A stretch of DNA of 64,000 bases. Origin: Leeia speluncae (GTDB taxonomy: Bacteria > Pseudomonadota > Gammaproteobacteria > Burkholderiales > Leeiaceae). How positions within the stretch are numbered: the stretch's first letter is position 1; each line of letters starts with the position of its first letter. The notes under the pieces are model-generated. The model ran no database searches and was not told the DNA's origin. It worked only from the letters and a program-made list of their open reading frames with translations. Location of the stretch: NCBI RefSeq assembly GCF_020564625.1, contig NZ_JAJBZT010000002.1:387141-451140 (forward strand), in the 5' to 3' direction. A program made the position numbers and the translations under genes. This document shows positions 1 through 64,000 of this stretch, piece after piece.

Positions 1-2
1 TC

Positions 3-194
3 TTGGCTGCCCATCCATCAGAATTTGACCCTCGCAAATATCTGAAAGAAACCGTGACTGCAATGCGTGACATTTGTATTGCCCGTTACGAAGCATTTGG
101 TGCAGCAGGCCAAGCCAGCAAGATCAAAGCGATTTCACTAGATGCAATGGCGACCCGCTATAGCAAAGGCGAATTGAGCCAAGTGGTTCGCTAA
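3..194 (+). CDS. fba: Fructose-bisphosphate aldolase class II, C-terminal fragment (gene starts upstream of the window)
   Basis: The C-terminal motif FDPRKYL...ARYEAFGAAGQASKIK...YSKGEL matches the C-terminus of class II Fba. Confidence 0.55.
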   Translation: MAAHPSEFDPRKYLKETVTAMRDICIARYEAFGAAGQASKIKAISLDAMATRYSKGELSQVVR

Positions 195-223
195 ACACAA
201 GTAGTACCCAGTCGTGAACACGG

Positions 224-258
224 AAACAGCGATGCCTTTGGTATCGCTGTTTTTGTTT
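224..258 (+). terminator. Rho-independent terminator after fba
   Basis: A GC-rich hairpin (acagcgatgcc / ggtatcgctgt) is followed by a TTTTTGTTTGT tract. Confidence 0.55.
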
Positions 259-333
259 GTGCGACATCACCATTGACGATGAATAGGCGACACGGCATTC
301 TTCCGCTAACCATATTTCCTCTGTTGTTCACCC

Positions 334-1140
334 ATGTCCATCCACTCTGCCGCTTGGTATCACAACGAAAGCCTAGAAGTCGCGCGGTTAACTGCTCGGC
401 AAGGGGATGCGTTTCCTAAGCATAGCCATGATGAGTATGTGATTAGCGCAAGTTGCATGGGTTATGAAACGGTTTGGTTAGAAGGAGCGCAATTAGAGGT
501 TTTACCCGGGCAAGTTACCTGTTATAACCCAGACGAAATGGAAGCTTCGCTCTACACCGGCGAAATCGCCCAGTTTGTCTCGGTGTACCTACCAAAAACC
601 TTAGTTGCTGACTTTATCAACCAGGCCGCAATTGGCTCACGACATGGTCTGCCGCTACTAAGGACACCCGTTAGCGATAGTAAGACGCTATTTCAGAGCA
701 TATTGATGCTAGAAACCGCATTGCGAGACGCAGATGAAGCCAATACTGCACTCGCCACCCACCGCCTCCTTTCTGAGTTATTTCAACCTGACAATCTAAA
801 AGAAAGCCACGAAACCCCGATACATCATTTAGCAGGGGTCATCGACTGGATGCAACAGCAAAAACACCGCACGCTCACCCTCGATGAAATTGCACTGATC
901 AGCGGTATCGACAAATATCAGCTGACCCGCGCGTTTAACCGCCACACCGGCGTTAGCCCAATCAAATTCCATCAGTTACTTCGCATTAATGCAGCAAAGC
1001 AGCAACTTCGCAGAGGAGAATCTATCCTCGATACGGCCCTTTCACTTGGCTTCTTCGACCAAAGCCATCTCACTAATTTATTTAAGAAAGTAACGGGGAT
1101 TACACCGGCGCAGTATGCAGTGGTCGCACATAGCACATGA
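334..1140 (+). CDS. AraC-family transcriptional regulator (N-terminal cupin-like domain, C-terminal HTH)
   Basis: The C-terminal AraC signature is present: LSLGFFDQSHLTNLFKKVTGITPAQY. Confidence 0.8.
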   Translation: MSIHSAAWYHNESLEVARLTARQGDAFPKHSHDEYVISASCMGYETVWLEGAQLEVLPGQVTCYNPDEMEASLYTGEIAQFVSVYLPKTLVADFINQAAIGSRHGLPLLRTPVSDSKTLFQSILMLETALRDADEANTALATHRLLSELFQPDNLKESHETPIHHLAGVIDWMQQQKHRTLTLDEIALISGIDKYQLTRAFNRHTGVSPIKFHQLLRINAAKQQLRRGESILDTALSLGFFDQSHLTNLFKKVTGITPAQYAVVAHST

Positions 1141-1252
1141 TCAACTAATCCAGCGGAAGTCGTGTCAGCCATTCACTCTAAAAAAAACCACCCGTCGATA
1201 TTCATTTAGCATTTATACTTTGCTTTTCCAGTATGAATACCAGTTCATCAGC

Positions 1253-1768
1253 ATGCACCCCATTTCTCTTACCGATATCACCCTTCGTCAATGGGCAGAA
1301 GGAGATCAACCCGGCTTAATCGCACAGGCGAATAACAAAAACGTTTGGAGAAACCTTAGCCATCTTTTTCCTCATCCGTACACCCGTGAAGATGCCGACA
1401 ATTGGATCATGATTGCAAATGCTGACACCAAAAGCATACATCTTGCGATTGAATATCAAGGGAAGGTGATTGGCGGTATCGGCGCCGTGGCTGGCGAAGG
1501 TGTTTTTGCTGCAACCGTAGAAATTGGCTATTGGTTAGGAGAAGATTTCTGGGGTAAAGGATTTGCTAGCCAAGCGCTTACCGCGTTGACGGACTACCTA
1601 ATTACTCAGCAAACATTCGTGCGACTGCAAGCCACCGTTTTTGCTTGGAATGAAGCCTCTATGCATCTCTTAGAAAAAGCAGGATACGCACGGGAAGCCT
1701 GTTTACAAAAAAGTATTAGCAAAGATGGGCAGTTAATAGATAGTTTTATCTATGTCCGGTTTATCTAA
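1253..1768 (+). CDS. GNAT-family N-acetyltransferase (RimJ/RimL-like)
   Basis: An acetyl-CoA-binding-like motif is present (IGYWLGEDFWGKGFASQAL). The internal Met at 1253 is the likely start; the longer ORF from 1115 overlaps the araC-like gene. Confidence 0.7.
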   Translation: MHPISLTDITLRQWAEGDQPGLIAQANNKNVWRNLSHLFPHPYTREDADNWIMIANADTKSIHLAIEYQGKVIGGIGAVAGEGVFAATVEIGYWLGEDFWGKGFASQALTALTDYLITQQTFVRLQATVFAWNEASMHLLEKAGYAREACLQKSISKDGQLIDSFIYVRFI

Positions 1769-1870
1769 GATAAGCCTGTTGATGAGCAAGATAGAGCCAG
1801 TACAGTTAAAAATAGACCTGATTACCTGAGGCCAACCCCTACACCACCACCTGATCACACCATTAGCTTT

Positions 1871-2116
1871 ATGAAAAGCTTCTTCATAATGATTGTCTCT
1901 GCATTGATTTGCTTAGCAATGATGAAAATGGCTTTTCAAGATATGAATACCTGCCCACCTCAACGGCCAAACTGCATCAAAGCATCTGATGCACCGGGCT
2001 TGCATGATATGGCGCGGATTTTCTTCTTTTTTGTTGGCTGCATTGCGGGAGCTTCTACATTTTTAACGGTACGTGAGATATACCGAAAATTACGGTGGAT
2101 ATGGACAATTGATTAA
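1871..2116 (+). CDS. Small hypothetical membrane protein
   Basis: Only an ORF with two hydrophobic segments in a low-GC stretch. No recognisable motif. Confidence 0.25.
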   Translation: MKSFFIMIVSALICLAMMKMAFQDMNTCPPQRPNCIKASDAPGLHDMARIFFFFVGCIAGASTFLTVREIYRKLRWIWTID

Positions 2117-2172
2117 TCGCTAGAGGAGGGGCACGGGCTTATCTGTGACGCTATTCAAACGACCAACGACAT

Positions 2173-2685
2173 TCATTTTGTTCGCAGCAGAAAAGAAATG
2201 ACACAAAATATTAATGGCCAGATAGCTGGAAAGCTCATGTACACAAATAAACTAATATAAAACCAACGCTCTTCTAATTTTGTTCTTGGATATAACTCCA
2301 TCTCCATCATCTGTTTGTAATCAATCGCCGTAGACCCACTTTCATAAGTACGATGCAATTCTGATGCTCTCCCAATTACTCCAATCAGCCCTACAAAAAT
2401 AAAGATCAAAAGATAAAGAGACTTGTTAAAAAGAAAAGCCGAGTGGATCATTAATAGGAAAGCGCTCTGCCCTATCATACTGTAGGCATCTTTTGATATA
2501 GATGGTAGTAGGATAAGCAGAAAAGAAACTATAGCAATAACTAAATGAAAATACGCAGAGTTTCTTAAACACCACTGAAGGCGGAAAACTAATTGTGGCC
2601 TTCTAGAAAGCACATCGCAATCCGCTTCTACTGGCTTAAGTTTTATACCGTATAATTTCAACAGTTGCTCTTTACTTAAACTCAT
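2173..2685 (-). CDS. Hypothetical polytopic membrane protein (low-GC region)
   Basis: A 170-aa ORF with four to five hydrophobic helices and AT-rich codon usage. Confidence 0.35.
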   Translation of the reverse strand: MSLSKEQLLKLYGIKLKPVEADCDVLSRRPQLVFRLQWCLRNSAYFHLVIAIVSFLLILLPSISKDAYSMIGQSAFLLMIHSAFLFNKSLYLLIFIFVGLIGVIGRASELHRTYESGSTAIDYKQMMEMELYPRTKLEERWFYISLFVYMSFPAIWPLIFCVISFLLRTK

Positions 2686-2761
2686 TTATGGTAGCTTTCT
2701 TGATCCAAACACTCTAGCGATCATAACATGACAAAAGCTTATGGCAGCAAGCACTTACATC

Positions 2762-3430
2762 TCACCTAACTGCCTGCTTCAATATCAGCTGCACATAGCC
2801 ATCTGTACTCACCTGCCAAGCAAACCACGCAAATAGGATAGCGGAAAGTACATGGAAGATCTGTAGTAGTTTGGGGCCCATGATTTCGCCACCTTTGTGT
2901 GCTACCGCAGCTAAGCCCATTGTCCACACCATGCCGGCCAAAACAAACCCGCCCAAGAAGATGGCTTGGTGGGTGAGGTCTTGGTGGCCGGAGCGGGCAA
3001 TCAAAGCGCCACCGACAACGGCAAACCAAATAATCGCCGAAGGAGATGACAGTGCGAGTGCAATCCCTTTGAAGAATTGTTTGCGGTGATCAGTAGCATC
3101 TACTTTTTCGCCGCGAGGTAGTGTTTCACCCGGCTTAATCGCTAGCCAGAGCATTTTGGCAGCTAAGTAGAGCATGACTATCGTGCCGAGAATCCACATC
3201 ACCCAGCGCACTGCTTCAAATTGCAACAGAGAACTCATCCCAACGAGTGCCAAAATGGCGTATGTTAAATCGCCAATACAAGAGCCAAAGCCTAGCCAGA
3301 CGCCAGACCAGTAGCCACGTTGCATGGCAAGTGTGAGGATAGCGATATTCACGATGCCGATATCTAGGCAAAGAGAAAGCGAAAGTAAAAAACCATTGCT
3401 GGCAGTGCTAAACATGGATGACTCCTTCAA
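2762..3430 (-). CDS. LysE/RhtB-family amino-acid exporter
   Basis: About 210 aa with six hydrophobic helices and a LysE-type N-terminus. The start may instead be the Met at 3415. Confidence 0.7.
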   Translation of the reverse strand: MKESSMFSTASNGFLLSLSLCLDIGIVNIAILTLAMQRGYWSGVWLGFGSCIGDLTYAILALVGMSSLLQFEAVRWVMWILGTIVMLYLAAKMLWLAIKPGETLPRGEKVDATDHRKQFFKGIALALSSPSAIIWFAVVGGALIARSGHQDLTHQAIFLGGFVLAGMVWTMGLAAVAHKGGEIMGPKLLQIFHVLSAILFAWFAWQVSTDGYVQLILKQAVR

Positions 3431-3558
3431 ACTTGCGGCTAGCTTAATGGTTTTTGTTTGGCTTGGCTTGGAAGAAATTGCAGATGGCTGTCACTGTTTT
3501 TGTAAGATATTCGGCGTATGATCGACCAAATCATAGCCACTAACTTTGGAGCCGATGG

Positions 3559-4440
3559 ATGAAACAGTCTCGGGATTTATTGCTTTCTTTATATTCGTTA
3601 GCGATGGTTGTTGAGGCGAGAGATGCCTACACAGGCGGCCATTTGTGGCGGGTGTCTCGGTTTAGCCATTTGTTGGCAAAGACAGCTGGCTTATCGGATA
3701 AAGAGTCTGCCTTAATTGCTCTGGGTGGTTTTTTGCATGACCTAGGCAAAGTAGGCGTGCCCGATGCGATCTTAAATAAAAGAGATAAGCTGACGGACGA
3801 AGAGTATGCGGTGATTAAAAACCACCCACAAATTGGGGCAGATTTATTAACGAATCACCCACTTGCGAATTTGGCGATGGATGCGGTGTTTATGCACCAT
3901 GAAACGCCAGATGGCAAAGGCTACCCGCAAGGCTTAAGCAAAGAGGCGATTCCCACTGTCGCGAAAATTGTGGGGATTACAGATGCATTTGATGCGATGA
4001 CTAGTTCGCGCCCTTATCGCCAAGGGATGCCGATTACACGCGCGATGCAGATTATTGGAGAGAATTTAGGCACACAGTTTGATGCAGATTTGGGACGGGT
4101 GTTTATTCAGCTAGCCGAAACTGACGCGCTCACGCATATTGTTGGCCATAGCGAACCGGGTATTCCGCTGCAATCTTGCAATATGTGCGGGCCGATTATT
4201 CCTGTGCGTAGACGATCTAAACAGGGGGATGCGGTGTATTGCCCTTCTTGTACCTCAGAATATTCGGTGAATCGCACCGGTAGTGAGTTATCTCTCACAC
4301 CAACCGGTAAGCAAGTACGGGCAGCGGCGTTAAAACATGAAGTAGATATTGATTTGATTGGAGAGCTACTGTCCGAAGTATCACCTTACGTGTTTATCGA
4401 ACAACGCACGGGCAATTGGCTGTCTCGCATGTTCTCTTAA
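3559..4440 (+). CDS. HD-GYP domain c-di-GMP phosphodiesterase with C-terminal Cys4 (CxxC...CxxC) zinc-ribbon-like tail
   Basis: HD motif (GGFLHDLGKVGVPD), HHETPDGKGYPQGL (GYP motif) and C-terminal CNMCG...CPSC. Confidence 0.8.
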   Translation: MKQSRDLLLSLYSLAMVVEARDAYTGGHLWRVSRFSHLLAKTAGLSDKESALIALGGFLHDLGKVGVPDAILNKRDKLTDEEYAVIKNHPQIGADLLTNHPLANLAMDAVFMHHETPDGKGYPQGLSKEAIPTVAKIVGITDAFDAMTSSRPYRQGMPITRAMQIIGENLGTQFDADLGRVFIQLAETDALTHIVGHSEPGIPLQSCNMCGPIIPVRRRSKQGDAVYCPSCTSEYSVNRTGSELSLTPTGKQVRAAALKHEVDIDLIGELLSEVSPYVFIEQRTGNWLSRMFS

Positions 4441-4519
4441 TCGATTACTCACCTCATCAACAAACACCCCGCCACATTGGACGGGGTGTTTTGCTTTCTA
4501 TTGGCGAAATGCGAAGCAC

Positions 4520-6067
4520 TTACACAGCGGCATCTTCATAGGTATCTTCAATGTCTTGAATGCGATCTTGACGCTTGTTGATACGATCACCCAATGGAGG
4601 GCCTTGGAAGCGGTTACGTTCACCCAGTACCCACCAGAACACCAACATGACGCCCGATAGACCCAGTGTTAGGTAAAGCACTTTCTCGTTTGGCGGTTGG
4701 ATACCCACGTACACAAGTAAAGAACCACCAATGGTTGCTAGCACAGCAATTGGTTTAGACCATTTTCCTAGGTTAAATGGGCCTTTGTGTGTCCATGTTT
4801 TTCCTTCTGCAAAGATGCCTGCAGCAACTGGCATTACATAAGAAATGTACAAGAACACGGCACACGCGGTAGACAACACAATGAAAGCATCACCGTATAA
4901 AGTCGCGATGAACGATAGTGTTGCACATACCCAAATCGCCAAACCTGGTGTGCGGTGTGTATGGTTCACTTGTTTCAATTGGTGAGAGAAAGGTAAACCG
5001 CCATCACGCGCAAACGCGTACATCATGCGAGAAGTAGAAGTTAAACCCGCTAGCGCACATAGGTAGTTAACAACAAAGATACCAATACCTAGTGCCACCT
5101 TTAGGCCATACGGCAACGGGCTAAGTAGCGCTTCGAAGAAGCCTAAGCCTTGCTTCACCCCTTCTTTTAAGTCTGGCATCACCAATACAAAAGTAGAAAT
5201 CATGATAAAACCGAACACAGCCGAATAGAACACCGCGCGCATAATGCCTTTTGGCACGTTTTCTGTCGCGTTGTGGGTTTCTTCTGAAGTATGGGCAGAA
5301 GCATCAAAACCAGTGATGGTATACACAGTTAGCAATAAACCAGACAAGAACACCATACCTAGGTGATCTGTTTTTGGCCACCAGCTGCCTTCTTCGCCGG
5401 TAAAGTTGGTGAAGGTATATAGGCGAGAGAAGTCTAGTTTGGTTGGTGAGTAGATCAGCAAACTAACGGTCAGCACAATCGCAACAATAAAGATCAGATA
5501 GCCTGAAATGTCGGTCAGCTTACTAGTGAGTTTGATACCCATGTGGTTTAGATAGGCTTGGCTAATCGTTACCCCTGCAATAAATAGGGTTTGATGTGTC
5601 CAAGTAAGTTTGGCAGGATCAATGCCCAAGAGTGGGGCAATCAGGGTTTTGAAGAAAGGATCGTAAACGCCAAAGTTAACTGACGCGATCACAAAAATTA
5701 ACCCTAATAGGTTAAACCAAGCCGTTGCCCAGCCAAACCCTTTGCCACCAAGAATAGAACCCCAGTGATAGAGACCACCTGCCGTCGGGTAACTAGAAGC
5801 AATTTGAGACATTGCTGCCGCCACCACTAGCGCAAACATCGCACCAATTGGCCAGCCAATCCCAATGGCCGCGCCACCACCAGCACCCAAGCCCGCTGGG
5901 AATGCCGTAATACCACCTGCTAAAATACAAATAATCGAGAACGAAATGGCGAAGTTGGAGAATCCACTCATTCGCCTTGCTAGCTCTTGGGCATAGCCCA
6001 TGCTGTGCAGGAGTTTTTCATCATCATCTGGTACATGATGCTTTCCGGTTTGCTGAATATCACTCAT
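4520..6067 (-). CDS. APC-superfamily amino-acid/amine permease
   Basis: About 12 TM helices with an amino-acid-permease N-terminal signature (SGFSNFAISFSIICILAGG). Confidence 0.8.
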   Translation of the reverse strand: MSDIQQTGKHHVPDDDEKLLHSMGYAQELARRMSGFSNFAISFSIICILAGGITAFPAGLGAGGGAAIGIGWPIGAMFALVVAAAMSQIASSYPTAGGLYHWGSILGGKGFGWATAWFNLLGLIFVIASVNFGVYDPFFKTLIAPLLGIDPAKLTWTHQTLFIAGVTISQAYLNHMGIKLTSKLTDISGYLIFIVAIVLTVSLLIYSPTKLDFSRLYTFTNFTGEEGSWWPKTDHLGMVFLSGLLLTVYTITGFDASAHTSEETHNATENVPKGIMRAVFYSAVFGFIMISTFVLVMPDLKEGVKQGLGFFEALLSPLPYGLKVALGIGIFVVNYLCALAGLTSTSRMMYAFARDGGLPFSHQLKQVNHTHRTPGLAIWVCATLSFIATLYGDAFIVLSTACAVFLYISYVMPVAAGIFAEGKTWTHKGPFNLGKWSKPIAVLATIGGSLLVYVGIQPPNEKVLYLTLGLSGVMLVFWWVLGERNRFQGPPLGDRINKRQDRIQDIEDTYEDAAV

Positions 6068-6239
6068 CTCTACCCTCTTTATATCTAAAATGACAACTTG
6101 CGTTTACAGCTAGACACGACGCCAGTACCTACGCACTGGTTATCTCTACCCGGCAAAGCCGCTATCCTAGTAGCGCCTTACCATTGGGCATGAAGCAGTA
6201 AAACCGTCCTCCTTTCCTCATTCGAACGGGCCAATTGGC

Positions 6240-7697
6240 TCACGATGAAAACCATCCCCGACACATGTTCAGGGCTTGATGAAATCGAGGACGCAAAGCA
6301 GCCAATGTAGGCGCCCCCGGTTGATAGACCTGCTGAAGTAGTTCAGCAGGTTGAAATGCGGCTGAATCCAATGCAAGACTGCCTAAGCGCGCAGTCCCCA
6401 AACTAGTGATATCTGCATGCGAAAAGACCGTGACAGGCCGTTGAAGTAAGTCGGTAAAAAACTGGCAGAAGTACGGATTCTTGGTAATACCGCCATCGAT
6501 CGACAATTGCCCTAGATGTGGCTGAATAGCCGACAAGGTATCGACAATTTCTGCCGCACGTAAGGCAATCCCTTCTACTACCGCACGGCACAGATCTGCT
6601 TTCGTGGTGTCTTGCCGCATGCCCATCCATTGCCCTGCTGCGTGGCGATCCCAGTATGGGCAGGCAAGCCCGGCCAATGCCGGCACAAACACTAAGCCGC
6701 GCGCTAGCGCGCTTGGACCTTGGTAGGTCGATAACTCGGCGTAGTCTGAAAATAAACCTAAGCCTTTTAACCACTCGATGGCCGCCCCTGCGGTATACAT
6801 GCCACCATCGACCGCATACGTGGTGTTTACGACCCCACCCGCCCTGCTCGGTAATGTCCAAGCAAGCGTAGGCAGCAGCCCATCACCCGCATGGAGATGA
6901 GGCTTTTCACCCGTCAATGCCAAGGCAAAAGCACCTGTGCCAAAGGTGATTTTCATGTCCCCCGCTTGCTGACATTGATGCCCAAACAACGCGGCTTGCT
7001 GGTCTACCACCACTGCCACAAGTGGTGCGCCATCCGATTCTGAGCCAATAGAAAGCCGACCAAAATCCGCCACCGTTGGGCGAATCGTCGGCAATGTTGC
7101 AGTTGGAACACCAAAGCGATCACAGAGATGATCATCCCAATTGGCTGTGTGCAGGTTGGCCAGACTAGTACGTGAGGCCGAACTGGTATCGGTTGAGTAA
7201 TGCCCAGTTAATCGGCTGACAAAGAAAGCATCACTGGTCGATAGCCGTAATCGGTTTGCTTGATAAGCTGCTTTTACCGCCGGTACTTCATGAAACAACC
7301 AACGTAGTTTAGATGCAGAGAAGTAGGCATCTAATGGCAAACCGGCTCTGGAGAGGGTTTCTTGTTCTAACCCTTTCAACCGCTCTTCTTCTAGCCATGC
7401 TTGGGTGCGTTGATCTTGCCAAACAATGGCTGGGTACAAGGGCAAACCGGTCTCTGCATCAGAAGCCACCACCGTTTCGCCTTGGTGCGCTAACGCGAGC
7501 GCATCAAACTTGCCGGCCATTCGAATTAAGGTTTGTATATTGTGTAATAGCGCTTCCGCGTCTTGCTCTACCCAGCCCGCTTGTGGGTGCATGGTTTGGT
7601 GCGGCAGCCGCCCTACTTCGGTAAACCCACCGGCTTCGTCTAATAAATAGGCTTTGGTTAAAGTAGTACCTTGATCGATAGCGAGGATTTTTCTCAT
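6240..7697 (-). CDS. FGGY-family carbohydrate kinase (glycerol-kinase-like)
   Basis: N-terminal ILAIDQGTT motif with the FGGY N- and C-domains. The start at 7697 overlaps the upstream stop by 4 nt. Confidence 0.75.
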   Translation of the reverse strand: MRKILAIDQGTTLTKAYLLDEAGGFTEVGRLPHQTMHPQAGWVEQDAEALLHNIQTLIRMAGKFDALALAHQGETVVASDAETGLPLYPAIVWQDQRTQAWLEEERLKGLEQETLSRAGLPLDAYFSASKLRWLFHEVPAVKAAYQANRLRLSTSDAFFVSRLTGHYSTDTSSASRTSLANLHTANWDDHLCDRFGVPTATLPTIRPTVADFGRLSIGSESDGAPLVAVVVDQQAALFGHQCQQAGDMKITFGTGAFALALTGEKPHLHAGDGLLPTLAWTLPSRAGGVVNTTYAVDGGMYTAGAAIEWLKGLGLFSDYAELSTYQGPSALARGLVFVPALAGLACPYWDRHAAGQWMGMRQDTTKADLCRAVVEGIALRAAEIVDTLSAIQPHLGQLSIDGGITKNPYFCQFFTDLLQRPVTVFSHADITSLGTARLGSLALDSAAFQPAELLQQVYQPGAPTLAALRPRFHQALNMCRGWFSS

Positions 7698-8920
7698 TGA
7701 TCTTCCGCCCGTAAGGTGAGCTGTGTTGCACCTTGCCAATCCCCTTTTGGCCAGCTTAGCTGCACACGTCTGGTGGGTTTGGCGGAAATCATTTCTCTCC
7801 CGAGCGGCACACCATCTGCAAACCAGCGTAAACGCAAATCGCTAACCGGTTGGCTGACTCTTGCTCGCATTAATAATGCCGCGTGATCTGGTTTAGCAAA
7901 ATGGAGCCGTTGCGGGTAGAGGTATTGCAGTGGGAGCGCGGGGTCTAACTGAAGTTGGGTACTGAGTTCTGTTGGCGGCAGTGCGTTGTTTAAGTCTCGT
8001 AAGATCGCGAAAGCCGCGGCTCTACCTTCTGCAGCGGCAACACCACTATGCTCGACCGGTCGTAACACATTACCCGCGGCAAAATAGCTTGGGTCACTAC
8101 AGCGCAATTCGCTATCAATCGCGGGGCCTTTGGTTCGTGGGTCTACCATTAGGTGGCTGCTACGAATAATGCCGGTTTCTGGCACAAACTTTCCGCTCAG
8201 AATCACGCCGTCACAGGCTTGTTCCCAAGTAGTGTGGTTTGACCGCAAAGTAACGCCATCTACTTTATCTAGGCCATGAATCGCAACCAATTGTGTGTCG
8301 GTATGCACAGGTACGCCAAACACCGTATCGCTAATTAAGGCGGCAGGACCAGGCGCAAGCACTTCTTCCCCTGCTTCAATCAGCATCTGCGGTTTAACAC
8401 CCATGTGTTTCAGCGTCAGTAAACTAGAAAAGCTAACCCATTCAGAACCCACTACAATGGGGTGACGCATCGGCAATTGCTGCTTTTCGTACACCCAACG
8501 CTGTAACGCGCCGGTATTCATGACGCCAAATGGCCGCATGCCCCCAACTAAACTAGCTGCGCGAGTGGTTTCCCGAATGCCTGTAGTGAGTAAGACGCGC
8601 TCGGCATGCAAGGTCTGCACGCCACTCGCATCACGAATCAGCAATTCACCATTTGCTTTTAACGCGAGGACCGTTGTATCGCACTTCAGGATTTCAGCCG
8701 GGATGCGATGGCGTAGCGCGTTTGCATACGCAGGGCCTTTCATCGGCCAATGAAAATCGAATACGCCAAAACCACTATGCCCACAGTGACGAGGCAACCC
8801 ACCTGCGGAAGACTCACGTTCCAGTACCAGTAGATTGGTGACACCGTATTGCCATAAGGTATATGCAGCCGTTAATCCGGCTGGGCCTCCGCCAACAATC
8901 ACGATGGGGCGCTGGCTCAT
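7694..8920 (-). CDS. FAD/NAD(P)-binding oxidoreductase (GlpB/HcnB-like small subunit)
   Basis: N-terminal Rossmann motif VIVGGGPAGLTAAY. The gene is translationally coupled to its neighbours on both sides. Confidence 0.6.
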   Translation of the reverse strand: MSQRPIVIVGGGPAGLTAAYTLWQYGVTNLLVLERESSAGGLPRHCGHSGFGVFDFHWPMKGPAYANALRHRIPAEILKCDTTVLALKANGELLIRDASGVQTLHAERVLLTTGIRETTRAASLVGGMRPFGVMNTGALQRWVYEKQQLPMRHPIVVGSEWVSFSSLLTLKHMGVKPQMLIEAGEEVLAPGPAALISDTVFGVPVHTDTQLVAIHGLDKVDGVTLRSNHTTWEQACDGVILSGKFVPETGIIRSSHLMVDPRTKGPAIDSELRCSDPSYFAAGNVLRPVEHSGVAAAEGRAAAFAILRDLNNALPPTELSTQLQLDPALPLQYLYPQRLHFAKPDHAALLMRARVSQPVSDLRLRWFADGVPLGREMISAKPTRRVQLSWPKGDWQGATQLTLRAEDQ

Positions 8921-10323
8921 ACGTGCGCCTCCTGTCCCATTGGCAACCCTGTTTTTTGAGCAAGCTCAACCAGATTGGCTTGACAGTAGAAGCCCTGGCA
9001 ACGCCCCATACAAGCACGCGTCCGGCGTTTTAGCCCCCCTAAATCGCCAGCTGGGAATACCCCACTCAGTGCATTTTCTACTTCCCGTTGGGTGACTAGC
9101 TCGCAATGGCAAAGTATCTTCCCACTCTCTGGGGTTTGATAATCTCGTGGGTGATAGTCACTTAACATGGGCATCTGTGGCCACACGGGAAAGTGGGTTG
9201 GTTTGACAGTGAAAAAGTGTTGTTCAACTAAGCCCAGCACATGCTTAGCAATCCCTAATGCAGCAGAGAGCCCGGTTGAGCGAATCCCCGCAACAGAAAT
9301 CCATTGCTCACTAGGCAATGCTTCGATTTGGTAATCCTTAAACTGGCTAGCTGGTCGCAAGCCAGCATAAGTAGCGGTAATCGGTTCATCAGCCAACGCA
9401 GGTAGCATGCGTTCGCCTGCCGTAGCCAACTGCTGAAGCGCGTCAGTGGTTAGTTCAGCATGGGTACGGTTGGTTTGGTCTTCTGCCGTTGGGCCAACCA
9501 GTAAATTACCAAAGACGGTACGGGTAATCACAATGCCCTTGGTACGATCATTCGGGACCGGCAAAAGAATATGCTTGGCTAATGAGGCAGCGGTTTTATC
9601 AAACACCACAAACTGCCCCTTACGCGGGGTGATGTGAAACGGGCTAGGTCGGCAAATCGCTTCAACAATATCCCCCTGATTGCCCGCGCAATTAATCACC
9701 AGTTTGGTTTGAAAAAGCCCTTGGCTAGTATGAAGTTGCCAGCCTTCGGCGATGCGCACACCGCTGATTACCTCGGTATCACGATGCACCTTAGCACCGG
9801 CATGAATGGCTTGAAGCACATAGGCTAATGGAGAAGACCAAGGGTCGATCAGATATTCCCCGGGGACTTTCAGCGCCCCCAGCGCAGCAGATGAAAGCGC
9901 GGGCTCCTCACGCAGCAAGGTGTCCCGGTCGATTTCTACAACATCACGCACCCCATTTTGATGCGCTTTGGCTAATAAGGTAGGTAGCTTGGCTAATTCT
10001 TCTGGCGTCCAAGCCACCAGTAGCGCGCCGGTTTTTAAAACGGGCAGATTCAGTGCTTGGTGAATAGACAGATATTCTTGGTAACCCGACTGCATGCAGG
10101 CTAGCTCTAGGCTATTGGCTGGGGCATCAAACCCAGTATGCAAAATCGCACTATTGGCTTTTGAGGCACCAGATAAAATATCTGCGCCTTTTTCTAATAA
10201 CGCAGCAGAAATACCCGCCCCCGCCAATGCCCTTAGCATGGCGCATCCCACCACGCCGCCACCAATCACGATAGCGTCATAGCGATATATAGGATGATTG
10301 CCCGGTTGATCTACTGCTTGCAT
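8917..10323 (-). CDS. FAD-dependent oxidoreductase with C-terminal BFD-like [2Fe-2S]-binding domain (GlpA-like)
   Basis: DAIVIGGGVVGCA dinucleotide motif plus C-terminal CHCE...CMGRCQGFYC cysteines. Confidence 0.7.
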   Translation of the reverse strand: MQAVDQPGNHPIYRYDAIVIGGGVVGCAMLRALAGAGISAALLEKGADILSGASKANSAILHTGFDAPANSLELACMQSGYQEYLSIHQALNLPVLKTGALLVAWTPEELAKLPTLLAKAHQNGVRDVVEIDRDTLLREEPALSSAALGALKVPGEYLIDPWSSPLAYVLQAIHAGAKVHRDTEVISGVRIAEGWQLHTSQGLFQTKLVINCAGNQGDIVEAICRPSPFHITPRKGQFVVFDKTAASLAKHILLPVPNDRTKGIVITRTVFGNLLVGPTAEDQTNRTHAELTTDALQQLATAGERMLPALADEPITATYAGLRPASQFKDYQIEALPSEQWISVAGIRSTGLSAALGIAKHVLGLVEQHFFTVKPTHFPVWPQMPMLSDYHPRDYQTPESGKILCHCELVTQREVENALSGVFPAGDLGGLKRRTRACMGRCQGFYCQANLVELAQKTGLPMGQEAHV

Positions 10324-10613
10324 GTCTGCCTATCTCCCTGATAGTACAAGCGATTTTTGATGCAGTTTGCGTAAAAAAATGACAACCCTCAACAATCATC
10401 AGTTGTACTAATGCTGATTCATTAGTCATAACGATATTGATTGCAGATGTTTTGAGAGTTGTTACGATAGTTCGCGAATTCTGATTTTTAGCAAGTGTAG
10501 TAACCATCGGTTTGATTTAACCAGAACGAAATTCGGATACCTGTTATCGGGAAAATCGATAGCGGTATACACCTAGCAACGTAATGCAGTGTTATCGGAG
10601 AGAGAGAACACCC

Positions 10614-11996
10614 ATGCAAGCTCGTGATGTAAAAACCGTAGAAGACGCCATTGCACTCGTAGAAGCCAGAGGACTTAGCCACGTGAAAGTCGGCATGTCT
10701 GATATTGATGGCATCATGCGCGGTAAATACTTGTCGAAAGACAAATTTATTTCGGCACTCACCAGTGGTTTTGGCTTTTGTAACGTCGTGTTAGGTTGGG
10801 ATTTGAATGACCAGCTATACGATAACGTGCAATACACCGGCTGGCACACAGCCTACCCAGATGCGTGGGTGCGAATTTTGCCCGCCACTTGCCGCGATTT
10901 ACCGTTTGAGAAAGTAAACGGGCAAGACATGCTGTTTTTCTTGTGTGAATTTATCGAAGATGCAGCTGCCATCTGTCCACGCAACTTGTTACATCGCGTC
11001 CTGAAACGTGCAGATAACCTAGGCTTTGCCGCAAGTGCAGCGCTGGAATACGAATTCTTTATGTTTAAAGAATCACCAGAATCTGTACGAGAAAAAAATT
11101 ATCACAACCTCACGCCTTGGACACCCGGTTATTTTGGTTATTCGGTACTGCGTAGCACGGTTGAAAACGATTTTTACCACCAATTACTTGGCCTATGCGA
11201 ACAAATGGACATGGGCATTGAAGGCTTACATACCGAAACAGGTCCTGGCGTACTAGAAGCGGCGATCGGGGTAGATAGCGCCGAAGCAGCGGCAGACAAA
11301 GCCTTTTTGTTTAAAACCTTTACCAAAGTACTGGCCCAACGCAATAACCTGATGGCGACCTTTATGGCGAAATGGTCACACGATTACCCAGGCCAAAGTG
11401 GTCATATCCATTTATCGCTAAAAGACAAAGCAACAGGGCAATCGGCATTTTATGACCCAAGCCAAAAGCACAATATGAGTAAAACCCAGCGCCACTTTAT
11501 GGCGGGTGTACAAAAGTATTTGCCAGAATTTATGTCGATGTACGCGCAAACGGTGAATAGTTACTCGCGCTTAGTGCCGGGCTACTGGGCACCGTTAGAT
11601 GCAACTTGGGGGCTAGAAAACCGTACCACCGCACTACGTTTGATTCCGGGATCATCTAAATCACAGCGCATGGAAGTGCGTATTGGCTCTGCTGATGCCA
11701 ACCCGTACGTTGCACTCGCCGCTGCATTAGGCTCAGGGCTAATGGGAATCGAGCAAGAATTAGAACCCGATGAAATGGTGGTTGGCAACGCGTATACCCA
11801 AAGTTTCCCTGCGCATCTCAAGCTACCAAACACCCTATGGGAAGCCGCACAACGATTTAAAGGCAGCGAAGCCGCGCGCATTTTATTTGGCGATGCCTTT
11901 GTAGAACACTTTGCCGCCACCCGCGAATGGGAAGAGCGTGAGTTCCGCCGTCATGTAACGGATTGGGAACTCAAACGCTATTTTGAAATTATTTAG
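10614..11996 (+). CDS. Glutamine-synthetase-family gamma-glutamyl-amine ligase (PuuA/IpuC-like)
   Basis: GS catalytic-domain motifs are present and there is an RBS (GGAGAGAGAGAA) before the Met at 10614. The ORF track gives a longer version from 10584. Confidence 0.75.
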   Translation: MQARDVKTVEDAIALVEARGLSHVKVGMSDIDGIMRGKYLSKDKFISALTSGFGFCNVVLGWDLNDQLYDNVQYTGWHTAYPDAWVRILPATCRDLPFEKVNGQDMLFFLCEFIEDAAAICPRNLLHRVLKRADNLGFAASAALEYEFFMFKESPESVREKNYHNLTPWTPGYFGYSVLRSTVENDFYHQLLGLCEQMDMGIEGLHTETGPGVLEAAIGVDSAEAAADKAFLFKTFTKVLAQRNNLMATFMAKWSHDYPGQSGHIHLSLKDKATGQSAFYDPSQKHNMSKTQRHFMAGVQKYLPEFMSMYAQTVNSYSRLVPGYWAPLDATWGLENRTTALRLIPGSSKSQRMEVRIGSADANPYVALAAALGSGLMGIEQELEPDEMVVGNAYTQSFPAHLKLPNTLWEAAQRFKGSEAARILFGDAFVEHFAATREWEEREFRRHVTDWELKRYFEII

Positions 11997-12034
11997 TTAA
12001 CGATTTGATTTAACCGACTACTGACGAGGATCTT

Positions 12035-13423
12035 ATGTCATCAGAACTACTCACCCGAAGCCCAGTCGATGGTAGCGTGGTGGTCAGCCGTGTTTATCAC
12101 ACGCCCGCCGCGATTGAGGCGGCACTGACTGCTGCTGTGTCTGCCCAAAAAACATGGAAAACCGCGAGCATTGCCGATCGCGCAGCCATCTTAAGCAAGG
12201 GCGTAGACAACTTTGTGGCGAATAAAGAGCAGATCGCCTTAGAGTTAACGCGCCAAATGGGACGCCCGATTCGCTATACACCTGGTGAGGTGGGTGGTTT
12301 TGAAGCGCGTGCGCGCCACATGATTTCTATCGCAAATGAAGCCTTGCATGATGTTGTCCCCGCCGCGATCGAAGGCTTCAACCGCTTTATCCGCCGTGAG
12401 CCAGTCGGCGTCGTGCTCGTCGTTGCGCCTTGGAACTATCCGCTGCTGACAGCAGTAAATGCGGTTGTCCCCGCGCTAATGGCAGGCAATGCGGTGATTT
12501 TGAAACACTCGGCACAAACCCCATTAGCAGCAGAGCGCATGGTCGAAGCCTTTAGCAATATTGGTTTACCAGAAGGGTTGTTCCAGTTCATTCATACTGA
12601 TCATGAAGGTACACAAGGCTTAATCCAATCGCCGATGGTGAATGCCGTCTGCTTTACCGGTTCGGTTAAAGGGGGCGAAGCGGTAGAACAAGCCGCCGCA
12701 GGCCGGTTTATCCCGGTTGGGCTAGAACTAGGGGGTAATGACCCTGGCTATGTACGTGCCGACGCGGATGTTGATCAGGCGGTTGATACGCTAATTGATG
12801 GGGCGTTCTTTAATTCTGGCCAAAGCTGCTGCGGTATCCAGCGCATTTACGTACATGCTTCGTTATTCGATCAGTTCATCGAAAAAGCCGTTCGCCTAAC
12901 CAACCAATACAAATTGGGCGACCCAATGGACCCAGAAACCACGCTGGGACCAGTGGTGCGTACTTCTGCAGCGGATAGTATCCGTGCAGTCGTGACAGAC
13001 GCGATTACCAAAGGGGCAAAAACCCTGATTAATGCGGCAGACTTCCCGGCTGATCAGCCAGGCAGTGCGTTTGTTGCGCCGCAGATTTTGGTCAACGTGA
13101 ATCACAGCATGGCAATTATGAATGAAGAATGCTTTGGCCCTGTGGTTGGCATTATGCCGGTGAAAGACGATGCCGAAGCGGTTCAACTAATGAACGATAG
13201 TCCATACGGCCTCACCGCCTCTATCTTCACGAAAGATGAAACCGCAGCACTCGCCATTGGCGACCAATTAGAAACCGGTACGGTCTTTATGAACCGCTGC
13301 GATTACCTAGACCCGGCACTAGCATGGACTGGAGTGAAAAACACCGGTCGCGGCGCGACATTGTCATCTGTAGGGTACGAGCACCTGACCCGTCCAAAAT
13401 CTTTCCATCTAAAAAAACTGTAA
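12035..13423 (+). CDS. NAD(P)-dependent aldehyde dehydrogenase
   Basis: ALDH motifs ELGGNDP and FNSGQSCCG (catalytic Cys). Confidence 0.85.
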   Translation: MSSELLTRSPVDGSVVVSRVYHTPAAIEAALTAAVSAQKTWKTASIADRAAILSKGVDNFVANKEQIALELTRQMGRPIRYTPGEVGGFEARARHMISIANEALHDVVPAAIEGFNRFIRREPVGVVLVVAPWNYPLLTAVNAVVPALMAGNAVILKHSAQTPLAAERMVEAFSNIGLPEGLFQFIHTDHEGTQGLIQSPMVNAVCFTGSVKGGEAVEQAAAGRFIPVGLELGGNDPGYVRADADVDQAVDTLIDGAFFNSGQSCCGIQRIYVHASLFDQFIEKAVRLTNQYKLGDPMDPETTLGPVVRTSAADSIRAVVTDAITKGAKTLINAADFPADQPGSAFVAPQILVNVNHSMAIMNEECFGPVVGIMPVKDDAEAVQLMNDSPYGLTASIFTKDETAALAIGDQLETGTVFMNRCDYLDPALAWTGVKNTGRGATLSSVGYEHLTRPKSFHLKKL

Positions 13424-13439
13424 TTCTGCGGAGAACCAC

Positions 13440-14612
13440 ATGAGCGATATGAACGCCTACCGAGCGAATTGGAACTACCCAACCGCTATTAAAGCCGGTG
13501 CTGGCCGCATTAAAGAACTGCCAGATCATTGCAAATCATTAGGGATGACCAACCCGCTGCTGATTACCGACCCAGGCTTAGCTAACCTGCCAGTGGTGAC
13601 CGATGCCGTGGCTAGCTGCCAAGCGGCGGGGTTAGCCTGTGCGGTGTTTAGCCAAATCAAAGGTAACCCTACTGGCCAAAACGTGATGGATGGCGTCGCC
13701 GCATTTAAAGCCGGTAAACATGATGGTGTGATCGCCTTTGGTGGTGGTTCAGGTCTCGATGCGGCCAAAGCCGTGGCGTTAATGGTTGGCCAAACTGGCG
13801 ACCTATGGGATTACGAAGACGTGGGCGATAACTATCTGCGCGTCAACGTAGAAGCGATGGCACCAGTCGTCGCGGTTCCTACCACCGCAGGCACTGGCTC
13901 TGAAGTTGGCCGAGTCTCCGTGATTACCGATGAAGTCGCACATATCAAACGTCTGATTTTCCATGCACGCATGGTGCCAGCCGTCGTGATTCTAGACCCA
14001 GAAGTCACCGTTGGTTTGCCTGCCAAACTCACCGCCGCAACCGGGATGGACGCATTAAGCCATAACTTAGAAGCCTACTGTTCGCCGTTTTACCACCCAA
14101 TGGCGACCGGTGTGGCATTAGAAGGCATCCGCTTGGTCAAAGATTACCTGCCCAAAGCAGTGAAAAATGGTGCAGACCTAGAAGCCCGCATGCAGATGTT
14201 AGTCGCTAGTACCATGGGCGCCACCGCCTTCCAGCGTGGTCTCGGCGCCATGCACGCCCTTGCCCATCCACTTGGCGCGTTATACGACGCACACCATGGC
14301 ATGCTAAATGCCATCTTGATGCCGTATGTACTCAAAGCCAACCAGTCGGTGATTGAAGAGCGCATTACCGCTTTGGCTCGTTACCTCAACCTGCCGAATC
14401 CATCGTTCGAGGCCTTCCTGAATTGGGTATTGGCGCTTCGTGAAGAAGTCGGCATTCCACATGCGCTGTCTTCTATCGGGATTACCGATGAAGAAGCTGT
14501 AAAAGTGGGAGAAATGGCGGTAGCAGACCCTTCTCACGGCACCAACCCGATCAACTTTACCGCGGAACAATATAGTGACATTTTCCGCCGTGCAGTGGTC
14601 GGTCTACTGTAG
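13440..14612 (+). CDS. Iron-containing (group III) alcohol dehydrogenase
   Basis: Fe-ADH motifs GGGSGLDAAKA and HAL..AH..G. Confidence 0.85.
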   Translation: MSDMNAYRANWNYPTAIKAGAGRIKELPDHCKSLGMTNPLLITDPGLANLPVVTDAVASCQAAGLACAVFSQIKGNPTGQNVMDGVAAFKAGKHDGVIAFGGGSGLDAAKAVALMVGQTGDLWDYEDVGDNYLRVNVEAMAPVVAVPTTAGTGSEVGRVSVITDEVAHIKRLIFHARMVPAVVILDPEVTVGLPAKLTAATGMDALSHNLEAYCSPFYHPMATGVALEGIRLVKDYLPKAVKNGADLEARMQMLVASTMGATAFQRGLGAMHALAHPLGALYDAHHGMLNAILMPYVLKANQSVIEERITALARYLNLPNPSFEAFLNWVLALREEVGIPHALSSIGITDEEAVKVGEMAVADPSHGTNPINFTAEQYSDIFRRAVVGLL

Positions 14613-14693
14613 TAAACGCACAGAGGTGAGTGGTGACACTCGCCTCTGTCAGAATTGAAATGCATTCACGACTGCACCAGCAGGAGACGCTAA

Positions 14694-16139
14694 ATGGCAA
14701 GAATCGGTATCGCCGGTTTTTTACATGAGACCAATACCTTTGCAAATAGCCGCGCAAAGTTTGTGACCTTTGCCGAGGCCGATGCTTGGCCGGGGCTACA
14801 ATGGGGTGAAAAAATGTTCGAGGCCATTCGTGGCGTCAACATTCCCGTCACCGGCTTTGTCGATGCGCTAGCAGACAGCACGCATACGCTAGTGCCATTG
14901 GTCTGGGCTTCAGCCAACCCTAGCGGTCCGGTAACGGAAGATGCTTTCGAATCCATTACGTGGATGTTGCAACATAGCCTCTCAGAAGCAGGGCAAATAG
15001 ACGCCCTCTTTTTAGATTTGCATGGCGCAATGGCCACCGAACATCTACAAGATGGCGAAGGCGAACTCTTGCGCCGCATTCGCCAGCAAGTCGGGAAAGA
15101 TTGTCCCATCATTGCCACCTTAGATTTTCACGCCAACATTACGCCTGCAATGGTGGAATACACCGATGCCTTGATCGTGTACCGAACCTACCCGCATGTA
15201 GATATGAGTGATGCAGGTCACCGCGCCGCGGCCTTATTGCCACGCCTTCTTTATGGAGAACGTTGGCACAAAACGTTCCGACAATTGCCTTTCCTCATCC
15301 CGATGCCATGGCAATGTACCTTGTCCGACCCGGTAAAATCGCTCATCGAACAAGCCGACCAATATGAATCTAATTCGGTGCCATTAGTGCGTTTTGCACC
15401 GGGCTTTCCATTGGCCGATGTGCCCGATTGCGCACCCTCCATTTTGGTTTATAGCCAATCAGCAGAAATGGGCGCATCCATCGCCGAAGCATTGGTGACC
15501 GCCGTCAGCCAAGCACGCTCTGCCTTTGCTGGCAAACTATGGGGTGCAGCCGATGCGGTAGCTTATGCCAAAACTAGGCCCGCAGAGACGAACAAACCAC
15601 TTATCTTGGCCGATACACAAGATAACCCCGGTGGCGGCGCTGACAGTAATAGCACCGACCTGATTGCCGAACTACTTAACCAATCCGTCAGCGGCTGCGT
15701 GGGCTTATTGTGTGATCCAAACACCGCCCTGCTTGCTCATCAACACACCGTTGGCGACACACTATCTACCGCCCTCTGCAACGACCCAGCGACCCAACGC
15801 CCTTGGACCATCACCCAATTAGGCAATGGGCAATTCATCGGCACCGGCCCATTTTATGAAGGGTGTAAGATGGATCTAGGCCCCATGGTCGCACTGCAAT
15901 ACGAAGGCGTAACCGTCATTGTCTCTAGCCGCAAACAACAAGCGGCAGACCAAGCCATGTTCCGCCATCTAGGCGTAGAACCTGCTGCACAACCCTTATT
16001 GGTGCTCAAAAGTTCGGTCCACTTCCGGGCAGACTTTGGCGAGATGGCATCCGAGATTCTCGTGGTGGCAGCAAGTGGCCCTAATACGGCAGATCTACAT
16101 GAACTAACTTACCAATTCGCCAAACGCCCACCCGCCTAA
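14694..16139 (+). CDS. M81-family metallopeptidase (MlrC-like, DUF1485/DUF1446)
   Basis: The N-terminus RIGIAGFLHETNTF is characteristic of the MlrC family. Confidence 0.65.
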   Translation: MARIGIAGFLHETNTFANSRAKFVTFAEADAWPGLQWGEKMFEAIRGVNIPVTGFVDALADSTHTLVPLVWASANPSGPVTEDAFESITWMLQHSLSEAGQIDALFLDLHGAMATEHLQDGEGELLRRIRQQVGKDCPIIATLDFHANITPAMVEYTDALIVYRTYPHVDMSDAGHRAAALLPRLLYGERWHKTFRQLPFLIPMPWQCTLSDPVKSLIEQADQYESNSVPLVRFAPGFPLADVPDCAPSILVYSQSAEMGASIAEALVTAVSQARSAFAGKLWGAADAVAYAKTRPAETNKPLILADTQDNPGGGADSNSTDLIAELLNQSVSGCVGLLCDPNTALLAHQHTVGDTLSTALCNDPATQRPWTITQLGNGQFIGTGPFYEGCKMDLGPMVALQYEGVTVIVSSRKQQAADQAMFRHLGVEPAAQPLLVLKSSVHFRADFGEMASEILVVAASGPNTADLHELTYQFAKRPPA

Positions 16140-16281
16140 ATAGGCAACTCACACAAACAAAGCAAAGCTTGCTTCAACGGCAACCTTCTGCAATACACAA
16201 TTTGATGAAGTACGCTCGAAGGATAGGCAAACTGGTGCTATGCTCAGCCGGCCTATCCTTCCTATTTACGCTGGAAATCCC

Positions 16282-17241
16282 ATGTCAGAGATTGGTTTTG
16301 ACCTGAAGTTATTGGAAATTTTTATCAGTATTGTCGAATGTGGTGGCATGACTGCCGCCGCACAAAAACTCGGTTTAACGCAATCCTCTGTCTCACAAGG
16401 CTTAGCCAACCTAGAACAAAACCTGCGTATTCAACTAATGGATCGTTCGCACCGTCCGCCGCTACTCACGCCACTTGGACGGCAGTTTTACGAACAAAGC
16501 GCCCAATTATTAAACCGTGCCAGACAAGTTAGCCTAGAGTTTCGCCGCAAAGAACAAACCCCGTTAAAGCACGTACGCATTGCCTTGGTCGATTCTCTCG
16601 CCACCAGTGTGGGCAGAGAACTCCTAGAGGTCGTCAAGCAACGCACCGCCCATTGGTCGCTCACCACCGGACAATCGCATTCTCATGCCGATGCGCTGCT
16701 ATCGCGTAAAGTGGACATCATCATTTCAGACGATGCCATTGCAAACCACCCAGAGCTTTACAGAAGGCAACTCATCCGAGAGCCCTTCGTGTTGGTACTA
16801 CCCAAAGGCACCAACAGCGCCCCACCACACACCTTGCAACAGTTATCCACTAGTCTAGACTTTATTCGATATAGCCAAGGTACCGTCATAGGGCGCAACA
16901 TCGAACAGCAATTACAAGCATGGGGAATCAACCCACCACATCGCTTACAGCTAGATAATTCTTTCGCGATTCTATCGATGGTCAAAGCCGGTGTGGGTTG
17001 GGCAATCACCACCCCGCTTTGCTTATTACAAGCCGGTTTATTAAGTGGTGAAGTCGAATGTTTGCCTATTAAAGAAGGTAACTTCTACCGCGAACTTACC
17101 CTCGTCGCCCAAGCCAAAGAGTTGGGTAGCCTGCCCGAGCAGCTCGCGAGCGATACCGTCAATATTCTAAAAAATCGCTATTTACCGATTTTACAAAACA
17201 GCGCCCCATGGCTGGCTAGCGGTATTCAACTAGGCAATTAG
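16282..17241 (+). CDS. LysR-family transcriptional regulator
   Basis: N-terminal HTH (LKLLEIFISIVECGGMTAAAQKLGLTQSSVSQGL) plus a substrate-binding domain. The internal Met at 16282 is the likely start. Confidence 0.8.
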   Translation: MSEIGFDLKLLEIFISIVECGGMTAAAQKLGLTQSSVSQGLANLEQNLRIQLMDRSHRPPLLTPLGRQFYEQSAQLLNRARQVSLEFRRKEQTPLKHVRIALVDSLATSVGRELLEVVKQRTAHWSLTTGQSHSHADALLSRKVDIIISDDAIANHPELYRRQLIREPFVLVLPKGTNSAPPHTLQQLSTSLDFIRYSQGTVIGRNIEQQLQAWGINPPHRLQLDNSFAILSMVKAGVGWAITTPLCLLQAGLLSGEVECLPIKEGNFYRELTLVAQAKELGSLPEQLASDTVNILKNRYLPILQNSAPWLASGIQLGN

Positions 17242-17376
17242 TGATTCAATCTTTCGAACGGTCTAATCAAAAAATTTGAATATGCAATTCTGCTAAATAC
17301 GATATCTTTAACATGTTAATTAGATACTCTGCCGGGTGTCATTACACCCACTATTGCCGCACAAGGACAACACAAC

Positions 17377-17964
17377 ATGTCAGCTGTTTCTACTGAAGTT
17401 TTAAAACAAGCGTTTACCGAAGCCCGTACCTTCAATAAATTTACCGATCAGCCAGTTAGCGAAGCCACACTACGTGAGTTGTACGACCTATTCAAATGGG
17501 CACCAACGTCAATGAATAGCCAACCAGCACGCTTGGTATTTCTAACTAGCGCAGAAGCAAAACAGAAATTGGCACCCGCATTGTCTCCAGGTAACTTAGA
17601 CAAAACGCTAGCCGCCCCAGTCACCGTGATCATTGCACAAGACAACCGCTTTTTTGATCACCTACCAACCCAATTCCCCGCTTACGATGCCAAACCAATG
17701 TTTGAAGCGAATGCCGCTTTAGCAGATGCAACCGCTTTCCGTAACAGCAGCTTGCAAGGTGCTTACCTGATTATTGCAGCTCGCCTGCTTGGCTTAGACT
17801 CTGGCGCGATGAGTGGTTTTGACCCAGCCAAAGTCAACGAAGCGTTCTTTGCTGATGGCAAATACAAAGTGAACTTCCTACTGAACCTAGGCTATGGTGA
17901 CGCTAGCGGTAACTACCCACGCGGCCCACGTTTGTCTTTTGAAGAAGTAGCAGAAATTCTGTAA
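17377..17964 (+). CDS. Nitroreductase-family NAD(P)H oxidoreductase (RutE/YdjA-like)
   Basis: A 195-aa protein with a nitroreductase-fold signature (RTFNKFTDQPVS...MNSQPARLVFL). Confidence 0.65.
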   Translation: MSAVSTEVLKQAFTEARTFNKFTDQPVSEATLRELYDLFKWAPTSMNSQPARLVFLTSAEAKQKLAPALSPGNLDKTLAAPVTVIIAQDNRFFDHLPTQFPAYDAKPMFEANAALADATAFRNSSLQGAYLIIAARLLGLDSGAMSGFDPAKVNEAFFADGKYKVNFLLNLGYGDASGNYPRGPRLSFEEVAEIL

Positions 17965-17982
17965 TTCGTTTTTCGCTGCATA

Positions 17983-18026
17983 AAAATGAAAAAGCCCAAG
18001 GTGAATTACCTTGGGCTTTTTGTTCA
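17983..18026. terminator. Bidirectional rho-independent terminator between convergent genes
   Basis: Hairpin aaagcccaagg...ccttgggcttttt flanked by A and T tracts. Confidence 0.6.
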
Positions 18027-18041
18027 AACACAGCGCATAGA

Positions 18042-18998
18042 TTAGCCTGCCTGGTGCTCGTCCAAATCAATCACACTAATCTGGTTTTTGCCCATTTCTT
18101 TTGCAAGATACAACTGCAAATCGACCGACTGAATCAAGATTTCTTTTTGCGCTTTTTCATTCGGTGTCACGGTTGCCACCCCAATACTCAAGGTCACCTG
18201 TTTTGACACTTTGCTATCAGGGTGAGGGATGGCGGCAGTCGCAAGGGTCTTTTGGATTTCCTCTGCAATCAGCGTTGCGCCTTCTAACGAAGTCCCCGGT
18301 AAAACCAGCGCAAACTCTTCTGCGGCATAACGCGCAGCCAAATCCATCGGACGGCGGCAGACTTGCTTCATGATCTGAGCCACTTGCTTTAGGCACTCAT
18401 CGCCTTTGCTGTGGCCTTCTGCATCATTGAGTTGCTTAAAGAAATCAATATCGACAAACACTAAACTCAAAGGCAATTGTTGACGAATGCAGCTTGTCCA
18501 ATTCGCTTCATAAGCTTCATTAAAGCGGCTTCGATTTGCTACGCCAGTTAACCCATCCATACTGGTCAGCGCTTTTAGCAGATCGGCTTGCAATTTACCG
18601 GCCAAATGCGCGGCTACCCGAGCTTGCACCAACAATGGGTTAATTGGCTTGGTAATAAAATCCGAACCGCCGCGTTGAAAACCTTCTAACTCGTCATCTT
18701 GGCTTTGCTTACCCGTAATAAAAATAATAGGGATATTTGCCGTAGCGGGATCATCCTTTAACAACGTACAGACGCTGTAGCCATCCATATCTGGCATCAC
18801 CACGTCCAATAAAATCAGATCGGGCATCAGGTTTCTGACTTGTTCAATCCCTTGCTGACCATTCATCGCAAAAAACACATCGTAATCCGCTTTGAAAATC
18901 TCGCGAATCACCTGAATGTTCATTACCTGATCATCCACAATCAGTAGTTTCGGGCGAATGCCGTGGGTCTTTAAAAATTCATTCAGGTAGGTCAGCAC
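18042..18998 (-). CDS. Response regulator: REC domain plus degenerate GGDEF domain (active-site motif reads RYAAEEF; I-site RxxD retained)
   Basis: REC domain (LIVDDQ...D...LLDVVMPDMDG). GGDEF-domain core with AAEEF in place of GG[DE]EF and RPMD five residues upstream. Confidence 0.8.
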   Translation of the reverse strand: MLTYLNEFLKTHGIRPKLLIVDDQVMNIQVIREIFKADYDVFFAMNGQQGIEQVRNLMPDLILLDVVMPDMDGYSVCTLLKDDPATANIPIIFITGKQSQDDELEGFQRGGSDFITKPINPLLVQARVAAHLAGKLQADLLKALTSMDGLTGVANRSRFNEAYEANWTSCIRQQLPLSLVFVDIDFFKQLNDAEGHSKGDECLKQVAQIMKQVCRRPMDLAARYAAEEFALVLPGTSLEGATLIAEEIQKTLATAAIPHPDSKVSKQVTLSIGVATVTPNEKAQKEILIQSVDLQLYLAKEMGKNQISVIDLDEHQAG

Positions 18999-21900
18999 TG
19001 ATAATTCCTTTTTGTATTTCTTTCAGCACTTGCTGGGCAGCAGCAAAATCCAGATTTTGAATTAACCTGACTAACTGTGCAGTAAGATGATCCACAATAA
19101 CCGGTAAGGTATCGGTCAACAATACGATGTCATCGAGAATTTGTAAATTAAAAGAAGCCAATTGCTGCTCTACCGCTTCTAGCTTTTTCATACATTCCGC
19201 TTTAGAAACAAGGCGATTTGTATTCTCTTCTTTACGGTGCTGATCTTCAGGCAAATATTGCATCAAGAGATTCACACTCTCTTGCAGTAAGCGACGCAGT
19301 CTTGGTAATTCGGCTTTCAGATTGTCTTTCATCGTGGTCGGGTTATCGGTCGATTTAAACGCAGCTTCTAATGATTTCGCCCGTTCAGATAGCTCTCTTG
19401 CGCCAACGGTAGAAGACATTCCTTTCAAAGAGTGGATCGAAATTCTCGCCTCTTTAATTCGGCTCTCCGCCACGTAGCTTTCCAGCTCATCTAATAACTT
19501 ACTGGCTTCATCAGGAAACGCTAAAACAGAGGCGTGGAAGATTTGCTCGTTCTGGCTAAATCGCATCAAAATTAAAGATTTATCATCCACTAAGCCCGTC
19601 GCTTGTTCTGGCACGATGGTTGGCTGAACATCCACTTGATACTCATCTGGCACATGGCGTTTCAGTTCATCCAAGATAGTACGGATCACCACCCGCATCT
19701 CAATTGGCTTACTAATGTGGCCATTCATCCCTGCCGTTAAACAATTTGCACGGTCGGTAATAGATACGTTCGCGGTCATTGCCAAGATTGGCAGTTTTTG
19801 GAGTTCTGGGTGCAAACGTAATTGACGAGTTGCCTCAAATCCATCCATCACCGGCATTTGCAGATCCATTAGCACCGCATCAAATTTTTCATCCCCCGCC
19901 AATACCTTCTCTACACCCTCTTGCCCATTTTCAGCCAATACCACCGATGCACCAGCTGCGATCAGTAGCTCATGCGCAATCATCCGGTTTAGAGCATTAT
20001 CTTCTACCACCAGTAAATGAATCCCTTTCAGCGGTTTTTCATCTTTATCATGCACCACCATCCCTTCAAATATCTCGGCATGGCCAGTCAGCCCTTTCAC
20101 TAATTTGGTGGTTAAGTGCACAGGGGTAAAGGGTTTTGGCATTAGCCCATTAAACGGCACAGGGCCTTGCTCTTGCTCTAGGTGCATCATGTCATGGCCG
20201 ACACCTGTCACCATTAAAATAAACGGATGATCCGCACTCAGTGACACTTGCCGGATTTTATTAGCCGTTTCTAATCCATCTTCTCCCGGCATGTACCAGT
20301 CCATCAGTACCACATCGTAAGGTGTCCGTTCATTCACCGAAATTTTGTATTTGTCTAATGCACTAAAGCCATCTGTCGCACTATCAAATGGCCAACCGAG
20401 GAATCCAATACAGCGCTCCATCATGATACGAGTCACAGGGTTATCATCCACAATCAGCACGCGTGGCTGATCTGGTAGTTTGTCTAGCCCCGGCACATCC
20501 AATACCGTAGAGTCTTCTCTCATAAACGGTATATCTAATTCAAACCAGAATAAGCTGCCTTTTTCAAGCTCGCTCTCTAGCGTAATGTGGCCGCCCATTA
20601 AATGAATTAAATGCTGGCTAATTGCTAAGCCAAGCCCTGTACCACCAAATCGGCGGGTAGTAGAGGTCTCTGCCTGCGTAAAGCCTTCAAAAATCTTTTC
20701 TTGGCTTTCTTTACTAATCCCAATGCCCGAGTCTTGAATCTCAAAGCGAATCTTGGCGGCATAGTTCTCTTTTGATAAACAGCGGATAGATAAAGACACA
20801 AACCCGTGTGCCGTAAATTTAATCGCGTTCCCCATCAAGTTCAGAATCACTTGTTTTAGGCGTAGCGGATCGCCCATCAATCCACTCGGGATGTCTGGAT
20901 CAATATCAAACAACAATTCAACCGGTTTATTATTCAAATTACCGGAGATCACCGGTACTACATCGTCTAGAATCTCATCTAAGTGGAATGGCAAATCATC
21001 TAGCGTCAGTTTTTCTGCCTCAATCTTAGAAAAATCGAGAATATCGTTTAATAGCTCTAATAACGATCTAGCGGCTTGTCGCGCTTTTTCAGAATAATCA
21101 AATTGGCGTTGGGTTAAGTCGGTTTGCTGCAATAGTTGTAGCATCCCTAGTACCGCATTCATTGGTGTACGAATTTCATGGCTAACGTTCGCCATAAATC
21201 GGCTCTTGGTTTCACTGGCTTGTTCGGCTTGTGTTTTGGCTTCTACCAAGGTGTTTTCAAACTGCTTTTGTACGGTGATATCTTGGTTAGTACCAATCAC
21301 TAAAACGGGTAATCCCGCGGTATTTCGCTCTACATAAGCACCCGCCTTGATATATCGCGTTCCCAACTCTGGAATCACAATCCGGAATTCCACATCATAA
21401 TCGCCGGTGCCATCCATCAGCTCTTTAAGATGGTGCTCAATATCCCCTAAATCATCCGGGTGTACTAATGTTCGCCAATGGCTAAATGCGACGCCGGTGT
21501 CTAGATTTTCCATGGGCAAGTTATACATACGAAGACATTCTTCGTTGACTTGAACCATTTCCGAACCTGGTACCCACGTCCAAATGCCTAAGTGGGCGGT
21601 TTCTGCCGCAAGCCCTAGCTGCTCAGAGGTACGAACAATCTCACGCTGTTGCTCTTTCTCTTTGGTCACATCCCGCGCAATGCCCAAATAGCCAATAATT
21701 TCACCGCTCGCGTTTCTAGCAGGCGTAATCGTGAGAGCAGCCGTTAGTTTGCTGTCGTCTTTACGGACAAACGTCCATTCGGTGGTTTGTACTTCAAAGA
21801 TTTCCGGCTCATGCACAAAAATACGGAAGCCTGCGATTGGCATGCCATATTTAGCAGAGAGCATTTCACCGGCATGATGCACCTCTTCCATCACATGGAA

Positions 21901-24291
21901 TCTGGCTGGCGTACTTTTTCTCACCAACTCTTCCGCGGTATAGCCCAACATTTTTTCCGCGCCTTTGTTAAAGAGCGTAATCGTGCCTTGCTTATCTACG
22001 GCAATAATCGCCACTTCAGATGCTGCATTGAGTAAGTTTTTCAGTTCGAGGTTAACCTTCTCTACTTCTTCCTCAACTTGTTTACGTTCCGTAATATCAA
22101 TGCGCAGTGCGATATACTTTTCTGGCATCGCATCTGCCCCCATGATCGGGGTAATCAGGCTATCAAACCAACGTATTTCGCCAGATTTCGTCCGGTTGGC
22201 AATTTCACCATGCCAGGTATTGCCGGCGACCAAATGCATCCAGAAATTTTCCCAGAAATCGGGTAATTGGAACCCAGATTGCAAGATACGATGATTTTTA
22301 CCAATGATCTCTTCTTTGGTATAACCATGCACTTTGCAGAACTTTTCGTTTACATCAATGATGTTGCCGGCAGCATCTGTTTCTGAATACAACAGTTGTT
22401 CATTAATATTTTTTAGTAACTGATCATTCTCTTCTAATGCCAACGCCAATTGTTCTTTGCTCTCTACCACATCCGTTACATCGTGATAGATCACATAAAA
22501 ACCAATTACCTTCTTCTCTTGAAAATCTGGCAAGTAATTCACCATAAAGGTATGAACGCTGCCATCAGGTCCTTTTGATACGCGCTCAAAGCGTTGCGCC
22601 TCTCCTAACAAAACGGCTTTCACTTTAGAACGGCTAATTCGGTATAAGTCAGCCCCTAAGACTTGCTCAACACTCATACCAGGCATATCCCCAAACGGGA
22701 TGCTATACCACTCGTGGTACGCTGCATTGGCAACCACATTGATTTCATTGTTATCCCAATAACCAATCATCGATGGCATCACATCCATGATGGTGCGTAA
22801 ACTCTTCGTGGTTTTATTGAGTTCGTCAGATTGCTTCGCCACTTCTTCGGCGAGCGATTGATTTAAACGGCGAATTTCCTCTTCCGCCACTTTTTTCGCC
22901 GTAATGTCTGCAATCATCGAGGCGACCCCCACCACTTCACCTACTTCATTGCGAATAGGCGACATCGATACCGTGACATCAAATGGGCGGCCACTTTTGT
23001 GTAAACGTTTAGTTTCAAAACTGCTTAGCTGCTCACCACTGCCGACTCGGTGAATACATTTCAGCTCTTCGCCAGATAATTCTTCCGGCACAATCAGCCC
23101 AACCACCGATTGTCCGATCACTTCAGCAGCAGAATACCCAAACAGTTTTTCAGCAGCAGGGTTCCAACTAGTGACACGGCTGGTTAAATCTTTCCCGATA
23201 ATGGCATCAACCGAATTCGTAATAATGGCAGCTAAATTGGCTTGTACTTTGGCGTAGTCTTTGTCCCGCTGGCGGTTTCTTGCATAAAGTAGTACCACCC
23301 ACGCCATTAAGACAGAACCCACCACACCGGTGAAAAAGAGAATACCTAAGGGGAAATGATAAATGGTGTCGATGTAATCCGCATGCGGGTCTATCTGGAA
23401 CTGCCACTTGCGGCCAAAAAAAGTTTTCTCATAGGACTGCACCGCGTCTTTGCTAAGATGTTTGTCTTCCTCGTCCTCCCCTTTAGCAAAGAATTGAATC
23501 GGACGATGCTTATCCGATATATCCGACACCGTAATATGTGCTTTCGATAGCCGCCCCTTACTGAGTAAATCCCCCAATAAATCAGACATACTAAGTGGCG
23601 CATAAGCCCAAGCGGTGAGTAGTTTTTCCCTATCTTTTGGGTTGCCAGGGTCGACTATTCCCTTGTAAATCGGGAGTAAGAATAGAAAAGACTGTTGCTT
23701 CACTTTTGAAGCTTGTACAAGGGTAATTGGCGCGGTTAGCTGAGAAGTTCCTGTTAACATTGCCTTGTGAGCGGCCTCATACCGTCCCGCTTCAGAGGCA
23801 ATATCTAAACCCACCGCTGCTTTATTTTTCGCCAGCGGTTCCACCAAGGTAATCACATATTGGTCACCCACATGCTGGGTAAACCCGTGAATTTTAAAAC
23901 TCGCATCAATTTCTGTTTTAGCATCTTTTAAGAAGCCATTTAACTCTTCAGGCCGTACCCGGTTAATAATGCCAAAGCCCCGAATGCCCGGAAACTCTTT
24001 TGCAATGTCACGTGTTTGCATGTAATGGTAGAACTGTTCACGACTCATCACTAAGGTTTCGGCTGTAATATAGCTACCCCTCGCCCCACGTAATCCATGC
24101 TCATAGGCTTGGATACGGGACTCAATGGTATCGGCAACGTGATCCACATCTGCCATTAGCTGGCTGTTTACGCGTCGCTTATTTTGGTAGTCTGCCAAAA
24201 AAGTAACGAGTGCAGTGACCAAAATACCCGCCAATAAGACGTACAACGGAAGGTTGGCCTGATTTTTTTCCTTGCCCGGTAGCATGTACAA
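18979..24291 (-). CDS. Giant hybrid sensor histidine kinase: periplasmic CHASE-like sensor, TM, multiple PAS/PAC, HisKA, HATPase, two REC domains and C-terminal HPt
   Basis: H-box SHEIRTPMNAVLGM, ATPase G-boxes, two receiver motifs (LIVDDNP..D; LVVEDNALN..D) and HPt HSLKGMSSTVGA. The gene overlaps the downstream RR-GGDEF gene by 20 nt. Confidence 0.85.
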   Translation of the reverse strand: MYMLPGKEKNQANLPLYVLLAGILVTALVTFLADYQNKRRVNSQLMADVDHVADTIESRIQAYEHGLRGARGSYITAETLVMSREQFYHYMQTRDIAKEFPGIRGFGIINRVRPEELNGFLKDAKTEIDASFKIHGFTQHVGDQYVITLVEPLAKNKAAVGLDIASEAGRYEAAHKAMLTGTSQLTAPITLVQASKVKQQSFLFLLPIYKGIVDPGNPKDREKLLTAWAYAPLSMSDLLGDLLSKGRLSKAHITVSDISDKHRPIQFFAKGEDEEDKHLSKDAVQSYEKTFFGRKWQFQIDPHADYIDTIYHFPLGILFFTGVVGSVLMAWVVLLYARNRQRDKDYAKVQANLAAIITNSVDAIIGKDLTSRVTSWNPAAEKLFGYSAAEVIGQSVVGLIVPEELSGEELKCIHRVGSGEQLSSFETKRLHKSGRPFDVTVSMSPIRNEVGEVVGVASMIADITAKKVAEEEIRRLNQSLAEEVAKQSDELNKTTKSLRTIMDVMPSMIGYWDNNEINVVANAAYHEWYSIPFGDMPGMSVEQVLGADLYRISRSKVKAVLLGEAQRFERVSKGPDGSVHTFMVNYLPDFQEKKVIGFYVIYHDVTDVVESKEQLALALEENDQLLKNINEQLLYSETDAAGNIIDVNEKFCKVHGYTKEEIIGKNHRILQSGFQLPDFWENFWMHLVAGNTWHGEIANRTKSGEIRWFDSLITPIMGADAMPEKYIALRIDITERKQVEEEVEKVNLELKNLLNAASEVAIIAVDKQGTITLFNKGAEKMLGYTAEELVRKSTPARFHVMEEVHHAGEMLSAKYGMPIAGFRIFVHEPEIFEVQTTEWTFVRKDDSKLTAALTITPARNASGEIIGYLGIARDVTKEKEQQREIVRTSEQLGLAAETAHLGIWTWVPGSEMVQVNEECLRMYNLPMENLDTGVAFSHWRTLVHPDDLGDIEHHLKELMDGTGDYDVEFRIVIPELGTRYIKAGAYVERNTAGLPVLVIGTNQDITVQKQFENTLVEAKTQAEQASETKSRFMANVSHEIRTPMNAVLGMLQLLQQTDLTQRQFDYSEKARQAARSLLELLNDILDFSKIEAEKLTLDDLPFHLDEILDDVVPVISGNLNNKPVELLFDIDPDIPSGLMGDPLRLKQVILNLMGNAIKFTAHGFVSLSIRCLSKENYAAKIRFEIQDSGIGISKESQEKIFEGFTQAETSTTRRFGGTGLGLAISQHLIHLMGGHITLESELEKGSLFWFELDIPFMREDSTVLDVPGLDKLPDQPRVLIVDDNPVTRIMMERCIGFLGWPFDSATDGFSALDKYKISVNERTPYDVVLMDWYMPGEDGLETANKIRQVSLSADHPFILMVTGVGHDMMHLEQEQGPVPFNGLMPKPFTPVHLTTKLVKGLTGHAEIFEGMVVHDKDEKPLKGIHLLVVEDNALNRMIAHELLIAAGASVVLAENGQEGVEKVLAGDEKFDAVLMDLQMPVMDGFEATRQLRLHPELQKLPILAMTANVSITDRANCLTAGMNGHISKPIEMRVVIRTILDELKRHVPDEYQVDVQPTIVPEQATGLVDDKSLILMRFSQNEQIFHASVLAFPDEASKLLDELESYVAESRIKEARISIHSLKGMSSTVGARELSERAKSLEAAFKSTDNPTTMKDNLKAELPRLRRLLQESVNLLMQYLPEDQHRKEENTNRLVSKAECMKKLEAVEQQLASFNLQILDDIVLLTDTLPVIVDHLTAQLVRLIQNLDFAAAQQVLKEIQKGIISADLPE

Positions 24292-24424
24292 AACCTTTAT
24301 ATTTCATCGTGTTCTCTATGAATAATAGATCTCGTACCGTACAAGTCAAAGGCAGATCGAAGGATTAATGACTTTTTACGAAGGATATTTTAGGTAACGC
24401 CAAAATAAAGCGTTTCACGTGAAA

Positions 24425-24447
24425 CGAGGCAGACACAATCTGCCTCG
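24425..24447 (-). terminator. Hairpin terminator downstream of the virD4-like gene
   Basis: Stem gaggcaga/tctgcctc (5-nt loop), then a T-rich run on the minus strand. Confidence 0.4.
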
Positions 24448-24465
24448 ATAAATGAACAGTACCAA

Positions 24466-26139
24466 TTACAAGGTCAGCAGAGGAATATCTGCTTTAGGAA
24501 TTAAACGCTCTTTAAACACCGGTTCTTGGTAATAACGAATCTTCTCGCACATGACCGGGCTACTTAACGCTTCGCACAAGAAAATCTCTTTATCTTGGCT
24601 CATTGCTTTTAGTTCTTGCGGCAACATTAACGCACGTTTTTCATCCGACTCGGTTTTGCTGACATCACGCCCGCGCGAGACGCTTTCTTTGCGTACACTG
24701 CGGTAACCCAGCATTTCCGAATACTCATTGGCATCTTTTTGCTCTCTTGGCGTGTACAAAATTTGTAAGGCATGGTTTGTCATCAACGTCCGGCTTTGCT
24801 CTTGCCCATATGTCCCATCTAATTGCGAAATAGACTGAATAATTGGCAACAATCGAATGTTATAGCCCGCCATATAGCTCACTGCTTTTGCAATAATGTC
24901 TACTCGCCCAATTGAGGTAAACTCATCCATTAATAGTAAACATTGGTATTTCAACTCTGGGTTGTTCTGCGGTAATTCCTTGGTATTAATGTTAATCAAT
25001 TGCGAGAAAAATAGATTAATAATTAATCTGGCTTCTGCCAATTTATTAGGCTGAATACCAATATAAATCGTCATTTTTCGCTTACGAACATCGGTGAGCA
25101 AAAAATCATCTGCTGCGGTTGCCGCATCGGTAATCGGGTTTAACCAAGGCAATAATGGTTCTTTAAACGTCCCCAAGATACTCGAAAAGGTTTCCTCTGC
25201 TTGCGATAACATCCCTGCAAATGCTGTTTTACAGCGACTACTCACAAACGGCATTTCAGATAACTTGGTGAAGTAGGCGCGTAAATCCGTTCCATCTCCA
25301 CTAGATAAGCGGTATAGCGCACCAATGGAACATACAGGAAGTAACTCGGCAGGCACGCCGTCTTTTCGTTTTTGCTCGCGTCGCTCGAACAAAAAAAGCG
25401 CGAGTGCTAAAAACATATTTTGCGCTTGATTCATCCAAAAACGATCTTTCCCATCTTCTCCAACCGGGTAAAGCATCGCCGCAATACTCATTAGATCGGA
25501 CACCCTAAAATCCGGATCATCAGAGACATAGGTCAGTGGATTCCAACGGTGCGTTTTACGATCTTCTGCAAATGGGTTAAACAGGTAAACCTCTTGGCCA
25601 TACTTTTGGCGAAACCCACTGGTTAGTTCAAAGTTTTCTTGTTTAATATCTAACACCACCATCGACTCTTGATAAGACAATAGGTTAGGAATCACAATCC
25701 CGACCCCCTTACCAGAACGCGTAGGTGCCGCTAATAACGGAAACTGTTGCCCAGAGAAATACAAAAACCGGCCATTTGCCTTGCCAACTACCACGCTAGT
25801 CGGTTGTTGTTCAAAAAACCCTTTTTTGCTCAAGTCCGCCACGCTCGCAAAGCGCGCATCGCCATACAGCGAGTCTCTGTTAGTGAGCAGTTTATAAAGT
25901 AAAAAGCCCAACAAGATGAACGGTACGCCAGCACCAATCGCTAAAGACAGCTTCAATTTCCAAGCAACTGCAGGTACTTCATGGTATCGAGCAAAATACT
26001 GATAAAACGTCGTTGGCCCCAAAATACTTGTCGGCAACTTTGTCATCAATAAAAACAAATATCCACTTAGGTATAGCGCAACAAGCACCGCTACCGGTAC
26101 GGCCGCTAGCGAGATAACTTTTTTCTTTTCCACAAACAT
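24466..26139 (-). CDS. virD4: Type IV secretion coupling protein, VirD4/TraG family
   Basis: Two N-terminal TM helices, Walker A (APTRSGKGVGIVIPNLL) and Walker B (LLLMDEFTSIG), typical of a T4CP. Confidence 0.8.
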   Translation of the reverse strand: MFVEKKKVISLAAVPVAVLVALYLSGYLFLLMTKLPTSILGPTTFYQYFARYHEVPAVAWKLKLSLAIGAGVPFILLGFLLYKLLTNRDSLYGDARFASVADLSKKGFFEQQPTSVVVGKANGRFLYFSGQQFPLLAAPTRSGKGVGIVIPNLLSYQESMVVLDIKQENFELTSGFRQKYGQEVYLFNPFAEDRKTHRWNPLTYVSDDPDFRVSDLMSIAAMLYPVGEDGKDRFWMNQAQNMFLALALFLFERREQKRKDGVPAELLPVCSIGALYRLSSGDGTDLRAYFTKLSEMPFVSSRCKTAFAGMLSQAEETFSSILGTFKEPLLPWLNPITDAATAADDFLLTDVRKRKMTIYIGIQPNKLAEARLIINLFFSQLININTKELPQNNPELKYQCLLLMDEFTSIGRVDIIAKAVSYMAGYNIRLLPIIQSISQLDGTYGQEQSRTLMTNHALQILYTPREQKDANEYSEMLGYRSVRKESVSRGRDVSKTESDEKRALMLPQELKAMSQDKEIFLCEALSSPVMCEKIRYYQEPVFKERLIPKADIPLLTL

Positions 26140-26223
26140 CTCAATTCATTCCTACTCAAACAACAAAACGGCATCTATACGAGCATGCCGTCTCTTTTTT
26201 AGTAGCCATCGTGAAGCGAAGGG

Positions 26224-27975
26224 TTAGACCTCCATGACGCGATGACCCTGTTGCTTTTGTTGGCTCTCTTGAAGCGTCCTTGCTTGCTCACTTTGCTGCA
26301 AGGTAGCCACCTGAGATGCGGCGGGAATTTCTTTAACCTGATGCGGATCAACCCTTGCATCTTTGAATTCATCCCATTGGTGATACAACTGTCCATCTTT
26401 CGCCTGATGGACATAATCTAGCTTACTTGCCTTCATTTCGTTGGCTTGCGTCGCCATGCAAGTCATCACATTCCGTTTCTGATCATCTGTCATGCCATGC
26501 AGATAGTCAGACGTATATTTTGCGACTTGGTCGTATAACCCTTTTAGATAATCAGGCAGACTATACTGACGCTCTGGCAGGAATGGAGACGCAGCAAAAG
26601 CACGGTCATTCGGTGTTTTTTCTGCAGCCGCACGAGGGTCTAGAGACGGTTTAATTTCTACAATTTCTCTAAGCCCAGGTTGACGGAATTCATCTTTCGG
26701 TCGAATAGCGCCAAGGTATTCTTTGTTCCAAGGATCTGCATCCAAGCGTGCTAATGCAGGACCAGTAGACGATTGCGACCCAAAAAACTGTGGGTGCCCA
26801 TTCGCATCTTTTCCTGCATAAATACCAATATGCTGTGATGTCTTTCCTGTTTTAAACATCACCAAGTCGCCGGGTTGAAGATCCTCTTTACTCCCCACAC
26901 GGTCGAAGTGCTTTTCGGCATAAGAGGTCAGGTGCTTCCCTTCAAATAGGGCGTGTGTCGTAAATCCAAACGAACCATCTTTATGAGTTGGAAATTTTTC
27001 TTCGATGTTGTATCCCGCCCCTTTCATCGCGTAATAAACAAGCGCAGAACAATCAACGCCTTTACGCCCGTCACCATCCCGATCTTGGTTATAACGCGTA
27101 CCATCAAATTTATTTCCCTGACCATTTTTCACTAACTCCCCAGCCATATCCTCACGGCCATATTCATGGGTTTTGCTAGAGAAATTACGGGTTGCATAAT
27201 CCAAAATGGAACGTTGATGATGTAAAACAGGGTCAGCAAGCTGACTTGGTTGTTTAGACTGTCCTGCTATCTCTTCTACAGAAGATAGATGTTTATGACC
27301 TAAGAAAATCTCTGCACTATCATGGTATCGCTTATCGAAGCCACTACCTGCTTTATGACCAATTGCATCGAACGCTTGTTTTAATTCTTTTTCTGAATGG
27401 TTTGTTTGGTACTGCTTTACTGCATGCGCTAATTTTTCAGAAGCGGATGGGTTATGCCACACCATAGAAAACATGACAGCTTTTTGAGCATCGCTAAGTG
27501 CTGAAACCTCTACGCCTGCCTTGGCTAGGTTTTTATTTAATTTTGCTTCATATTCAGGTGCAAATTGATCAACCAACGCTTTACTTTGAGCATCTGTTAA
27601 TGTCAGTTGTTTTTGCCATTCCGGAGAAGCAAACACATACGAATGACCTGACTTATCTAATTTTAAAGAGGTTATTTCACCGATTGCTTTACCTCGTGAA
27701 GAAGCTTCAAAATCTTTGAATTTTGGATGAGAACCATCTGGTGTATGTTGTAGGACATGCCCAACTTGCTGCAAATCAGCTTTTAATTTTGGTAAAGGAT
27801 ATCCAATCGCCTCTTCTACCTTTGCCCATCTCTCTTCATTAAAGGCACCGTTTTTTCCATTACATAAATTGATGCCAGCACCAATCGTTGGATACCCTTT
27901 TGTATCTAGATAAACATATCCAACCACATCTTCCATCTGCTTAAGTGCAGCATACCGAGCAGACTCATAACTCAT
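26224..27975 (-). CDS. Two-domain peptidoglycan hydrolase (N-terminal T4-lysozyme/GH24-like, central NlpC/P60 peptidase) with Gln-rich C-terminal tail; candidate T4SS-delivered antibacterial effector
   Basis: E...D...T motif (MEDVVGYVYLDTKGYPTIGAGINL) like T4L residues 11-30. NlpC/P60 Cys (GVDCSALV) and His (TSQHIGIYAG). C-terminal QQSEQARTLQESQQKQQ. Confidence 0.65.
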   Translation of the reverse strand: MSYESARYAALKQMEDVVGYVYLDTKGYPTIGAGINLCNGKNGAFNEERWAKVEEAIGYPLPKLKADLQQVGHVLQHTPDGSHPKFKDFEASSRGKAIGEITSLKLDKSGHSYVFASPEWQKQLTLTDAQSKALVDQFAPEYEAKLNKNLAKAGVEVSALSDAQKAVMFSMVWHNPSASEKLAHAVKQYQTNHSEKELKQAFDAIGHKAGSGFDKRYHDSAEIFLGHKHLSSVEEIAGQSKQPSQLADPVLHHQRSILDYATRNFSSKTHEYGREDMAGELVKNGQGNKFDGTRYNQDRDGDGRKGVDCSALVYYAMKGAGYNIEEKFPTHKDGSFGFTTHALFEGKHLTSYAEKHFDRVGSKEDLQPGDLVMFKTGKTSQHIGIYAGKDANGHPQFFGSQSSTGPALARLDADPWNKEYLGAIRPKDEFRQPGLREIVEIKPSLDPRAAAEKTPNDRAFAASPFLPERQYSLPDYLKGLYDQVAKYTSDYLHGMTDDQKRNVMTCMATQANEMKASKLDYVHQAKDGQLYHQWDEFKDARVDPHQVKEIPAASQVATLQQSEQARTLQESQQKQQGHRVMEV

Positions 27976-28115
27976 TTATTCACCATTCATCACATTGTCA
28001 TAAAACGCGAATAATACCATTAGCATTTAAATATGCAATATACATATGAAGATTTTATACGTAAAAAAACCCGCTAGTGCGGGTTTATCTCGGTGGTTCT
28101 GTTTACACAATCTGA

Positions 28116-29210
28116 CTAGAGAAATCGTAATCCCTCTATCCAAACTTGTTCGATTGCTAGCGATCTATTCATCACGACAAGATCAGAAAATGCCCCGAGC
28201 ACCAATTGCCCTCTATCCGCCATACCCAAATACTCTGCAGGGTTTTTAGACAGTCGTTTCGAGGCTTCCGCGAGTGGCAAACCAATACTGACCAAGTTAC
28301 GCAGCGCTTGATCCATTGTTAGCGTACTTCCTGCTAGCGTGCCATCGGCTAACCGCACTGCACCTAAGCACTTATGCACCGTTTGACGCCCTAATTGGTA
28401 ATCGCCATCTGGCATACCGGTGGCGGCCGTTGCATCAGTCACGGCATACAGCTGAGGAATCGCTCTTAAGGCAGATAAAATCGCGCCGGGGTGTACATGA
28501 ATTAAATCAGGGATAATTTCTGCAAATTGCGCATGTGCTAAGGCTGCACCTACTTGGCCCGGTGCACGATGATGCAACGCAGTCATCGCATTAAACAAAT
28601 GAGTAAAGCCCGAAGCTCCTTCATTAAGCGCAGCCAACGCCTCTTCATAAGATGCATTGCTATGGCCTAACTGAACACGAATCCCTTTATCTGCCAACTG
28701 CCTGATTAAGGCTAAATGCCCAGTCAACTCTGGGGCCATGGTCAGTACTTTAATCGCGGCAATTGCATCATAATTCGCCACATCGGCAAGGGTGGCACTA
28801 CTCGCGTAATCTGGTTGCGCACCAAGTTTGGCAGGGCTAATAAATGGCCCTTCCAAGTGCACACCTAATACTTTTGCACCACCACCAGATACGGGCATTT
28901 GTTCCGCAATACCGCTTAACGCTCGCTCAATATCACTGGCAGGCGCCGTCATCGTCGTCGCTAATAGGGACGTCGTACCATAACGTGCATGGGTAGTGGT
29001 GATGGTCTGAATCGCATCCCCGCCCTCCATCACATCCCGGCCTCCACCCCCATGTACATGCAGGTCGATGAAGCCAGGCAGGATATACGGTAAGGCATTG
29101 GTTGTGGGATCCGTTGGCGTTGCGTCTATCGATAGTATTCGGCTAGCAATTTCGATTTGCCCAACCACCCAACCAGCCGGCGTAAGAATATTTCCCTGTA
29201 GAAAACTCAT
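28116..29210 (-). CDS. nagA: N-acetylglucosamine-6-phosphate deacetylase
   Basis: NagA motifs DLHVHGGGG and metal-binding His/Glu pattern; about 360 aa. Confidence 0.85.
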   Translation of the reverse strand: MSFLQGNILTPAGWVVGQIEIASRILSIDATPTDPTTNALPYILPGFIDLHVHGGGGRDVMEGGDAIQTITTTHARYGTTSLLATTMTAPASDIERALSGIAEQMPVSGGGAKVLGVHLEGPFISPAKLGAQPDYASSATLADVANYDAIAAIKVLTMAPELTGHLALIRQLADKGIRVQLGHSNASYEEALAALNEGASGFTHLFNAMTALHHRAPGQVGAALAHAQFAEIIPDLIHVHPGAILSALRAIPQLYAVTDATAATGMPDGDYQLGRQTVHKCLGAVRLADGTLAGSTLTMDQALRNLVSIGLPLAEASKRLSKNPAEYLGMADRGQLVLGAFSDLVVMNRSLAIEQVWIEGLRFL

Positions 29211-30094
29211 TGCTTAACCTGCGTTTTTGCTAGCTGTTGCTGCAAATAGATATATGACCCAACGACCGCATCTGCTTTTGCAGCAACAATTTTTGCCTGA
29301 TAACTAGGTGATAAACGCGTAACCAAACTTTCAGCCAGACCGCCGGCTAAGCAAATGGGCAATGAACCGCTAGGGTCTAGCGCCACTAAGTGGCGTTCTA
29401 TCTCTTTTGCCGCTGCATTTAAAATTGCATCTGCCTGCGGGTCCAGATGGGCTTGGCTAACCACAATGGGGGCTAGTTGGCCAAACTGGTGTTGACCAGC
29501 ACTAGCTAACCAAGTTTGAAACACGGCACGATGATCACCACAAAATGCCATGATGGCATTCGATAACGGCGAAGGAGGAAGTCGACCATCCATCACCTTC
29601 TGTAGTAACTGCGCGGCTTGCAATCCAATCCAAGCACCGCTTGCTTCATCGCCACTTGGAAATCCCCAGCCACCCACTTCTCGCACTTGGCCTTGCTGAT
29701 CCCATACTTCACCAGCACTACCGGTACCAGCAATCATTAATACACCGGGCTCACCATCATGCGCCCCTAGTAAGGCACTGTGCACATCATTCGTTAGCGT
29801 AATGAAACCAAACCCTGGCTGATGCGCCAAGAATGCTTTTGCCCATGGTTGGTGATGTACGCCAGATAACCCTAATCCTAAGGCAAACGTGGACCATTTT
29901 GCCTCGGCAATACCTGCTTCTGCGGCTGCATCGGTTAACAGCGTTAAGATCGTATGCCAAGCTTGGTCTACCCCCTGCCCTAAAGCAGAGGGGCCACCCA
30001 CTACGCGCGCAAGTAAGGTGCCATCTAGTTGATAGAGGGCAAGCCTCGTAGATGAACCACCCCCATCTACTGCTACCAAATAATTTATCGACAT
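29207..30094 (-). CDS. BadF/BadG/BcrA/BcrD-type ATPase, probable N-acetylglucosamine kinase
   Basis: N-terminal LVAVDGGGSSTR actin-fold kinase motif. The gene is translationally coupled to nagA. Confidence 0.65.
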   Translation of the reverse strand: MSINYLVAVDGGGSSTRLALYQLDGTLLARVVGGPSALGQGVDQAWHTILTLLTDAAAEAGIAEAKWSTFALGLGLSGVHHQPWAKAFLAHQPGFGFITLTNDVHSALLGAHDGEPGVLMIAGTGSAGEVWDQQGQVREVGGWGFPSGDEASGAWIGLQAAQLLQKVMDGRLPPSPLSNAIMAFCGDHRAVFQTWLASAGQHQFGQLAPIVVSQAHLDPQADAILNAAAKEIERHLVALDPSGSLPICLAGGLAESLVTRLSPSYQAKIVAAKADAVVGSYIYLQQQLAKTQVKQ

Positions 30095-30171
30095 GCTAAT
30101 TCGTCTTTATTTCAGAGATGGGCGCCAGCATACGCTATCCATCGCCAACGCCCAATACCCACGCTATACGT

Positions 30172-31398
30172 CTAGCCTTTCACACAAACCACTTGCCTTA
30201 ATGTATGCACAATTTCTACTAAATCTCGTTGGGCATGCATCACCGCGTCAATATCCTTATACGCCATCGGAATTTCATCAATTACATCTGCATCTTTCCG
30301 ACATTCCACATGCTTCGTGGCGGCAATTTGATCTTCGACGGTGAATTTCTTTTTCGCTTGCGTACGGCTCATTACCCGACCAGCGCCGTGGCTACAGGAA
30401 CAAAATGCTTCTTCGTTTCCTAACCCTCTCACAATAAAGCTTTTCGCCCCCATCGACCCCGGTATAATTCCCAATTGCCCTTTTTGCGCAGAAACAGCCC
30501 CTTTTCTTGTCACCAATACCTCTTGTCCAAAATGCGTTTCTTTTTGCACATAGTTATGGTGGCAATTCACGGCTTCCACTGTCGCATCAAATGGTTTTTT
30601 AATTACCTGCTTTAACGCGGCAATCACGTTTTGCATCATCACCATCCGGTTTCGCCGGGCATAATCTTGCGCCCACCCTACGGCTTCTACATAGTCGTTG
30701 TAGTGTTGGCTACCTTCTTCAAAATAGGCCAAATCCCGATTGGGTAAATTGGCGATATGTTGTCGCATATCCGCTTGGGCAAGTTCGATAAAGTGGTTAC
30801 CGATGGCATTCCCCACGCCTCTCGATCCGCTATGGAGCATAATCCACACCCGGTTTTGCTCATCTAGGCACAGTTCAATAAAGTGGTTCCCCGTTCCTAA
30901 GGTACCCAAATGCTTATAGTGGTTGGTCTTTTCTAAATGCGGATACTTTTGCGTAATGGCTTTAAATCCAGGTAGCAAAGCGGCCCACATGGCATCGACT
31001 TCTGATCCCGGATCAGACCACGCCCCTTTATCCCGCCCGCCCGGCGTTCTTCCATGCGGTACGGCTGTTTCTATGGCAGACCGAATCTGATACAAATGAT
31101 CGGGTAAATCACTGGCGGTTAAGGTGGTGCACGCCGCCATCATTCCACAACCAATATCCACACCAACTGCAGCGGGGATAATGGCTCCCTTGGTTGGAAT
31201 CACGCTACCAATCGTAGAACCTTTTCCCAAGTGCACATCTGGCATCACCGCCATGTGTTTAAAAATAAATGGCATTTTTGCGGTATCCATCAATTGCTTT
31301 TGTGCATCGAGTTCAACCGGTACACCATCCGTCCACATTTTGATGGCCTTCCCTTTTTCAGACTGTAATACTTGATATGTCATTTTTAATTCTTTCAT
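30172..31398 (-). CDS. rtcB: RNA-splicing ligase RtcB (3'-phosphate/5'-hydroxyl RNA ligase)
   Basis: Near-collinear with E. coli RtcB (MWTDGVPVE...PDVHLGKGSTIGSVIPT...CHHNYV...CSHGAGRVMSR). Confidence 0.9.
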   Translation of the reverse strand: MKELKMTYQVLQSEKGKAIKMWTDGVPVELDAQKQLMDTAKMPFIFKHMAVMPDVHLGKGSTIGSVIPTKGAIIPAAVGVDIGCGMMAACTTLTASDLPDHLYQIRSAIETAVPHGRTPGGRDKGAWSDPGSEVDAMWAALLPGFKAITQKYPHLEKTNHYKHLGTLGTGNHFIELCLDEQNRVWIMLHSGSRGVGNAIGNHFIELAQADMRQHIANLPNRDLAYFEEGSQHYNDYVEAVGWAQDYARRNRMVMMQNVIAALKQVIKKPFDATVEAVNCHHNYVQKETHFGQEVLVTRKGAVSAQKGQLGIIPGSMGAKSFIVRGLGNEEAFCSCSHGAGRVMSRTQAKKKFTVEDQIAATKHVECRKDADVIDEIPMAYKDIDAVMHAQRDLVEIVHTLRQVVCVKG

Positions 31399-31427
31399 TT
31401 CTTCTTGTTATTAACTGTATTTGCTTA

Positions 31428-32573
31428 CTAACCAATCTTTACTAAACCGTTGAGTACCTGATCCAAACCACCATACACCGCAAATTTATCAATCCGATTG
31501 GCAATTCGCTCCAAGGTTTCCAATTCTTTTAACCGCATCGTGACGGGGTTTTCTTCCATTAATTTGGCGGTATTTAGCATGGTTCGCGTATTTGCCGCTT
31601 CTTCCCGTCGACGGATCACATTGGCTTCTGCCGCTTTTTCCGCCTCCACCACTTGTGCCATCAAGGTCTTCATTTCTCCCGGCAAGATAATATCTTTGAT
31701 ACCGACGCGCGATAGCTCAATCCCCATTTCCCCCGGTAAGGTATTAAACCGGGCTGCAATCAGTTGATCTAGCGCTTGTTTGTCCTCTAACAACTGATCA
31801 AGGGTTCGTGTCGCCACTAATTCACGCAAAATAAACTGCAATTCACGATACAAGTAATCGGCTGGCTTCGCATTTTTTTCATAGGCCAACAGAAGATCCG
31901 TCAGTTGCCAGATGGCAGTCAAATTGATCCGTAGGTTTACTTTGTCTTTGGTTAAAATTTCTTGCCCATTGATTTCTAGTGCCTGCATCCGGGTATCAAC
32001 CATATCTACGGTAATATCGCGGTTAAATTGCCAAAATCCATGCAAACCAGCCGATAATAACTCGACCACTTTTCCGTTTACCCGCAACACCCCTTGCGCA
32101 TAGGCTGGTACAGTCACCTGCAAAATTCCGCCCAACCCTTCAATCGCATGCGCACGCAGAGAGGGCTTGGTTAGTATCGTTAATACATCAGCCGATACTT
32201 TTAGCTCAGTTAACGCCACGTAGGCAAAACGCTGAGACTTTAACCCTTTCCAATATAAGCGCTTGGCAGAAGGAGGAATGATTTCAACCAATGCATCGTC
32301 TTCGTATCGTAAGCCGACAGCTTGGATATCTGTCGTCAGCGCGTCAAAATGCGTTTCCACAACCTGCGGTTCATATCGACGTAAGTAATCGGCTAATGGA
32401 TGGACAAACTTAGCAGAATGGATATCCACAATCTGCACGGTATAGCGATTTTTCAAATCCCAACGTGTATGTTCACCAGGTAATAAAATCGAATCAAAAT
32501 CCCCGTCTTTGAACAAGATGCCCCGCTCATGTTTTTTTACATGCCACATTTTTTTGGTAAATTTCCATTTCAT
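31428..32573 (-). CDS. SPFH/band-7 (slipin-like) domain protein without N-terminal TM anchor, co-oriented with rtcB
   Basis: Central SPFH core (QEILTKDKVNLRINLTAIWQLTD) and a C-terminal coiled, Ala/Glu-rich stomatin-like tail. Confidence 0.7.
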   Translation of the reverse strand: MKWKFTKKMWHVKKHERGILFKDGDFDSILLPGEHTRWDLKNRYTVQIVDIHSAKFVHPLADYLRRYEPQVVETHFDALTTDIQAVGLRYEDDALVEIIPPSAKRLYWKGLKSQRFAYVALTELKVSADVLTILTKPSLRAHAIEGLGGILQVTVPAYAQGVLRVNGKVVELLSAGLHGFWQFNRDITVDMVDTRMQALEINGQEILTKDKVNLRINLTAIWQLTDLLLAYEKNAKPADYLYRELQFILRELVATRTLDQLLEDKQALDQLIAARFNTLPGEMGIELSRVGIKDIILPGEMKTLMAQVVEAEKAAEANVIRRREEAANTRTMLNTAKLMEENPVTMRLKELETLERIANRIDKFAVYGGLDQVLNGLVKIG

Positions 32574-32804
32574 TTTTTCAATCCTTTTTTACGAGCCGGC
32601 AGCATCGATCTGTTGCGAAGCGTCAGGAGGAGCGATGAGGGAATCTTTGTTTAGCCACACAGAACCATTTATTTGTGATGACTGCTCACACGGCTTGCTT
32701 CTGCATTGACGGCACAAAGACTTGCTCATTACCCATCCGAACCCTCGGCGCGAGAACGGTAAAGTAATCCAACCCTTTACGTGCTGCCGGTTACTACTTC
32801 ATTT

Positions 32805-33015
32805 CATAGTGGAGCGGGAATCGAACCCGCGACAAACGATTGATAAGATCGTTGCTCTACCAGTTGAGCTTTCCATGTGTGGATAAGTAGGAATCGAACC
32901 TACATTTCACCTACCTAGGTATCCCGACTTTGCCAAGCAATGGTTCACGGCACAGCAAGCTCACGACCTTTTACAAAGGGAACTAACTGCCAGCGCGGGA
33001 TACAGACCCGCCACC
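32805..33015 (-). ncRNA. Tandem tRNA-like elements (two T-arm GGTTCGATTCC units plus a D-arm GCTCAACTGGTAGAGC) in the sigma-54-transcribed leader of the SPFH-rtcB operon; candidate Y-RNA-like tRNA mimics, not canonical tRNAs
   Basis: The minus strand reads ...GCTCAACTGGTAGAGC-AACGATCTTATCAATCGTT-TGTC-GCGGGTTCGATTCCCGC-TCCAC... and ...GTAGGTTCGATTCCTAC... The acceptor stems pair poorly, the anticodon-like loop CTTATCA is unusual, and no CCA is encoded. Confidence 0.45.
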
Positions 33016-33050
33016 GCTAGTGAGCCATTGTTTCTCTTGGCAACCTTCTT

Positions 33051-33070
33051 TATGCGATAGGCGTGCCAGC
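33051..33070 (-). promoter_or_regulatory. Sigma-54 (-24/-12) promoter driving the tRNA-like-SPFH-rtcB transcript
   Basis: The minus strand reads CTGGCACGCCTATCGCAT, which fits TGGCAC-N5-TTGCW. An AT-rich region suitable for IHF or a UAS lies between it and rtcR. Confidence 0.5.
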
Positions 33071-33195
33071 CCCTTAAAATTTGCATTAAATATTTTTAAT
33101 TCATTGTTTTTATTGAATAAAATATATTTACCAAAAAGACCTCCTTGTCATGACAATAGAATTTATATATATTTATTTATAGTTATTTATAAAAA

Positions 33196-34797
33196 TTGAT
33201 AATCATGAAAAAACGTTTGGTGGTGATTGGATTTATTGGTAGTACATTAGATTTTGTTGGCAAGGGCAGTAAACGCTGGGATCGTTGGCGGCCAACCATT
33301 TCGCTTTGCCACCAACCCTCGCTGACAATCGATCGACTAGAGTTATTGCATGATATGCATAGTAAGAGGCTTGTTGAACGCACAAGGGATGACCTCCACC
33401 TTCTTTCCCCTAATACAGAAGTAAGAGCACACTTTAATCCATTGAAAAATCCATGGGATTTTGAAGAGGTCTATACCTCATTACATGACTTTGTACGTCA
33501 ATATCCATTTGACCCGGTCAATGAAGAGTATTTAGTCCATATCACTACAGGCACCCATGTCGCTCAGATTTGCTGGTATCTACTCACCGAAAGTCGTCAC
33601 ATCCCCGGCCGGCTAATCCAAACATCGCCTGCAAAGCAAGATGATCAACCAGCCGCCATGGGGAAATATGAAATCATCGATCTCGATCTAACCCGCTATG
33701 CCAAAATTGCGCATCGATTTAAAGAGGAACAAGCACAAACCTTTGCGCAATTAAAAGCGGGAATCGCCACACAAAACCCGGTGTTTAACCAGATGATCGA
33801 GCAAATTGAACAAATTGCTGGAAAATCTCGCGCCCCCATCTTGCTAACTGGCCCGACCGGTGCAGGGAAGTCATTTCTTGCCAAGCAAATTTTTCAACTC
33901 AAACAACAACGCCAGCGACTGTCTGGCAAGTTAATAGCAGTCAACTGCGCGACCTTGCGTGGCGATAGCGCCATGCCTGCACTATTTGGGCACATTAAAG
34001 GTTCTTTTACCGGTGCACTGCAAAACCGCCCGGGTTTATTAAAAGCGGCAGATGGCGGCGTTTTATTTTTAGATGAAATTGGCGAACTAGGATTAGATGA
34101 ACAAGCGATGTTGCTAAAAGCAATTGAAGAAAAGCGCTTTTACCCCTTTGGTAGTGACCATGAAACGACAAGTGATTTTCAACTGATCGCGGGGACAAAT
34201 CGCGATTTACTCAGTGAAGTAGCAGCAGGCCGCTTTAGAGAAGACTTACTCGCACGGATAAACCTTTGGTCATACGAACTCCCCGGTTTAGCACAACGCA
34301 AAGAAGACATTGCACCAAACCTTGCCTTTGAATTAGCCCGCGTCAGCCAAGAGTTGGGCGAGCAAGTTCGTTTTCATACCGAGGCAAAACAACGTTACCT
34401 TGCCTTTGCTACTCACCCCAGTGCCAAGTGGCTAGGTAATTTTCGAGAATTCGGAGCATCCATCACCAGAATGGCGACACTCGCCGAACAAGGACGAATC
34501 ACAGAGCGTATTGTAGAAACGGAAGTCACGCGGATGCAAAAGCAGTGGCATCGCCCGACGACAGATTTAGCGAGCATCTACTTGAAAGACGCAGCGGAAG
34601 CATTAGATGAGTTTGATCGTATTCAACTCAATGGCGTATTACGTGTATGTGAGTCGGCTGGCAGTTTATCCGACGCGGGGCGCCAATTATTTGCGGTCTC
34701 TCGTACACAAAAAAAGCAAGCCAACGATGCTGATCGGCTAAAAAAATACCTCGCCAAATTTGGCTTAGACTGGGAACGAATTCACCCAAGCATTTAA
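33196..34797 (+). CDS. rtcR: Sigma-54-dependent transcriptional activator RtcR (N-terminal CARF-like domain, AAA+ domain, HTH)
   Basis: Collinear with E. coli RtcR along its length (VVIGFIGSTLDF...HITTGTHVAQICW...GPTGAGKSF...GSFTGA...GGVLFLDEIGEL...). Confidence 0.9.
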   Translation: MIIMKKRLVVIGFIGSTLDFVGKGSKRWDRWRPTISLCHQPSLTIDRLELLHDMHSKRLVERTRDDLHLLSPNTEVRAHFNPLKNPWDFEEVYTSLHDFVRQYPFDPVNEEYLVHITTGTHVAQICWYLLTESRHIPGRLIQTSPAKQDDQPAAMGKYEIIDLDLTRYAKIAHRFKEEQAQTFAQLKAGIATQNPVFNQMIEQIEQIAGKSRAPILLTGPTGAGKSFLAKQIFQLKQQRQRLSGKLIAVNCATLRGDSAMPALFGHIKGSFTGALQNRPGLLKAADGGVLFLDEIGELGLDEQAMLLKAIEEKRFYPFGSDHETTSDFQLIAGTNRDLLSEVAAGRFREDLLARINLWSYELPGLAQRKEDIAPNLAFELARVSQELGEQVRFHTEAKQRYLAFATHPSAKWLGNFREFGASITRMATLAEQGRITERIVETEVTRMQKQWHRPTTDLASIYLKDAAEALDEFDRIQLNGVLRVCESAGSLSDAGRQLFAVSRTQKKQANDADRLKKYLAKFGLDWERIHPSI

Positions 34798-35930
34798 GGA
34801 GAAACGGTGCCATCACTATGAAATGGCGCTCGCTCAGCGAGCTCATCTAAATAGTGCCCAATACCTTGCCGCTCGTGGTTGAGGAATCGGCTAACTGCAT
34901 TAGATAAGCCCTCATGGCGTAACCAATGCCAGCTGCTAGTTTCTACTGCTTCAAACCCTCTGGCGAGTTTATGCTCCCCTTGTGCGCCACCTTCAAAGAC
35001 CTGTAGGCCGCGCTCAATCGCAAACTCAATGCCTTGGTGATAACACAGTTCAAAATGCAAAGAAGGCAACCAAGCAACCGATCCCCAATAGCGCCCATAT
35101 AAGCGAGTACGATCATATAAATTCAGCGCCGCCGCAACGGGTTTCCCTTGATGGTACGCCAGCACCAGCAAACAATTATCTGCCATTTTCTCTCCCAATA
35201 ACAGGAAGAATTCAGGTGTTAAGTACGGTGTAGATCGATGGGCTAAGTAGGTTTCTTGATAGCAACGATAGAAAAATTGCCAATCTTCGGGCGTAATCGC
35301 CGCACCCGTTTTTCGGATAATCTCGACCCCATCAAATTGCGCTTTTTTGCGTTCCTGTTTTAGCTTCTTCCGCTTTTCACTTCGTAGGGTAGAAAGAAAG
35401 TCTTCATAATCCCTGTACCCACGATTCACCCAATGAAACTGCACCCCTTTACGGGTCAACCACCCGCGTTCGAGCAAATCCGCTTCGGGCGCATCATCAG
35501 CAAACAGCAAATGCCAGCCAGAGAGCTCATTCTCTTCGGCAAATTGCATCACGCCATCAATTAGTAAGCATTGGTGTGATTGGTCTTCAGCCATTATCCG
35601 GTGTCCGGTCACCGGCGTAAAAGGAATCGCAGAGAGTAGTTTTGGGTAATAAGGAATACCGGCTTGCTGGCAGGCATTCGCCCACGCCCAATCAAATACA
35701 TATTCGCCATAAGAATGGCTCTTAAGATAGAGCGGCATCGCTGCCTTTAAGGCACCTTGCTCACTCAGCGTGACATGCGCCACTTGCCAACCGGCAGCTT
35801 GCCCCACACTTTGTGAGGTCTCTAAAGCATGGAGAAAAGCGTGCTGCAAAAAGGGTTGATCTTCTGCCAGTGCATTCCATTTCTCTTCAGATACGGAAGC
35901 AATTGAAGACACCATTTCTAGTTGCATCAC
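34794..35930 (-). CDS. FemAB-like / DUF482 GNAT-fold acyltransferase-family protein
   Basis: A 378-aa protein with a BioF2/FemAB-like fold signature. It overlaps the rtcR stop by 4 nt, convergently. Confidence 0.45.
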   Translation of the reverse strand: MMQLEMVSSIASVSEEKWNALAEDQPFLQHAFLHALETSQSVGQAAGWQVAHVTLSEQGALKAAMPLYLKSHSYGEYVFDWAWANACQQAGIPYYPKLLSAIPFTPVTGHRIMAEDQSHQCLLIDGVMQFAEENELSGWHLLFADDAPEADLLERGWLTRKGVQFHWVNRGYRDYEDFLSTLRSEKRKKLKQERKKAQFDGVEIIRKTGAAITPEDWQFFYRCYQETYLAHRSTPYLTPEFFLLLGEKMADNCLLVLAYHQGKPVAAALNLYDRTRLYGRYWGSVAWLPSLHFELCYHQGIEFAIERGLQVFEGGAQGEHKLARGFEAVETSSWHWLRHEGLSNAVSRFLNHERQGIGHYLDELAERAPFHSDGTVSP

Positions 35931-35963
35931 ACCCTCCTCTTAGACATCACAGCCAGCGGCAAA

Positions 35964-36746
35964 TTAACGAGAAAAAGGAATTCGCTGATACCCCATTCGC
36001 TTCACAGCAAGTACTGGTAAGCGAATCATAAACTCAACCATTAAACGGAAGTGCATCCACGTTAATAATTTATTGTCTCGCCAGTAATTAAAGTGCGATA
36101 CCCCGCCCTCAGAAGCTTCAAAATATTTGACTGGCGCAGGGAAATTAATTGGCGGTACGCCATACCAGCAGAGCCTCACTACCGCTTCTGGGTCAAAATC
36201 AAACCGGCGCATCCACTTTTGGCGATGCATAATGTCTCGCAGGGCTGCCACTGGATAAATTCGGAAGCCAAATAAGGAATCCCCAACACCCATCCCCATG
36301 GTTTCTAAATTGGCCCACCAATTAGACACTTTCCGACCATTTACCCGTAAAGCGGGCGCGCTCGCATCAAATACAGGTTTGCCTAGCACCATGGCTTCTG
36401 GATGGGTTTGCGATGCCTGCATAAAAGCAGGAATCAGATCCGCCGGATGTTGGCCATCGGCATCCATACAGAGTGCATGAGTAAAACCTTGTTTGGCTGC
36501 TTCATCTAATCCAAACAATACTGCAGAACCTTTGCCGGCATTCTGGGGCAGTTCTAAAATGGTTAAGCCATCATCGTTTTTGGCCAGCTCGCGTAACCAT
36601 TCAGTACTGCCATCGGTACTACCATCCACGACAACCCATACCGGCGACCATACCTCGCGTGCGGCGCGAATCGTCTCCAAAATTTTCTTACCAGGGTTGT
36701 AACTAGGGATCAGCACCAAATGGGTTGCAGATGGCAAAGACGACAT
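35964..36746 (-). CDS. Family-2 glycosyltransferase (DPM1-like)
   Basis: GT2 motifs LIPSYNP...VVVDGSTDGS...DAD. Confidence 0.8.
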   Translation of the reverse strand: MSSLPSATHLVLIPSYNPGKKILETIRAAREVWSPVWVVVDGSTDGSTEWLRELAKNDDGLTILELPQNAGKGSAVLFGLDEAAKQGFTHALCMDADGQHPADLIPAFMQASQTHPEAMVLGKPVFDASAPALRVNGRKVSNWWANLETMGMGVGDSLFGFRIYPVAALRDIMHRQKWMRRFDFDPEAVVRLCWYGVPPINFPAPVKYFEASEGGVSHFNYWRDNKLLTWMHFRLMVEFMIRLPVLAVKRMGYQRIPFSR

Positions 36747-36760
36747 AATGCGCTTTCTTT

Positions 36761-37519
36761 TTATTTAGAACGAAGTTGGCGATCTAGCGTATACCGCAAA
36801 TCGATAAATTGTTGGTCTTGGTACAAATCTTGTAGCCGCTTTGTCGTTTCTGCCACCACACCACTGGCTTCAATTTCCTCACCAAGTTTCACTTGGTAAC
36901 ACACGGGAAATTGCGGTGGTTTCCAAATCGGCCAAGACTTGGTCAGGTAAGGTGAATTGGTATAAATAAACACTGGCAATAAATTCACTTTGGCTTTTTT
37001 GGCGATTAACGCCGCCGTACCATGAAAGGTATTCACCGGGGTTTCCGTCGTCCGCGTCCCTTCTGGAAACAGAAGTAAATGATCACCTGCTTTTACCTTG
37101 GCAATCGCCTCTCTAAGCATCCGCTCGGTATAGCGATTCGACACATAGCCCGCTAGTTTGGCACCTGCACCTAAGAAAAGGTTCGTTTCTAATCTGCCTT
37201 TCATGATACAGATCATCCGATTCACTCTGGACAACACTAAAAACGCATCAATCATTGCAGGGTGGTTGGGCACCACCACTAACCCTTTCCGGCGATTGAT
37301 TTCATCTAGCGCGGACAAATCGCAATACAACAAACCAAAGAACCGACAACCAGCAAAAAATATCCGGCAAATGCGGCTAATCGCAAACTGTACTAATCGG
37401 GCATGAAACGAATTAGGGAAAGGTAGTAAAGGCAATACAAGTGCATTTCCTATTAACAACATGCTCCCAAGCCAGAACAGCATCAGATAAAAGAGAACAA
37501 TTTGTAAAAGTCGGCGCAC
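36761..37519 (-). CDS. Lysophospholipid/1-acyl-glycerol-3-phosphate acyltransferase (PlsC-like)
   Basis: HX4D-type motif (PNHPAMIDAF) and FPEGTRT motif, with N-terminal TM helices. Confidence 0.75.
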   Translation of the reverse strand: MRRLLQIVLFYLMLFWLGSMLLIGNALVLPLLPFPNSFHARLVQFAISRICRIFFAGCRFFGLLYCDLSALDEINRRKGLVVVPNHPAMIDAFLVLSRVNRMICIMKGRLETNLFLGAGAKLAGYVSNRYTERMLREAIAKVKAGDHLLLFPEGTRTTETPVNTFHGTAALIAKKAKVNLLPVFIYTNSPYLTKSWPIWKPPQFPVCYQVKLGEEIEASGVVAETTKRLQDLYQDQQFIDLRYTLDRQLRSK

Positions 37520-37673
37520 GGTGTAAGAATTTTCGTTGGGGGTAAAGTTGTCTTTGCCGTGTAACCCAGATCTGCTATTAATCAGAAACTAATTTGAGCA
37601 AAAACAACAAGATGAAGCCCGCCGCGTAGCAGCGTGTTATGCCATTTTACTATATAATGCACCCCTCTCCAAA

Positions 37674-37955
37674 ATGTTAAATTCAGCACAGAACATGTTA
37701 AATTCTTTGGTTAAAAACTATCTGATCAACATCAAACAAAAAGATGCGGCCTTATTCGATAAGCCTGATTTGCAGATTGCAGACTTAGCGTTAGATTCAT
37801 TAGACATGGTCGAAATGCTGTTTGAAATTGAAGACAAATGTGGGTTCCAATTAGATGACCCAATGCGTTATTTGAAGATGTCTTACCAAGGCATGTTAGA
37901 CGACATCGAGAAACAAATTCGCGCCAATAATAATGGCGAAATGATTTCCCTTTAA
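37674..37955 (+). CDS. Acyl carrier protein
   Basis: Phosphopantetheine attachment motif LDSLDMVEM. Confidence 0.8.
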   Translation: MLNSAQNMLNSLVKNYLINIKQKDAALFDKPDLQIADLALDSLDMVEMLFEIEDKCGFQLDDPMRYLKMSYQGMLDDIEKQIRANNNGEMISL

Positions 37956-37975
37956 TTCGTTAAGGCTGGCTCAAC

Positions 37976-39220
37976 GTGGCGAAAGTACTGATCACCGGCA
38001 TCGGAGCCATCACCCCCATTGGTAATGATGCAAATTCCACCTTTGCATCTGCCATTGCAGGAAAAAGCGGCATCAAACAGCCGGATGGCAAAATGCATGA
38101 GTGGCTACCGAATTTAGTGGTAGCGCCATCCGAAAACCCACAGTCTTTACTTCCCCCCGCGTTTGCAGGGCTAGACCGCGCCGCCCAATTTGGCCTGGTT
38201 GCCGCGTTAGAAGCCATGCAACAAGCCAACATAGAAACCCCAACCGCAGATGCTCGTCGGTTTGGGGTATTTGTTGGGATTGGCTTTGGCGGTGCGCAAA
38301 CGGTGGATGGCGTATACGATAGACTGATTGCCGCCGCGAGCGCCAGCAAACCCTTGCCTGTCCTACATCCACTCTCTGTCCCCCGCATGATGGCCAATGC
38401 GCCAGCCGCAGCGTTATCGATGCACTTTGGTCTTAAAGGGCCCAGCAATACCTACTCGGTTGCCTGTGCCTCTTCGGCAATTGCGCTTGGTGAAGCCTTC
38501 CGAGCCATCAAACACGGTTATCTAGATGCTGCGATTGTGGTGGGCGCAGAAGCCATGCTGACCCCGGGTGCCATGCTTGCTTGGAACGCACTACGTGTGA
38601 TGGCGAAGCCAGACGCAACAGACCCTGCCACCAGTTGCAAACCTTTTTCAGCCAATCGCTGTGGGTTTGTGATGGGGGAAGGTGCCGGTGCGATCGTCTT
38701 AGAAGCGGAGCATCGCGCAATCACGAGAGGTGCTAACGTGATTGCGGAGGTCGCTGGTTATGGCTATAGCAGTGATGCGGCCCACCTCACCGCGCCTTCT
38801 TCCGAAGAACAAATTGTCGCGATGGAAATGGCACTTGCTGAGGCAGGTCTTCACGCATCGGACATTCAGTACTTGAATGCGCATGGCACCGCGACCCAAG
38901 CTGGCGACATTACCGAAACGGATTCGATCAAAGCCACCTTTGGCGCGCACACTGCCAATCTGCCGGTTAGTTCGACCAAAGCGCTACATGGTCACTTAAT
39001 TGGAGCAAGTGGTATTGTCGAGTTTCTAATTAGTGTGATGGCGATGAACCAAGGCATCTTGCCCCCAACGGCTCACCTCTCCGAGCCTGATGCAGCCTGT
39101 GATCTCGACTTTATTCCCAACACAGCAAGGAATACCGGGGCATTATCGGCAGTCATGTCGAACTCGTTTGCGTTTGGCGGAAGTAATGCGTCCCTGATTG
39201 CACGGAAATACTCCGCATGA
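37976..39220 (+). CDS. Beta-ketoacyl-ACP synthase (KAS I/II-like)
   Basis: Active-site C (YSVACASS) and HGTAT / HLIGASG His motifs. Confidence 0.85.
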   Translation: MAKVLITGIGAITPIGNDANSTFASAIAGKSGIKQPDGKMHEWLPNLVVAPSENPQSLLPPAFAGLDRAAQFGLVAALEAMQQANIETPTADARRFGVFVGIGFGGAQTVDGVYDRLIAAASASKPLPVLHPLSVPRMMANAPAAALSMHFGLKGPSNTYSVACASSAIALGEAFRAIKHGYLDAAIVVGAEAMLTPGAMLAWNALRVMAKPDATDPATSCKPFSANRCGFVMGEGAGAIVLEAEHRAITRGANVIAEVAGYGYSSDAAHLTAPSSEEQIVAMEMALAEAGLHASDIQYLNAHGTATQAGDITETDSIKATFGAHTANLPVSSTKALHGHLIGASGIVEFLISVMAMNQGILPPTAHLSEPDAACDLDFIPNTARNTGALSAVMSNSFAFGGSNASLIARKYSA

Positions 39221-39702
39221 GTGAAAACAACGACTTGCAGTATCCATTCTCACTGAATGCAGAAGCGATTCGCGAGTTGTTGCCTCATCGTGGTTGTATT
39301 GTGGCGTATGATAGTTTGACCATTGAAGGGCCGCATACCTTTGTTGGAAAAGCCAGATGGGATCGTCAGAATCCAATTATTGAAGGCCACTTCCCAACGC
39401 TTCCGATTGTGCCGGGTGTCATGCTCATTGAAGCACTCGCCCAGCTTGCTGGCGCAGGTTTATTGGCGGGCGACCCTTATGTACGAAGCCTACCTAAAGA
39501 CCAATTAGGGATGTTGGCCGGTACACGAAACTGCTGGTTTAAAGCACCTGTCAGGCCAGAAGAGGAAGTCGTCTTTCATATTCAATGTAGGCAGTTTGCC
39601 GAACGAATCACACTCGCAGCAGCAACAGTCAAAGTGGGCGACGTAGAAGTCGCAAAGCTAGAGATTTCGATAGCATATGCGGAAACCCCTGCGCTCGCAT
39701 AA
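39217..39702 (+). CDS. FabA/FabZ-like hot-dog 3-hydroxyacyl-ACP dehydratase
   Basis: HFP...PGVMLIEALAQ motif. The start overlaps the KAS stop. Confidence 0.75.
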   Translation: MSENNDLQYPFSLNAEAIRELLPHRGCIVAYDSLTIEGPHTFVGKARWDRQNPIIEGHFPTLPIVPGVMLIEALAQLAGAGLLAGDPYVRSLPKDQLGMLAGTRNCWFKAPVRPEEEVVFHIQCRQFAERITLAAATVKVGDVEVAKLEISIAYAETPALA

Positions 39703-39764
39703 ACCAAAACACCACTCCCCAATGCCGACATTTGCGTGGGCATGGGGCAGCAGAAGGTTGATGA

Positions 39765-40490
39765 TTAAATCATCCCACCATTCACAGAAATCACCTGACC
39801 AGTAATATAAGCGGCTTCTTCAGAAGCCAGAAAACCGACCAAACTAGCCACTTCTTCTGGGCGGCCGGCTCGCTGTACCGGCACCATTTGTTTGATCATG
39901 TCTTTATCAAACACATCTTTCGTCATGTCCGATTCAATAATCCCCGGTGCAACGGCATTCACCGTAATGCCTCGGCTAGCCACTTCCATTGCTAGCGATT
40001 TGGTCGCACCATGTAGCCCCGCTTTAGCTGCCGCGTAGTTGGTCTGACCACGGTTCCCCGCAATCGCCGCCACAGAAGAAATATTGATAATGCGACCCCA
40101 ACGGGTGCGAATCATCGGCATCATTAAGGGTTGGGTCACATGGAAAAAGCCATTGAGTGAGACATTAATCACCTTGTGCCATTGCTCGCTAGATAAACCG
40201 GGGAACACCGCATCGTCATGAATACCCGCATTATTCACGACAACCTGAATCGGGCCATTTTCTAGCAAAGCCTCTAGTGCGGTGCGTGTAGCGGCTTCAT
40301 TGGCAATATCAAACTGGATAACGTCTGCTGCACCACCCGCGGCGGTAATGTCAGCGGCTAATGCATCCGCCCGGTCTCGCTGGCGATTCGCATGAATCAC
40401 CACGTGAAACCCCATACTGGCTAACTTTTGGCAAACCGCCGCGCCAATTGCCCCACTACCACCCGTGACTAACGCTTTTTTCAATTCCAA
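39765..40490 (-). CDS. fabG: 3-oxoacyl-ACP reductase (SDR family, FabG-like)
   Basis: TGGSGAIG cofactor motif with a YxxxK catalytic pair (YAAAK). Confidence 0.85.
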   Translation of the reverse strand: MELKKALVTGGSGAIGAAVCQKLASMGFHVVIHANRQRDRADALAADITAAGGAADVIQFDIANEAATRTALEALLENGPIQVVVNNAGIHDDAVFPGLSSEQWHKVINVSLNGFFHVTQPLMMPMIRTRWGRIINISSVAAIAGNRGQTNYAAAKAGLHGATKSLAMEVASRGITVNAVAPGIIESDMTKDVFDKDMIKQMVPVQRAGRPEEVASLVGFLASEEAAYITGQVISVNGGMI

Positions 40491-40496
40491 ACCCTT

Positions 40497-40958
40497 TTAC
40501 ATCGCTAACGAGCGAATATCCAAGACCGCACTTAGGCGGCCTTCCGCCAATAACACTTCATTTGCATGGGCGGTAAATTCATACATCACCATCGATTGAT
40601 CGCCCGATAAGCGGGTCGCACGAATTTGCATCGACACGCCTAGCGTATCTAGTCGGTCGCAATACCATTTCACTTGCCGAATACTGGTGAGATACCCCGC
40701 CGCCGGTGCAGACGCTCCCGCCGCCAGCAATCCACCATGTACGGCCATCGCTTGCGCTGCATATTCAATAATCGCCGATACACCCAACCGGCCTTCCGCT
40801 GTTAACGGATGATCACTCGTTAAATGCGAGGTTGCCGAACAGACAATCTCATCTGCACTCCACGCTTCCACCTTATCCAGCAAACACATAGTGCCTTTAT
40901 GAGGAATCCGTTGCTGAATCTCTTCATGGCTTAGCTGCGTTGGGAGGCTCATAGGCAA
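40497..40958 (-). CDS. Hot-dog fold dehydratase/thioesterase-like protein
   Basis: 153-aa hot-dog protein within the fatty-acid-like cluster. Confidence 0.55.
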   Translation of the reverse strand: MPMSLPTQLSHEEIQQRIPHKGTMCLLDKVEAWSADEIVCSATSHLTSDHPLTAEGRLGVSAIIEYAAQAMAVHGGLLAAGASAPAAGYLTSIRQVKWYCDRLDTLGVSMQIRATRLSGDQSMVMYEFTAHANEVLLAEGRLSAVLDIRSLAM

Positions 40959-41740
40959 GTCACCTCAATGGCTAATTGCGATGGCGCTAGATAATCCACC
41001 ACTACTCGCCCAGCAGTCTGATTTGCTAATAAAGCTAACATCGGTAAAGCTCGCGCTGCCGGCACCATTAGGCGTAACGCTTCTAACGCCGCATCTTCCA
41101 TCTGGGCGCTCGCCTCATCGGTTAATGCAAAACGCACAGATGCTAAAGATTGGGCGGTTTGTACCGGACTAAATACCATTCCCACCCCAAACGGATAAGG
41201 AATCGGACGAATCGCATTTAATGGGTCTGGATAGGCAGAATCAAACGCAATTAAGAGGACTGGTTTGTCTAAAGACACCACCAAAGGCAATGCTTCTAAT
41301 AGCCCCGCCCCGAAGGTCGCATCATACGCACACAAGCTTGTCGACGTTTCCATGCTCTTAGCCCCAATCGACCAATAGCCAGCGGCGGCATTGTGCACCG
41401 AATTATGAAAGCGGGTCGGTGAAATCGAGCGATCATCTGACGCTAGGGTTTCTAAAATTTGGTGACAATTTTCACAATCGCCACCAGTAGAAACAAACAC
41501 CGATGGCAACGCGGCTAGCGCGATACCTGCTTTTTCTGCCGCTTCGACGCCTAGCGCCATGGATAAGCGAGTTGCCGTGCCGGTTCGACGACGTTCTGTT
41601 GGCGGCAGCAAGGCAGCAGGCGGTAAGGCAACATCGGCTAACACAAGAGGCGTTTCCCCGCGTAACACGCTAGTCGCCGTTTCCCAGTTAGGTAAACCAG
41701 GGCCAATCACGCTAACACTTTCTAAAAACACTTGGCGCAT
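40949..41740 (-). CDS. Ketosynthase-like chain-length-factor-type protein (KS fold without canonical active-site Cys context)
   Basis: N-terminal KS-like sequence (VSVIGPGLPNW), truncated relative to a KAS. It is paired with the KAS encoded immediately downstream (41745..42935). Confidence 0.55.
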   Translation of the reverse strand: MRQVFLESVSVIGPGLPNWETATSVLRGETPLVLADVALPPAALLPPTERRRTGTATRLSMALGVEAAEKAGIALAALPSVFVSTGGDCENCHQILETLASDDRSISPTRFHNSVHNAAAGYWSIGAKSMETSTSLCAYDATFGAGLLEALPLVVSLDKPVLLIAFDSAYPDPLNAIRPIPYPFGVGMVFSPVQTAQSLASVRFALTDEASAQMEDAALEALRLMVPAARALPMLALLANQTAGRVVVDYLAPSQLAIEVTCL

Positions 41741-41744
41741 CGGT

Positions 41745-42935
41745 TTATCCCTTAGAGAAAATCAAACTACAGTTACTACCACCAAAACCAAATGAATTGG
41801 TCAGTACATGCTGGATATTCGCTACCTGATTATCGAGCAAATAATGGCAAGCAATGTCTGGATCTAATTCCGTTGTGCCAACGCCAGCCGGTAGAAAACC
41901 CTCGGTAAGCGCAATCGCACTAAAAATGGCCTCTAAGCCACCGGCCGCACCCAGAGTGTGTCCGGTATGGCCTTTGGTCGAACTACACGGTGTATTCTTG
42001 CCAAACAACGCCGTCACAGCTTTACCTTCGGCAGCATCATTACTTGGGGTGGCCGTACCATGTAGGTTAATGTAGCCAATCTCTGCAGGCGTTAAGCCTG
42101 CCATGCTGAGTGCCGCACGCATTGCCTGCTGAGCGCCTAATCCTTCCGGGTGCGGGGACGACATATGATGCGCGTCGCTAGTTTCCCCATAGCCAGTTAG
42201 ATAAATCCCCTGTTTCACGTCCGCCCGCTCAGGTTGCTCTAATAAGGCAAACGCTGCGCCTTCCCCAATGGAAATGCCATTTCTGGCAACGTCATAGGGT
42301 TTACACGGGGCGACTGATACCAATTGCAGCGATGAAAAACCATAAATCGTCGTTAGACACAAACTATCCACGCCACCCACAATGGCGGCATCTGCTAATC
42401 CACATTCAATGAGTCGTTCAGCGGCGGCAAATACTTTTGCACTAGAAGAGCACGCGGTAGAGACAACGTTCGCAATCCCGGTTAGGCCAAAATAGGTACG
42501 CACAAAATCAGCCAAGGAGTAGGTATTTTGTGTTTGGCGATAACGATGCCCAACGGGTAACGCCCCTGTTTCCGGATCTCGCTCACGATAAGCTACTTCG
42601 GTGCTTAAAATTCCGGAAGTACTCGTACCGAGTAAGACCGCAACACGGTTGGGGCCGTATTTGGTAATCGCGTGAAGCACCGCCGTTTCAAAGCCATCTT
42701 GCTGTAAGGCTAAGTAAGCCAATTGATTATTGCGGCAATCAAAATGCTTCACGGCGTCTGGTAGCACCACCTCATCAACACCCGCTACTTCACCTGTGCA
42801 GAACTCGAAAGAAACGGTTTCCCATGATTTCTTCACAATGCCACTTTGCTTGGCTTTTAACGCGGCGATCTGTTCAGCTAAACCGACCCCCAGTGCAGAA
42901 GTTGCGGTATAAGAAGACATCAACAAAGGTTTCAT
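41745..42935 (-). CDS. Beta-ketoacyl-ACP synthase
   Basis: KS motifs VSTACSSS and HGTATPSND, GHTLGAAG. Confidence 0.85.
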   Translation of the reverse strand: MKPLLMSSYTATSALGVGLAEQIAALKAKQSGIVKKSWETVSFEFCTGEVAGVDEVVLPDAVKHFDCRNNQLAYLALQQDGFETAVLHAITKYGPNRVAVLLGTSTSGILSTEVAYRERDPETGALPVGHRYRQTQNTYSLADFVRTYFGLTGIANVVSTACSSSAKVFAAAERLIECGLADAAIVGGVDSLCLTTIYGFSSLQLVSVAPCKPYDVARNGISIGEGAAFALLEQPERADVKQGIYLTGYGETSDAHHMSSPHPEGLGAQQAMRAALSMAGLTPAEIGYINLHGTATPSNDAAEGKAVTALFGKNTPCSSTKGHTGHTLGAAGGLEAIFSAIALTEGFLPAGVGTTELDPDIACHYLLDNQVANIQHVLTNSFGFGGSNCSLIFSKG

Positions 42936-42963
42936 GGTGTCAGCACTCAGTTAAAACTTGGAT

Positions 42964-43788
42964 TTAGGAAGACAGTTGTTCATCTGCCTTAGCGGCGATT
43001 TCAAACGCCTCTGCTAAGGTGCAAAAGGTAAACCCTTTCGCATGAACCGATTCAATCAGGGATGGTAACACGCTCAAGATCACCGGCGAGCCATTCGCAT
43101 CATTTGCTGCATGGCCATCGTGCATAAGCAGGATTTCGCCAGAGACCAAATCACGGGTTAATTTATCTAGTACCACGGTAGGATTTTTTTCACGGGTATC
43201 ATACGCACGGCGCGACCAAGTAACTTGTTTCACCGATAAACGTTGTAGCACCGGGTCTAAAAAAGGGTTTCTTAAACCAGCCATTGGGCGATAAAGCGTC
43301 GGTCGAATCGCGGTCTGACGAAAAATTGCGTCTGCGCCTTGCTGAATTTCAGCCTTCCAACCTGCGAGCCCCGAGCACGGATTACTCACCCGATGCGCGT
43401 AGCCATGATTTTCTACTTGATGTCCTTCCGATTGAATTTGCCGCACCACTTCCGGATACTGCTCTACTCGCCGGCCAATACAAAAGAACGTCACTTTTAC
43501 TTGGTACTTTGCCAAAATCTGCAAAATCTGCGGCGTTAGCCTAGGATCTGGCCCATCGTCTAAGGTTAGACAAATTCGGCCGGGCAATTCCTCTGGCTCA
43601 AATTGAGTCAGGTTGTCGCCTAGTGCCTGAGACCTTGGCAACATGCCTAACAAGCCCACCAATACATGCAGCACCAGCAAAAAGAGAAGCACCACTAACC
43701 AATTTTCTGGCTGAAGCAATAGCCAAGTAATCGCTAGCACATGCAGACCAGCTACCATCACGATAAATTTACTTGGCTGCCATTTCAT
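42964..43788 (-). CDS. Polysaccharide deacetylase (NodB/CE4-like) with N-terminal TM
   Basis: CE4 motifs LTLDDGP and HGYAHR. The likely start is the Met at 43788, overlapping the upstream stop; the ORF track extends to 43866. Confidence 0.65.
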   Translation of the reverse strand: MKWQPSKFIVMVAGLHVLAITWLLLQPENWLVVLLFLLVLHVLVGLLGMLPRSQALGDNLTQFEPEELPGRICLTLDDGPDPRLTPQILQILAKYQVKVTFFCIGRRVEQYPEVVRQIQSEGHQVENHGYAHRVSNPCSGLAGWKAEIQQGADAIFRQTAIRPTLYRPMAGLRNPFLDPVLQRLSVKQVTWSRRAYDTREKNPTVVLDKLTRDLVSGEILLMHDGHAANDANGSPVILSVLPSLIESVHAKGFTFCTLAEAFEIAAKADEQLSS

Positions 43789-44423
43789 GGATGACTCGCT
43801 TGTGTGAATGGAGGTGTGAGTACGGTGTTTACCCATGCTAGCCACATTTGCTGCCAAACAGGCCACTCATGTTTACCCGGCAACCATTGGGCCTTCGTGT
43901 TGGGTAAATACTTTTCAAGCAACTGTTGCCCAGCAAGAAAACGGTCTTTCTCACTTAGCCATAAATCGATTGTTGGCTTTGCCAATAAGGGATTGCCCAA
44001 CCATCCCCACCAACGGCGCTCATCTGTGAGCGTGGTATCGGTTTGCCATTCTGCAGGGATACCTTGGTTATCTGTTATGGCACTCAGCACATCTGACGTC
44101 CCCGCATAGGGGGCAAATAACACCAATCGCTCCACTACAGTTGGGTAGCTCGCCGCAAATTGCAGCGCATTGAATGCCCCTAGCGATATGCCACCCAGCC
44201 AGATTCGCTCGTTCTCCTTTGGGGCAATCTGTTCGTGCAAATAGTTTGCTGCCGTGCCAGACATTACTTGTTCATAGCCAATATCAATGCACGACACCTC
44301 AATAGGCAACGATAAAGAAGCCACCAGCGTCAGAAACCCTTTTTCGACATAATCCTGACTCGTTGCCATCGCAGGCGGTAACAGGATCAGTCGAATCAGT
44401 GGATCGGCAAGGTGGTTGGTCAT
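43785..44423 (-). CDS. Alpha/beta-hydrolase-fold protein
   Basis: GxSxG nucleophile elbow (GISLG). Confidence 0.45.
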   Translation of the reverse strand: MTNHLADPLIRLILLPPAMATSQDYVEKGFLTLVASLSLPIEVSCIDIGYEQVMSGTAANYLHEQIAPKENERIWLGGISLGAFNALQFAASYPTVVERLVLFAPYAGTSDVLSAITDNQGIPAEWQTDTTLTDERRWWGWLGNPLLAKPTIDLWLSEKDRFLAGQQLLEKYLPNTKAQWLPGKHEWPVWQQMWLAWVNTVLTPPFTQASHP

Positions 44424-46753
44424 TCACTCGCCTTCACATAACGTTGGCGCACTAACATGGCAGCAAAGATCAACGCCAAGAATGTCCCAATCCCAACGGT
44501 AGACCCCATAAAGGATAATACCGGCACAGAAGAAGTACCCAACAAGCCAAAACTACAGACGGTGGCTAGGTTGGCTACCACCAAGGACACTTCCATTTTT
44601 TGGCGAGAGGCCAAATCTCTATCGGTTTCGTCTTCGGCAAAGAATAAAACGTAATTCGATCCAATCGCCACCAATAGCAGCAAACCAACCAAATGCAGAA
44701 TCGTCATTTGAATATGGAGCCACGCAAAAATCGCCATCACCACGACCACGGCACAAAGCAATGGGAAGCTAATTCGCCAAGCAGTCCGCCAGCCTTTGCT
44801 AAACACAAACAAGGCCACAATTGCCGCACTACCGACTAACGATAAGGTCATCGCTTCTTCGGTGTAACGGCCAAACACACCCGAAGTTTCTTCCACTACA
44901 TCTAGAACACTCACGCCTGCTAAACCTGCACGGTCTAACGATTGTTGGAAGGTATTGGTCACCAAACCATTTGCTAATGGTACCAAGGGCATCATCACCA
45001 AATAGTCATTCGCACGACGAATCAGCATCGAATCCAGCAACACGCCAGAAGCCGTTTTGGCCAAACCCGCCTTGGTAATCACGCCTTGTTGTTTCGCCGC
45101 AGTGACCGCAGTAACAAACCCTGTGAGCTTATCCGCACTCACCGGCATGCCAACTAAGGCGGCGTTTAAGTTTTTCACCAATGTGGCTTGGTCTGGGATC
45201 GCTGCTAAGCGTTTTTGTTGGGTCGCCACACTTGGCAAGATATTAGAAGGCGACTGAAAACCTTGAATCTGATTTGCCGCTACCAGTTGGTTGAGCACCC
45301 CGCTCACTGTTTCTGCTTTTTGAAGCGCAGCTTCTTGAGTAGGCGCATGGAAACTCACGATATACCGCATATCGGTATTGCCAAAATCCCCGCGCAATTT
45401 GGCATCTAACTGGCTTTGCGCAGCAGAAATAGTGCTTAGGCTACTTAACTGTCTACTCCATAGCCGCTGATGATTCATCAGTAGATACGTAAATGAAACC
45501 ACCAATAAGACAATCGGAACCCAGCGAATATGTCGCAGACCTTCAAACACATGGTCAAGTATCGTTGCTGTACCGGTTAAAGCAGGCATTTTTAACTGGG
45601 TAGGCATCAAGACAGGTAACACAAAGCGCGTCACCAATACCGCTACCAACAACCCGGCGATAGAGTACACACCTAGTTGCGATAAGCCCGGGAAGCTAGA
45701 CACCATTAAGACAGCAAACCCGGCGATAGACGCCAACACGCCTAGGCGAATCGTGCGCCAAAAGTAGGCTTTTTTCTCTTGTCCAGATTGGATAAACAGG
45801 TAAATCGAATAATCTACCGCTTCACCAATCAAGGTAGTACCAAAGCCTAACGTCAAACCATGCACATAGCCAAAGCCAATACTCACTGCGGCAATGCCTG
45901 CCAACGCGCCAGAAGCAACGGGTAACACACCCAACAGTAATAATCGGAAAGAACGGTACACCAGCAACAACAGCACAATCACAAGTACAGTGCCTAATGT
46001 CGCCAATCGCTCTACTTCAGACTTAATGGTGTCTCGAGAATACACAGAGAACACCGCGGTTCCCGTCATCACGAGTTTCAGTTGTGGCGTATGTTGGCTA
46101 GCCTTCGTAAACGCCGCACGGATGTCGTCTAGCGCCAAGGCTTGCTCATCGGTATTCAGGCCCGAGCTAGCCAATTGCGCCATTAATACCGCACGTTGGC
46201 CATCTTTAGACACCCACACATCGTCTTCCGTCCGTGGGCCGCCAGAAGACATAAATTGTTCTAGGATTTGTAACGTTTCGCCGGTTGGATCACTCGGCAA
46301 TAGCTTTTTGATCAGCAAGCCGCTATCGCCAGACATGGCAATCAGTAATTGCTGAATAGAGGCTTTGATGCCTGCTTCAGAAAAATGGTCTTTCTCTACC
46401 GCAGGGCTGAGTAAATATCGGTTCTTAAAGTAGTACGCCTGATCGGCCTGCATCGCGGCTGGATCACCGTTCTGCACCACCGAGAATAATGGGCGCTTGC
46501 TTAATTCTGCTTGTAACTGGCGAGAGGCATCTGCACGTTGCGTGGCATCGCCCCCTTCAATCCCAATCAGCACCAAGCGGGCAATCGCCCCTTCTTTTAA
46601 TTGCTCCACCAATATTTGCTGCTTCACATTGGGAGACTTCGGCAAAAAGGCCGATAGATCTGCCACGAAGTGCGTACGGAAAACCACCGCGACCGCTGCC
46701 GCAATGAACAACAACCAAGCCAGCAGAATATAACGGGTGGAACGCTTCACCAT
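44420..46753 (-). CDS. MMPL/RND-superfamily exporter
   Basis: 777 aa with 12 TM helices in two 6-TM bundles and large periplasmic loops, in the position of the APE-cluster exporter. Confidence 0.8.
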   Translation of the reverse strand: MVKRSTRYILLAWLLFIAAAVAVVFRTHFVADLSAFLPKSPNVKQQILVEQLKEGAIARLVLIGIEGGDATQRADASRQLQAELSKRPLFSVVQNGDPAAMQADQAYYFKNRYLLSPAVEKDHFSEAGIKASIQQLLIAMSGDSGLLIKKLLPSDPTGETLQILEQFMSSGGPRTEDDVWVSKDGQRAVLMAQLASSGLNTDEQALALDDIRAAFTKASQHTPQLKLVMTGTAVFSVYSRDTIKSEVERLATLGTVLVIVLLLLVYRSFRLLLLGVLPVASGALAGIAAVSIGFGYVHGLTLGFGTTLIGEAVDYSIYLFIQSGQEKKAYFWRTIRLGVLASIAGFAVLMVSSFPGLSQLGVYSIAGLLVAVLVTRFVLPVLMPTQLKMPALTGTATILDHVFEGLRHIRWVPIVLLVVSFTYLLMNHQRLWSRQLSSLSTISAAQSQLDAKLRGDFGNTDMRYIVSFHAPTQEAALQKAETVSGVLNQLVAANQIQGFQSPSNILPSVATQQKRLAAIPDQATLVKNLNAALVGMPVSADKLTGFVTAVTAAKQQGVITKAGLAKTASGVLLDSMLIRRANDYLVMMPLVPLANGLVTNTFQQSLDRAGLAGVSVLDVVEETSGVFGRYTEEAMTLSLVGSAAIVALFVFSKGWRTAWRISFPLLCAVVVVMAIFAWLHIQMTILHLVGLLLLVAIGSNYVLFFAEDETDRDLASRQKMEVSLVVANLATVCSFGLLGTSSVPVLSFMGSTVGIGTFLALIFAAMLVRQRYVKASE

Positions 46754-47403
46754 TATTTGCTGCTCGTTTCCGTAATCGTCATTTCAGAACGGTCACCATC
46801 TGCCTGCAAAAAGGTAATCATCTTGATTTGGGTTTTCGTCCCCTGAATACGAATCTGCGAAATCACTTTCTGCATTTTGCTTTGTGTCGGGGTAAGCGAA
46901 ATTTGCCATTGTTCTGGCTTACCATTAAGGACTATCGCGTAATATTTTTCTAAACCAGCCTTATCACCCGCCAACGTCGCACGGATACTTTCTACAAAAG
47001 CAGATACCTCTGGGCGATCAGACAATGAGACGTTCAGTTTTTTGCCATCCGCCCGCTCAACCATCAGTTTATCGCCTTGCAGAATCATGCTTTCGGCGGC
47101 CGGGCTGAGGGTACGTTTTTCCAAACGGTCTGGCGCGGTAAACGCCAATTGGCCTGTCGACTCTAATGGCTGGTTCAAGGTACTAATAAATTTCTTCTCG
47201 ACAAAGGTCGCCGTGCCCGCTTTTTTCTGGCTGAGGGACTGCATCAGATCATTCACGCCCCATTCGGCAGCCATGCTCGTCGCTGCGGCCACCAATAGAG
47301 AAATGCCTACACAGGCACGCGTCACTACAGACAATTTACGCATTTGTTGCATGCTCTTCCCAAAAATCATAATAATTAAACCAGTTATACGGGTAAGACT
47401 CAC
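46753..47403 (-). CDS. LolA-like outer-membrane lipoprotein-carrier-fold protein with signal peptide
   Basis: Signal peptide (LSVVTRACVGISLLVAAATSMA) and a LolA-like size and position next to the MMPL gene. The start may be the Met at 47352. Confidence 0.55.
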   Translation of the reverse strand: MSLTRITGLIIMIFGKSMQQMRKLSVVTRACVGISLLVAAATSMAAEWGVNDLMQSLSQKKAGTATFVEKKFISTLNQPLESTGQLAFTAPDRLEKRTLSPAAESMILQGDKLMVERADGKKLNVSLSDRPEVSAFVESIRATLAGDKAGLEKYYAIVLNGKPEQWQISLTPTQSKMQKVISQIRIQGTKTQIKMITFLQADGDRSEMTITETSSK

Positions 47404-48274
47404 AGAACCTTTCTAAGGTTTCCGCATACTGTTTGACCAACTTTTCCACTGCGGCTGCTCGGTCTTTTGGTTTGCCTTCCGCAAAGGAAGTAATTTCCTC
47501 AAATACAACCTCGTACCGATTCCCCCCCGCGTACAGCCCGGCCATAAAATAAAGCGGAAAACCCAGCATCACCGCCATGCGAAATGGCCCCGTTGGAAAT
47601 CTAGCCGTTTTACCTAAAAACTCGACTGCCACATATTCGTCTGGCCCCGATGCTCTATCGGCCAAAATCCCGACAAGGCGGTTTTCTTTAAGTCGCTGAT
47701 GGACGGTTAGCATCGCCTCTAGCGACCCTAATTCAATAATATCGCCCAAGCATTCGGGGTTCACCATCTTGAGTAGTGCATTAATCTGCTGCGCATTTTC
47801 GCTATACATCGCCATATTCATCCGCACGTCCGGATGTTTTCTAGCCACCGCTCTGAGCACCTCAAAACTACCCATGTGCGCACCAAATAGCAGCATTCCC
47901 TGTTGGCCGAGTTGCGAATTCACTGCTTCCGCGCCAGAAAATCCAATATCGAACAGCGAATACTTATCTTGCAAGAGATACAAACGATCATGAATGGTCG
48001 TTGCAAACACCAAGAAGTGCCGGTAACGATCACTTAACCGTGGTTTTCGCTTTAATGCCCTAGCCAAATAAGTAGCCGAGTGTTTTCTTGCCTTCGCAGA
48101 AAACACAAAAAAATACACCGCGATCAAATGCAAAATGAGGCGCGAGCCATTACGCCCTAAAAAATTAGACAACCCCAGCATGATGCGCAGCCAAAACATA
48201 GAGCCACGCTCTTTTTGCTGCATCCATTCTGGAGACGTGTTTTCAACCTCACTCATTATGCGGCATCTGCCCAA
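47336..48274 (-). CDS. LpxL/HtrB-family (lipid-A-type) acyltransferase
   Basis: About 300 aa with an N-terminal TM anchor and a lauroyl/myristoyl acyltransferase-like signature. Confidence 0.5.
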   Translation of the reverse strand: MGRCRIMSEVENTSPEWMQQKERGSMFWLRIMLGLSNFLGRNGSRLILHLIAVYFFVFSAKARKHSATYLARALKRKPRLSDRYRHFLVFATTIHDRLYLLQDKYSLFDIGFSGAEAVNSQLGQQGMLLFGAHMGSFEVLRAVARKHPDVRMNMAMYSENAQQINALLKMVNPECLGDIIELGSLEAMLTVHQRLKENRLVGILADRASGPDEYVAVEFLGKTARFPTGPFRMAVMLGFPLYFMAGLYAGGNRYEVVFEEITSFAEGKPKDRAAAVEKLVKQYAETLERFCESYPYNWFNYYDFWEEHATNA

Positions 48275-48573
48275 GCCAATTTGCCATCTGCCACTTTCCC
48301 TTCGGCATGGCGAATCAAAAACTTAACGCCACTTGCGTCTGGCGTTAACTCAATCGCTAATTGATCCCCCGGTAACACTGGCCGGTGAAACTTAGCGACC
48401 GATACCCCTGCGACCGCTCTCGCGATCTGCTTTTCTACAGCAAGCACGACAAAATCCAGCAACACCACACCGGGTAATACAGGCTGCCCCGGGAAATGCC
48501 CCGGAAACGCGGCGTGATCCATCGGCACCACGATGTCGCTAAACAAGACTTCACTCATGACGCGCTCCTGCAA
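48256..48573 (-). CDS. Hot-dog fold thioesterase/dehydratase
   Basis: HFPG.PVLPGV motif. Confidence 0.55.
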   Translation of the reverse strand: MQERVMSEVLFSDIVVPMDHAAFPGHFPGQPVLPGVVLLDFVVLAVEKQIARAVAGVSVAKFHRPVLPGDQLAIELTPDASGVKFLIRHAEGKVADGKLAWADAA

Positions 48574-49900
48574 AATGGGTAGTGATCATCGCTTGCAACG
48601 ACTTTGCCAACACCTTGCCATTTACATCTCTAGGAATATCATCCACCACAATAAAAGGTCTTGGTAAAAACACAGGGTCGATATATTGGCGCAACCCCAT
48701 CAAGACGTCAGCTTTATTTGCATTGGGCGCAAGTACCACAAAAGCCGCTAGTCGCTCGATTTCATCGTGTTCTTTTTTGGGGGGCACAAAGAAAACGCCA
48801 TCTTTTACCCCATCTACTCGCAGCAAAATGGTATTGAGGAAACTTAATGAGCTGCGTTTTCCTGCCACACTCACCAAATTACCTTTACGATCAATAAAGC
48901 GGAATTTATCTTCGCCCACCAACTCCACCACATCGTTAATGACTTGCGGGCGTTCAATCAGCAGACCCTCTGCCCAAGTATCTTCATCATTCTGTAAGAC
49001 ACGAATATGCGGTAAACACGTCCACAACGCATTTTCGGTTGCCCGGCGCGTTGCAATTTGTCCGGTTTCGGTCGAGCCATAAATTTCCCACACCGGTACC
49101 TGAAAACGCGCCTCCACGGCTTCTGCCAACTCCAGACTAAGTGGTGCAGTCGCAGACAAAATTAACGCCACTTCCGGTAACGCGGTGCCAGACTCTAGTA
49201 AATTGCGTAAGTGGTATGGCGTAGTCACCAGTAATCGCGGCGCAGGCATCTTGGCTAAGCACGCCGCAATATCCGCCGGGAAAAACGGCATTTCATCCAC
49301 CAACACACCGCCACCAAAGACCGACAATAACGCGCTGGACTCAAACCCATACATATGGCGAAATGGCGCAGTCCCGACAACCGAACACACACCACCGGCT
49401 GCCGCCCATAAGCGTTCTGCACTGCCTTCCATGCTATACACTAACCGACCAAACTGTTTGAAGTGGACCGTCGGCACGCCTGTAGAACCAGAGGTAAACA
49501 AGCAAGCAATGGTCTGATCAAATGGGATTAGCGGTGAATCACCCACCCAATCCGAAGACAAGGCATCTATATCTACCGACACAGAAGCTTGTGAAGGCAA
49601 CGGGTTCTCATCGGTACGAACCACCACAATATCGGGATATTGCTCAACAATCGCTTTTAAATGCTCTGGCGCCAACGAATTTGGCAAGACAGACAACAAC
49701 CCTTTACGCGTTGCGGCAAACAACGACACCAAAAAGGAGTAGCGATCCCCGCATAGGTTCATCAACACCCCATGGTTTGGCAACGCATCAGAAAATGACA
49801 TCACATGAGAGAGAAACTGTTGGCGACTAATGGTGCGATCTGCCAACAAGGCAAATGGCACATCGGCCAACGGATGAGGAACCAGCGGTAATTGCGTCAT
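48551..49900 (-). CDS. AMP-dependent synthetase/ligase (acyl-ACP synthetase-like)
   Basis: AMP-binding motif FTSGSTGVP. Confidence 0.8.
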   Translation of the reverse strand: MTQLPLVPHPLADVPFALLADRTISRQQFLSHVMSFSDALPNHGVLMNLCGDRYSFLVSLFAATRKGLLSVLPNSLAPEHLKAIVEQYPDIVVVRTDENPLPSQASVSVDIDALSSDWVGDSPLIPFDQTIACLFTSGSTGVPTVHFKQFGRLVYSMEGSAERLWAAAGGVCSVVGTAPFRHMYGFESSALLSVFGGGVLVDEMPFFPADIAACLAKMPAPRLLVTTPYHLRNLLESGTALPEVALILSATAPLSLELAEAVEARFQVPVWEIYGSTETGQIATRRATENALWTCLPHIRVLQNDEDTWAEGLLIERPQVINDVVELVGEDKFRFIDRKGNLVSVAGKRSSLSFLNTILLRVDGVKDGVFFVPPKKEHDEIERLAAFVVLAPNANKADVLMGLRQYIDPVFLPRPFIVVDDIPRDVNGKVLAKSLQAMITTHFAGARHE

Positions 49901-49955
49901 CGTGATATCAATGAGAAAAGGTTAAGGTTGCTTCGCTCGCCCACCAAACACCGGG

Positions 49956-50615
49956 TTAAGAAGAACCCCGTTTATGAGATTGGCTAAACTCGCGGTAAAG
50001 TTCGACAGTCCGCTGAATACTAATATGCGACTCATCTGGAAAGGTTCGCAGGCGAATCCAATATTCGCCAGCAAACATCAACCCTAGCGAAACCGGTGCG
50101 GCAATGGCATCAAAGATTGCCCACTTGGGTGCCGGCACAGTCAGAAAAAGTAGCAAAGAGCTACATCCCGCCACCACAAAATACACCGTCCACACCAAGG
50201 TGACTTTCCACGTATAGCGTAAGTAGCGCTCGGTTAAGGGCTCCGATTTTGCCAGTGCCGCTATTTTGGAACATAGCGCGTTGGCGGGGCTGCCTAGCGT
50301 AGAACCAAACATCAACGCCAAAGAGAACATCGCAAATAAATACTGCGCCAAATACAACCAAACCGAATGCTTTAAAAACCAATCGGTTTCTTGCCAAAAC
50401 CACACTGCTAAGGCACCAAAAGCCATCAGCACAGGGTAACGCAGTTTGGTTTTCCAACTAAATCCCAATACGCCGAGTGCAAACGGCGTAACGCCCACAA
50501 AAAAAGCGATGAGCGGTGGCCGATCAGACGCCGATGCCAAGTAGGCAAGCGACATATAGCCGATTACTAAGCCAGCAATGCCGGCTAGTTTTAGCCATCG
50601 CCAAATGGGGTTCAT
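49956..50615 (-). CDS. Hypothetical integral membrane protein of the lipid cluster
   Basis: Six predicted TM helices. Confidence 0.35.
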   Translation of the reverse strand: MNPIWRWLKLAGIAGLVIGYMSLAYLASASDRPPLIAFFVGVTPFALGVLGFSWKTKLRYPVLMAFGALAVWFWQETDWFLKHSVWLYLAQYLFAMFSLALMFGSTLGSPANALCSKIAALAKSEPLTERYLRYTWKVTLVWTVYFVVAGCSSLLLFLTVPAPKWAIFDAIAAPVSLGLMFAGEYWIRLRTFPDESHISIQRTVELYREFSQSHKRGSS

Positions 50616-50878
50616 TTAGTACGGTTTTCCGCCACAAATGCAGTCAACGCACGCAGAGACGCAAAAATTTTGGTGTTGTCTGCGCTATCAGCTTTAATTT
50701 GTACGCCGTATTTTTTAGACAGTACCAAGGCAATTTCTAAAATATCGATAGAATCGACTCCCAAGCCATCACCATAAATAGGCGCTTCTGGATCGATTTC
50801 TTCTGGTGTCATTTCCAGATTGAGTGCGGACACAATTTGTCCGGCAATTTCTAGCTCTAATGCTTGATCATGAGACAC
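50612..50878 (-). CDS. Acyl carrier protein (second ACP)
   Basis: LGVDSIDILE phosphopantetheine site. Confidence 0.75.
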   Translation of the reverse strand: MSHDQALELEIAGQIVSALNLEMTPEEIDPEAPIYGDGLGVDSIDILEIALVLSKKYGVQIKADSADNTKIFASLRALTAFVAENRTK

Positions 50879-50937
50879 GATAGTTGATTCCTATAATTTG
50901 AGATGCCCGACCTATTTTTGTCGCCAACATCGCCATT

Positions 50938-50969
50938 CTGAAAATGATCATGTTATTATCATTTTTCAG
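50938..50969. promoter_or_regulatory. Near-perfect 12-bp inverted repeat (CTGAAAATGAT-N9-ATCATTTTTCAG) in the divergent promoter region of the lipid-pigment cluster
   Basis: The inverted repeat was read directly from the sequence. Confidence 0.5.
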
Positions 50970-51090
50970 TCTTTTACCCCGTTTTTCGCCAGGTATTTCC
51001 CCGATCAAATCGAGGTGAAAAATCTTGCAATTTTAACAGCTATTAACATATATGCCAATCAGCTAAGATTGGTCGTTTTGGAAGAAGTCT

Positions 51091-51759
51091 TTGTTACCCA
51101 CGTTTGGCTCAATTTCGCCACTAGCGTATCTAAAAAAAACAGCATTTTCTAATTTTTTGCTTAAGACAGTCGGCAACACTGCATTTATGACATTATTCTT
51201 TGTCGGCTACTTATATTTGCTACACCACCCGAGCGGCAACATCACCCGCATTCCCACCACCATTGTGGATCAGATAGTTCCGTTTAGCATGTATGGTCTA
51301 CCTGTCTATCTTTCCCTATGGCTGTACGTCTCTTTACCCAATTTTTTGATTCATACGTTCGCAGAGTTAGCAGATTATGGTTGGCGCGTGGCAACCCCTT
51401 GCGTGCTTGGACTCGCCATTTTCTATTTCTATCCCACCATGATCACCCCTAACCCCGCCGATTGGCACGGAATAGAAAGTATCGAGTTTCTAAAAAAAGT
51501 AGATGCAGCCGGTAATGCCTGCCCCTCTTTACACGTCGCCATGGCGCTCTATTCTTGCCTTTGGATGCACTGGCGCCTAGCTAGAATCCGCGCTGCTAAA
51601 TGGGTAAATGTGATCAATTGGGCGTGGTGCATCGGGATTATTTGGTCCACCATGGCCATACGCCAACATTTTTTTATTGATGTGCTAGCAGGGATTTTAC
51701 TCGCTTTAACAACAGCTTACCTCACCAGGCTAAAATCTCATGCCATGCGTTTGACATGA
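51091..51759 (+). CDS. PAP2-superfamily-like membrane protein
   Basis: PSLHVAMAL / ...H... PAP2-like motifs; polytopic. Confidence 0.45.
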   Translation: MLPTFGSISPLAYLKKTAFSNFLLKTVGNTAFMTLFFVGYLYLLHHPSGNITRIPTTIVDQIVPFSMYGLPVYLSLWLYVSLPNFLIHTFAELADYGWRVATPCVLGLAIFYFYPTMITPNPADWHGIESIEFLKKVDAAGNACPSLHVAMALYSCLWMHWRLARIRAAKWVNVINWAWCIGIIWSTMAIRQHFFIDVLAGILLALTTAYLTRLKSHAMRLT

Positions 51760-51826
51760 CGATGCGCATCGCGCACAATCCGCCCAGCCAAAAGCAAATC
51801 TGCATCTAGCGTACCGGAATACACCC

Positions 51827-52819
51827 ATGCCGTTGTTGTTTACACATTCAGCCAAAGACATTGCTAACCGCCATCTATTAGGGGCGGCTAGTACTCAAGA
51901 CGTCTCACCATCCGCCACACAAAGTACCCCGTTTCAGACCTTACACATGCCTGTATTAGGTCAATCGGCGCAAGAAGCTGGCGAGTTTTGGTTAGTAGAG
52001 AAAGCCTGCCAAGCAGCACAATTTGGTGATATTCGCTACCAATGGAATGAAGATTTCCTATTTGGCGTGGTCGAACTAGATGAACACAGCATCCACGCAA
52101 CAGACACGCATCCCCTGCAAGTATTGGCAGAAAAAGCCTATTTACAGATTTTCGAGTTACTAGACCAAACCGGCTTTCCGCATATTTGGCGGGTGTGGAA
52201 TTACATGCCAGCCATCAACCAGCAGGAAAATGGCGTAGAGCGCTATCGCTGGTTTAATATTGGCCGTCATGAAGCATTTAATAAGACACAGCGGGAAGTC
52301 TCTTTTAGCCCGGCAGCCTGTGCATTAGGCTCGCACAATGGCCCGCTGAGTATTGCGTTTTTGGCAGCCAAAACCCCGACAAAACGCATTGAAAACCCGC
52401 GCCAAGTAAGTGCCTTTAATTACCCGAGTGAATACGGTCCCAAAAGCCCTACCTTCACCCGAGCAGCCCTTGCAGCCCTAAATGGCAAACATATTTTATT
52501 CATTTCTGGTACGGCGAGTATTGTGAATCACCACACCGTCCATATTGGCGATATTGTCGGGCAAACCCAAGAAACGTTTACCAATATTCACACGCTGGTG
52601 AATGAAGCAAATACGCTCATTCGGCATCCTGCTTTTGCAATGAACCAACTGTATTACAAAGTCTATATTCGTCATCCACAGCATTTTGCATTGGTGAAAG
52701 AGATTGTAGAAAAAACGGTTGGTAATGCCGCCGTACAATACGTACAAGCAGATATTTGTCGTCAGGATTTATTGGTAGAAATTGAAGCGCACGGCATTAA
52801 TCGCAGCCAAATCAATTAA
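51827..52819 (+). CDS. Chorismatase-family protein (XanB2/FkbO/Hyg5-like; C-terminal RidA/YjgF fold)
   Basis: C-terminal RidA-like motif ISGTASI...GDIVGQTQETF...YYKVYI...LLVEIEAHGI. The start may be the downstream Met (MPVLGQ...). Confidence 0.5.
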   Translation: MPLLFTHSAKDIANRHLLGAASTQDVSPSATQSTPFQTLHMPVLGQSAQEAGEFWLVEKACQAAQFGDIRYQWNEDFLFGVVELDEHSIHATDTHPLQVLAEKAYLQIFELLDQTGFPHIWRVWNYMPAINQQENGVERYRWFNIGRHEAFNKTQREVSFSPAACALGSHNGPLSIAFLAAKTPTKRIENPRQVSAFNYPSEYGPKSPTFTRAALAALNGKHILFISGTASIVNHHTVHIGDIVGQTQETFTNIHTLVNEANTLIRHPAFAMNQLYYKVYIRHPQHFALVKEIVEKTVGNAAVQYVQADICRQDLLVEIEAHGINRSQIN

Positions 52820-52842
52820 GCCGAGTTAACACATCCATACAG

Positions 52843-52873
52843 GGAAAGCAGCGCAATCAATGGGCTGCTTTCC
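52843..52873 (+). terminator. Stem-loop downstream of chorismatase-like gene
   Basis: Stem ggaaagcagc/gctgctttcc, but only a weak T-tract follows. Confidence 0.35.
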
Positions 52874-53005
52874 GACAAATCTTCATTATCACGCTTCTAT
52901 TAGTCGACTAAGCCAGTTATTTTTCCCATTTTGCGCAGTCTTTTACTTAATTTTTCTTTTTATTTCCTTTCAAGCAACTATAATTTTTCTGGTTAATTCA
53001 TTGAA

Positions 53006-54160
53006 TTGACATATTCATATTATATTGGGGTACGCTTGAACACGCTTCCGCAGCAATTTATTACCAATCTTCAAAAGAAACGGGCATCGTTAACCGAACG
53101 CCTAAGCCAGCTGCACGACATCATTTCTATTCGCTACCCATTTGTGCATCGTTTAGCCATGGCGCTATATGATCCTGAAACCGATTTGCTAAAAACCTTT
53201 ATTAGCAGTAATTCAGATGGCGAGCGCTTAGTCGGATACGAAGCAAAACTAGGCGATGTACCCAGCCTAAAAAGCCTTGCGGACGAGCGCAAAAGCCGTG
53301 TCGTCAATGACATCAATGGCTTATTTAATTCAGAAAAAGAACATACCACCTGGCTAAAAGCGCACCATTACCAAAGTAGCTACACCCAACCCCTATTCCA
53401 AGGCGAGCATTTATCTGGCTTCATGTTTTTTGATTCGCGCTCTGCAAATGTATTTACCGCAGAAACGACCTCTTTTTTAGATGTTTTTGCCGAACTCACG
53501 TCTGAACTATATTTGCTGGAATTACGTGCCATGCGGAGTCTAATTGGCACGGTACAAGTTGCGAGTGGCCTCGCCAAGATTCGAGATTTAGAAACCGGCA
53601 ATCACTTACAACGCATTGCCAATTACGCACGGCTAATTGCTAAAAAAATCGCCAATCACTTCGAATTGGATGATGAGTTTATCGAATACCTACATCTCTT
53701 TGCTCCACTGCACGATATTGGCAAAGTCGGCATGCCCGACGATATATTGTTGAAACCGGGGCGATTATTAGACGATGAATGGGTCATCATGCGTCAGCAT
53801 GTCGAGTTAGGCGAAAAACTGATTGCCCAATTAATTGATGAGCTTGGCTTAGAAGAAGGCATCGCCACAAGTATGATGCGCAATGTGGTGGCATATCACC
53901 ATGAACGCTGTGATGGTTCTGGCTATCCTAGGGGCTTAACAGACCATCAAATCCCCATCGAAGCCAAAATTATTGCCGTCGCGGATGTGTATGATTCCCT
54001 CGCTCATCGCCGCCCCTACAAGCAACCATGGACGGAAGTCGCCATTTTGGCCGAGCTAAAAGAGGAAGCAGCCTCCGGCAAACTAGACCCAGTTTGTGTA
54101 GATGCTATTCTAAATAGCCCTACCGAGTTCTCTCACATCCGCCACAACTTCCCTGATTAG
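53006..54160 (+). CDS. HD-GYP domain protein with N-terminal sensory (GAF-like) region
   Basis: HD motif (FAPLHDIGKVGMPD), HHERCDGSGYPRGL. Start uncertain. Confidence 0.75.
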   Translation: MTYSYYIGVRLNTLPQQFITNLQKKRASLTERLSQLHDIISIRYPFVHRLAMALYDPETDLLKTFISSNSDGERLVGYEAKLGDVPSLKSLADERKSRVVNDINGLFNSEKEHTTWLKAHHYQSSYTQPLFQGEHLSGFMFFDSRSANVFTAETTSFLDVFAELTSELYLLELRAMRSLIGTVQVASGLAKIRDLETGNHLQRIANYARLIAKKIANHFELDDEFIEYLHLFAPLHDIGKVGMPDDILLKPGRLLDDEWVIMRQHVELGEKLIAQLIDELGLEEGIATSMMRNVVAYHHERCDGSGYPRGLTDHQIPIEAKIIAVADVYDSLAHRRPYKQPWTEVAILAELKEEAASGKLDPVCVDAILNSPTEFSHIRHNFPD

Positions 54161-54169
54161 TTTGAATCG

Positions 54170-56686
54170 TTAATTGCGACCCCAACCATTGGCGTCGAGC
54201 ACCGCTTGTATCGCCGGGTCTGGCTGTTCGGCTTGTCTAGCCAATAACAATCGCTTCGCCTCTTCCCGATCTTCGGGGGTCCCGCTTGCAAACAGCACAT
54301 CCGCTAACACCAGCAAAGAGGCGAGTTGCTCATCACCAACCGCCATATACGCCCATCGATACGCTCTTTCCTGACGCTTTTGCTTTTGCAGCGGCGTATC
54401 AGTGGCTTGATGATTCGAGATTAACAAAGCAGCAGCCTGCCTAGCAGCAATGCTATCGCCACATTCGGCCGCCTTTTCTAGCCAACTAATCGCAGAAGGA
54501 AGATGAATACTGGTCCCATAGCCATAGCAAAATGCTTCTCCCAGATTTCGCATCGCCACCACAATGCCTCTCTCCGCTGGCCAACGAAATAATTCAAACG
54601 CTCGTTTTTCGTCTTTTGGCCCGCCCTCTCCATTTTGTAGCATGCTCGCAAAATTATTTTGCGCCCACGGAAAACGATGAAGTACAGACTCATACAATTG
54701 GCGTGCGCGGACTAAATCGACAGGACCGGCTAGTTCGTTTGTCAAACTATAGGCATATTCAGCGATAGCCGCCTCATGCCCTTGCGCTGCCGCTTTTTGT
54801 AACCATGCGCGAGCAGCGACTAGATCCGTGTTTTCGACATGCCCCGCCATCCGATAGCACGCCTCTGCCTCCCCGGCATTGGCCTTGGGCAATTGCCAAT
54901 CCACGTCAGAGACCATCTGACCATCGGCAAACAACCACACCGACCCCATGAATGTCGCAGATTGGCTAAGCGGCTTGCCGATCATGGCTTCTACTGGCTC
55001 GCCTGTTGCCCATGGTACTAAACAATGCAGGTAGAGCACGCCTTTCCAATGCCAGCCCCCTTTGGGATTCGCCGCATCATCATGCAACCATTGAAATTGA
55101 TACGGAAACATCAACTTACCGGTTGCCGAATAAAAGCGCATTTCACCTTGCTCTTTATCGACCCCCAGCAAATACACCGCCGAATCACCAATTAGCGGTA
55201 ATACTTTTTTTAAGCCATTCATCGACAACACAGACTGACCGGCTTCCATGTCCCACACAAATGATTTTCTTTTTTCGGCCACTTCCCAAAAACGATGACA
55301 ACCGGGACGAACGGTCGCTTCGACGGCTTCTAGTGGTTTGAGTTTATCGAACTGACACGGTAACCAAACATGTCCATCGTTGCCAACAACCCCTTTCAGA
55401 CCTGCTTTTTCAACAAGCCACGCCAGCTGTTTACCTTGATCATCCAGCGGTAACGCCTCGATTGCATGCCATTCGCCAGCCAACCACGTCTCGCCTAGCG
55501 GTGAAAGCCGGCCAAGCAGATTATCTTTACTGGTTTGCCAACCGGCTGCATGGCCTGTTTTCCATTCTATTGCGTCATACACAGGCGGAAGCACCCAGCG
55601 CCCACCTTCATCCATCAATCCCCAGCCACCTTGCTTGGCAAGCAATCGAACCCCACTAGCTTGTTCATCTTTCAGTAAACTAGCACTATGCAGATCGTCC
55701 AACTCAATCGGGATCACCACTTTGCCATCGCGCCCCAGCATCCCCCATTTACCATTCAAAGAGACAGGGGCCAATCCCTCATCAAAACCATATGCATCAT
55801 CAAATTGTGGGGTCGCCAACCACTGGCCATCTAGCTCAAGAAGACCAAACCGGCCTGCAACCTGAACAATGGCAATGCCACCATGTATCCCTTCATAAAC
55901 ATCAAATTCAGCAGGGGTAACCACGCGGCCAGAGCGGTGCAGCAATCCCCAATGTAAGCCTTGCCGATACCCCGTAACGGCTACCTCATCATCAAAGGGC
56001 AAGAGTTCATCCGCAAAAGGGGATGCAAGAACGGCCCCGTCCTCATCCCTCAATCCCCATTGCCCATCCGCGTAAAATGCAGTCAGGCCATCGCCTAATG
56101 GAACCGGTGCAGTCGCTTTCTCGGACTGATAATCCGCCCAGCTCTGTTTCTCCCAACGGCTCTCCCAGAAATATGCGTCCTCCCACCACGTGAGGCCCGT
56201 TTGAGACAACCAATCCGCCGCCGTTTCTACACCAAATAGCTGGTTTAACCCCGCCACCTCTTTATTGGCGATGAATGGATCACAACTCGACCGAAACGAC
56301 CGTAGCTCATCAATCGTTTGGCTTAAAAAATCTGCCTCCGATATATCCGCTTCCATCATAAATAGCTCAGCTAGCTCAACCGTTAATTTGGTTGGATATG
56401 CGGCCAAATATGATCTAACTGCATCCAATGCCTGCAAAAAATGATTATCTTTAGAAAACGAAGCGTCTGCTTCTAGCACGCCTAACAAACCATTCAGCGC
56501 GGCCCAACTAGCCTTTTGCCGAGTCCGCAGGGTTAACCCCCCCTCATCAGCGATCACATCCCCCAGCAACAAACACCATACAGGGGGAACCTCATACTTT
56601 GCCTCGCTCAGCATCTCGTACTCGCCTTGGCGTTCGGCATACAAATAAATTCGATTCCCCATGCGTAGACTTTCTACTCCAATCAA
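54170..56686 (-). CDS. Large WG beta-repeat plus Sel1/TPR-repeat protein
   Basis: Repeated GxWG..D.G motifs (KWGMLGRDG, QWGLRDEDG, GWGLMDEGG) and C-terminal Sel1-like A..G.......G repeats. Confidence 0.55.
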   Translation of the reverse strand: MIGVESLRMGNRIYLYAERQGEYEMLSEAKYEVPPVWCLLLGDVIADEGGLTLRTRQKASWAALNGLLGVLEADASFSKDNHFLQALDAVRSYLAAYPTKLTVELAELFMMEADISEADFLSQTIDELRSFRSSCDPFIANKEVAGLNQLFGVETAADWLSQTGLTWWEDAYFWESRWEKQSWADYQSEKATAPVPLGDGLTAFYADGQWGLRDEDGAVLASPFADELLPFDDEVAVTGYRQGLHWGLLHRSGRVVTPAEFDVYEGIHGGIAIVQVAGRFGLLELDGQWLATPQFDDAYGFDEGLAPVSLNGKWGMLGRDGKVVIPIELDDLHSASLLKDEQASGVRLLAKQGGWGLMDEGGRWVLPPVYDAIEWKTGHAAGWQTSKDNLLGRLSPLGETWLAGEWHAIEALPLDDQGKQLAWLVEKAGLKGVVGNDGHVWLPCQFDKLKPLEAVEATVRPGCHRFWEVAEKRKSFVWDMEAGQSVLSMNGLKKVLPLIGDSAVYLLGVDKEQGEMRFYSATGKLMFPYQFQWLHDDAANPKGGWHWKGVLYLHCLVPWATGEPVEAMIGKPLSQSATFMGSVWLFADGQMVSDVDWQLPKANAGEAEACYRMAGHVENTDLVAARAWLQKAAAQGHEAAIAEYAYSLTNELAGPVDLVRARQLYESVLHRFPWAQNNFASMLQNGEGGPKDEKRAFELFRWPAERGIVVAMRNLGEAFCYGYGTSIHLPSAISWLEKAAECGDSIAARQAAALLISNHQATDTPLQKQKRQERAYRWAYMAVGDEQLASLLVLADVLFASGTPEDREEAKRLLLARQAEQPDPAIQAVLDANGWGRN

Positions 56687-56738
56687 CGATTGCGACTCGC
56701 CTCGCTGCCCTCATCCAATAGGGAAGGCAGAAGCCCGG

Positions 56739-57116
56739 TTATTTTTTCTTTTTAGGAGGAACAGGCGAATAAAGCCCATCGATTTCGGCGCTCGCGCCGC
56801 AGTAGGAACGGCAAGCAGAATTTTCGGCGGCCACTTCAATGCTTTTCCCTTTTGGCACAAAACTGAGCTCGCACTTTTCTTCTGCGCTCGCCCCGCCGGT
56901 GAAGCCCTTATTACCCACCACTTTCCCCTCCAGACTACATGAACTTTGGCCTCCGACCGTTTCTAGCTGAAATGTCCCTTTATTGCTAAGGATCAGCTCC
57001 CCCCAATTGCCTTTAGTTTGATATTTGCCCGGCTCAAAGGCATGGCTGACCGCACTGACGGCCAATAAGCTAATCATCAATAGGGAGCGAAGTGGCTGGC
57101 GTAAACGCATAATCAT
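56739..57116 (-). CDS. Small secreted protein (signal peptide), hypothetical
   Basis: Signal peptide (LLMISLLAVSAVSHA). The start is probably an internal Met. Confidence 0.35.
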   Translation of the reverse strand: MIMRLRQPLRSLLMISLLAVSAVSHAFEPGKYQTKGNWGELILSNKGTFQLETVGGQSSCSLEGKVVGNKGFTGGASAEEKCELSFVPKGKSIEVAAENSACRSYCGASAEIDGLYSPVPPKKKK

Positions 57117-57248
57117 TATCCTTAGTATGCAAAAAGCATGAATTTTATCCGCAATGCCATTTGCATGCAAATGATAGTGTGCGCTATGTTTGCGTAATAC
57201 CCGCAGAGACTATTACTTTTCGCAGAGTTTGCGGTGAGGTAGCCTGAA

Positions 57249-57773
57249 AAAAAACAATTTACGCCAACATGGCCTAATGAAGCGTGGGTGAGCGATATTA
57301 CCTATATCTCGACCAAGGAAGGTTGGTTATACCTTGCTGGCATCAAAGATATATTTACTTGTGAAATTGTCGGTTATGCCATGAGCTCGCGGATGACAAA
57401 GGATTTGGTCTGTCAGGCACGGTGGAAAGCAGTGAAGTGGAAGCGACCTCCGTTAGGCCTAATTCTGCATTCGGATAGAGGAAGTCAATATTGTGCACAT
57501 CACTACCAAAAGTTGGTGAAGCAGTTTGGCATGAGGACCTCAATGTCACGTAAAGGTAATTGCTATGATAATGCGCCTATGGAAAGCTTCTGGGGTAGTT
57601 TGAAAAATGAACTGATCTATCAGCATTGTTATGAAACGCGAGCAGAAGCAGAGGCATCTATCCAAGAATACATTGAAATATTCTACAACCGACAGCGAAG
57701 ACATTCACGACTGGGTTTCGTTGCGCCCTCTGTTTACGCACTGGAATTCAGCAAAAAGCAGCAACACGCTTAA
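57249..57773 (+). mobile_element. IS3-family transposase remnant (C-terminal DDE integrase-core portion only; 5' part absent)
   Basis: PNEAWVSDITYI...HSDRGSQY...ESFWGSLKNE motifs. The frame opens right after a stop, with no N-terminal HTH or OrfA. Confidence 0.75.
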
Positions 57774-57849
57774 GAGATGGTGTGTCTACTATTGTCAGGA
57801 CAGGTCAGCCCTCACCAATGCAGGCATCAAGTTCAAATTTGGGAAGCAA

Positions 57850-58295
57850 TGATGACTAAGGAAGATGATCAATTTCAGGTCTGGTTGATGGACATGAGCG
57901 ATGCCATAGAACGGTTTCGCCAGTTCATCCCCGTGGATATGGCAGCACGTTTGGATTTTTCGCCAGAGTCGTTGAGCTTGATCGAGGAATTTGCCTTGGC
58001 GAATTATCCGACGATCAATGACATCAAAAAGCAGAGCGAAGCAAAAGCGGTAGATGGCATGGCTCGATACGTCGGACAAGTGTTCCGTAAGTACTTTGGA
58101 GGGAAATGGATAATCGATTTTAACGACAAGAAAAATGTCTTCTATTGTTTGCCACAACTAACGGGAATGGCAGGTCAAAGAACGCAGATTTGCCCGTTAA
58201 CATTGGTTACAGCGTCTGTGGATAGGCGCACGGGGAAATTTATTCGCACGGTCTTCGACAACCATCAGCAGAACGCGAATAAGGTGCAGCAGTAG
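57850..58295 (+). CDS. Hypothetical protein
   Basis: ORF only. Confidence 0.3.
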
Positions 58296-58614
58296 ATGTG
58301 AAAAGCATGCATAAAAGGCCGCAAGACTAGGCACGATCAAGAATCTGGACTAACACATAATTTCATCGTTTCTTATGCCATGTTGTTTGCCAAGCTCGCA
58401 TGGCGAAATGGCTATCAAGTAGAAGTCGACTCCCCTTGGGTCCCCAAAGACTGGTTACCGATTTCCCCGCTAGAGAAATACGAAGACCCGTGGCCGTTTA
58501 TGCAGTCTTTTGATATCTACCAGCCCTTTCAAGGAGATTACGCCCCTTGGACACCAGTGCGCTTGTACAGAACGGAGTAGCAACAAGTGATTCGGGAGGT
58601 AGATATCCGAATGG

Positions 58615-58941
58615 TTGGGTAACCTATGCTTTACCAGACGGGAGAGCTGCGAGTTGGACTACGTCAGGCGAATTTATTGGATTTCGAGGAATGCTGAAAA
58701 AATGAAGGAACTAGTTTTTGAGAAAGTTGGGGACGTAAATAGCACTTACCCATATTTATGTGTCTATATTCAGGGGGATAACAACCCTTTTATGGAAATA
58801 GCTGTTAATGATTCGAGTATGCTTGAATTGACTGTTTATACCAACGAAAGAAATGTAGTGCTTACCACGGATCAATGGGAAGAGATCTTAAAGAGAGCGC
58901 GAGAATTTCTACCCAAAGCGCTTGAAAATGAAGATATTTAA
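58615..58941 (+). CDS. Hypothetical small protein (immunity-like position)
   Basis: ORF only; lower GC. Confidence 0.3.
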   Translation: MGNLCFTRRESCELDYVRRIYWISRNAEKMKELVFEKVGDVNSTYPYLCVYIQGDNNPFMEIAVNDSSMLELTVYTNERNVVLTTDQWEEILKRAREFLPKALENEDI

Positions 58942-58944
58942 TAA

Positions 58945-59214
58945 GTGGATGATTGGGCGACATCAATTCGTAACCCCAGTAGAGCAAACGGATCGAAACC
59001 GTGGGCTGTTGCCGAGCAGCAGAAAATGGTCGATCAAGCGCCGGTTACCCGAGTTCTTGAGAGTGCTAATGGTCCTCGCTACGTGCGAGAGATTGATTTG
59101 GGTAGGAACATAGGTGTTGATAAATTTAGCAATTTCCAGCCAACTTCAACAATTACCATTCTGACTGGTAGGTATGGCAACCTCGTTACGACAACTCCAG
59201 GGAAAATTAAATGA
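58945..59214 (+). CDS. Hypothetical small protein, stop overlaps next start (ATGA)
   Basis: ORF; translational coupling to 59211..59579. Confidence 0.3.
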   Translation: MDDWATSIRNPSRANGSKPWAVAEQQKMVDQAPVTRVLESANGPRYVREIDLGRNIGVDKFSNFQPTSTITILTGRYGNLVTTTPGKIK

Positions 59215-59579
59215 AGTTAACAAATTCAGATACCGAGAAGGAATGTCGCGCTGATTTAATTGATTCCAAAAAATATCTAATGGAATCTGAAAAAGGGCAG
59301 CACGTACTTAAGCATGCAAGAAAAATCTGTGGAGATATTAAAACTATTTATGCACTTTCTCATACTCCTGAGCAAGGCGAGGATATTTTTAGAGTCCTAG
59401 TGAACGGTGAAAGAATTTTTGGTTTTGATTTGCAAGATGAAGCAGGGCAATTTGAGGCATTTAACATAACCACATACTCATTAAAGGAATATGAAAGACT
59501 GTTAACAGGAAAAATGGGTAAGTTGATGCTTGCTATTGCATTAGATTTATCAAAAGGAGATATGCAAGTCGATAATTAG
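59211..59579 (+). CDS. Hypothetical small protein (immunity-like partner)
   Basis: ORF; ATGA coupling. Confidence 0.35.
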   Translation: MKLTNSDTEKECRADLIDSKKYLMESEKGQHVLKHARKICGDIKTIYALSHTPEQGEDIFRVLVNGERIFGFDLQDEAGQFEAFNITTYSLKEYERLLTGKMGKLMLAIALDLSKGDMQVDN

Positions 59580-59919
59580 TTGGGGCAAATAGCGTAGAGC
59601 TTGCTGCTACCCGAGCAAGTGTCGATGACAAATTGGCGCGCTATTTGTTGAATGCAGAACATCCAGTTGGTGGTCCAGAAGCGAAATGGTTTGATTCTGC
59701 TCTTGGATTTAATCCTGGCAATGCCACCAGCTTGCAAAACAAGTAGTCTTTAATGAAGCCTCAGCAATTCAAACGGCAGTTACTGAACACGGCATTAAAT
59801 TTAATCAAGTCATTCCTGTCACCGGAGCAAATGGCAAAGTTATTGACGTGACATTTGGATGGATTCGAAATAATGACGGCATAGTCAGATTAACAACAGC
59901 TATTCCGACCAAAAAATGA
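59576..59919 (+). pseudogene. Start-less, frameshifted toxin-C-terminal-like fragment (KLARYLLNAEHPVGG..AKWFDSALGF.. then a frame switch ..VIDVTFGWIRNNDG..), coupled by ATGA to the DUF4926 gene
   Basis: Hand translation shows two adjacent reading frames with no Met. The fragment ends in a TGA that overlaps the ATG of 59916. Confidence 0.4.
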
Positions 59920-60125
59920 ATACAAAATTCTTTGAGTATGACGTAGTGAGATCAACTCGCTCTCTCGGGGATGGCGTACCGAGTGGGACAACCGGAGCCA
60001 TTTTGATGGTGTTTGCATCAGAACATCCCCAGTATGAAGTTGAGTTTGTTGACAGCGAAGGCGAATCACTAGCCGTATTAACAGTGAAAGAGGAGGATTT
60101 AGAACTTGTGCAGCGTTCTGGTTGA
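59916..60125 (+). CDS. DUF4926-family small protein (immunity/antitoxin-like)
   Basis: FEYDVV...G...G..G.I......YEVEF.D..G......L...DLELV matches the DUF4926 pattern. Confidence 0.55.
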   Translation: MNTKFFEYDVVRSTRSLGDGVPSGTTGAILMVFASEHPQYEVEFVDSEGESLAVLTVKEEDLELVQRSG

Positions 60126-60188
60126 TGCTGACATGCTTACTTCAGAAGAAAACCTCACCCACCCGCCTGCGGCGGGTAGCTGTTAAGA

Positions 60189-60229
60189 GAAGGGCCGCGT
60201 TTGCGGCCCTTCGTTTGTCGGCGGTTTTT
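60189..60229 (+). terminator. Rho-independent terminator
   Basis: Perfect 10-bp stem gaagggccgc/gcggcccttc, then a T-rich tail. Confidence 0.55.
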
Positions 60230-60791
60230 ACTCGGTCGTGATGACCAGGCCCCCATTCATGACGCGCACGCGGATGCGTGCTTGCGGCGTAAATCCTGCC
60301 TGTTTTCCCCGCAAGAGATAGCGGACAAATTGACTATCATATAGATAGTATCTTTAATTTTGGAGGTGCTGGTGGCGATCCGGTTTGGCACATCAGCCGT
60401 TTTACGGATGACTCAGGCCGTACCATGTATTCGGCAGAGTACGAAACCTATCTTACCGGTGTAGAACCGCCATATGGAGAATACGATGAAGCCACGGTGA
60501 AACGCTATGTTCTCAGAACCATGCGGGAGTACGCACGTGTTCATCCAGAAGCTGCGACACAGATAGCGCAATGGATTCAACAATATCAATTAGAGTAACA
60601 GATAACTCACACCCGTTCCTTCGGTTGAGTATTTGAACGGCCAAGTAGCCCCTCATCGATCTCGAATTCACGTCAACAATCTCCAGCGTTACCTATCCCT
60701 TCCTAAATTCACCTACGCAACGCTAAACCCGTTACAATTATGCCTTTGTACTAATCGATAAATTGCGCATCAACAAGCAAGGATACTCACC

Positions 60792-61640
60792 ATGATTCGC
60801 GCCGAAATGGGTGATAGGAGGTACTGGGAAAAGGCTGTCCAAAGACGCTGGACAGCGATTAATAGCGCTGAAGAGCTGATCCCTTTGCCATCAGGAAATC
60901 CAACATATCGACCACAGTATGTTTGGAATTATGCCCACCAGTTTCCTCGCCTGACGCTAACTCAATATTCAAGAGGAGATGTGGTAAGTGAGCTTTACAA
61001 TCCATTTCCCAGTGTGTTGGATGCATGGGAATTGTCCAACCAAGAAGCAGAGAAAATCTGTCGTGAACATGGTCTGGACAAGTGCAGGGACTGGACTTTT
61101 GAGCTTGCTAATCTTGAACATTACAACTGGTGTTTTTGTTTGGTTGGTTTGGCACTGATACTGGAGATTCCCGATGATCAATGGCGGCGTTTACTCGCAT
61201 TGGTTGGAGATGAAGGAGAGGATGAGTTGCTTGATCGCGTAATTGCCACGCGAGAATCCGGCAGAACAATAGGTACAAAGATGTTGCATAAGAAGCCTTA
61301 TGCGCGACTATTAAAGGCGTTACAAGCAGCGCCTGATCAGCAAGCCGCGCAGCTTCACGACTTTGTCACACATTGGTATGCGGAGCTAAAGCGAAAAGGT
61401 CGAGACGAAATCTGGTGGTATGAATTTGGCAACCCAGAGACAAACCCATTGGAAATGGGTAGTTACTTTGGCCGTTGGTGTGTAGAGGCCGCGGTTGTTG
61501 CGAAGGTATTTCAGATAGATGACAGCCTTTGCTTTGGGCACGCGCATTATCCCGGGGATTTGTTACGACCAAACGCCCTACCCTCCCCGCCATCCGGTAT
61601 AAAAAAGTGGCTGGTAAGTTTTTACAAACGGAATAAATAA
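60792..61640 (+). CDS. Hypothetical protein (282 aa)
   Basis: ORF with plausible codon usage. No recognised motif. Confidence 0.4.
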   Translation: MIRAEMGDRRYWEKAVQRRWTAINSAEELIPLPSGNPTYRPQYVWNYAHQFPRLTLTQYSRGDVVSELYNPFPSVLDAWELSNQEAEKICREHGLDKCRDWTFELANLEHYNWCFCLVGLALILEIPDDQWRRLLALVGDEGEDELLDRVIATRESGRTIGTKMLHKKPYARLLKALQAAPDQQAAQLHDFVTHWYAELKRKGRDEIWWYEFGNPETNPLEMGSYFGRWCVEAAVVAKVFQIDDSLCFGHAHYPGDLLRPNALPSPPSGIKKWLVSFYKRNK

Positions 61641-61657
61641 TAAACAAATGTACTTAT

Positions 61658-62050
61658 ATGATAGATTTTTTCCTTATTCATAAGCTATCTAATACCGATA
61701 TACAATATTTTTTATCGAATGCATTATCTTGTGACATATTAGATATTGACATTTTTAATGAAGATGAATTTTATAAATACAAAAATTCTATACCCGATAA
61801 AAAATGTCTTTGTGTTGTTGTTGATGTATCGGGAAATGTTGAGCAATTAGTAAAGCTATACAGGTATGAATTAGAAAAAGAGATGATGACAAATCAACTG
61901 ATTACCGCCGCTTTGTTGAAAAAAATAGATTGCTATATTCCGGGATTGCCTAATGATTCTTTTTATAAAATAGAAGGTGGCAAGATAAATACATCTCCTT
62001 TTCCTGATGAATGGGATGATGGCGGTAATAATTACTATTATTTTAAATAA
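61658..62050 (+). CDS. Hypothetical protein, very AT-rich
   Basis: ORF only. Confidence 0.3.
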   Translation: MIDFFLIHKLSNTDIQYFLSNALSCDILDIDIFNEDEFYKYKNSIPDKKCLCVVVDVSGNVEQLVKLYRYELEKEMMTNQLITAALLKKIDCYIPGLPNDSFYKIEGGKINTSPFPDEWDDGGNNYYYFK

Positions 62051-62108
62051 AAAATAAGTCTCTAAACCAGCTTATTTTAAGTTTTCTAACGAGCACTGAC
62101 TGTGATTA

Positions 62109-62537
62109 TTGAACTTACTTATCTTGCCATTCGGTATATTAGGTAAATCTACCGTTAGTCTTACCAACCAAGAAAATGCTTTGATTATGTTGCATGAAGA
62201 GAGAAAAACCTATGAGACCCTAAAATCATGGGCTCTGGAGAATTACTTTGATGGATGTAGAGACCATGCGGTGATGAATGGCTGGCCTCATGAGCAAATC
62301 ATGGGCTACGTGATTTATCAGTTTGAAGATGGATTTGAGCGCCCAATTGAAAACTTGATGTGGCAAGTCATTCTCTTGGTTTTGTCTGGTGGGTGGCACG
62401 CGGAATGGGTGATCCAACAAAGGCAGATTATTTTTGATTGCATAGAAGAGCATGGGCTGGATGCGCTTCTGGCCGAAGTACCGAAAGAGGAGGCTCAAAC
62501 TTTCAAACATGATCTAAAAATTCTCAAGTTTGTTTAA
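62109..62537 (+). CDS. Hypothetical protein
   Basis: ORF only. Confidence 0.3.
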   Translation: MNLLILPFGILGKSTVSLTNQENALIMLHEERKTYETLKSWALENYFDGCRDHAVMNGWPHEQIMGYVIYQFEDGFERPIENLMWQVILLVLSGGWHAEWVIQQRQIIFDCIEEHGLDALLAEVPKEEAQTFKHDLKILKFV

Positions 62538-62673
62538 GTACTATCTTTCAGTGTTCTGCTTTACAAACCATGCAGGCGTTTTACTTTATAGATTCAGACG
62601 AAAAAGTATGCAGGGTTCAGAAGAGTAAACTCATGCTAAAAGCGCTCATATCCACATCATTACAAGCACACAA

Positions 62674-63105
62674 ATGAAACCATTTTTTTTCAACACCCCA
62701 ATTATTCCAACTGAATTTCGTTTTCCTGAGGCTTACGAGCACATGTTACTTAATGATGCATGGCCAAAACTGGACCCTTGGGCGCCACTTGCGTTAGATA
62801 TGCCAAACTCATTAATGTATTATAGTTCAATGCTGTTAAAGTTTAAAAATGCGCCGCTCATCCCATTCGCAATGATTTGTGATGAAACAGGCTTCTGTAA
62901 TGATGGATATGTTGTTTTAGCTTGCTTTGACGGGTCTGACCTATCAGGCGATCCTATCGTCCGAATCTATGATTATGGCAGCCCCAAAGATACACCTTGG
63001 GACAACCTGAGTTACCCCAATTTTTTAGCTTGGCTCGCTGACGCAAAAAAAGAGTCCGATCAGCATTTACTTTATCTAAGAGAAATTGAAGACGAAGCAG
63101 ACTAA
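62674..63105 (+). CDS. Hypothetical protein
   Basis: ORF only. Confidence 0.3.
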   Translation: MKPFFFNTPIIPTEFRFPEAYEHMLLNDAWPKLDPWAPLALDMPNSLMYYSSMLLKFKNAPLIPFAMICDETGFCNDGYVVLACFDGSDLSGDPIVRIYDYGSPKDTPWDNLSYPNFLAWLADAKKESDQHLLYLREIEDEAD

Positions 63106-63644
63106 ATGTTGATGAAGCGAAAAGGAACGTGCTCGACTAACCAAACACCGTTATCCGCCTGAAAAAACTTGAAGCCCTGCTGATACATCGCTAGGGCGTC
63201 TACTTCTATCACGACAGGCTGCCCATGCCGCCGACCAACCGCAAGCGCAGTTGTTCTGTCATTTGATAAATGTACATATTGGCGCGAGCCCGGTAATAAT
63301 CCATCACGATGGATGGCATCCAGAAAACGCGTGGCAGTACCATGATACAACACAGATGGGGGCACCTTTTCCGTATAAGCAATGTCCACCTGATCTGTAG
63401 AGTGGCCTTGTAGAGCACGTATTCTTAAACCGTCTTCGGAAATTGCAAACCGCTTCTTATCACTTGTGATCACCACTTTATTGATCAGTTCATGGTCAAG
63501 GGATTGATCTGTATTGGCTGTCGCTGCAATCAGTGATTCAATTTATGCCCATCCTTCCTTATCTAGCGTAATACCAAAGGCTTCTGGCTTGTGGCGAAGA
63601 ATGAAACTTAATAATTTACTTGTTTCAACCAGAGACTGGTTCAT
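63102..63644 (-). pseudogene. kptA: RNA 2'-phosphotransferase KptA/Tpt1 gene interrupted by an in-frame TAA at codon 34
   Basis: The N-terminal [33 protein letters not shown]-stop is followed in frame by IESLIAA...VVITSDKKRF...LQGHST...YHGTA...VHLS, which matches KptA throughout. Confidence 0.6.
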
Positions 63645-63723
63645 CTTATTCTGTTCCTGTGAATAATTTTAGTAACTCAATAACTGGCAAGGCCGTTATT
63701 ATCAAAGTAAAGTGAGATTGTCG

Positions 63724-64000
63724 ATGGACAGCTTTTGTGACATTTTTTTGGTAACCCCCACGAAATCGAATAGTCTTAGATTTCTTAGTTTGTTAGATAA
63801 TAGTTTTTCTTATAGAAATGATCTTGAATATCATGGCTACGTAGGGATTTCTGTTAATAGAGTAAAGTTAATTCCTATGATTAATCTACTTAAAAAACAG
63901 GGGGTATCAGTCTATAGTGTTCCTGTTAATTACAAAACTGATCATTATTTATCAAAAGAAAATGCTTTTGATATTGCAAAAATGCACGCCAAAGAGAATG
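63724..64000 (+). CDS. Hypothetical protein, AT-rich, runs off the window end
   Basis: Open frame from the ATG at 63724 to the window edge. Confidence 0.25.
   Translation, partial: MDSFCDIFLVTPTKSNSLRFLSLLDNSFSYRNDLEYHGYVGISVNRVKLIPMINLLKKQGVSVYSVPVNYKTDHYLSKENAFDIAKMHAKEN

Follow-up and report, generated by a model that had tools for sequence, protein, structure and literature searches.

The candidate effector–virD4 locus and its coupling protein

We analysed a 64-kb window of the Leeia speluncae genome in which a candidate effector gene and virD4 form a two-gene unit on the minus strand (24466..27975; Table 1). Both open reading frames reported in an earlier note on this DNA lie at exactly the positions given there. 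The effector is identical to the NCBI entry 'C40 family peptidase [Leeia sp. TBRC 13508]' (P0001).

Table 1. Features at the effector–virD4 locus, with positions in the 64-kb window.
Feature	Position	Strand	Basis
Transcription-unit boundary (predicted)	28037..28086	-	Consensus scans only
Effector gene, 583 aa, candidate X-Tfe-like double peptidoglycan hydrolase	26224..27975	-	Pfam, homologues
N-terminal domain, T4-lysozyme (GH24)-like, residues 1-253	27217..27975	-	Residue spacing, fold model
NlpC/P60 (C40) peptidase domain, residues 301-425	26701..27075	-	PF00877
XVIPCD-like domain, folded part, residues about 475-542	26350..26553	-	Model, profile match
C-terminal tail, Gln-rich ('ATLQQSEQARTLQESQQKQQ'), residues 543-583	26227..26349	-	Composition
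Effector–virD4 spacer	26140..26223	-	84 bp
virD4, type IV coupling protein, X-T4SS clade, 557 aa	24466..26139	-	Pfam and clade comparison
Two hairpins past virD4 stop	24411..24461	-	Predicted

In consensus scans the pair is bracketed by terminator-like sites. A terminator-like hairpin (28086-28067; AAACCCGC-ACTA-GCGGGTTT, then a T run) lies 3' of the amidohydrolase stop. After it, at 28065-28037, comes a match to a sigma-70-like promoter, which lies upstream of the effector gene. No terminator-like site was detected in the spacer between the two genes. The transcription unit probably ends at the two hairpins past virD4, of which the first has the form CGAGGCAGA-TTGTG-TCTGCCTCG and the second is a terminator-like site (24426-24411) with TTTATTTT after it.

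The product of virD4 matched the Pfam families T4SS-DNA_transf (PF02534, E=6e-108), TraG-D_C (PF12696, 6e-25) and TrwB_AAD_bind (PF10412, 7e-23). It has an anchor of two hydrophobic N-terminal helices, a VirD4-type Walker A motif ('APTRSGKGVG'), a Walker B motif ('LLLMDE' at residue 401) and a presumed all-alpha domain at residues ~232-345, confirming that this protein carries the hallmarks of a type IV coupling protein. Amongst 185,579 species genomes, the nearest VirD4 was that of Leeia oryzae (78% identity). Next came proteins of Arenimonas, Dyella, Luteibacter, Stenotrophomonas, Xanthomonas, Hydrogenophaga, Formosimonas and a Neisseriaceae bacterium at 57-64%, against only 46-54% for Burkholderia-type VirD4s. 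The all-alpha domain was 50-60% identical between Leeia and the X-clade, compared with 52-67% amongst X-clade lineages. Judged from these identities, Leeia VirD4 is a member of the X-T4SS clade. Comparison of the L. speluncae and L. oryzae genes gave pN=0.165 and pS=0.889 (saturated), indicating strong purifying selection on virD4 at a divergence where synonymous sites are saturated.

The surroundings consist of core genes in synteny with L. oryzae and a sister strain. They are metabolic and regulatory housekeeping genes on both sides, with amidohydrolase, BadF-type kinase, RtcB, Band7 and RtcR upstream and, downstream, a CHASE-PAS hybrid histidine kinase and a GGDEF-domain response regulator. 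When 38 of the window's larger ORFs were scanned with Pfam, VirD4 was the sole T4SS component and neither a relaxase nor an integrase appeared. No plasmid, ICE or phage genes were found in the window, and ARAGORN detected no tRNA genes there. Rfam gave one tRNA-model match at 32810-32875 (minus strand), a tRNA-like element that sits within the syntenic Rtc block, ~4.8 kb upstream. According to the earlier note, its reading would be refuted by a C-terminus without XVIPCD similarity at a locus inside an ICE or prophage. The locus lies in neither kind of element, and the C-terminus gave a profile-profile match to XVIPCD (below). The locus is chromosomal, as is required of an X-T4SS by Sgro et al. 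2019 (PMC6536674).

These observations also bear on whether VirD4 stems from a conjugative element, as an ICE or plasmid remnant, with the hydrolase as its transfer-associated lysin. The NCBI name of the coupling protein ('type IV secretory system conjugative DNA transfer family protein') would suit such an origin, as would its Pfam families, which are common to conjugative TraG and TraD. However, it is very improbable given a window with no relaxase, integrase, virB or tRNA gene as integration site (only the tRNA-like element), core flanks syntenic between two Leeia species, and nearest VirD4s that are all chromosomal X-T4SS types.

Domains of the candidate effector

No signal peptide or lipobox was found on the 583-aa protein. 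The T4-lysozyme-like N-terminus proposed for it is only partly borne out. Glu15, Asp24 and Thr30 stand at the exact T4-lysozyme spacing (E-x8-D-x5-T), but sequence matches were faint, at E=0.035 for Pfam Phage_lysozyme and E=0.038 for a PHROG endolysin. The Pfam match (PF00959) was confined to residues 12-38 and, at 14.9 bits, fell below the cut-off of 22.3; sequence search of the PDB gave no match for the domain. A single-sequence AF2 model was of low confidence (pLDDT 62). In a Foldseek search of the PDB with this model, T4 lysozyme, pesticin and phage endolysins made up nearly all of the top 50 matches, mostly at a probability of 0.75-1.0 with E of 0.07-0.5. The GC content of this N-terminal cassette is 0.392, compared with 0.461 for the remainder of the gene.

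The central NlpC/P60 Cys-His peptidase was clearly confirmed. PF00877 matched at E=4e-14 (52.8 bits, cut-off 23) and alignment with MepS/Spr showed both catalytic Cys309 ('GVDCSAL') and His382 ('SQHIGIY'). The usual third residue (His131 of Spr) lies opposite Gly399 in a 'GSQ' motif that is conserved throughout the effector subfamily. Homologues of the NlpC/P60 core at 36-44% identity are XVIPCD effectors. According to precomputed and spot-checked Pfam annotation, all 24 other effector homologues carry NlpC/P60 and 19 of the 24 carry the XVIPCD family PF20410. The metagenomic NlpC/P60-XVIPCD effectors P0003-P0006 (loci L083-L085) are 38-39% identical to the Leeia protein from the NlpC/P60 core into the C-terminal domain and form one subfamily with it, sharing a conserved 'GSQ(S/T)STGP' motif. 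Unlike the Leeia effector, they have no N-terminal lysozyme domain. The closest, P0003 and P0006, are placed between VirB6/TrbL genes.

The C-terminus was compared with the XVIPCD tail features and topology defined in PMC8740702. Glutamine makes up 26% of the last 38 residues, against 6.9% of the whole protein, and the tail ends in the hydrophobic and positively charged 'GHRVMEV', in keeping with an XVIPCD tail. An AF2 model from a 5-sequence MSA predicted a core of alpha-alpha-beta-beta-beta order (pLDDT 80-86) followed by a helical tail; this MSA includes the weak XVIPCD members P0004-P0006, which may bias the model. The top three Foldseek PDB matches were two chains, A and B, of the TfcB structure 7r6s, and the XVIPCD structure 7mu9.

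The profile search proposed in the earlier note gave a divided answer. PF20410 did not match the C-terminus even at E<=10, short of its gathering score, and a custom XVIPCD HMM built from other effector C-termini scored only 0.2-1.8 bits. Relatives P0004-P0006 scored 10-24 bits on XVIPCD HMMs, with P0005 at 24.4 against a cut-off of 24.9. By contrast, hhalign of the Leeia-type domain against the XVIPCD profile scored 21.9 in the expected register, versus 10.7 +/- 1.9 for column shuffles, none of 200 of which reached that score. The hhalign probability was 7.5% when intermediate sequences were left out, and phmmer against the weak-XVIPCD relative P0004 gave 13.8 bits in the same register.

From the hhalign register and by reading the sequence we compared the motif set HPD, Asp363 of 'IDHV', Phe375/Val377, Asp383-Pro384, Pro400 and Ser404. 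The Leeia domain keeps the Pro-Asp of 'LPDY', the Asp of 'KLDYV', the beta2 Gln and the Pro of 'EIPAAS'. Opposite His315 stands Leu, opposite Phe375/Val377 stand Leu or Tyr and His, and Pro384 has no counterpart. Phe375 and Val377, not conserved here, are the residues most important for VirD4 binding in XAC2609. Relatives of the domain are rare, numbering only 3 amongst 1.84 billion representative proteins. The proposed XVIPCD-type C-terminus is supported, as a divergent XVIPCD, at the level of the modelled fold. The Pfam XVIPCD model appears to miss a branch of the secretion signal that is divergent in sequence but conserved in fold, so effector inventories based on PF20410 would be incomplete.

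Could the hydrolase instead be a VirB1-like or housekeeping peptidoglycan remodeller, with which the producer opens its own wall so that a T4SS or other envelope machine can be assembled? Lytic transglycosylases (VirB1) are common in T4SS loci, the sister-strain allele described below carries an SLT domain, and no immunity gene adjoins the effector. Such a role is nevertheless improbable. The protein has no Sec signal peptide or lipobox, so its own periplasm would be out of reach by the usual route; its C-terminal domain is predicted to fold like a signal recognised by VirD4; the homologous proteins are XVIPCD effectors encoded beside secreted candidate immunity proteins; and toxin-domain swaps between alleles are typical of polymorphic toxins.

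Distance from virB genes

VirD4 had been described as an orphan. Within the window this is correct, as virB, relaxase and integrase genes are all missing: tblastn found no virB8-11 homologues, and virB7, whose product in an X-T4SS has a C-terminal N0 domain (Sgro et al. 2019), is likewise absent. The stretch free of virB genes extends 24 kb from the pair in one direction and 36 kb in the other. None was found within 10 kb of L. oryzae virD4 either. A database search with VirB11 was uninformative because only the best 120 matches were listed, all of at least 81% identity; Leeia was absent among these.

The X-clade nevertheless offers precedents. In at least 12 loci from Arenimonas, Dyella, Luteibacter and Frateuria (L003-L006, L010, L013, L014, L016, L018, L021, L041 and L079), one to five XVIPCD genes directly precede virD4 on the same strand, as in Leeia, with gaps of about 85-890 bp (84 bp in Leeia) and no virB8-11 within fetched flanks of up to 10 kb. 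In about half of X-clade virD4 loci, virB was missing from the flanks retrieved, which spanned at most 10 kb on either side. The effector-virD4 unit of Dyella sp. AtDHG13, listed with all twelve subunits by Sgro et al. 2019 (PMC6536674), is likewise far from virB. Since such units are common in X-T4SS genomes, the orphan status applies to the locus and not necessarily to the genome. The Leeia unit differs from these in its XVIPCD, as effectors of those units scored 54-107 bits on the custom HMM. In L004, the one locus examined in detail, the two effector genes are separated by a 270-aa ORF that matches no Pfam family and may be an immunity gene, whereas the Leeia unit has one effector and no intervening gene. 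This recurrent architecture of XVIPCD effector genes followed by virD4, away from virB, could be used to find effectors and signal variants.

A truly orphan pair would mean that Leeia has no VirB channel and that the two genes are a decaying relic or serve another conduit or role. The lack of virB around both Leeia virD4 genes fits this, as do the absence of an effector beside L. oryzae virD4 and the unusual divergence and rarity of the XVIPCD-like domain. We consider it unlikely. Purifying selection on virD4 is strong despite synonymous saturation, ORFs and catalytic motifs are intact, cassettes are exchanged between near-identical strains, and distance from virB is shared with about half of X-clade loci, including that of the full-set Dyella strain. 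It is established for T4SSs that a coupling protein alone cannot carry a protein over two envelopes, which also counts against an orphan pair. Equally doubtful is a Leeia system in which, with no VirB, an X-type coupling protein and divergent-XVIPCD substrates without cognate immunity work through another conduit or in a non-secretory role.

Immunity, toxin exchange and proposed function

The earlier note had reported that no immunity gene adjoins the pair, and this was upheld. The ORF scan found no plausible small ORF inside or beside it, and tblastn of relatives' candidate immunity proteins against the whole 64 kb gave no homologue (E>0.5). Close relatives of the effector have signal-peptide genes upstream that are candidate immunity genes; at the P0003 and P0006 loci two signal-peptide proteins precede the effector, one DUF4189-like and one candidate immunity protein, and the Leeia window has no homologue of either. 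Whilst the gene is indeed absent from the unit, we find this less puzzling than was suggested, because, according to published work, the chief role of X-Tfis is to guard against cis-intoxication (PMC10933484), and fratricide is blocked by a DUF4189 factor (bioRxiv 10.64898/2026.05.09.723464).

In the sister strain (L001), a non-homologous SLT cassette exactly replaces the lysozyme-like domain. The strains with lysozyme-like and SLT alleles are 98.6-98.8% identical and both alleles are intact. The N-terminal toxin domain is thus an exchangeable cassette, lysozyme-like here and SLT in the sister strain. L. oryzae keeps virD4 at the syntenic site but has no adjacent effector, which was either lost or never present. 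Its genome encodes an otherwise different 440-aa protein that ends in the same C-terminal domain (36% identity), and the gene is preceded by one for a signal-peptide protein. The in-frame lysozyme/SLT swap, with an immunity gene beside neither allele, provides a clean natural test case for the claim that X-T4SS immunity acts against cis-intoxication and not against kin fire.

Taken together, our results favour, with a probability of about 0.72, a bicistronic effector-virD4 operon of a bacteria-killing X-T4SS in the betaproteobacterium L. speluncae. The effector, lacking a signal peptide, would be made in the cytoplasm. Its putative divergent XVIPCD and Gln-rich tail may bind the co-expressed VirD4 hexamer at the all-alpha domain, by analogy with X. 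citri, and VirD4 would then pass the effector to a VirB channel whose genes would lie in another part of the genome. Once in the periplasm of a neighbouring Gram-negative cell, the T4-lysozyme-like domain would, going by the domain families, cut glycan strands and the NlpC/P60 domain peptide stems, leading to target lysis. Peptide-stem cleavage by T6SS amidase effectors (Tae, NlpC/P60 superfamily) and muramidase activity of pesticin kill Gram-negative rivals from the periplasm. The likeness to Leeia is functional only; Tae effectors are delivered by the T6SS and pesticin by FyuA/TonB import, and both are without XVIPCD. Self-protection could come from one or more of cytoplasmic retention, a Tpf-type generic fratricide block and an immunity gene elsewhere. 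A milder variant of the unlikely reading without VirB has a complete system whose effector would need no cognate immunity protein at all. Self-protection would then be independent of the toxin, in agreement with toxin domains being freely swapped between strains while no immunity gene is linked to them.

The best-studied counterpart is the X. citri X-T4SS (VirD4 XAC2623; X-Tfe(XAC2609)/X-Tfi(XAC2610); PMC6536674, PMC8740702, PMC10933484), whose VirD4 is also chromosomal and of the same clade. Its X-Tfes resemble the Leeia effector in their N-terminal peptidoglycan hydrolase domain(s), C-terminal alpha-alpha-beta-beta-beta topology (predicted in Leeia), Gln-rich tail, hydrophobic positive end and lack of a signal peptide. 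The Leeia effector differs in an XVIPCD too divergent for PF20410 and without conserved Phe375/Val377, in lacking peptidoglycan-binding domains and in having no adjacent X-Tfi. Leeia virD4 adjoins the effector gene, whereas X. citri virD4 adjoins virB7. TfcB of Stenotrophomonas maltophilia (PDB 7R6S; PMC11253643) shares 16% sequence identity with Leeia over the aligned part and has a GH19-like domain and no NlpC/P60, in place of the GH24-like and NlpC/P60 domains of Leeia; it was found partly through an adjacent immunity gene (PMC11253643), which Leeia lacks. The Leeia operon has the look of a new member, divergent in sequence, of the known family of Xanthomonas-type bacteria-killing T4SSs, which would extend that family to the genus Leeia. 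Separately, the C-terminal tail of a Neisseriaceae protein (L024) whose gene lies upstream of virD4 is Gln-rich, and this protein may be another case of a missed XVIPCD.

The candidate effector gene and virD4

The earlier note had paired a VirD4 coupling protein with a two-domain peptidoglycan hydrolase in this region, and that observation was correct. The reading of the pair as an effector and coupling-protein module of the X-T4SS type (the Xanthomonadales-like bacteria-killing T4SS) that has no local immunity gene is supported by the clade of its VirD4, the XVIPCD-bearing homologues of the effector, the predicted fold and the gene layout. The X-T4SS family itself is already known, and the Leeia unit would be a further member of it.

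Features of the effector-virD4 region and of the wider window
Feature	Position	Strand	Basis or content
virD4, type IV coupling protein	24466..26139	-	Pfam and Walker motifs
Effector gene, 583 aa	26224..27975	-	NlpC/P60, probable lysozyme-like N-terminus, Gln-rich tail
Segment exchanged in the sister strain	27217-27981		Probable lysozyme-like cassette
Imperfect direct repeat, virD4 side	24433-24453		21 nt, 18/21 identical; part of a 9-bp hairpin, 13 nt past the virD4 stop
Imperfect direct repeat, amidohydrolase side	28105-28125		Overlaps the amidohydrolase stop codon
tRNA-like element	32810-32875	-	Rfam tRNA, 46.3 bits, model positions 4-67; acceptor stem truncated
Weak YrlA (Y RNA-like) match	32827-32929	-	23.9 bits vs gathering score 69
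Large lipid/aryl-polyene-like biosynthesis cluster	~36000-50000		Ketoacyl synthases, FabA-like and SDR proteins, acyltransferases, MMPL/RND-like exporter, LolA-like protein, AMP-ligase
838-aa protein	54170-56686	-	WG-containing beta repeats and Sel1 repeats; stretch with strongly negative GC skew

Both open reading frames were found at exactly the coordinates proposed. VirD4 is identical to WP_227179071.1 (Leeia speluncae) and matched T4SS-DNA_transf (E=6e-108), TraG-D_C (6e-25) and TrwB_AAD_bind (7e-23) in Pfam. Two hydrophobic segments at its N-terminus, a VirD4-type Walker A motif (APTRSGKGVG) and a Walker B motif (LLLMDE) agree with its assignment as a type IV coupling protein.

Leeia is a betaproteobacterium. 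Among GTDB species, each represented by a single genome, the nearest relative of its VirD4 was that of Leeia oryzae (78% identity), and proteins from Arenimonas, Dyella, Luteibacter, Stenotrophomonas, Xanthomonas, Pseudoxanthomonas, Hydrogenophaga, Formosimonas and a Neisseriaceae bacterium reached 57-64%; the Burkholderia and Paraburkholderia types reached merely 46-54%. The relatives at 57-64% match the taxa, Neisseriales included, reported to carry the X-T4SS by Sgro et al. 2019 (PMC6536674). The presumed all-alpha domain of VirD4 (residues ~232-345) is 50-60% identical to its counterparts in the X-clade, the VirD4s of these systems. This is within the X-clade range, and an unusually divergent all-alpha domain, possibly co-evolving with a divergent signal, was rejected. 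Between L. speluncae and L. oryzae the gene has a pN of 0.165 against a saturated pS of 0.889, indicating strong purifying selection.

The effector (P0001) is 100% identical to the database entry 'C40 family peptidase [Leeia sp. TBRC 13508 / Leeia speluncae]', and no signal peptide was found in it. Its NlpC/P60 Cys-His peptidase domain was confirmed at residues 301-425 (E=4e-14), with Cys309 and His382 lining up with MepS/Spr. The proposed lysozyme-like N-terminus with a Glu/Asp/Thr triad had faint sequence matches (Phage_lysozyme, E=0.035; one PHROG endolysin family, E=0.038), and the N-terminal 260 aa matched only an affibody and an enolase among PDB sequences, at chance or near-chance level (E>0.1). 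Glu15, Asp24 and Thr30 nevertheless have exactly the spacing found in T4 lysozyme, and the Foldseek top 50 for an AF2 single-sequence model (pLDDT 62, pTM 0.64) were nearly all T4 lysozyme, pesticin and phage endolysins. Given the triad spacing and these matches, we accept a T4-lysozyme-like N-terminus as probable but unproven.

Only 84 bp separate the effector gene from virD4. Consensus scans placed a hairpin resembling a terminator and a site resembling a promoter between the amidohydrolase gene and the effector gene, and hairpins after the virD4 stop; the two genes read as a putative bicistronic unit. An imperfect direct repeat exactly brackets the unit and could be either an insertion trace or a chance match (rough expectation ~0.1 per region).

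The C-terminal domain of the effector

The Gln-rich C-terminus had been likened to the XVIPCD (PF20410), the domain by which VirD4 recognises X-T4SS effectors. By HMM the likeness did not appear: in Pfam (E<=10) the isolated C-terminal 159 aa gave no XVIPCD match and a spurious Hac8_like_N match alone, whilst a home-made XVIPCD HMM scored the effector at 0.2-1.8 bits, not significant by itself. Four other lines of evidence nevertheless favoured it. NlpC/P60 is present in all 24 other effector homologues in the database, and PF20410 in 19 of these (some were spot-checked). The closest, the metagenomic effectors P0003-P0006 (38-39% identity), align with the Leeia protein through the C-terminus. 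P0004-P0006 scored 10-24 bits on the home-made HMM, and the Leeia C-terminus matched P0004 at 13.8 bits in the same register.

The second line was profile-profile comparison. The Leeia-type domain, represented by the effector and an L. oryzae protein (P0027), scored 21.9 against 48 XVIPCDs (E=0.005), compared with 10.7 +/- 1.9 (maximum 16.0) in column-shuffle controls (n=200). LPDY..LYDQV was placed opposite HPdh..aLYqqa, and KLDYV opposite rIDhV. With intermediates added, the probability was 97% (E=3e-11).

Predicted structure provided the third line. Residues 440-583 were modelled with AF2 on a 5-sequence MSA that takes in weak XVIPCD members; the model had a core pLDDT of 80-86 and a helix-helix-strand-strand-strand topology followed by a helical tail. 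The same helix-helix-strand-strand-strand topology was found by Oka et al. in the XVIPCD of XAC2609 (PMC8740702). The top three Foldseek matches in the PDB were 7r6s chains A and B and 7mu9; 7r6s is mentioned seven times in the paper on the structure of S. maltophilia TfcB, whose C-terminal domain is reported there to be an XVIPCD (PMC11253643). The fourth line was the tail: as in XVIPCDs it is Gln-rich (26% of the last 38 residues) with a hydrophobic and positively charged end (GHRVMEV). Phe375 and Val377, which matter most for binding in XAC2609, are not conserved. Taken together, the homologues, profile score, predicted fold and tail argue for a divergent XVIPCD in which the fold is conserved and the sequence has diverged.

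When 1.84 billion representative proteins were searched exhaustively by HMMER for relatives of the C-terminal 158 aa, only the sister-strain allele, P0027 and one spurious repeat protein were recovered. The Leeia-type family is thus tiny and could not be enlarged. P0027 (WP_156802203, 440 aa) carries the domain at 36% identity; its N-terminus is unrelated and gave no match in Pfam. In both Leeia species the domain therefore occurs alongside an X-type VirD4 and is joined to different cargo, the pattern that a secretion signal should show.

Cassette exchange and immunity

The locus of a sister strain (L001, Logan SRR32608997) is 98.6-98.8% identical in nucleotide sequence over 12 kb, except for one segment, which is replaced there by 749 non-homologous bases (L001 9990-10738). 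The exchange runs from just 5' of the start codon to codon 253 and is in frame, putting an SLT transglycosylase domain (P0002; SLT_4, E=1e-5) in place of the lysozyme-like one. The lysozyme cassette has a GC content of 0.392 vs 0.461 in the remainder of the effector gene. No immunity gene accompanies either allele. The unit is noteworthy for this clean toxin-domain swap between strains, the lack of a linked immunity gene and an XVIPCD apparently conserved in fold and divergent in sequence.

The earlier note had reported no adjacent gene for a small lipoprotein immunity protein, and no small open reading frame within or beside the unit resembles a secreted protein or lipoprotein. A hidden immunity gene among overlapping small open reading frames was rejected, as neither signal peptides nor homologues were found for any of them. 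The loci of the closest effector relatives (L083 and L085), flanked by VirB6/TrbL paralogues, encode two signal-peptide proteins upstream (L083 415-1568, L085 454-1482). The first is Cys-rich, resembles DUF4189 by eye from its sequence motifs and contains a 'ASKQASKQASKQ' repeat, features on which it may be Tpf-like; the second is conserved, at 155-164 aa. Neither has a homologue in the window (tblastn, E>0.5), indicating that the absence of an immunity gene is real for this locus. That absence had been called puzzling, but it becomes less paradoxical in light of two reports. In X. citri the immunity proteins (X-Tfis) are not needed when sister cells attack, and their protection is mainly from cis-intoxication (PMC10933484); Tpf, a DUF4189 protein, provides a generic block to fratricide (bioRxiv 10.64898/2026.05.09.723464).

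In L. oryzae a 207-aa signal-peptide protein, P0031, is encoded just 5' of the P0027 gene (L082 9285-11323, Logan SRR892333). P0031 is a candidate immunity protein, and this order would be the typical immunity-effector layout. Two Mrr-type restriction endonuclease genes lie 3' of P0027.

Genomic setting and the virB genes

Housekeeping genes flank the unit on both sides. Pfam scans of 38 larger open reading frames in the window placed amidohydrolase, BadF-type kinase, RtcB, Band7 and RtcR genes and an aryl-polyene-like lipid cluster upstream, and a 1770-aa CHASE-PAS hybrid kinase, a response regulator with GGDEF, a nitroreductase, a LysR regulator and metabolic enzymes downstream. In agreement with the earlier note, these scans found no virB or relaxase gene, nor any integrase gene, and tblastn with X-type VirB8-11 found nothing in the window. 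A prophage or ICE context was rejected, no genes supporting it being present. In L. oryzae, virD4 occupies the syntenic position, with the BadF-type kinase and nitroreductase genes on either side (L002 8789-12280). That site lacks the genes for the effector, amidohydrolase, hybrid kinase and GGDEF protein, indicating that genes totalling ~11 kb were gained or lost between these species.

An 'orphan' virD4 proved not to be unusual, since virB8-11 were absent from the fetched flanks (<=10 kb each side) in about half of ~40 X-clade loci. These loci (L003-L041 and L079) fell into two arrangements: either virB8-11 are present within 10 kb and the fetched locus shows no XVIPCD gene, or virB is not nearby and XVIPCD genes are present. 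In 12 of the loci without nearby virB, one to five strong-XVIPCD genes lie directly 5' of virD4 on the same strand; for L004, Pfam agrees. The Leeia unit has this same layout. One of these 12 loci, L016, is on contig NZ_QICJ01000003.1 of Dyella sp. AtDHG13, a contig listed as having an X-T4SS with all twelve subunits (PMC6536674); a complete system may thus include an effector-virD4 unit remote from virB. Separately, a 410-aa protein with no Pfam match is encoded directly 5' of virD4 in Neisseriaceae bacterium PsAf (L024 479-1711). Its C-terminal tail is Gln-rich ('...QNLMEQEIEIQRNQEQQILHERSRNLV') and follows a segment that looks helical by eye; the protein may carry another divergent XVIPCD missed by PF20410.

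A search of 5.8 billion proteins with Formosimonas VirB11 says nothing either way about Leeia: the best 120 of 7010 matches, all at least 81% identical and none from Leeia, resemble the query more closely than a Leeia VirB11 could. Nothing relevant was found in the literature on Leeia and T4SSs. On indirect evidence a virB set is likely to lie elsewhere in the Leeia genome: virD4 is under purifying selection, the alleles are intact, L. oryzae has a second effector with a candidate immunity gene, and virD4 is frequently unlinked in complete systems.

No tRNA gene was called by ARAGORN in the window. The single match to the Rfam tRNA model is a tRNA-like element, overlapped by a weak YrlA match, with the divergent RtcR gene on one side and the Band7-RtcB genes on the other. 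From this position, the element (32810-32929) may encode an RNA, Y-RNA-like or tRNA-like, that belongs to an Rtc repair operon.

Follow-up and report, generated by a model that had tools for sequence, protein, structure and literature searches.

A conserved, folded leader RNA with tRNA-like modules ahead of the SPFH gene and rtcB in Leeia

Background

In Escherichia coli and Salmonella, damaged tRNA with cyclic-phosphate ends switches on the regulator RtcR through its CARF domain. The Rtc locus of Leeia speluncae, referred to here as a betaproteobacterium, raises the question of what the approximately 470 nt of non-coding sequence between its sigma-54 promoter and its protein genes represents, and what such an RNA might do for the RNA ligase RtcB. 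We address this using a 64-kb stretch of DNA (the window; 64,000 nucleotides) that contains the locus.

Related arrangements are known. A combination of a Band-7 protein, a "b7a-tRNA" and RtcB was predicted by Burroughs and Aravind (Nucleic Acids Res 2016, 44:8525; as cited in bioRxiv 10.1101/312249), and the Band-7/b7a-tRNA pair is summarised in the same preprint as a proposed functional equivalent of Ro60/YrlA. In P. aeruginosa the SPFH gene PA4582 (PaFlo8) is embedded in the rtc locus (PMC13086221, PMC8619066), where the RNA is annotated as tRNA-Arg4, PA4581.1 (PMC13637947), and one stress regulon of Anabaena includes rtcB together with a slipin gene and an operon of spare tRNAs (PMC10272220). 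A preliminary description of the Leeia locus regarded the replacement of Ro60 by an SPFH protein as undescribed; the combination is not new, because it was, according to that preprint, predicted in 2016 and is carried by P. aeruginosa PA4581-PA4585. Set against the system as summarised there, what is new is that the tRNA-like pieces are embedded in a conserved folded leader of approximately 470 nt that is absent from Rfam.

Results

Layout of the locus

The order is rtcR on the plus strand, a single sigma-54 promoter, the non-coding leader, a gene for a soluble SPFH protein and rtcB, and the locus is very probably an RNA-repair operon of the Band-7 (SPFH), tRNA-like RNA and RtcB type under RtcR/sigma-54 control. 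Its main features are:

33196-34797, plus strand: rtcR, encoding a sigma-54-dependent activator (RtcR/CARF-type domain at the N-terminus, then AAA+ domain and C-terminal region)
33053-33068, minus strand: sigma-54 promoter TGGCACGCCTATCGCA (TGGCAC-N5-TCGCA)
31428-32573, minus strand: SPFH/Band-7 ("slipin") gene, 381 aa (PF01145 Band_7, 98.8 bits)
30172-31398, minus strand: rtcB RNA ligase gene (PF01139, 433 bits)

All elements listed in the preliminary description were recovered at their positions, and its assignment of RtcR and RtcB as close to the E. coli proteins agrees with the Pfam matches (for RtcR, Pfam RtcR 269 bits and Sigma54_activat 163 bits) and with identities of 61% over 525 aa and 70%, respectively. 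RtcB matches that of Leeia sp. TBRC 13508 (403 aa as annotated) at 100% identity; since NCBI starts this identical protein at M6, the rtcB start is probably at 31383. Downstream of rtcB follow a BadF/BcrA-type kinase (nagK-like) and an amidohydrolase. As noted before, rtcA is missing: tblastn detected none in the 64-kb window (best E-value 0.48). The operon is a minimal form, also without the RlaP nucleotidyltransferase and the treble-clef zinc-finger gene. The earlier statement that Ro60 is lacking stands for the nine scanned ORFs of 449-583 aa, none of which has a TROVE (Ro60) domain, and its scope is those ORFs.

The SPFH gene, with a ribosome-binding site AGGA at 32582-32585, encodes a protein 50-57% identical to the products of rtc-locus SPFH genes in Pseudomonas, Burkholderiales and Rhodocyclales. 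Its maximum 19-residue hydropathy is 1.37 and therefore no membrane helix is predicted, in keeping with the earlier view of a cytoplasmic SPFH protein standing where Salmonella has Ro60. The AlphaFold model (mean pLDDT 83.6) has stomatin, HflK/C, prohibitin and QmcA as top Foldseek matches (E-values 3e-14 to 1e-8), and in this model the protein keeps the long C-terminal helices that other SPFH proteins use to form rings or cages. No NfeD domain was found in the scanned neighbours (rtcB, rtcR, the kinase, a FemAB-like gene and the amidohydrolase).

The promoter is the sole match to TGGCAC-N5-TYGCW in the window, as expected from the earlier reading of an RtcR/sigma-54-controlled locus with a long non-coding leader, and in 52 related loci the element is present at equal distance. 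Judged from the usual promoter spacing, transcription would start at about 33042.

The locus had also been called rearranged, which is not so: its layout is the usual one in a large family. Among the 80 related loci fetched, rtcR lies upstream and rtcB downstream in about 55. The partner gene kept in about 80 loci encodes SPFH and not Ro60, and the accessory genes in the relatives are RNA-repair genes (RtcA, RlaP and a PNKP phosphatase).

Architecture and conservation of the leader RNA

The leader is a non-coding, conserved folded RNA. In the 5' to 3' direction it comprises a three-way junction, the two tRNA-like modules, one small hairpin and the 3' domain:

32930-33043, minus strand: 5' domain, three-way junction (from folding and covariation)
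33043-33021 with 32947-32930, minus strand: P0 closing helix (duplex z = -4.6 in the window, mean -1.6)
33011-32995, minus strand: P1 hairpin, GCGGG-N7-CCCGC (from the sequence)
32991-32949, minus strand: P2 hairpin (from covariation)
32881-32924, minus strand: tRNA-like module 1, acceptor-like stem GGAUA/UAUCC (5 bp) and T-arm (32887-32903)
32810-32875, minus strand: tRNA-like module 2, 4-bp acceptor UGGA/UCCA, Rfam RF00005 match
32854-32869, minus strand: module 2 D-arm GCTCAACTGGTAGAGC (from the sequence)
32836-32852, minus strand: module 2 anticodon-like arm, loop CUUAUCA
32814-32830, minus strand: module 2 T-arm (from the sequence)
32793-32810, minus strand: small hairpin adjoining module 2 on its 3' side (predicted by folding the window sequence)
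32596-32790, minus strand: 3' domain, made up of closing stem, small hairpin and an imperfect, rod-like hairpin (about 150 nt)
32790-32782 with 32604-32596, minus strand: closing stem of the 3' domain, perfect 9-bp pairing

Covariation of the leader among relatives is strong. With slid alignments as the control for pairing percentages, 96.1% of the cells are paired in alignment A2 (38-47% when slid; 24 compensatory pairs) and 93.9% in alignment A7, which covers the 3' domain (28-46% when slid; 23 compensatory pairs). The two T-loops lie 68-77 nt apart in 48 of the 52 promoter-bearing leaders. Rfam 15 matches the tRNA part of the leader only and has no model for the remainder.

In the 5' domain, where the GCGGG-N7-CCCGC hairpin noticed previously is P1, the P1 and P2 hairpins have 92-99% of their cells paired over 28 leaders, and 13 of their 18 pairs show compensatory changes. 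A covariance model of this domain built with the window left out gave its best match at the right place, at only 9.5 bits (E = 0.33); with default filters the same model gave no match in the window.

For the tRNA-like part, the earlier observation of two T-arms and one D-arm was borne out: GGTTCGATTCC occurs exactly twice in the 64 kb (32890-32900 and 32817-32827, minus strand), 73 nt apart. Module 1 has no D-arm in Leeia, and its T-arm has 98.6% of cells paired with three covarying pairs; the Pseudomonas loci fetched have a full cloverleaf at this position, called by ARAGORN. Module 2, which is equivalent to the b7a-tRNA and to PAO1 tRNA-Arg4, gives the only RF00005 (tRNA) match (46.3 bits, gathering score 29, covering model positions 4-67). 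All five pairs of its anticodon stem covary, and its position 37 is C. The acceptor stems, previously thought not to pair, do so and are short, and neither module encodes CCA. ARAGORN called no tRNA in the window and reports odd 2-nt or 4-nt "anticodons" in relatives. Among orthologous loci the "anticodon" loop of module 2 varies from unrelated 7-nt loops to UUCG/GAAA tetraloops and a long insert, and the nominal anticodon would be Ile, Arg, Leu, Ser, Thr, Met, stop or undefined. The D and T arms that make up the tRNA elbow are almost invariant. Since the anticodon varies while position and flanking structure are kept under covariation, selection is for shape and not for decoding. Both modules are tRNA mimics and not tRNA genes, as first proposed.

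The small hairpin is followed by a UAGUAA motif, which corresponds to CAGUACCC of the family; relatives have a hairpin of different sequence at the same place (e.g. CUGCC/GGCAG, CUGUCC/GGACAG or ACACU/AGUGU). The 3' domain folds with an MFE of -81.9 kcal/mol in the window (z = -4.1; mean z = -4.24 over 28 leaders). The octamers CCGGCAGC and GCTGCCGG (32596-32603 and 32783-32790) had been suggested to close a long terminal stem; they belong to the 9-bp pairing of CCGGCAGCA with TGCTGCCGG, a length reached in none of 300 shuffles, and the position is kept in relatives with compensatory changes (91% of cells in the closing helix paired). This stem ends 10-30 nt upstream of the ribosome-binding site.

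Discussion

A role for the leader

The best overall explanation, and one that we consider reasonably probable, is that Leeia carries the known SPFH/tRNA-like RNA/RtcB operon in which RNA and SPFH protein act as partners for RtcB. By analogy with YrlA and Ro60, the most likely role of the leader would be that of an RNA partner of an SPFH oligomer assisting RtcB. How such a cofactor might work we can outline tentatively. RNA damage would cause RtcR to fire the sigma-54 promoter, giving a transcript in which the leader precedes the SPFH gene and rtcB. Either the leader itself or tRNA-like fragments released from it by tRNA-processing enzymes at putative sites could then bind the SPFH oligomer, and the resulting particle may act as a scaffold or cofactor presenting broken tRNA-like substrates to RtcB. 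Such a role has been proposed for YrlA-Ro60, found at the equivalent place in the Salmonella operon. In PAO1 qRT-PCR detects the equivalent RNA, which reaches about half the level of canonical tRNAs and does not rise while the Rtc proteins are strongly up-regulated (PMC13637947); this flat level is a poor fit to a model of simple co-induction by that promoter. Also against such a role, P. aeruginosa PA14 lacking paFlo8 showed no phenotype when tested for growth, virulence, motility, biofilm and oxidative stress (PMC13086221).

Alternative explanations

The leader might instead be purely cis-acting, its modules and rod being cleaved by RNase P, RNase Z, RNase E or RNase III, such that the cuts shorten the 5' UTR, determine how stable or how well translated the SPFH-rtcB mRNA is, or couple expression to tRNA-processing capacity, with no particle acting in trans. 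RNase III cuts duplexes of the kind offered by the rod, with its roughly 150 nt. In every locus the RNA lies within the 5' UTR between promoter and ribosome-binding site, its closing stem stops just short of the latter, and no separate promoter or terminator for the RNA was predicted on the minus strand. However, the predicted folds do not sequester the ribosome-binding site, a leader of approximately 470 nt with four structured parts, each conserved separately, goes far beyond what processing signals need, Salmonella has the trans-acting YrlA/YrlB RNAs in the equal operon slot, and the PAO1 RNA is present at tRNA-like levels independently of Rtc protein induction, and we regard this explanation as unlikely.

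Less probable still is that the modules serve as a sentinel or decoy, cut by invading tRNA-cleaving toxins so that fragments with cyclic-phosphate ends feed the CARF domain of RtcR and amplify induction. Activation of RtcR by damaged tRNA and the near-invariant elbow would agree with this, but most known tRNA toxins attack the anticodon loop, which is not conserved here and in many loci is replaced by a UUCG or GAAA tetraloop, and the conserved 5' and 3' domains and the SPFH gene are left unexplained.

The modules could also be YrlA-type Y RNAs acting with a Ro60 encoded elsewhere in the genome, and YrlA is, according to bioRxiv 10.1101/312249, occasionally found beside Band-7 genes. In a 900-nt search the Rfam YrlA model aligned weakly with T-arm 1 and the module 2 D-arm (23.9 bits, E = 0.015), but this is far under the gathering score of 69, the Ro-binding stem positions are unpaired, the nine scanned ORFs lack TROVE and SPFH is the conserved partner; we consider this very improbable, and the resemblance to YrlA is weak.

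That two ordinary, if degenerate, tRNA genes or pseudogenes lie by chance between rtcR and the operon is scarcely credible: module 2 passes the Rfam tRNA threshold and its PAO1 equivalent is annotated as tRNA-Arg4, but ARAGORN calls neither module, the acceptor stems have 4-5 bp, CCA is lacking, position 37 of module 2 is C, and the nominal anticodon changes by locus within a position and flanking structure held by covariation.

Comparison with known systems

Among the closest known systems is Band-7/b7a-tRNA/RtcB, where RtcB likewise adjoins a Band-7 protein and a tRNA-like non-coding RNA, and the Leeia SPFH protein is an ortholog (50-57%) of those in the rtc loci of Pseudomonas, Burkholderia and Rhodocyclales. 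The summary of that system describes a single tRNA-like RNA, whereas Leeia and 48 of 52 relatives have two modules in a structured leader of approximately 470 nt. The P. aeruginosa locus, comprising PA4581 (rtcR), PA4581.1 (tRNA-Arg4), PA4582 (PaFlo8), PA4583 (rtcB), PA4584 and PA4585 (rtcA), shares the divergent rtcR, a CCA-less tRNA-like RNA in the spacer, SPFH and rtcB (PMC8619066, PMC13086221, PMC13637947). Leeia has neither PA4584 nor rtcA, its module 1 is reduced to an acceptor/T-arm minihelix compared with the full cloverleaf of the Pseudomonas loci fetched, and its leader is AT-rich and diverged in sequence.

The Salmonella rsr-yrlB-yrlA-rtcB-rtcA operon resembles that of Leeia in its RtcR/sigma-54 control and in having tRNA-like non-coding RNAs between promoter and rtcB, beside a putative scaffold protein. 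This scaffold is Ro60/TROVE in Salmonella and would be SPFH in Leeia, where the RNA falls short of a match to the Rfam YrlA model (23.9 vs 69 bits) and, compared with the Salmonella Y RNAs, the modules have a normal, not permuted, order and no recognisable Ro-binding stem. The E. coli rtcR/rtcBA locus is also divergent and sigma-54 dependent (RtcR 61%, RtcB 70% identical), but has a 186-nt spacer, no SPFH gene and rtcA after rtcB, whereas Leeia has 622 nt between rtcR and the inserted SPFH gene and no rtcA. Finally, HflK/C, QmcA-YbbJ, stomatin, prohibitin, flotillin and the vault protein MVP share with the Leeia protein a predicted SPFH fold followed by long helices, and all these families build large rings or cages; unlike the membrane SPFH assemblies, the Leeia protein has no membrane anchor and no NfeD partner in the scanned neighbours.

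Gene content of the Leeia rtc locus

The locus consists of rtcR, a sigma-54 promoter, tRNA-like elements, an SPFH gene and rtcB, all in place as the preliminary description had observed, and its protein-coding genes and their downstream neighbours are as follows:

33196-34797, plus strand: rtcR, divergent, with an RtcR/CARF-type domain and a sigma-54 AAA+ domain (Pfam)
31428-32573, minus strand: SPFH/Band-7 gene (PF01145, 98.8 bits)
30172-31398, minus strand: rtcB (PF01139, 433 bits)
Beyond rtcB: BadF/BcrA-type kinase and amidohydrolase genes, nagK/nagA-like (ORF listing and Pfam)

RtcR and RtcB are 61% and 70% identical to their E. coli counterparts, respectively, and over RtcB the locus matches Leeia sp. 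TBRC 13508, a Neisseriales betaproteobacterium, at 100% identity. The longest rtcB ORF begins five codons before the NCBI start of an identical 403-aa Leeia protein and before the alignment with the E. coli protein; judged from these sequences the true start is probably the ATG at 31383 (minus strand), which would place 44 nt between the SPFH stop codon and rtcB. The SPFH gene lies directly beside rtcB on the same strand, with a gap of 29-44 nt. Within the 622-nt spacer between rtcR and the SPFH gene we found the sole window match to TGGCAC-N5-TYGCW (33053-33068, minus strand), i.e. a -24/-12 sigma-54 promoter as in the E. coli-type rtc operon.

The absence of rtcA noted previously was borne out in the 64-kb window by tblastn with RtcA from a related locus (L023) as query (best E-value 0.48). 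No RlaP nucleotidyltransferase was present anywhere in the 64-kb window and no TROVE (Ro60) domain was detected among nine scanned window ORFs of 449-583 aa; the locus genes are rtcR, SPFH and rtcB, with no Ro60/TROVE neighbour among them.

On the other side of rtcR, a FemAB-like gene (34794-35930, minus strand; PF04339, 496 bits) converges on rtcR and overlaps its final 4 nt, with no apparent tie to the Rtc system. Just past the nagK/nagA-like genes lie genes for a TraG/VirD4-family type IV secretion coupling protein (362 bits) and an NlpC/P60 protein, and beside them one for a hybrid sensor kinase of 1770 aa whose domains are CHASE, PAS, HisKA, receiver and Hpt (region at 24466-26139, 26224-27975 and 18979-24291, all minus strand). 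The coupling protein may indicate that part of a conjugative element survives close to the rtc locus.

Relatives and conserved locus plan

Homologs of the SPFH protein number in the thousands and are annotated as "slipin family protein"; a metagenome scan returned no close relatives. For comparison we retrieved 80 genomic loci, drawn from Pseudomonas, Burkholderia, Ralstonia, Undibacterium, Accumulibacter, Thiobacillus and others. The neighbourhood survey, which the preliminary description had suggested, placed the SPFH gene between a divergent upstream rtcR and a downstream rtcB in approximately 55 of the 80, and the Leeia SPFH protein is 50-57% identical to those encoded at this position. 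The locus had been called rearranged; it is instead an ordinary minimal member of the family. A sigma-54 promoter is kept 470-570 nt upstream of the SPFH start in 52 loci, and 48 of these 52 leaders carry two T-loops at a spacing of 68-77 nt, with the first lying 160-190 nt past the -24 element. The corresponding Leeia spacings (73 and 169 nt) are mid-range.

Many relatives have accessory genes, i.e. rtcA (at least 27 of 80 loci), RlaP (at least 31), a 120-aa treble-clef zinc-finger protein (tblastn matches in 22 loci), which in L003 is encoded between the SPFH gene and rtcB (L003:5194-5556), a HEAT-repeat protein (4 loci) and, in L056, a PNKP-type phosphatase (L056:5230-5703). Further accessory-gene coordinates are L023:7513-8313 and L003:6844-8223. 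All five types are absent from the window and the Leeia operon is the minimal form.

A separate set of loci (L013, L014, L022, L049, L051, L053, L054, L057, L059, L062, L065, L068, L076 and L078), most of them from isolates or MAGs of Burkholderiales (Roseateles, Aquabacterium, Rubrivivax, Ottowia, Pelomonas, Ramlibacter, Rhizobacter), carries, ahead of the SPFH gene and in its orientation, two to nine genes for canonical tRNAs (Glu, Asp, Phe, Arg, Pro, His, Lys, Leu, Gln and others), e.g. L049:2142-2702 and L022:1332-2406. Here the SPFH gene usually occurs with a tRNA-like element and rtcB, and within 4 kb there is neither rtcR nor a sigma-54 promoter. An HNH endonuclease ORF (2887-3480) separates the tRNA array from the tRNA-like element in L049. 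These loci resemble the Anabaena TrcR regulon, in which a spare-tRNA operon, rtcB and a slipin gene, together with an HNH gene, come under one stress regulon (PMC10272220).

The tRNA-like modules are mimics

Two exact copies of the 11-mer GGTTCGATTCC, and no more, are present in the window, both on the minus strand of the spacer and with an offset of 73 nt. It belongs to two tRNA-like modules, the first of which is:

32881-32924, minus strand: module 1, acceptor-like stem GGAUA/UAUCC (5 bp) and T-arm; D-arm absent

Module 2 has a 4-bp acceptor stem (UGGA/UCCA), D- and T-arms that read as normal, the loop CUUAUCA with C at position 37, and no encoded CCA. That these are true tRNAs is the less likely reading. 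In its favour, the proposed Rfam and tRNA-finder check of the spacer gave a match to RF00005 (tRNA) at 32810-32875 (minus strand) of 46.3 bits against a gathering score of 29. The RF00005 match covers model positions 4-67 only, however, ARAGORN made no tRNA call in the window, and neither a 7-bp acceptor nor a standard anticodon loop is present, so the earlier view that the modules are mimics rather than tRNA genes holds. The acceptor stems, which had been described as not pairing, are short (4 and 5 bp) rather than absent.

Among the relatives ARAGORN called tandem tRNA-like pairs in many loci; their "anticodons" were of 2 or 4 nt, or varied in identity (Ile, Arg, Leu, Ser, Thr, Met, stop). 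The aligned module-2 anticodon loops comprise unrelated 7-nt loops, in many loci UUCG or GAAA tetraloops, and a long insert, and anticodon identity is not conserved across orthologous loci. Selection therefore acts on shape, not decoding. Since the element is one part of a long covarying leader, genome annotations that name such an RNA "tRNA-Arg" are misleading. A case in point is the PAO1 RNA annotated as tRNA-Arg4 (PA4581.1), which has been noted to lack CCA (PMC13637947).

The leader is a long structured RNA

Twenty-eight diverse leaders were aligned from the start site through module 2 (alignment A2). RNAalifold predicted 41 pairs, constituting the hairpins P1 and P2, T-arm 1 and the four module-2 helices, and 96.1% of cells were paired compared with 38-47% when the partner column was slid by 1-3. 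Compensatory change was seen in 24 pairs (8-16 in the slid controls) and the covariation score was 0.438 (at most 0.115 in controls); none of 500 shuffles reached the observed values. Flanking P1 and P2 are segments able to pair as a closing helix, P0, the sequence of which differs per locus (duplex z-score -1.6 on average, -4.6 in Leeia). A covariance model of this 5' domain built without the window (R1) gave no match with default filters; with filters off its best match was at the expected place (32943-33034; 9.5 bits, E = 0.33). The case for including Leeia at the 5' domain comes from position, the folding signal of its own sequence and the A2 alignment, the model score being non-significant.

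Module 2 is followed in the 3' direction by a small hairpin of locus-specific sequence, the motif CAGUACCC (UAGUAA in Leeia) and a 3' domain comprising a closing stem together with a long imperfect rod and a small hairpin whose loop is often GCAA. The MFE z-score of the 3' domain was negative in all 28 loci (mean -4.24; Leeia -3.9 to -4.1). RNAalifold predicted no pairs for the joined 5' and 3' pieces of this domain from 23 diverse loci, because their sequence alignment was poor, and we then counted a hand-specified structure on the 23 loci and turned to an alignment within one group, 10 Rhodocyclales-type loci (A7). In the latter, 44 pairs were found with 93.9% of cells paired (28-46% when slid) and compensatory change in 23 pairs. 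The counted closing helix was paired in 91% of cells across the 23 loci, with variants at the same position such as GCCGGUG/CACCGGC, GUCGACG/CGUCGAC, CAGGGUG/CACCCUG and AAGGGUGG/CCACCCUU. In Leeia it is CCGGCAGCA/UGCUGCCGG, exactly the two octamers that had been suggested to form a long closing stem. By a strict Watson-Crick run statistic, in GC-rich sequence, the closing stem was separable from shuffles in only 13 of 28 loci.

Two family motifs are near-invariant, AUGCCGC on the 3' side of P2 (A2 columns 119-126; GUGCCGU in Leeia, about 32949-32953) and CAGUACCC before the 3' closing stem (about 32791-32796 in Leeia). Each is at least partly unpaired in RNAalifold, and both are candidates for protein or tertiary contacts.

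Two other possibilities were considered and set aside. Pairing of the post-tRNA motif CCCGYYGG with the 5' CACGGG strand is perfect in L003 and by eye inconsistent in L005, L009 and L016; covariation favours P1 as a local hairpin and the closing stem of the 3' domain over it. The minus strand of the leader is also without a predicted intrinsic terminator or attenuator.

Rfam 15 matched the tRNA part alone, in the window and in eight related loci. On this evidence the leader is a long covarying RNA, absent from Rfam, in which the tRNA-like element is a single module among others; how new this is hinges on the content of Burroughs & Aravind 2016. This leader provides a concrete RNA for mapping, deletion and pull-down.

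The SPFH protein

The AlphaFold model of the Leeia SPFH protein (mean pLDDT 83.6) has helices at residues 299-341, 343-363 and 368-380, and Foldseek matched it to stomatin (E = 3e-14), HflK/C (1e-11), prohibitin, QmcA, erlin, flotillin and the major vault protein. As in the membrane-anchored stomatin, HflKC and QmcA, the predicted fold is followed by what appear to be long oligomerisation helices; unlike in these, there is no N-terminal membrane segment or hairpin (maximum Kyte-Doolittle 19-residue score 1.37). The same 19-residue hydropathy reached at most 1.84 (median 1.43) among 60 aligned homologs, and no NfeD domain was present in the scanned neighbouring genes. The lack of a hydrophobic segment and of an NfeD domain in the scanned neighbours, together with the confident model, argue that the protein is a soluble SPFH retaining the long C-terminal helices, which in SPFH proteins elsewhere build rings or cages.

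By eye, the N-terminal half has three similar beta-rich stretches (residues 9-52, 80-124 and 152-197), the third coinciding with where the SPFH domain begins. In the alignment, homologs of greater length (510-590 aa; P0002-P0015, from Xenorhabdus and others) have additional N-terminal sequence. RNA binding by the beta-rich stretches is one possibility.

Possible function of the leader RNA

RtcR is activated by damaged tRNA and RtcB performs the ligation chemistry. Damage-induced transcription would run through the leader, and the structured RNA might be released from it or persist. It could then be bound by an SPFH oligomer, and the resulting RNA-SPFH oligomer would assist RtcB, by analogy with YrlA-Ro60. 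Tentatively, and regarding the idea ourselves as rather doubtful, we suggest that the functional RNA is the whole leader of approximately 470 nt (three-way junction, two tRNA mimics and a rod of approximately 150 nt) and not the lone b7a-tRNA, and that, whole or processed, it loads into a soluble SPFH cage as a bacterial RNA-repair particle.

The main rival is that the leader acts purely in cis, in processing or stability. The fact most awkward for simple co-induction is that the PAO1 RNA level is uncoupled from Rtc induction: by qRT-PCR, tRNA-Arg4 was present at about half of canonical tRNA levels, unchanged on induction of the Rtc proteins (PMC13637947). A sentinel or decoy role of the modules is less likely. 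Less likely too is an RNA working with a distant Ro60, given a leader that is YrlA-like only at the level of a weak alignment.

If the RNA-SPFH particle is real, its logic would compare with that of the complexes of Ro60 and Y RNA or of vault and vault RNA. Operons of the SPFH/tRNA-like version occur much more widely than the studied Ro60/Y-RNA version, being found in Pseudomonas (including P. aeruginosa), Burkholderia, Ralstonia, Accumulibacter and many others.

Comparison with known systems

The preliminary interpretation was supported in part: the combination with an SPFH protein had been thought undescribed, and here it does not stand. Burroughs & Aravind 2016, as summarised in bioRxiv 10.1101/312249, predicted the combination of Band-7, b7a-tRNA and RtcB and proposed b7a-tRNA to be functionally redundant with YrlA; this preprint was the only place where a full-text mention of b7a-tRNA was found. 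In P. aeruginosa, PA4582 (PaFlo8) has been described as embedded in the rtc locus (PMC13086221, PMC8619066), and its deletion gave no phenotype in the assays used (PMC13086221). With this prior prediction and these reports the combination is therefore already described, and for the window itself the result is mostly a clarification of family membership.

With respect to YrlA/Ro60, the Leeia RNA differs in scoring below the RF02553 threshold (23.9 bits against a gathering score of 69, a weak alignment over T-arm 1 and the module-2 D-arm in which the outer-stem positions do not pair), and the locus in being without a TROVE gene. With the E. coli-type rtc operon it shares the divergent rtcR and the sigma-54 promoter; in E. 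coli, however, the rtcR-rtcB spacer is 186 nt, compared with 622 nt between rtcR and SPFH in Leeia, and rtcA follows rtcB, whereas Leeia has no co-transcribed rtcA. With the Band-7/SPFH, b7a-tRNA and RtcB system it has in common the RtcB ligase, the adjacent orthologous Band-7 gene and the neighbouring tRNA-like RNA, and the locus is a minimal Leeia member of this known, computationally predicted system.

What the first reader, a model, noticed from the sequence alone, without database searches (positions are those of the whole stretch)
35964..52819. Aryl-polyene/xanthomonadin-type lipid pigment biosynthetic cluster with XanB2-like chorismatase
Gene content fits an APE-family cluster, with fatty-acid-like type II PKS machinery dedicated to a membrane-anchored polyene. 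It has two ACPs, two KAS enzymes plus a truncated KS-like CLF partner, FabA- and FabZ-like dehydratases, a FabG ketoreductase and an acyl-ACP synthetase-type AMP ligase. It also has PlsC- and LpxL-type acyltransferases, a GT2, a CE4 deacetylase, an MMPL exporter with a LolA-like carrier and hot-dog thioesterases. On the opposite strand it carries a chorismatase-family enzyme with a RidA-like C-terminus. Chorismatase in place of an ammonia-lyase suggests a hydroxybenzoate starter, as in xanthomonadin, which would be notable in a non-xanthomonad host. The DUF482 acyltransferase abutting rtcR may belong to the cluster.
Basis: partly seen in the sequence, partly recalled or inferred. Interest (0 to 1): 0.6.

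Follow-up and report, generated by a model that had tools for sequence, protein, structure and literature searches.

The report
Aryl-polyene pigment cluster with chorismatase
This is an intact gene cluster for a membrane-bound yellow aryl-polyene (xanthomonadin/arcuflavin-like) pigment lipid that starts from hydroxybenzoate made by its own chorismatase, but the same kind of cluster was already described in Betaproteobacteria in 2013-14, so it is an ordinary new member.

Summary
The three hot-dog proteins match dehydratases (FabZ/ApeI/ApeP), not thioesterases.

The KS and CLF match the solved ApeO and ApeC structures best. The 330-aa protein has the FkbO/Hyg5 chorismatase N-domain and Hyg5's catalytic Glu. 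At the two positions where Hyg5 (Gly, Cys) differs from FkbO, it matches Hyg5.

The host is Leeia sp. TBRC 13508 (Betaproteobacteria, Neisseriales). The claim that a chorismatase-primed cluster is notable outside xanthomonads fails:
- At least 581 species genomes encode relatives, and the best 80 are almost all Betaproteobacteria.
- 62 of 81 loci link the chorismatase to the same cluster genes.
- Azoarcus, Dechloromonas, Variovorax and Sideroxydans clusters were published in 2014, with ArcB shown to make 3-HBA.
- Pseudogulbenkiania subflava has the same gene order.

DUF482/FemAB-like is absent from all 84 related loci, and relatives have a methyltransferase at that position. This cluster has no methyltransferase, halogenase or DAR genes, so an unmethylated, unhalogenated pigment is predicted. 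It is a new member of a known kind, of low interest.

The parts
35964..36746 (-). Family-2 glycosyltransferase (ArcE-like); adds the sugar of the lipid anchor (inferred)
   Evidence: PF00535 at 8.6e-21. 64-74% identical orthologues lie in 59 of 81 chorismatase loci.
36761..37519 (-). PlsC/LPLAT-type acyltransferase (ArcD/ApeD-like)
   Evidence: PF01553 at 3.4e-13. TIGR00530 at 5.5e-14. Linked in 62 of 81 loci.
37674..37955 (+). Acyl carrier protein 1 (LDSLD phosphopantetheine site), first gene of the ACP-KS-DH trio
   Evidence: PF00550, 21.1 bits, cut-off 20.8. The DSL motif is read. 62-66% identical orthologues lie in L017, L082, L083 and L084.
37976..39220 (+). FabF-like elongating ketosynthase with a Cys-His-His triad; a cluster-specific paralogue
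   Evidence: Both KS domains are present. It falls below the fabF equivalog cut-off, 383 against 494 bits. The best PDB match is FabF at 300 bits; ApeR 7f27 scores 236. 60-67% identical orthologues sit in the same context in Pseudogulbenkiania, Rhodocyclus and Crenobacter.
39217..39702 (+). FabZ/ApeI-like dehydratase with the HFPxxPxxPGV His motif and the IEALAQ Glu
   Evidence: PF07977 at 9.1e-12. FabZ structures match at 3.6e-14. Orthologues carry PF22818 and PF07977.
39765..40490 (-). FabG-type ketoreductase (ApeQ/XanH/ArcH-like)
   Evidence: adh_short at 2e-54 and KR at 1.5e-23. 62-73% identical orthologues lie in 39 loci.
40497..40958 (-). ApeP-like hot-dog dehydratase subunit
   Evidence: Only weak direct matches: FabZ NF000582 at 6e-5 and ApeP 6qsr_B at E 0.35. 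The syntenic orthologues, 54-55% identical, carry PF22817 ApeP-like.
40949..41740 (-). Truncated KS-like chain-length factor (ApeC/ArcJ-like)
   Evidence: PF13723 at 3.2e-31. The only PDB matches are ApeC chains: 6qsp_B at 3.4e-14 and 7f28_A at 4.1e-10.
41745..42935 (-). Ketosynthase partner of the CLF (ApeO/ArcK-like)
   Evidence: NF006618 scores 529.7 bits, cut-off 407. The best PDB matches are ApeO 7f28_B at 262.7 bits and 6qsp_A at 252.7 bits; the best FabF scores 187.
42964..43866 (-). CE4 polysaccharide deacetylase (ArcN-like); probably starts downstream of the listed GTG
   Evidence: PF01522 at 6.9e-25. The gene is syntenic in 14 loci and is listed in the Azoarcus and Dechloromonas clusters.
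43785..44423 (-). Alpha/beta serine hydrolase (ArcO position); candidate chain-release or acyl-transfer enzyme
   Evidence: Sub-threshold Abhydrolase_1 match. 9 of 10 orthologues match Abhydrolase_1. GISxG Ser80, Asp160 and His185 are invariant in 10 orthologues.
44420..46753 (-). MMPL/RND-type exporter (ApeM/ArcP-like)
   Evidence: PF03176 at 9.1e-11. Syntenic orthologues are 40-59% identical.
46753..47403 (-). LolA-like periplasmic lipid carrier (ApeL/ArcQ-like)
   Evidence: PF19574 at 4.3e-23 and PF03548 at 1.4e-9.
47336..48274 (-). LpxL/HtrB-type acyltransferase (ApeJ/ArcR position)
   Evidence: PF03279 at 9.9e-12. NCBIfam lipid A and PIM acyltransferase models match.
48256..48573 (-). ApeI-like dehydratase subunit (ArcS-like) with the HFPGQPVLPGV motif
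   Evidence: PF22818 scores 34.1 bits, cut-off 28.5, and PF07977 also matches. PDB matches are FabZ and ApeI 6qsr_A.
48551..49900 (-). Adenylate-forming aryl acid:ACP ligase (XanA2/ArcT/ApeH-like)
   Evidence: PF00501 and PF13193 match. The best NCBIfam match is 4-coumarate-CoA ligase at 5.6e-27, sub-threshold. The gene is syntenic with arcT, which adenylates 3-HBA.
49956..50615 (-). Integral membrane protein of unknown family (ApeG/ArcU position)
   Evidence: No Pfam or NCBIfam match. It is conserved between the ligase and the ACP in related loci, 28-52% identical.
50612..50878 (-). Acyl carrier protein 2 (GVDSID site; XanC/ArcV/ApeE-like), first gene of the 13-gene operon
   Evidence: PF00550 scores 33.1 bits. 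Orthologues are 59-79% identical.
51091..51759 (+). PAP2 lipid phosphatase, co-oriented with the chorismatase
   Evidence: PF01569 at 1.1e-12 and PF14378 at 1.1e-11. It is present in 9 of 81 loci across Neisseriales and Rhodocyclales. daro_4168 is listed in the published D. aromatica cluster.
51827..52819 (+). XanB2/ArcB-like chorismatase (hydroxybenzoate synthase)
   Evidence: PF21168 scores 132.5 bits. TIGR04444 scores 230.9, below its cut-off of 325. PDB matches are Hyg5 and FkbO. E318 corresponds to Hyg5 E334, G228 to G240 and C311 to C327. These residues are invariant in 24 homologues.

Best explanation
This is a complete, single-locus aryl-polyene (APE) lipid pigment cluster of the betaproteobacterial xanthomonadin/arcuflavin type, in Leeia sp. 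TBRC 13508.

**Proposed pathway**
1. The chorismatase (51827-52819) converts chorismate to 3- and/or 4-hydroxybenzoate.
2. The AMP-ligase (48551-49900) adenylates the acid and loads it on ACP2 (50612-50878).
3. The ApeO-like KS and ApeC-like CLF, the FabG-like KR and the ApeI/ApeP-like dehydratase pair extend it with malonyl units. There is no enoyl reduction, so the product is a conjugated polyene.
4. The ACP1 / FabF-like KS / FabZ-like DH trio (37674-39702) either performs the first elongations or builds a second acyl chain. Xenorhabdus APE lipids carry such a chain, a conjugated fatty acid assigned to the second ACP.
5. The PlsC- and LpxL-type acyltransferases, GT2, CE4 deacetylase, PAP2 phosphatase and the alpha/beta serine hydrolase assemble and trim a glycerol/sugar lipid anchor.
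6. The membrane protein, the MMPL pump and the LolA-like carrier move the lipid to the outer membrane, where such pigments quench reactive oxygen species and light damage.

**Shown here:** gene identities, conserved catalytic residues, synteny and taxonomic spread.

**Inferred:** every chemical step, the 3- versus 4-HBA choice, the anchor structure and the role of the trio.

Because the window has no methyltransferase or halogenase, the aryl head is predicted to be a plain hydroxyphenyl group.
For: - **Domains.** All 20 genes have an assignment consistent with this reading.
- **KS and CLF.** The KS matches ApeO structures best, 263 and 253 bits against 187 for FabF. The CLF matches only ApeC structures.
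- **Dehydratases.** An ApeI-like Pfam match lies above its cut-off. ApeP-like Pfam matches are found on the syntenic orthologues.
- **Chorismatase.** PF21168 scores 132.5 bits. The catalytic Glu and the Hyg5-type Gly and Cys are conserved and invariant in 24 homologues.
- **Linkage.** The chorismatase lies within 10 kb of PlsC in 62 of 81 loci, GT2 in 59, KR in 39 and KS in 41. The order from KR to ACP is collinear with other species and with the Azoarcus arcH-K and arcN-V genes.
- **Same layout elsewhere.** Pseudogulbenkiania subflava has the identical layout.
- **Experiments on homologues.** ArcB makes 3-HBA, ArcT adenylates 3-HBA, and arcK and arcT mutants are colourless (PMC3949708). FabG3/XanH is required for xanthomonadin (PMC6859482). 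The APE lipid structure and the role of the second ACP come from bioRxiv 10.1101/2020.12.19.423268.
- **Operon structure.** The 13 minus-strand genes from 50878 to 39765 overlap or are at most 55 nt apart.
Against: - No product, pigment or expression data exist for this strain. APE clusters can be silent, as in Xenorhabdus.
- The chorismatase scores below the TIGR04444 cut-off, 230.9 against 325 bits. Its product cannot be predicted from sequence (PMC3949708). It has Ala166 where both Hyg5 and FkbO have Gly.
- No dedicated hot-dog thioesterase (ApeK equivalent) is present.
- The ApeP-like DH matches only weakly by direct search.
- I could not fetch XanB2 or ArcB for a direct alignment.
- About ten 20-kb Burkholderiales loci, mostly Hydrogenophaga, carry the chorismatase with no APE genes within 10 kb. 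Linkage is therefore not universal, and the enzyme may also serve ubiquinone synthesis.
Confidence: 0.85

Rival explanations
1. The polyene is not attached to a glycerol/sugar lipid. It is esterified to a dialkylresorcinol made by darAB genes elsewhere in the genome, giving an arcuflavin- or flexirubin-like hybrid.
For: Azoarcus, Dechloromonas, Variovorax and Sideroxydans combine this polyene cluster with unlinked or linked DAR clusters (PMC3949708).
Against: The 64-kb window has no DarA/DarB-like genes. The cluster keeps GT2, PlsC, LpxL-type, CE4 and PAP2 genes, which fit a glycolipid or phospholipid anchor. Only 16 of 39 genomes in the 2014 survey had DAR genes.
Confidence: 0.12
2. The chorismatase mainly supplies 4-hydroxybenzoate for ubiquinone and is only a neighbour. 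The polyene starter comes from another source.
For: XanB2 is bifunctional and feeds CoQ8 (PMC3949708). The gene is on the opposite strand, in its own PAP2-chorismatase unit. About ten 20-kb Burkholderiales loci, mostly Hydrogenophaga, have the chorismatase without APE genes nearby.
Against: The chorismatase is linked to APE genes in 62 of 81 loci, in several different gene orders. That pattern argues for selection on co-location. The cluster has no ammonia-lyase or other starter-forming enzyme. The ligase homologue ArcT accepts 3-HBA.
Confidence: 0.08
3. The cluster makes a non-aryl polyunsaturated or hydroxy fatty-acyl glycolipid. The AMP-ligase then acts as a fatty acyl-ACP synthetase.
For: The ligase has only sub-threshold family matches. 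The extra KS is closest to housekeeping FabF. Lipid-tailoring enzymes dominate the locus.
Against: The KS and CLF are specifically ApeO/ApeC-like. An ApeI-like DH is present. The cluster is collinear with clusters proven to make aryl polyenes. A chorismatase is linked to it.
Confidence: 0.04

Closest known systems
Arcuflavin (arc) cluster of Azoarcus sp. BH72 and the arc-like cluster of Dechloromonas aromatica RCB (Schoner et al. 2014, PMC3949708)
   Same: Both hosts are Betaproteobacteria. Both clusters have an XanB2-type chorismatase. The blocks KS-CLF-DH-KR and CE4-hypothetical-exporter-LolA-acyltransferase-DH-AMP ligase-membrane protein-ACP are collinear, and both have the GT2 + PlsC pair. 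The D. aromatica list also has a second ACP, an extra KS and a PA-phosphatase (PAP2). Homologues from Rhodocyclales are 45-52% (chorismatase) to 70% (GT2, KR) identical.
   Different: Here everything lies in one 17-kb locus, whereas Azoarcus has two unlinked loci. The chorismatase is paired with PAP2 at the ACP end instead of lying next to PlsC-GT2. The window has no halogenase, methyltransferase or DAR genes. An additional FabZ-like DH follows the extra KS.
Xanthomonadin (pig/xan) cluster of Xanthomonas campestris and the related Lysobacter enzymogenes cluster
   Same: Both use a chorismatase-derived hydroxybenzoate starter (XanB2), an aryl acid:ACP ligase (XanA2) with a dedicated ACP (XanC), a type II PKS with KS and an unusual CLF, a FabG3/XanH ketoreductase, and an outer-membrane pigment (PMC6859482; PMC3949708).
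   Different: The host class differs (Gammaproteobacteria). Xanthomonadins are brominated and O-methylated, and no halogenase or methyltransferase is present here. I could not obtain Xanthomonas sequences for a direct comparison.
APE clusters of E. coli CFT073, Xenorhabdus doucetiae and Acinetobacter baumannii (apeA-R)
   Same: The core set is the same: ApeO-like KS, ApeC-like CLF, ApeI/ApeP-like DHs, ApeQ-like KR, two ACPs, an ApeH-like ligase, an ApeM-like RND pump, ApeL-like LolA and ApeD/ApeJ-like acyltransferases. The solved ApeO, ApeC and ApeI structures are the best or only specific PDB matches.
   Different: Those clusters have no chorismatase; the starter 4-HBA comes from primary metabolism. 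They carry an ApeK hot-dog thioesterase, an ApeB methyltransferase and an ApeN DUF3261 protein. Here there are instead an alpha/beta hydrolase, CE4, GT2 and PAP2. The extra KS here is nearer to FabF than to ApeR.
Streptomyces chorismatases Hyg5 (3-HBA synthase, PDB 5ag3) and FkbO (PDB 4bps)
   Same: The fold family is the same over residues 14-321. The catalytic Glu is conserved, as are Hyg5-type Gly240 and Cys327.
   Different: The scores are only 152 and 143 bits, and the protein falls below the TIGR04444 family cut-off. It has Ala166 where both solved enzymes have Gly. Its genomic context is a type II PKS lipid cluster, not a type I PKS.

Membership tests
Aryl-polyene (APE) BGC family, core set as defined by Grammbitter et al. 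2020 (KS apeO/R, ACP apeE/F, CLF apeC, DH apeI/P, KR apeQ, transporter apeM) | ApeO-type ketosynthase paired with an ApeC-type truncated CLF | tested here: met
   The KS matches ApeO best, 7f28_B at 262.7 bits and 6qsp_A at 252.7, against 187 for FabF. The CLF matches only ApeC chains. The two genes are adjacent, with a 4-nt gap.
Aryl-polyene (APE) BGC family | Second full-length KS (ApeR role) | tested here: inconclusive
   A third KS with an intact Cys-His-His triad is present at 37976-39220. It scores higher to FabF (300 bits) than to ApeR 7f27 (236 bits). Its role was not tested.
Aryl-polyene (APE) BGC family | Two ACPs | tested here: met
   PF00550 matches above cut-off on 37674-37955 and 50612-50878. 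Both carry a DS(L/I)D serine site.
Aryl-polyene (APE) BGC family | ApeI/ApeP dehydratase pair | tested here: met
   ApeI-like PF22818 scores 34.1 bits, cut-off 28.5, on 48256-48573. The protein at 40497-40958 is only weakly FabZ/ApeP-like by direct search. Its syntenic orthologues, 54-55% identical, carry PF22817 ApeP-like.
Aryl-polyene (APE) BGC family | FabG-like KR and RND/MMPL transporter with a LolA-like partner | tested here: met
   adh_short and KR domains match. MMPL and LolA_3 match.
Aryl-polyene (APE) BGC family | Product is a cell-bound aryl-polyene chromophore | not testable with these tools
   This needs extraction, UV-vis and MS.
Xanthomonadin/arcuflavin subtype | Cluster-linked XanB2-type chorismatase | tested here: met
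   PF21168 scores 132.5 bits. The gene lies 950 bp from the first gene of the PKS operon. The same linkage is seen in 62 of 81 loci.
Xanthomonadin/arcuflavin subtype | Aryl acid:ACP ligase next to its ACP (XanA2/XanC, ArcT/ArcV) | tested here: met
   AMP-binding domains match. The order ligase-membrane protein-ACP is identical to arcT-arcU-arcV. Substrate specificity was not tested.
Xanthomonadin/arcuflavin subtype | Halogenase (bromination) and O-methyltransferase | tested here: not met
   No halogenase or methyltransferase domain was found in any scanned ORF of the window. Methyltransferases taken from relatives give no tblastn hit in the window at E below 0.2. Such genes could still lie elsewhere in the genome.
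Xanthomonadin/arcuflavin subtype | DAR (darAB) partner cluster, specific to arcuflavin | tested here: not met
   None is present in the 64-kb window.
Chorismatase family (FkbO / Hyg5 / XanB2) | FkbO/Hyg5-like N-domain plus a RidA/YjgF-like C-domain | tested here: met
   The N-domain scores 132.5 bits against a cut-off of 27. The C-domain scores 25.1 bits, just under its cut-off of 27.3, but the alignment to Hyg5 and FkbO runs through residue 321.
Chorismatase family (FkbO / Hyg5 / XanB2) | Catalytic Glu (Hyg5 E334) and subtype residues (Hyg5 G173, G240, C327) | tested here: met
   E318, G228 and C311 are conserved, whereas FkbO has Ala at the latter two positions. The first subtype position is Ala166 rather than Gly (residue list from PMC7170507).
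Chorismatase family (FkbO / Hyg5 / XanB2) | Membership of the curated FkbO/Hyg5 model TIGR04444 | tested here: not met
   It scores 230.9 bits against a cut-off of 325. This fits a separate XanB2/ArcB-like branch.
Chorismatase family (FkbO / Hyg5 / XanB2) | Product: 3-HBA plus 4-HBA (XanB2 type) versus 3-HBA only (Hyg5 type) | not testable with these tools
   The literature states that the product cannot be predicted from alignment (PMC3949708).
Flexirubin-type APE cluster | Tyrosine ammonia-lyase starter enzyme and DarA/DarB | tested here: not met
   No ammonia-lyase or DAR genes are present in the cluster or the window.

The most novel reading that the evidence does not exclude
The Neisseriales version of the cluster may make a structurally new aryl-polyene lipid. 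This version has the PAP2-chorismatase pair at the ACP end, an ACP-KS-FabZ trio, CE4 and an alpha/beta hydrolase, and in this strain it has no methyltransferase or halogenase. The predicted product has an unsubstituted 3-hydroxyphenyl polyene on an amino-sugar anchor (de-N-acetylated by CE4). The anchor's phosphate would be trimmed by PAP2, and a second chain would be built by the trio. No anchor structure has been solved for any xanthomonadin-type cluster, so this compact single-locus cluster could serve as a model for one.
Probability: 0.3. Interest if true: 0.35.

Novelty: new member of a known kind. Interest (0 to 1): 0.15.

Why it matters
The finding adds the family Leeiaceae, and a compact single-locus layout shared with Pseudogulbenkiania and Vogesella, to a very widespread class of antioxidant and photoprotective outer-membrane pigments. 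The practical value is modest. All genes sit in 17 kb, which suits heterologous expression. The lack of methyltransferase and halogenase predicts the simplest possible aryl head group. The lipid-anchor enzymes (GT2, CE4, PAP2, alpha/beta hydrolase) are still functionally unassigned in the xanthomonadin-type branch. The finding does not change any concept, because chorismatase-primed aryl-polyene clusters outside xanthomonads have been known since 2013-14.

Tried and rejected
- **Hot-dog thioesterases.** I searched all three hot-dog proteins against Pfam, NCBIfam and PDB sequences. Only dehydratase matches came back, so the claim is rejected.
- **DUF482/FemAB-like as a cluster member.** tblastn found it in 0 of 84 related loci. 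A UbiE-like methyltransferase occupies that position in Pseudogulbenkiania and Rhodocyclus. It is rejected as a conserved member. Co-transcription with GT2 (33-nt gap, same strand) cannot be excluded.
- **Fetching the window's own contig.** An exact look-up of the chorismatase was not on record in that collection.
- **Literature on Leeia pigmentation or on APE clusters in Vogesella, Pseudogulbenkiania or Aquitalea.** The held library had nothing relevant.
- **Promoter and terminator scan.** Promoter-like sites were no more frequent than in shuffles (20 against 26.2). Most terminator-like sites lie inside genes. I did not use the scan for operon calls.
- **Direct comparison with XanB2, ArcB or the E. 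coli ape DNA.** PDB ApeO, ApeC and ApeI, and the literature tables, were used instead.
- **Table S4 (Xanthomonas gene list) of PMC3949708.** The stored text was mostly hyperlinks and was not usable.

Full report
**1. What is in the sequence**

ORF listing and Pfam/NCBIfam scans show 20 genes between 35964 and 52819. There is no unassigned gap larger than about 210 nt.

A 13-gene minus-strand operon runs from 50878 to 39765. Its genes overlap or are at most 55 nt apart. In order, it encodes:
- ACP2
- a 219-aa membrane protein
- an AMP-ligase
- an ApeI-like dehydratase
- an LpxL-type acyltransferase
- a LolA-like protein
- an MMPL pump
- an alpha/beta hydrolase
- a CE4 deacetylase
- a KS
- a truncated KS (Ketoacyl-synt_2)
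- a hot-dog dehydratase
- a FabG-type KR

A plus-strand trio encodes ACP1, a FabF-like KS and a FabZ-like dehydratase (37674-39702). It converges on the KR gene and diverges from PlsC-GT2 (37519-35964, minus strand). At the other end, PAP2 (51091-51759) and the chorismatase (51827-52819) are transcribed divergently from ACP2.

The three hot-dog proteins match only dehydratases (FabZ, ApeI, ApeP), never thioesterases.

**2. The chorismatase**

The test is passed:
- PF21168 scores 132.5 bits against a cut-off of 27.
- The RidA-like C-terminal match is just below threshold.
- The only PDB relatives are Hyg5 (152 bits) and FkbO (143 bits).

In those alignments E318 is the catalytic Glu (Hyg5 E334). 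G228 and C311 match Hyg5 G240 and C327, where FkbO has Ala. This points to an aromatising hydroxybenzoate synthase rather than an FkbO-type hydrolase. The residue roles are taken from PMC7170507.

A166 replaces a Gly present in both solved enzymes. All these residues are invariant in 24 betaproteobacterial homologues.

The protein falls below the curated FkbO/Hyg5 model, 230.9 against 325 bits. That fits a separate XanB2/ArcB branch. Whether it makes 3-HBA, 4-HBA or both cannot be read from sequence (PMC3949708).

**3. The PKS core is APE-type**

- The KS at 41745-42935 scores 263 and 253 bits to the solved ApeO proteins of A. baumannii and X. doucetiae, against 187 for the best FabF.
- The truncated KS matches only the two solved ApeC chains.
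- The 105-aa dehydratase passes the ApeI-like Pfam cut-off.
- The 153-aa dehydratase is only weakly FabZ/ApeP-like by direct search. Its syntenic orthologues carry PF22817 ApeP-like.
- The extra KS has an intact Cys-His-His triad. It is nearer to FabF (300 bits) than to ApeR (236 bits) and falls below the fabF equivalog cut-off.
- Its partner dehydratase keeps both the FabZ His motif and the Glu.

**4. Host and relatives**

The chorismatase and the extra KS are 100% identical to proteins of Leeia sp. TBRC 13508. This organism belongs to Betaproteobacteria, Neisseriales, Leeiaceae. More than 5000 homologues of the chorismatase exist.

A scan of one genome per species found at least 581 genomes with a relative. 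The best 80 are almost all Betaproteobacteria, including Vogesella, Pseudogulbenkiania, Azonexus/Dechloromonas, Thauera, Accumulibacter, Hydrogenophaga, Methylophilaceae and Sideroxydans.

tblastn with the window's proteins gave these counts of genes within 10 kb of the chorismatase:

| Gene | Loci (of 81) |
|---|---|
| PlsC | 62 |
| GT2 | 59 |
| KS | 41 |
| KR | 39 |
| CLF | 38 |

The usual order is CHOR-PlsC-GT2 | KR-DH-CLF-KS-CE4-hydrolase-MMPL-LolA-LpxL-DH-ligase-membrane protein-ACP.

The Neisseriales relatives share the window's variant, with PAP2-CHOR at the ACP end. These are Leeia oryzae, two Vogesella species, strain JH1-16 and Pseudogulbenkiania.

Pseudogulbenkiania subflava has the whole layout, including the ACP-KS-DH trio. 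Rhodocyclus tenuis and a Crenobacter strain also carry the trio in this context.

**5. Cluster limits**

- The DUF482/FemAB-like gene (34794-35930) lies 33 nt downstream of GT2 on the same strand. It is absent from all 84 related loci. Pseudogulbenkiania and Rhodocyclus have a UbiE-like methyltransferase at that position. It is therefore not a conserved member of the cluster.
- On the right, a GAF-HD protein (53006-54160) follows the chorismatase. This pairing is seen only in the two Leeia genomes.
- Methyltransferases are common in related loci but have no homologue in the window.
- No halogenase or DAR genes occur anywhere in the 64 kb.

**6. Accessory enzymes**

The 212-aa protein at 43785-44423 has only sub-threshold hydrolase matches on its own. 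However, 9 of 10 orthologues match Abhydrolase_1. A GISxG serine, an Asp and a His are invariant. It is the best candidate for the chain-release or transfer step that the ApeK thioesterase performs in E. coli-type clusters. This is an inference.

PAP2 recurs in 9 loci across two orders. It is already listed, as daro_4168, in the published Dechloromonas cluster.

**7. Comparison with what is known**

Schoner et al. 2014 (PMC3949708) described this cluster type in Azoarcus BH72, Dechloromonas aromatica, Variovorax paradoxus and Sideroxydans lithotrophicus. They showed that arcK and arcT mutants are colourless, that ArcB makes 3-HBA and that ArcT adenylates 3-HBA. They also noted that earlier work had already found XanB2 homologues and xanthomonadin-like clusters in beta- and gammaproteobacteria.

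The window's KR-to-KS and CE4-to-ACP blocks are collinear with arcH-K and arcN-V. The D. aromatica table already contains a second ACP, an extra KS and the PA-phosphatase.

The Xenorhabdus APE lipid structure is glycerol-phosphate-GalNAc carrying the APE and a conjugated fatty acid assigned to the second ACP. It gives a plausible template for the GT2, the acyltransferases, CE4, PAP2 and the ACP-KS-DH trio.

**8. Verdict**

The claimed significance, a chorismatase-primed cluster being notable outside xanthomonads, is not.

This is a new, compact member of a known and very widespread kind. Its only distinctive points are:
- a single-locus layout shared with other Neisseriales;
- an additional FabZ-like dehydratase;
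- the absence of methyltransferase and halogenase genes.

Interest is low.

Noticed in passing
window 32574-33195, minus strand (tRNA-like element 32810-32875): The rtcR gene (33196-34797, +) is divergent from a Band_7/SPFH gene and RtcB (31428-32573 and 30172-31398, -). The leader carries a sigma-54-type box, TGGCACgcctaTCGCA, at about 33068-33052. It also holds a tRNA-like element (Rfam tRNA 46.3 bits) that ARAGORN does not call as a tRNA, and a weak YrlA (Y RNA-like) match of 23.9 bits against a gathering score of 69. This may be a Y-RNA-like ncRNA in an Rtc operon that has an SPFH protein instead of Ro/Rsr.
   Followed up: partly
window 24466-27975: A VirD4/TraG-type type IV coupling protein (T4SS-DNA_transf, 6e-108) lies next to a 583-aa NlpC/P60 protein. 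No other conjugation or T4SS genes were seen among the scanned ORFs of the window.
   Followed up: no
window 18042-24291: A 1770-aa CHASE-PAS(x3+)-HisKA-HATPase-REC(x2)-Hpt hybrid sensor kinase is followed directly by a REC-GGDEF response regulator.
   Followed up: no
window 53006-54160: A GAF-HD (HD_5/HD-GYP-like) protein lies immediately downstream of the chorismatase. It is 70% identical and in the same position in Leeia oryzae, and absent from the other 80+ loci. It may be a Leeia-specific regulator or simply a neighbour.
   Followed up: partly
window 56700-64000: G+C falls to 0.40-0.44 and the GC skew changes sign near 58 kb. The region holds a truncated rve integrase fragment (57288-57773), a PoNi immunity protein (60792-61640) and several small ORFs with no family match. 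It looks like a mobile or toxin-immunity islet.
   Followed up: no
loci L012, L015, L026, L043, L051, L055, L057, L062, L070 (Hydrogenophaga and other Burkholderiales): These roughly 20-kb loci carry a 44-49% identical chorismatase but none of the APE cluster genes within 10 kb. In these genomes the enzyme may be unlinked from the pigment genes or may serve another pathway such as ubiquinone synthesis.
   Followed up: no
window 54170-56686: An 838-aa protein combines WG beta-repeats and Sel1 repeats. It converges on the GAF-HD gene, and its function is unknown.
   Followed up: no
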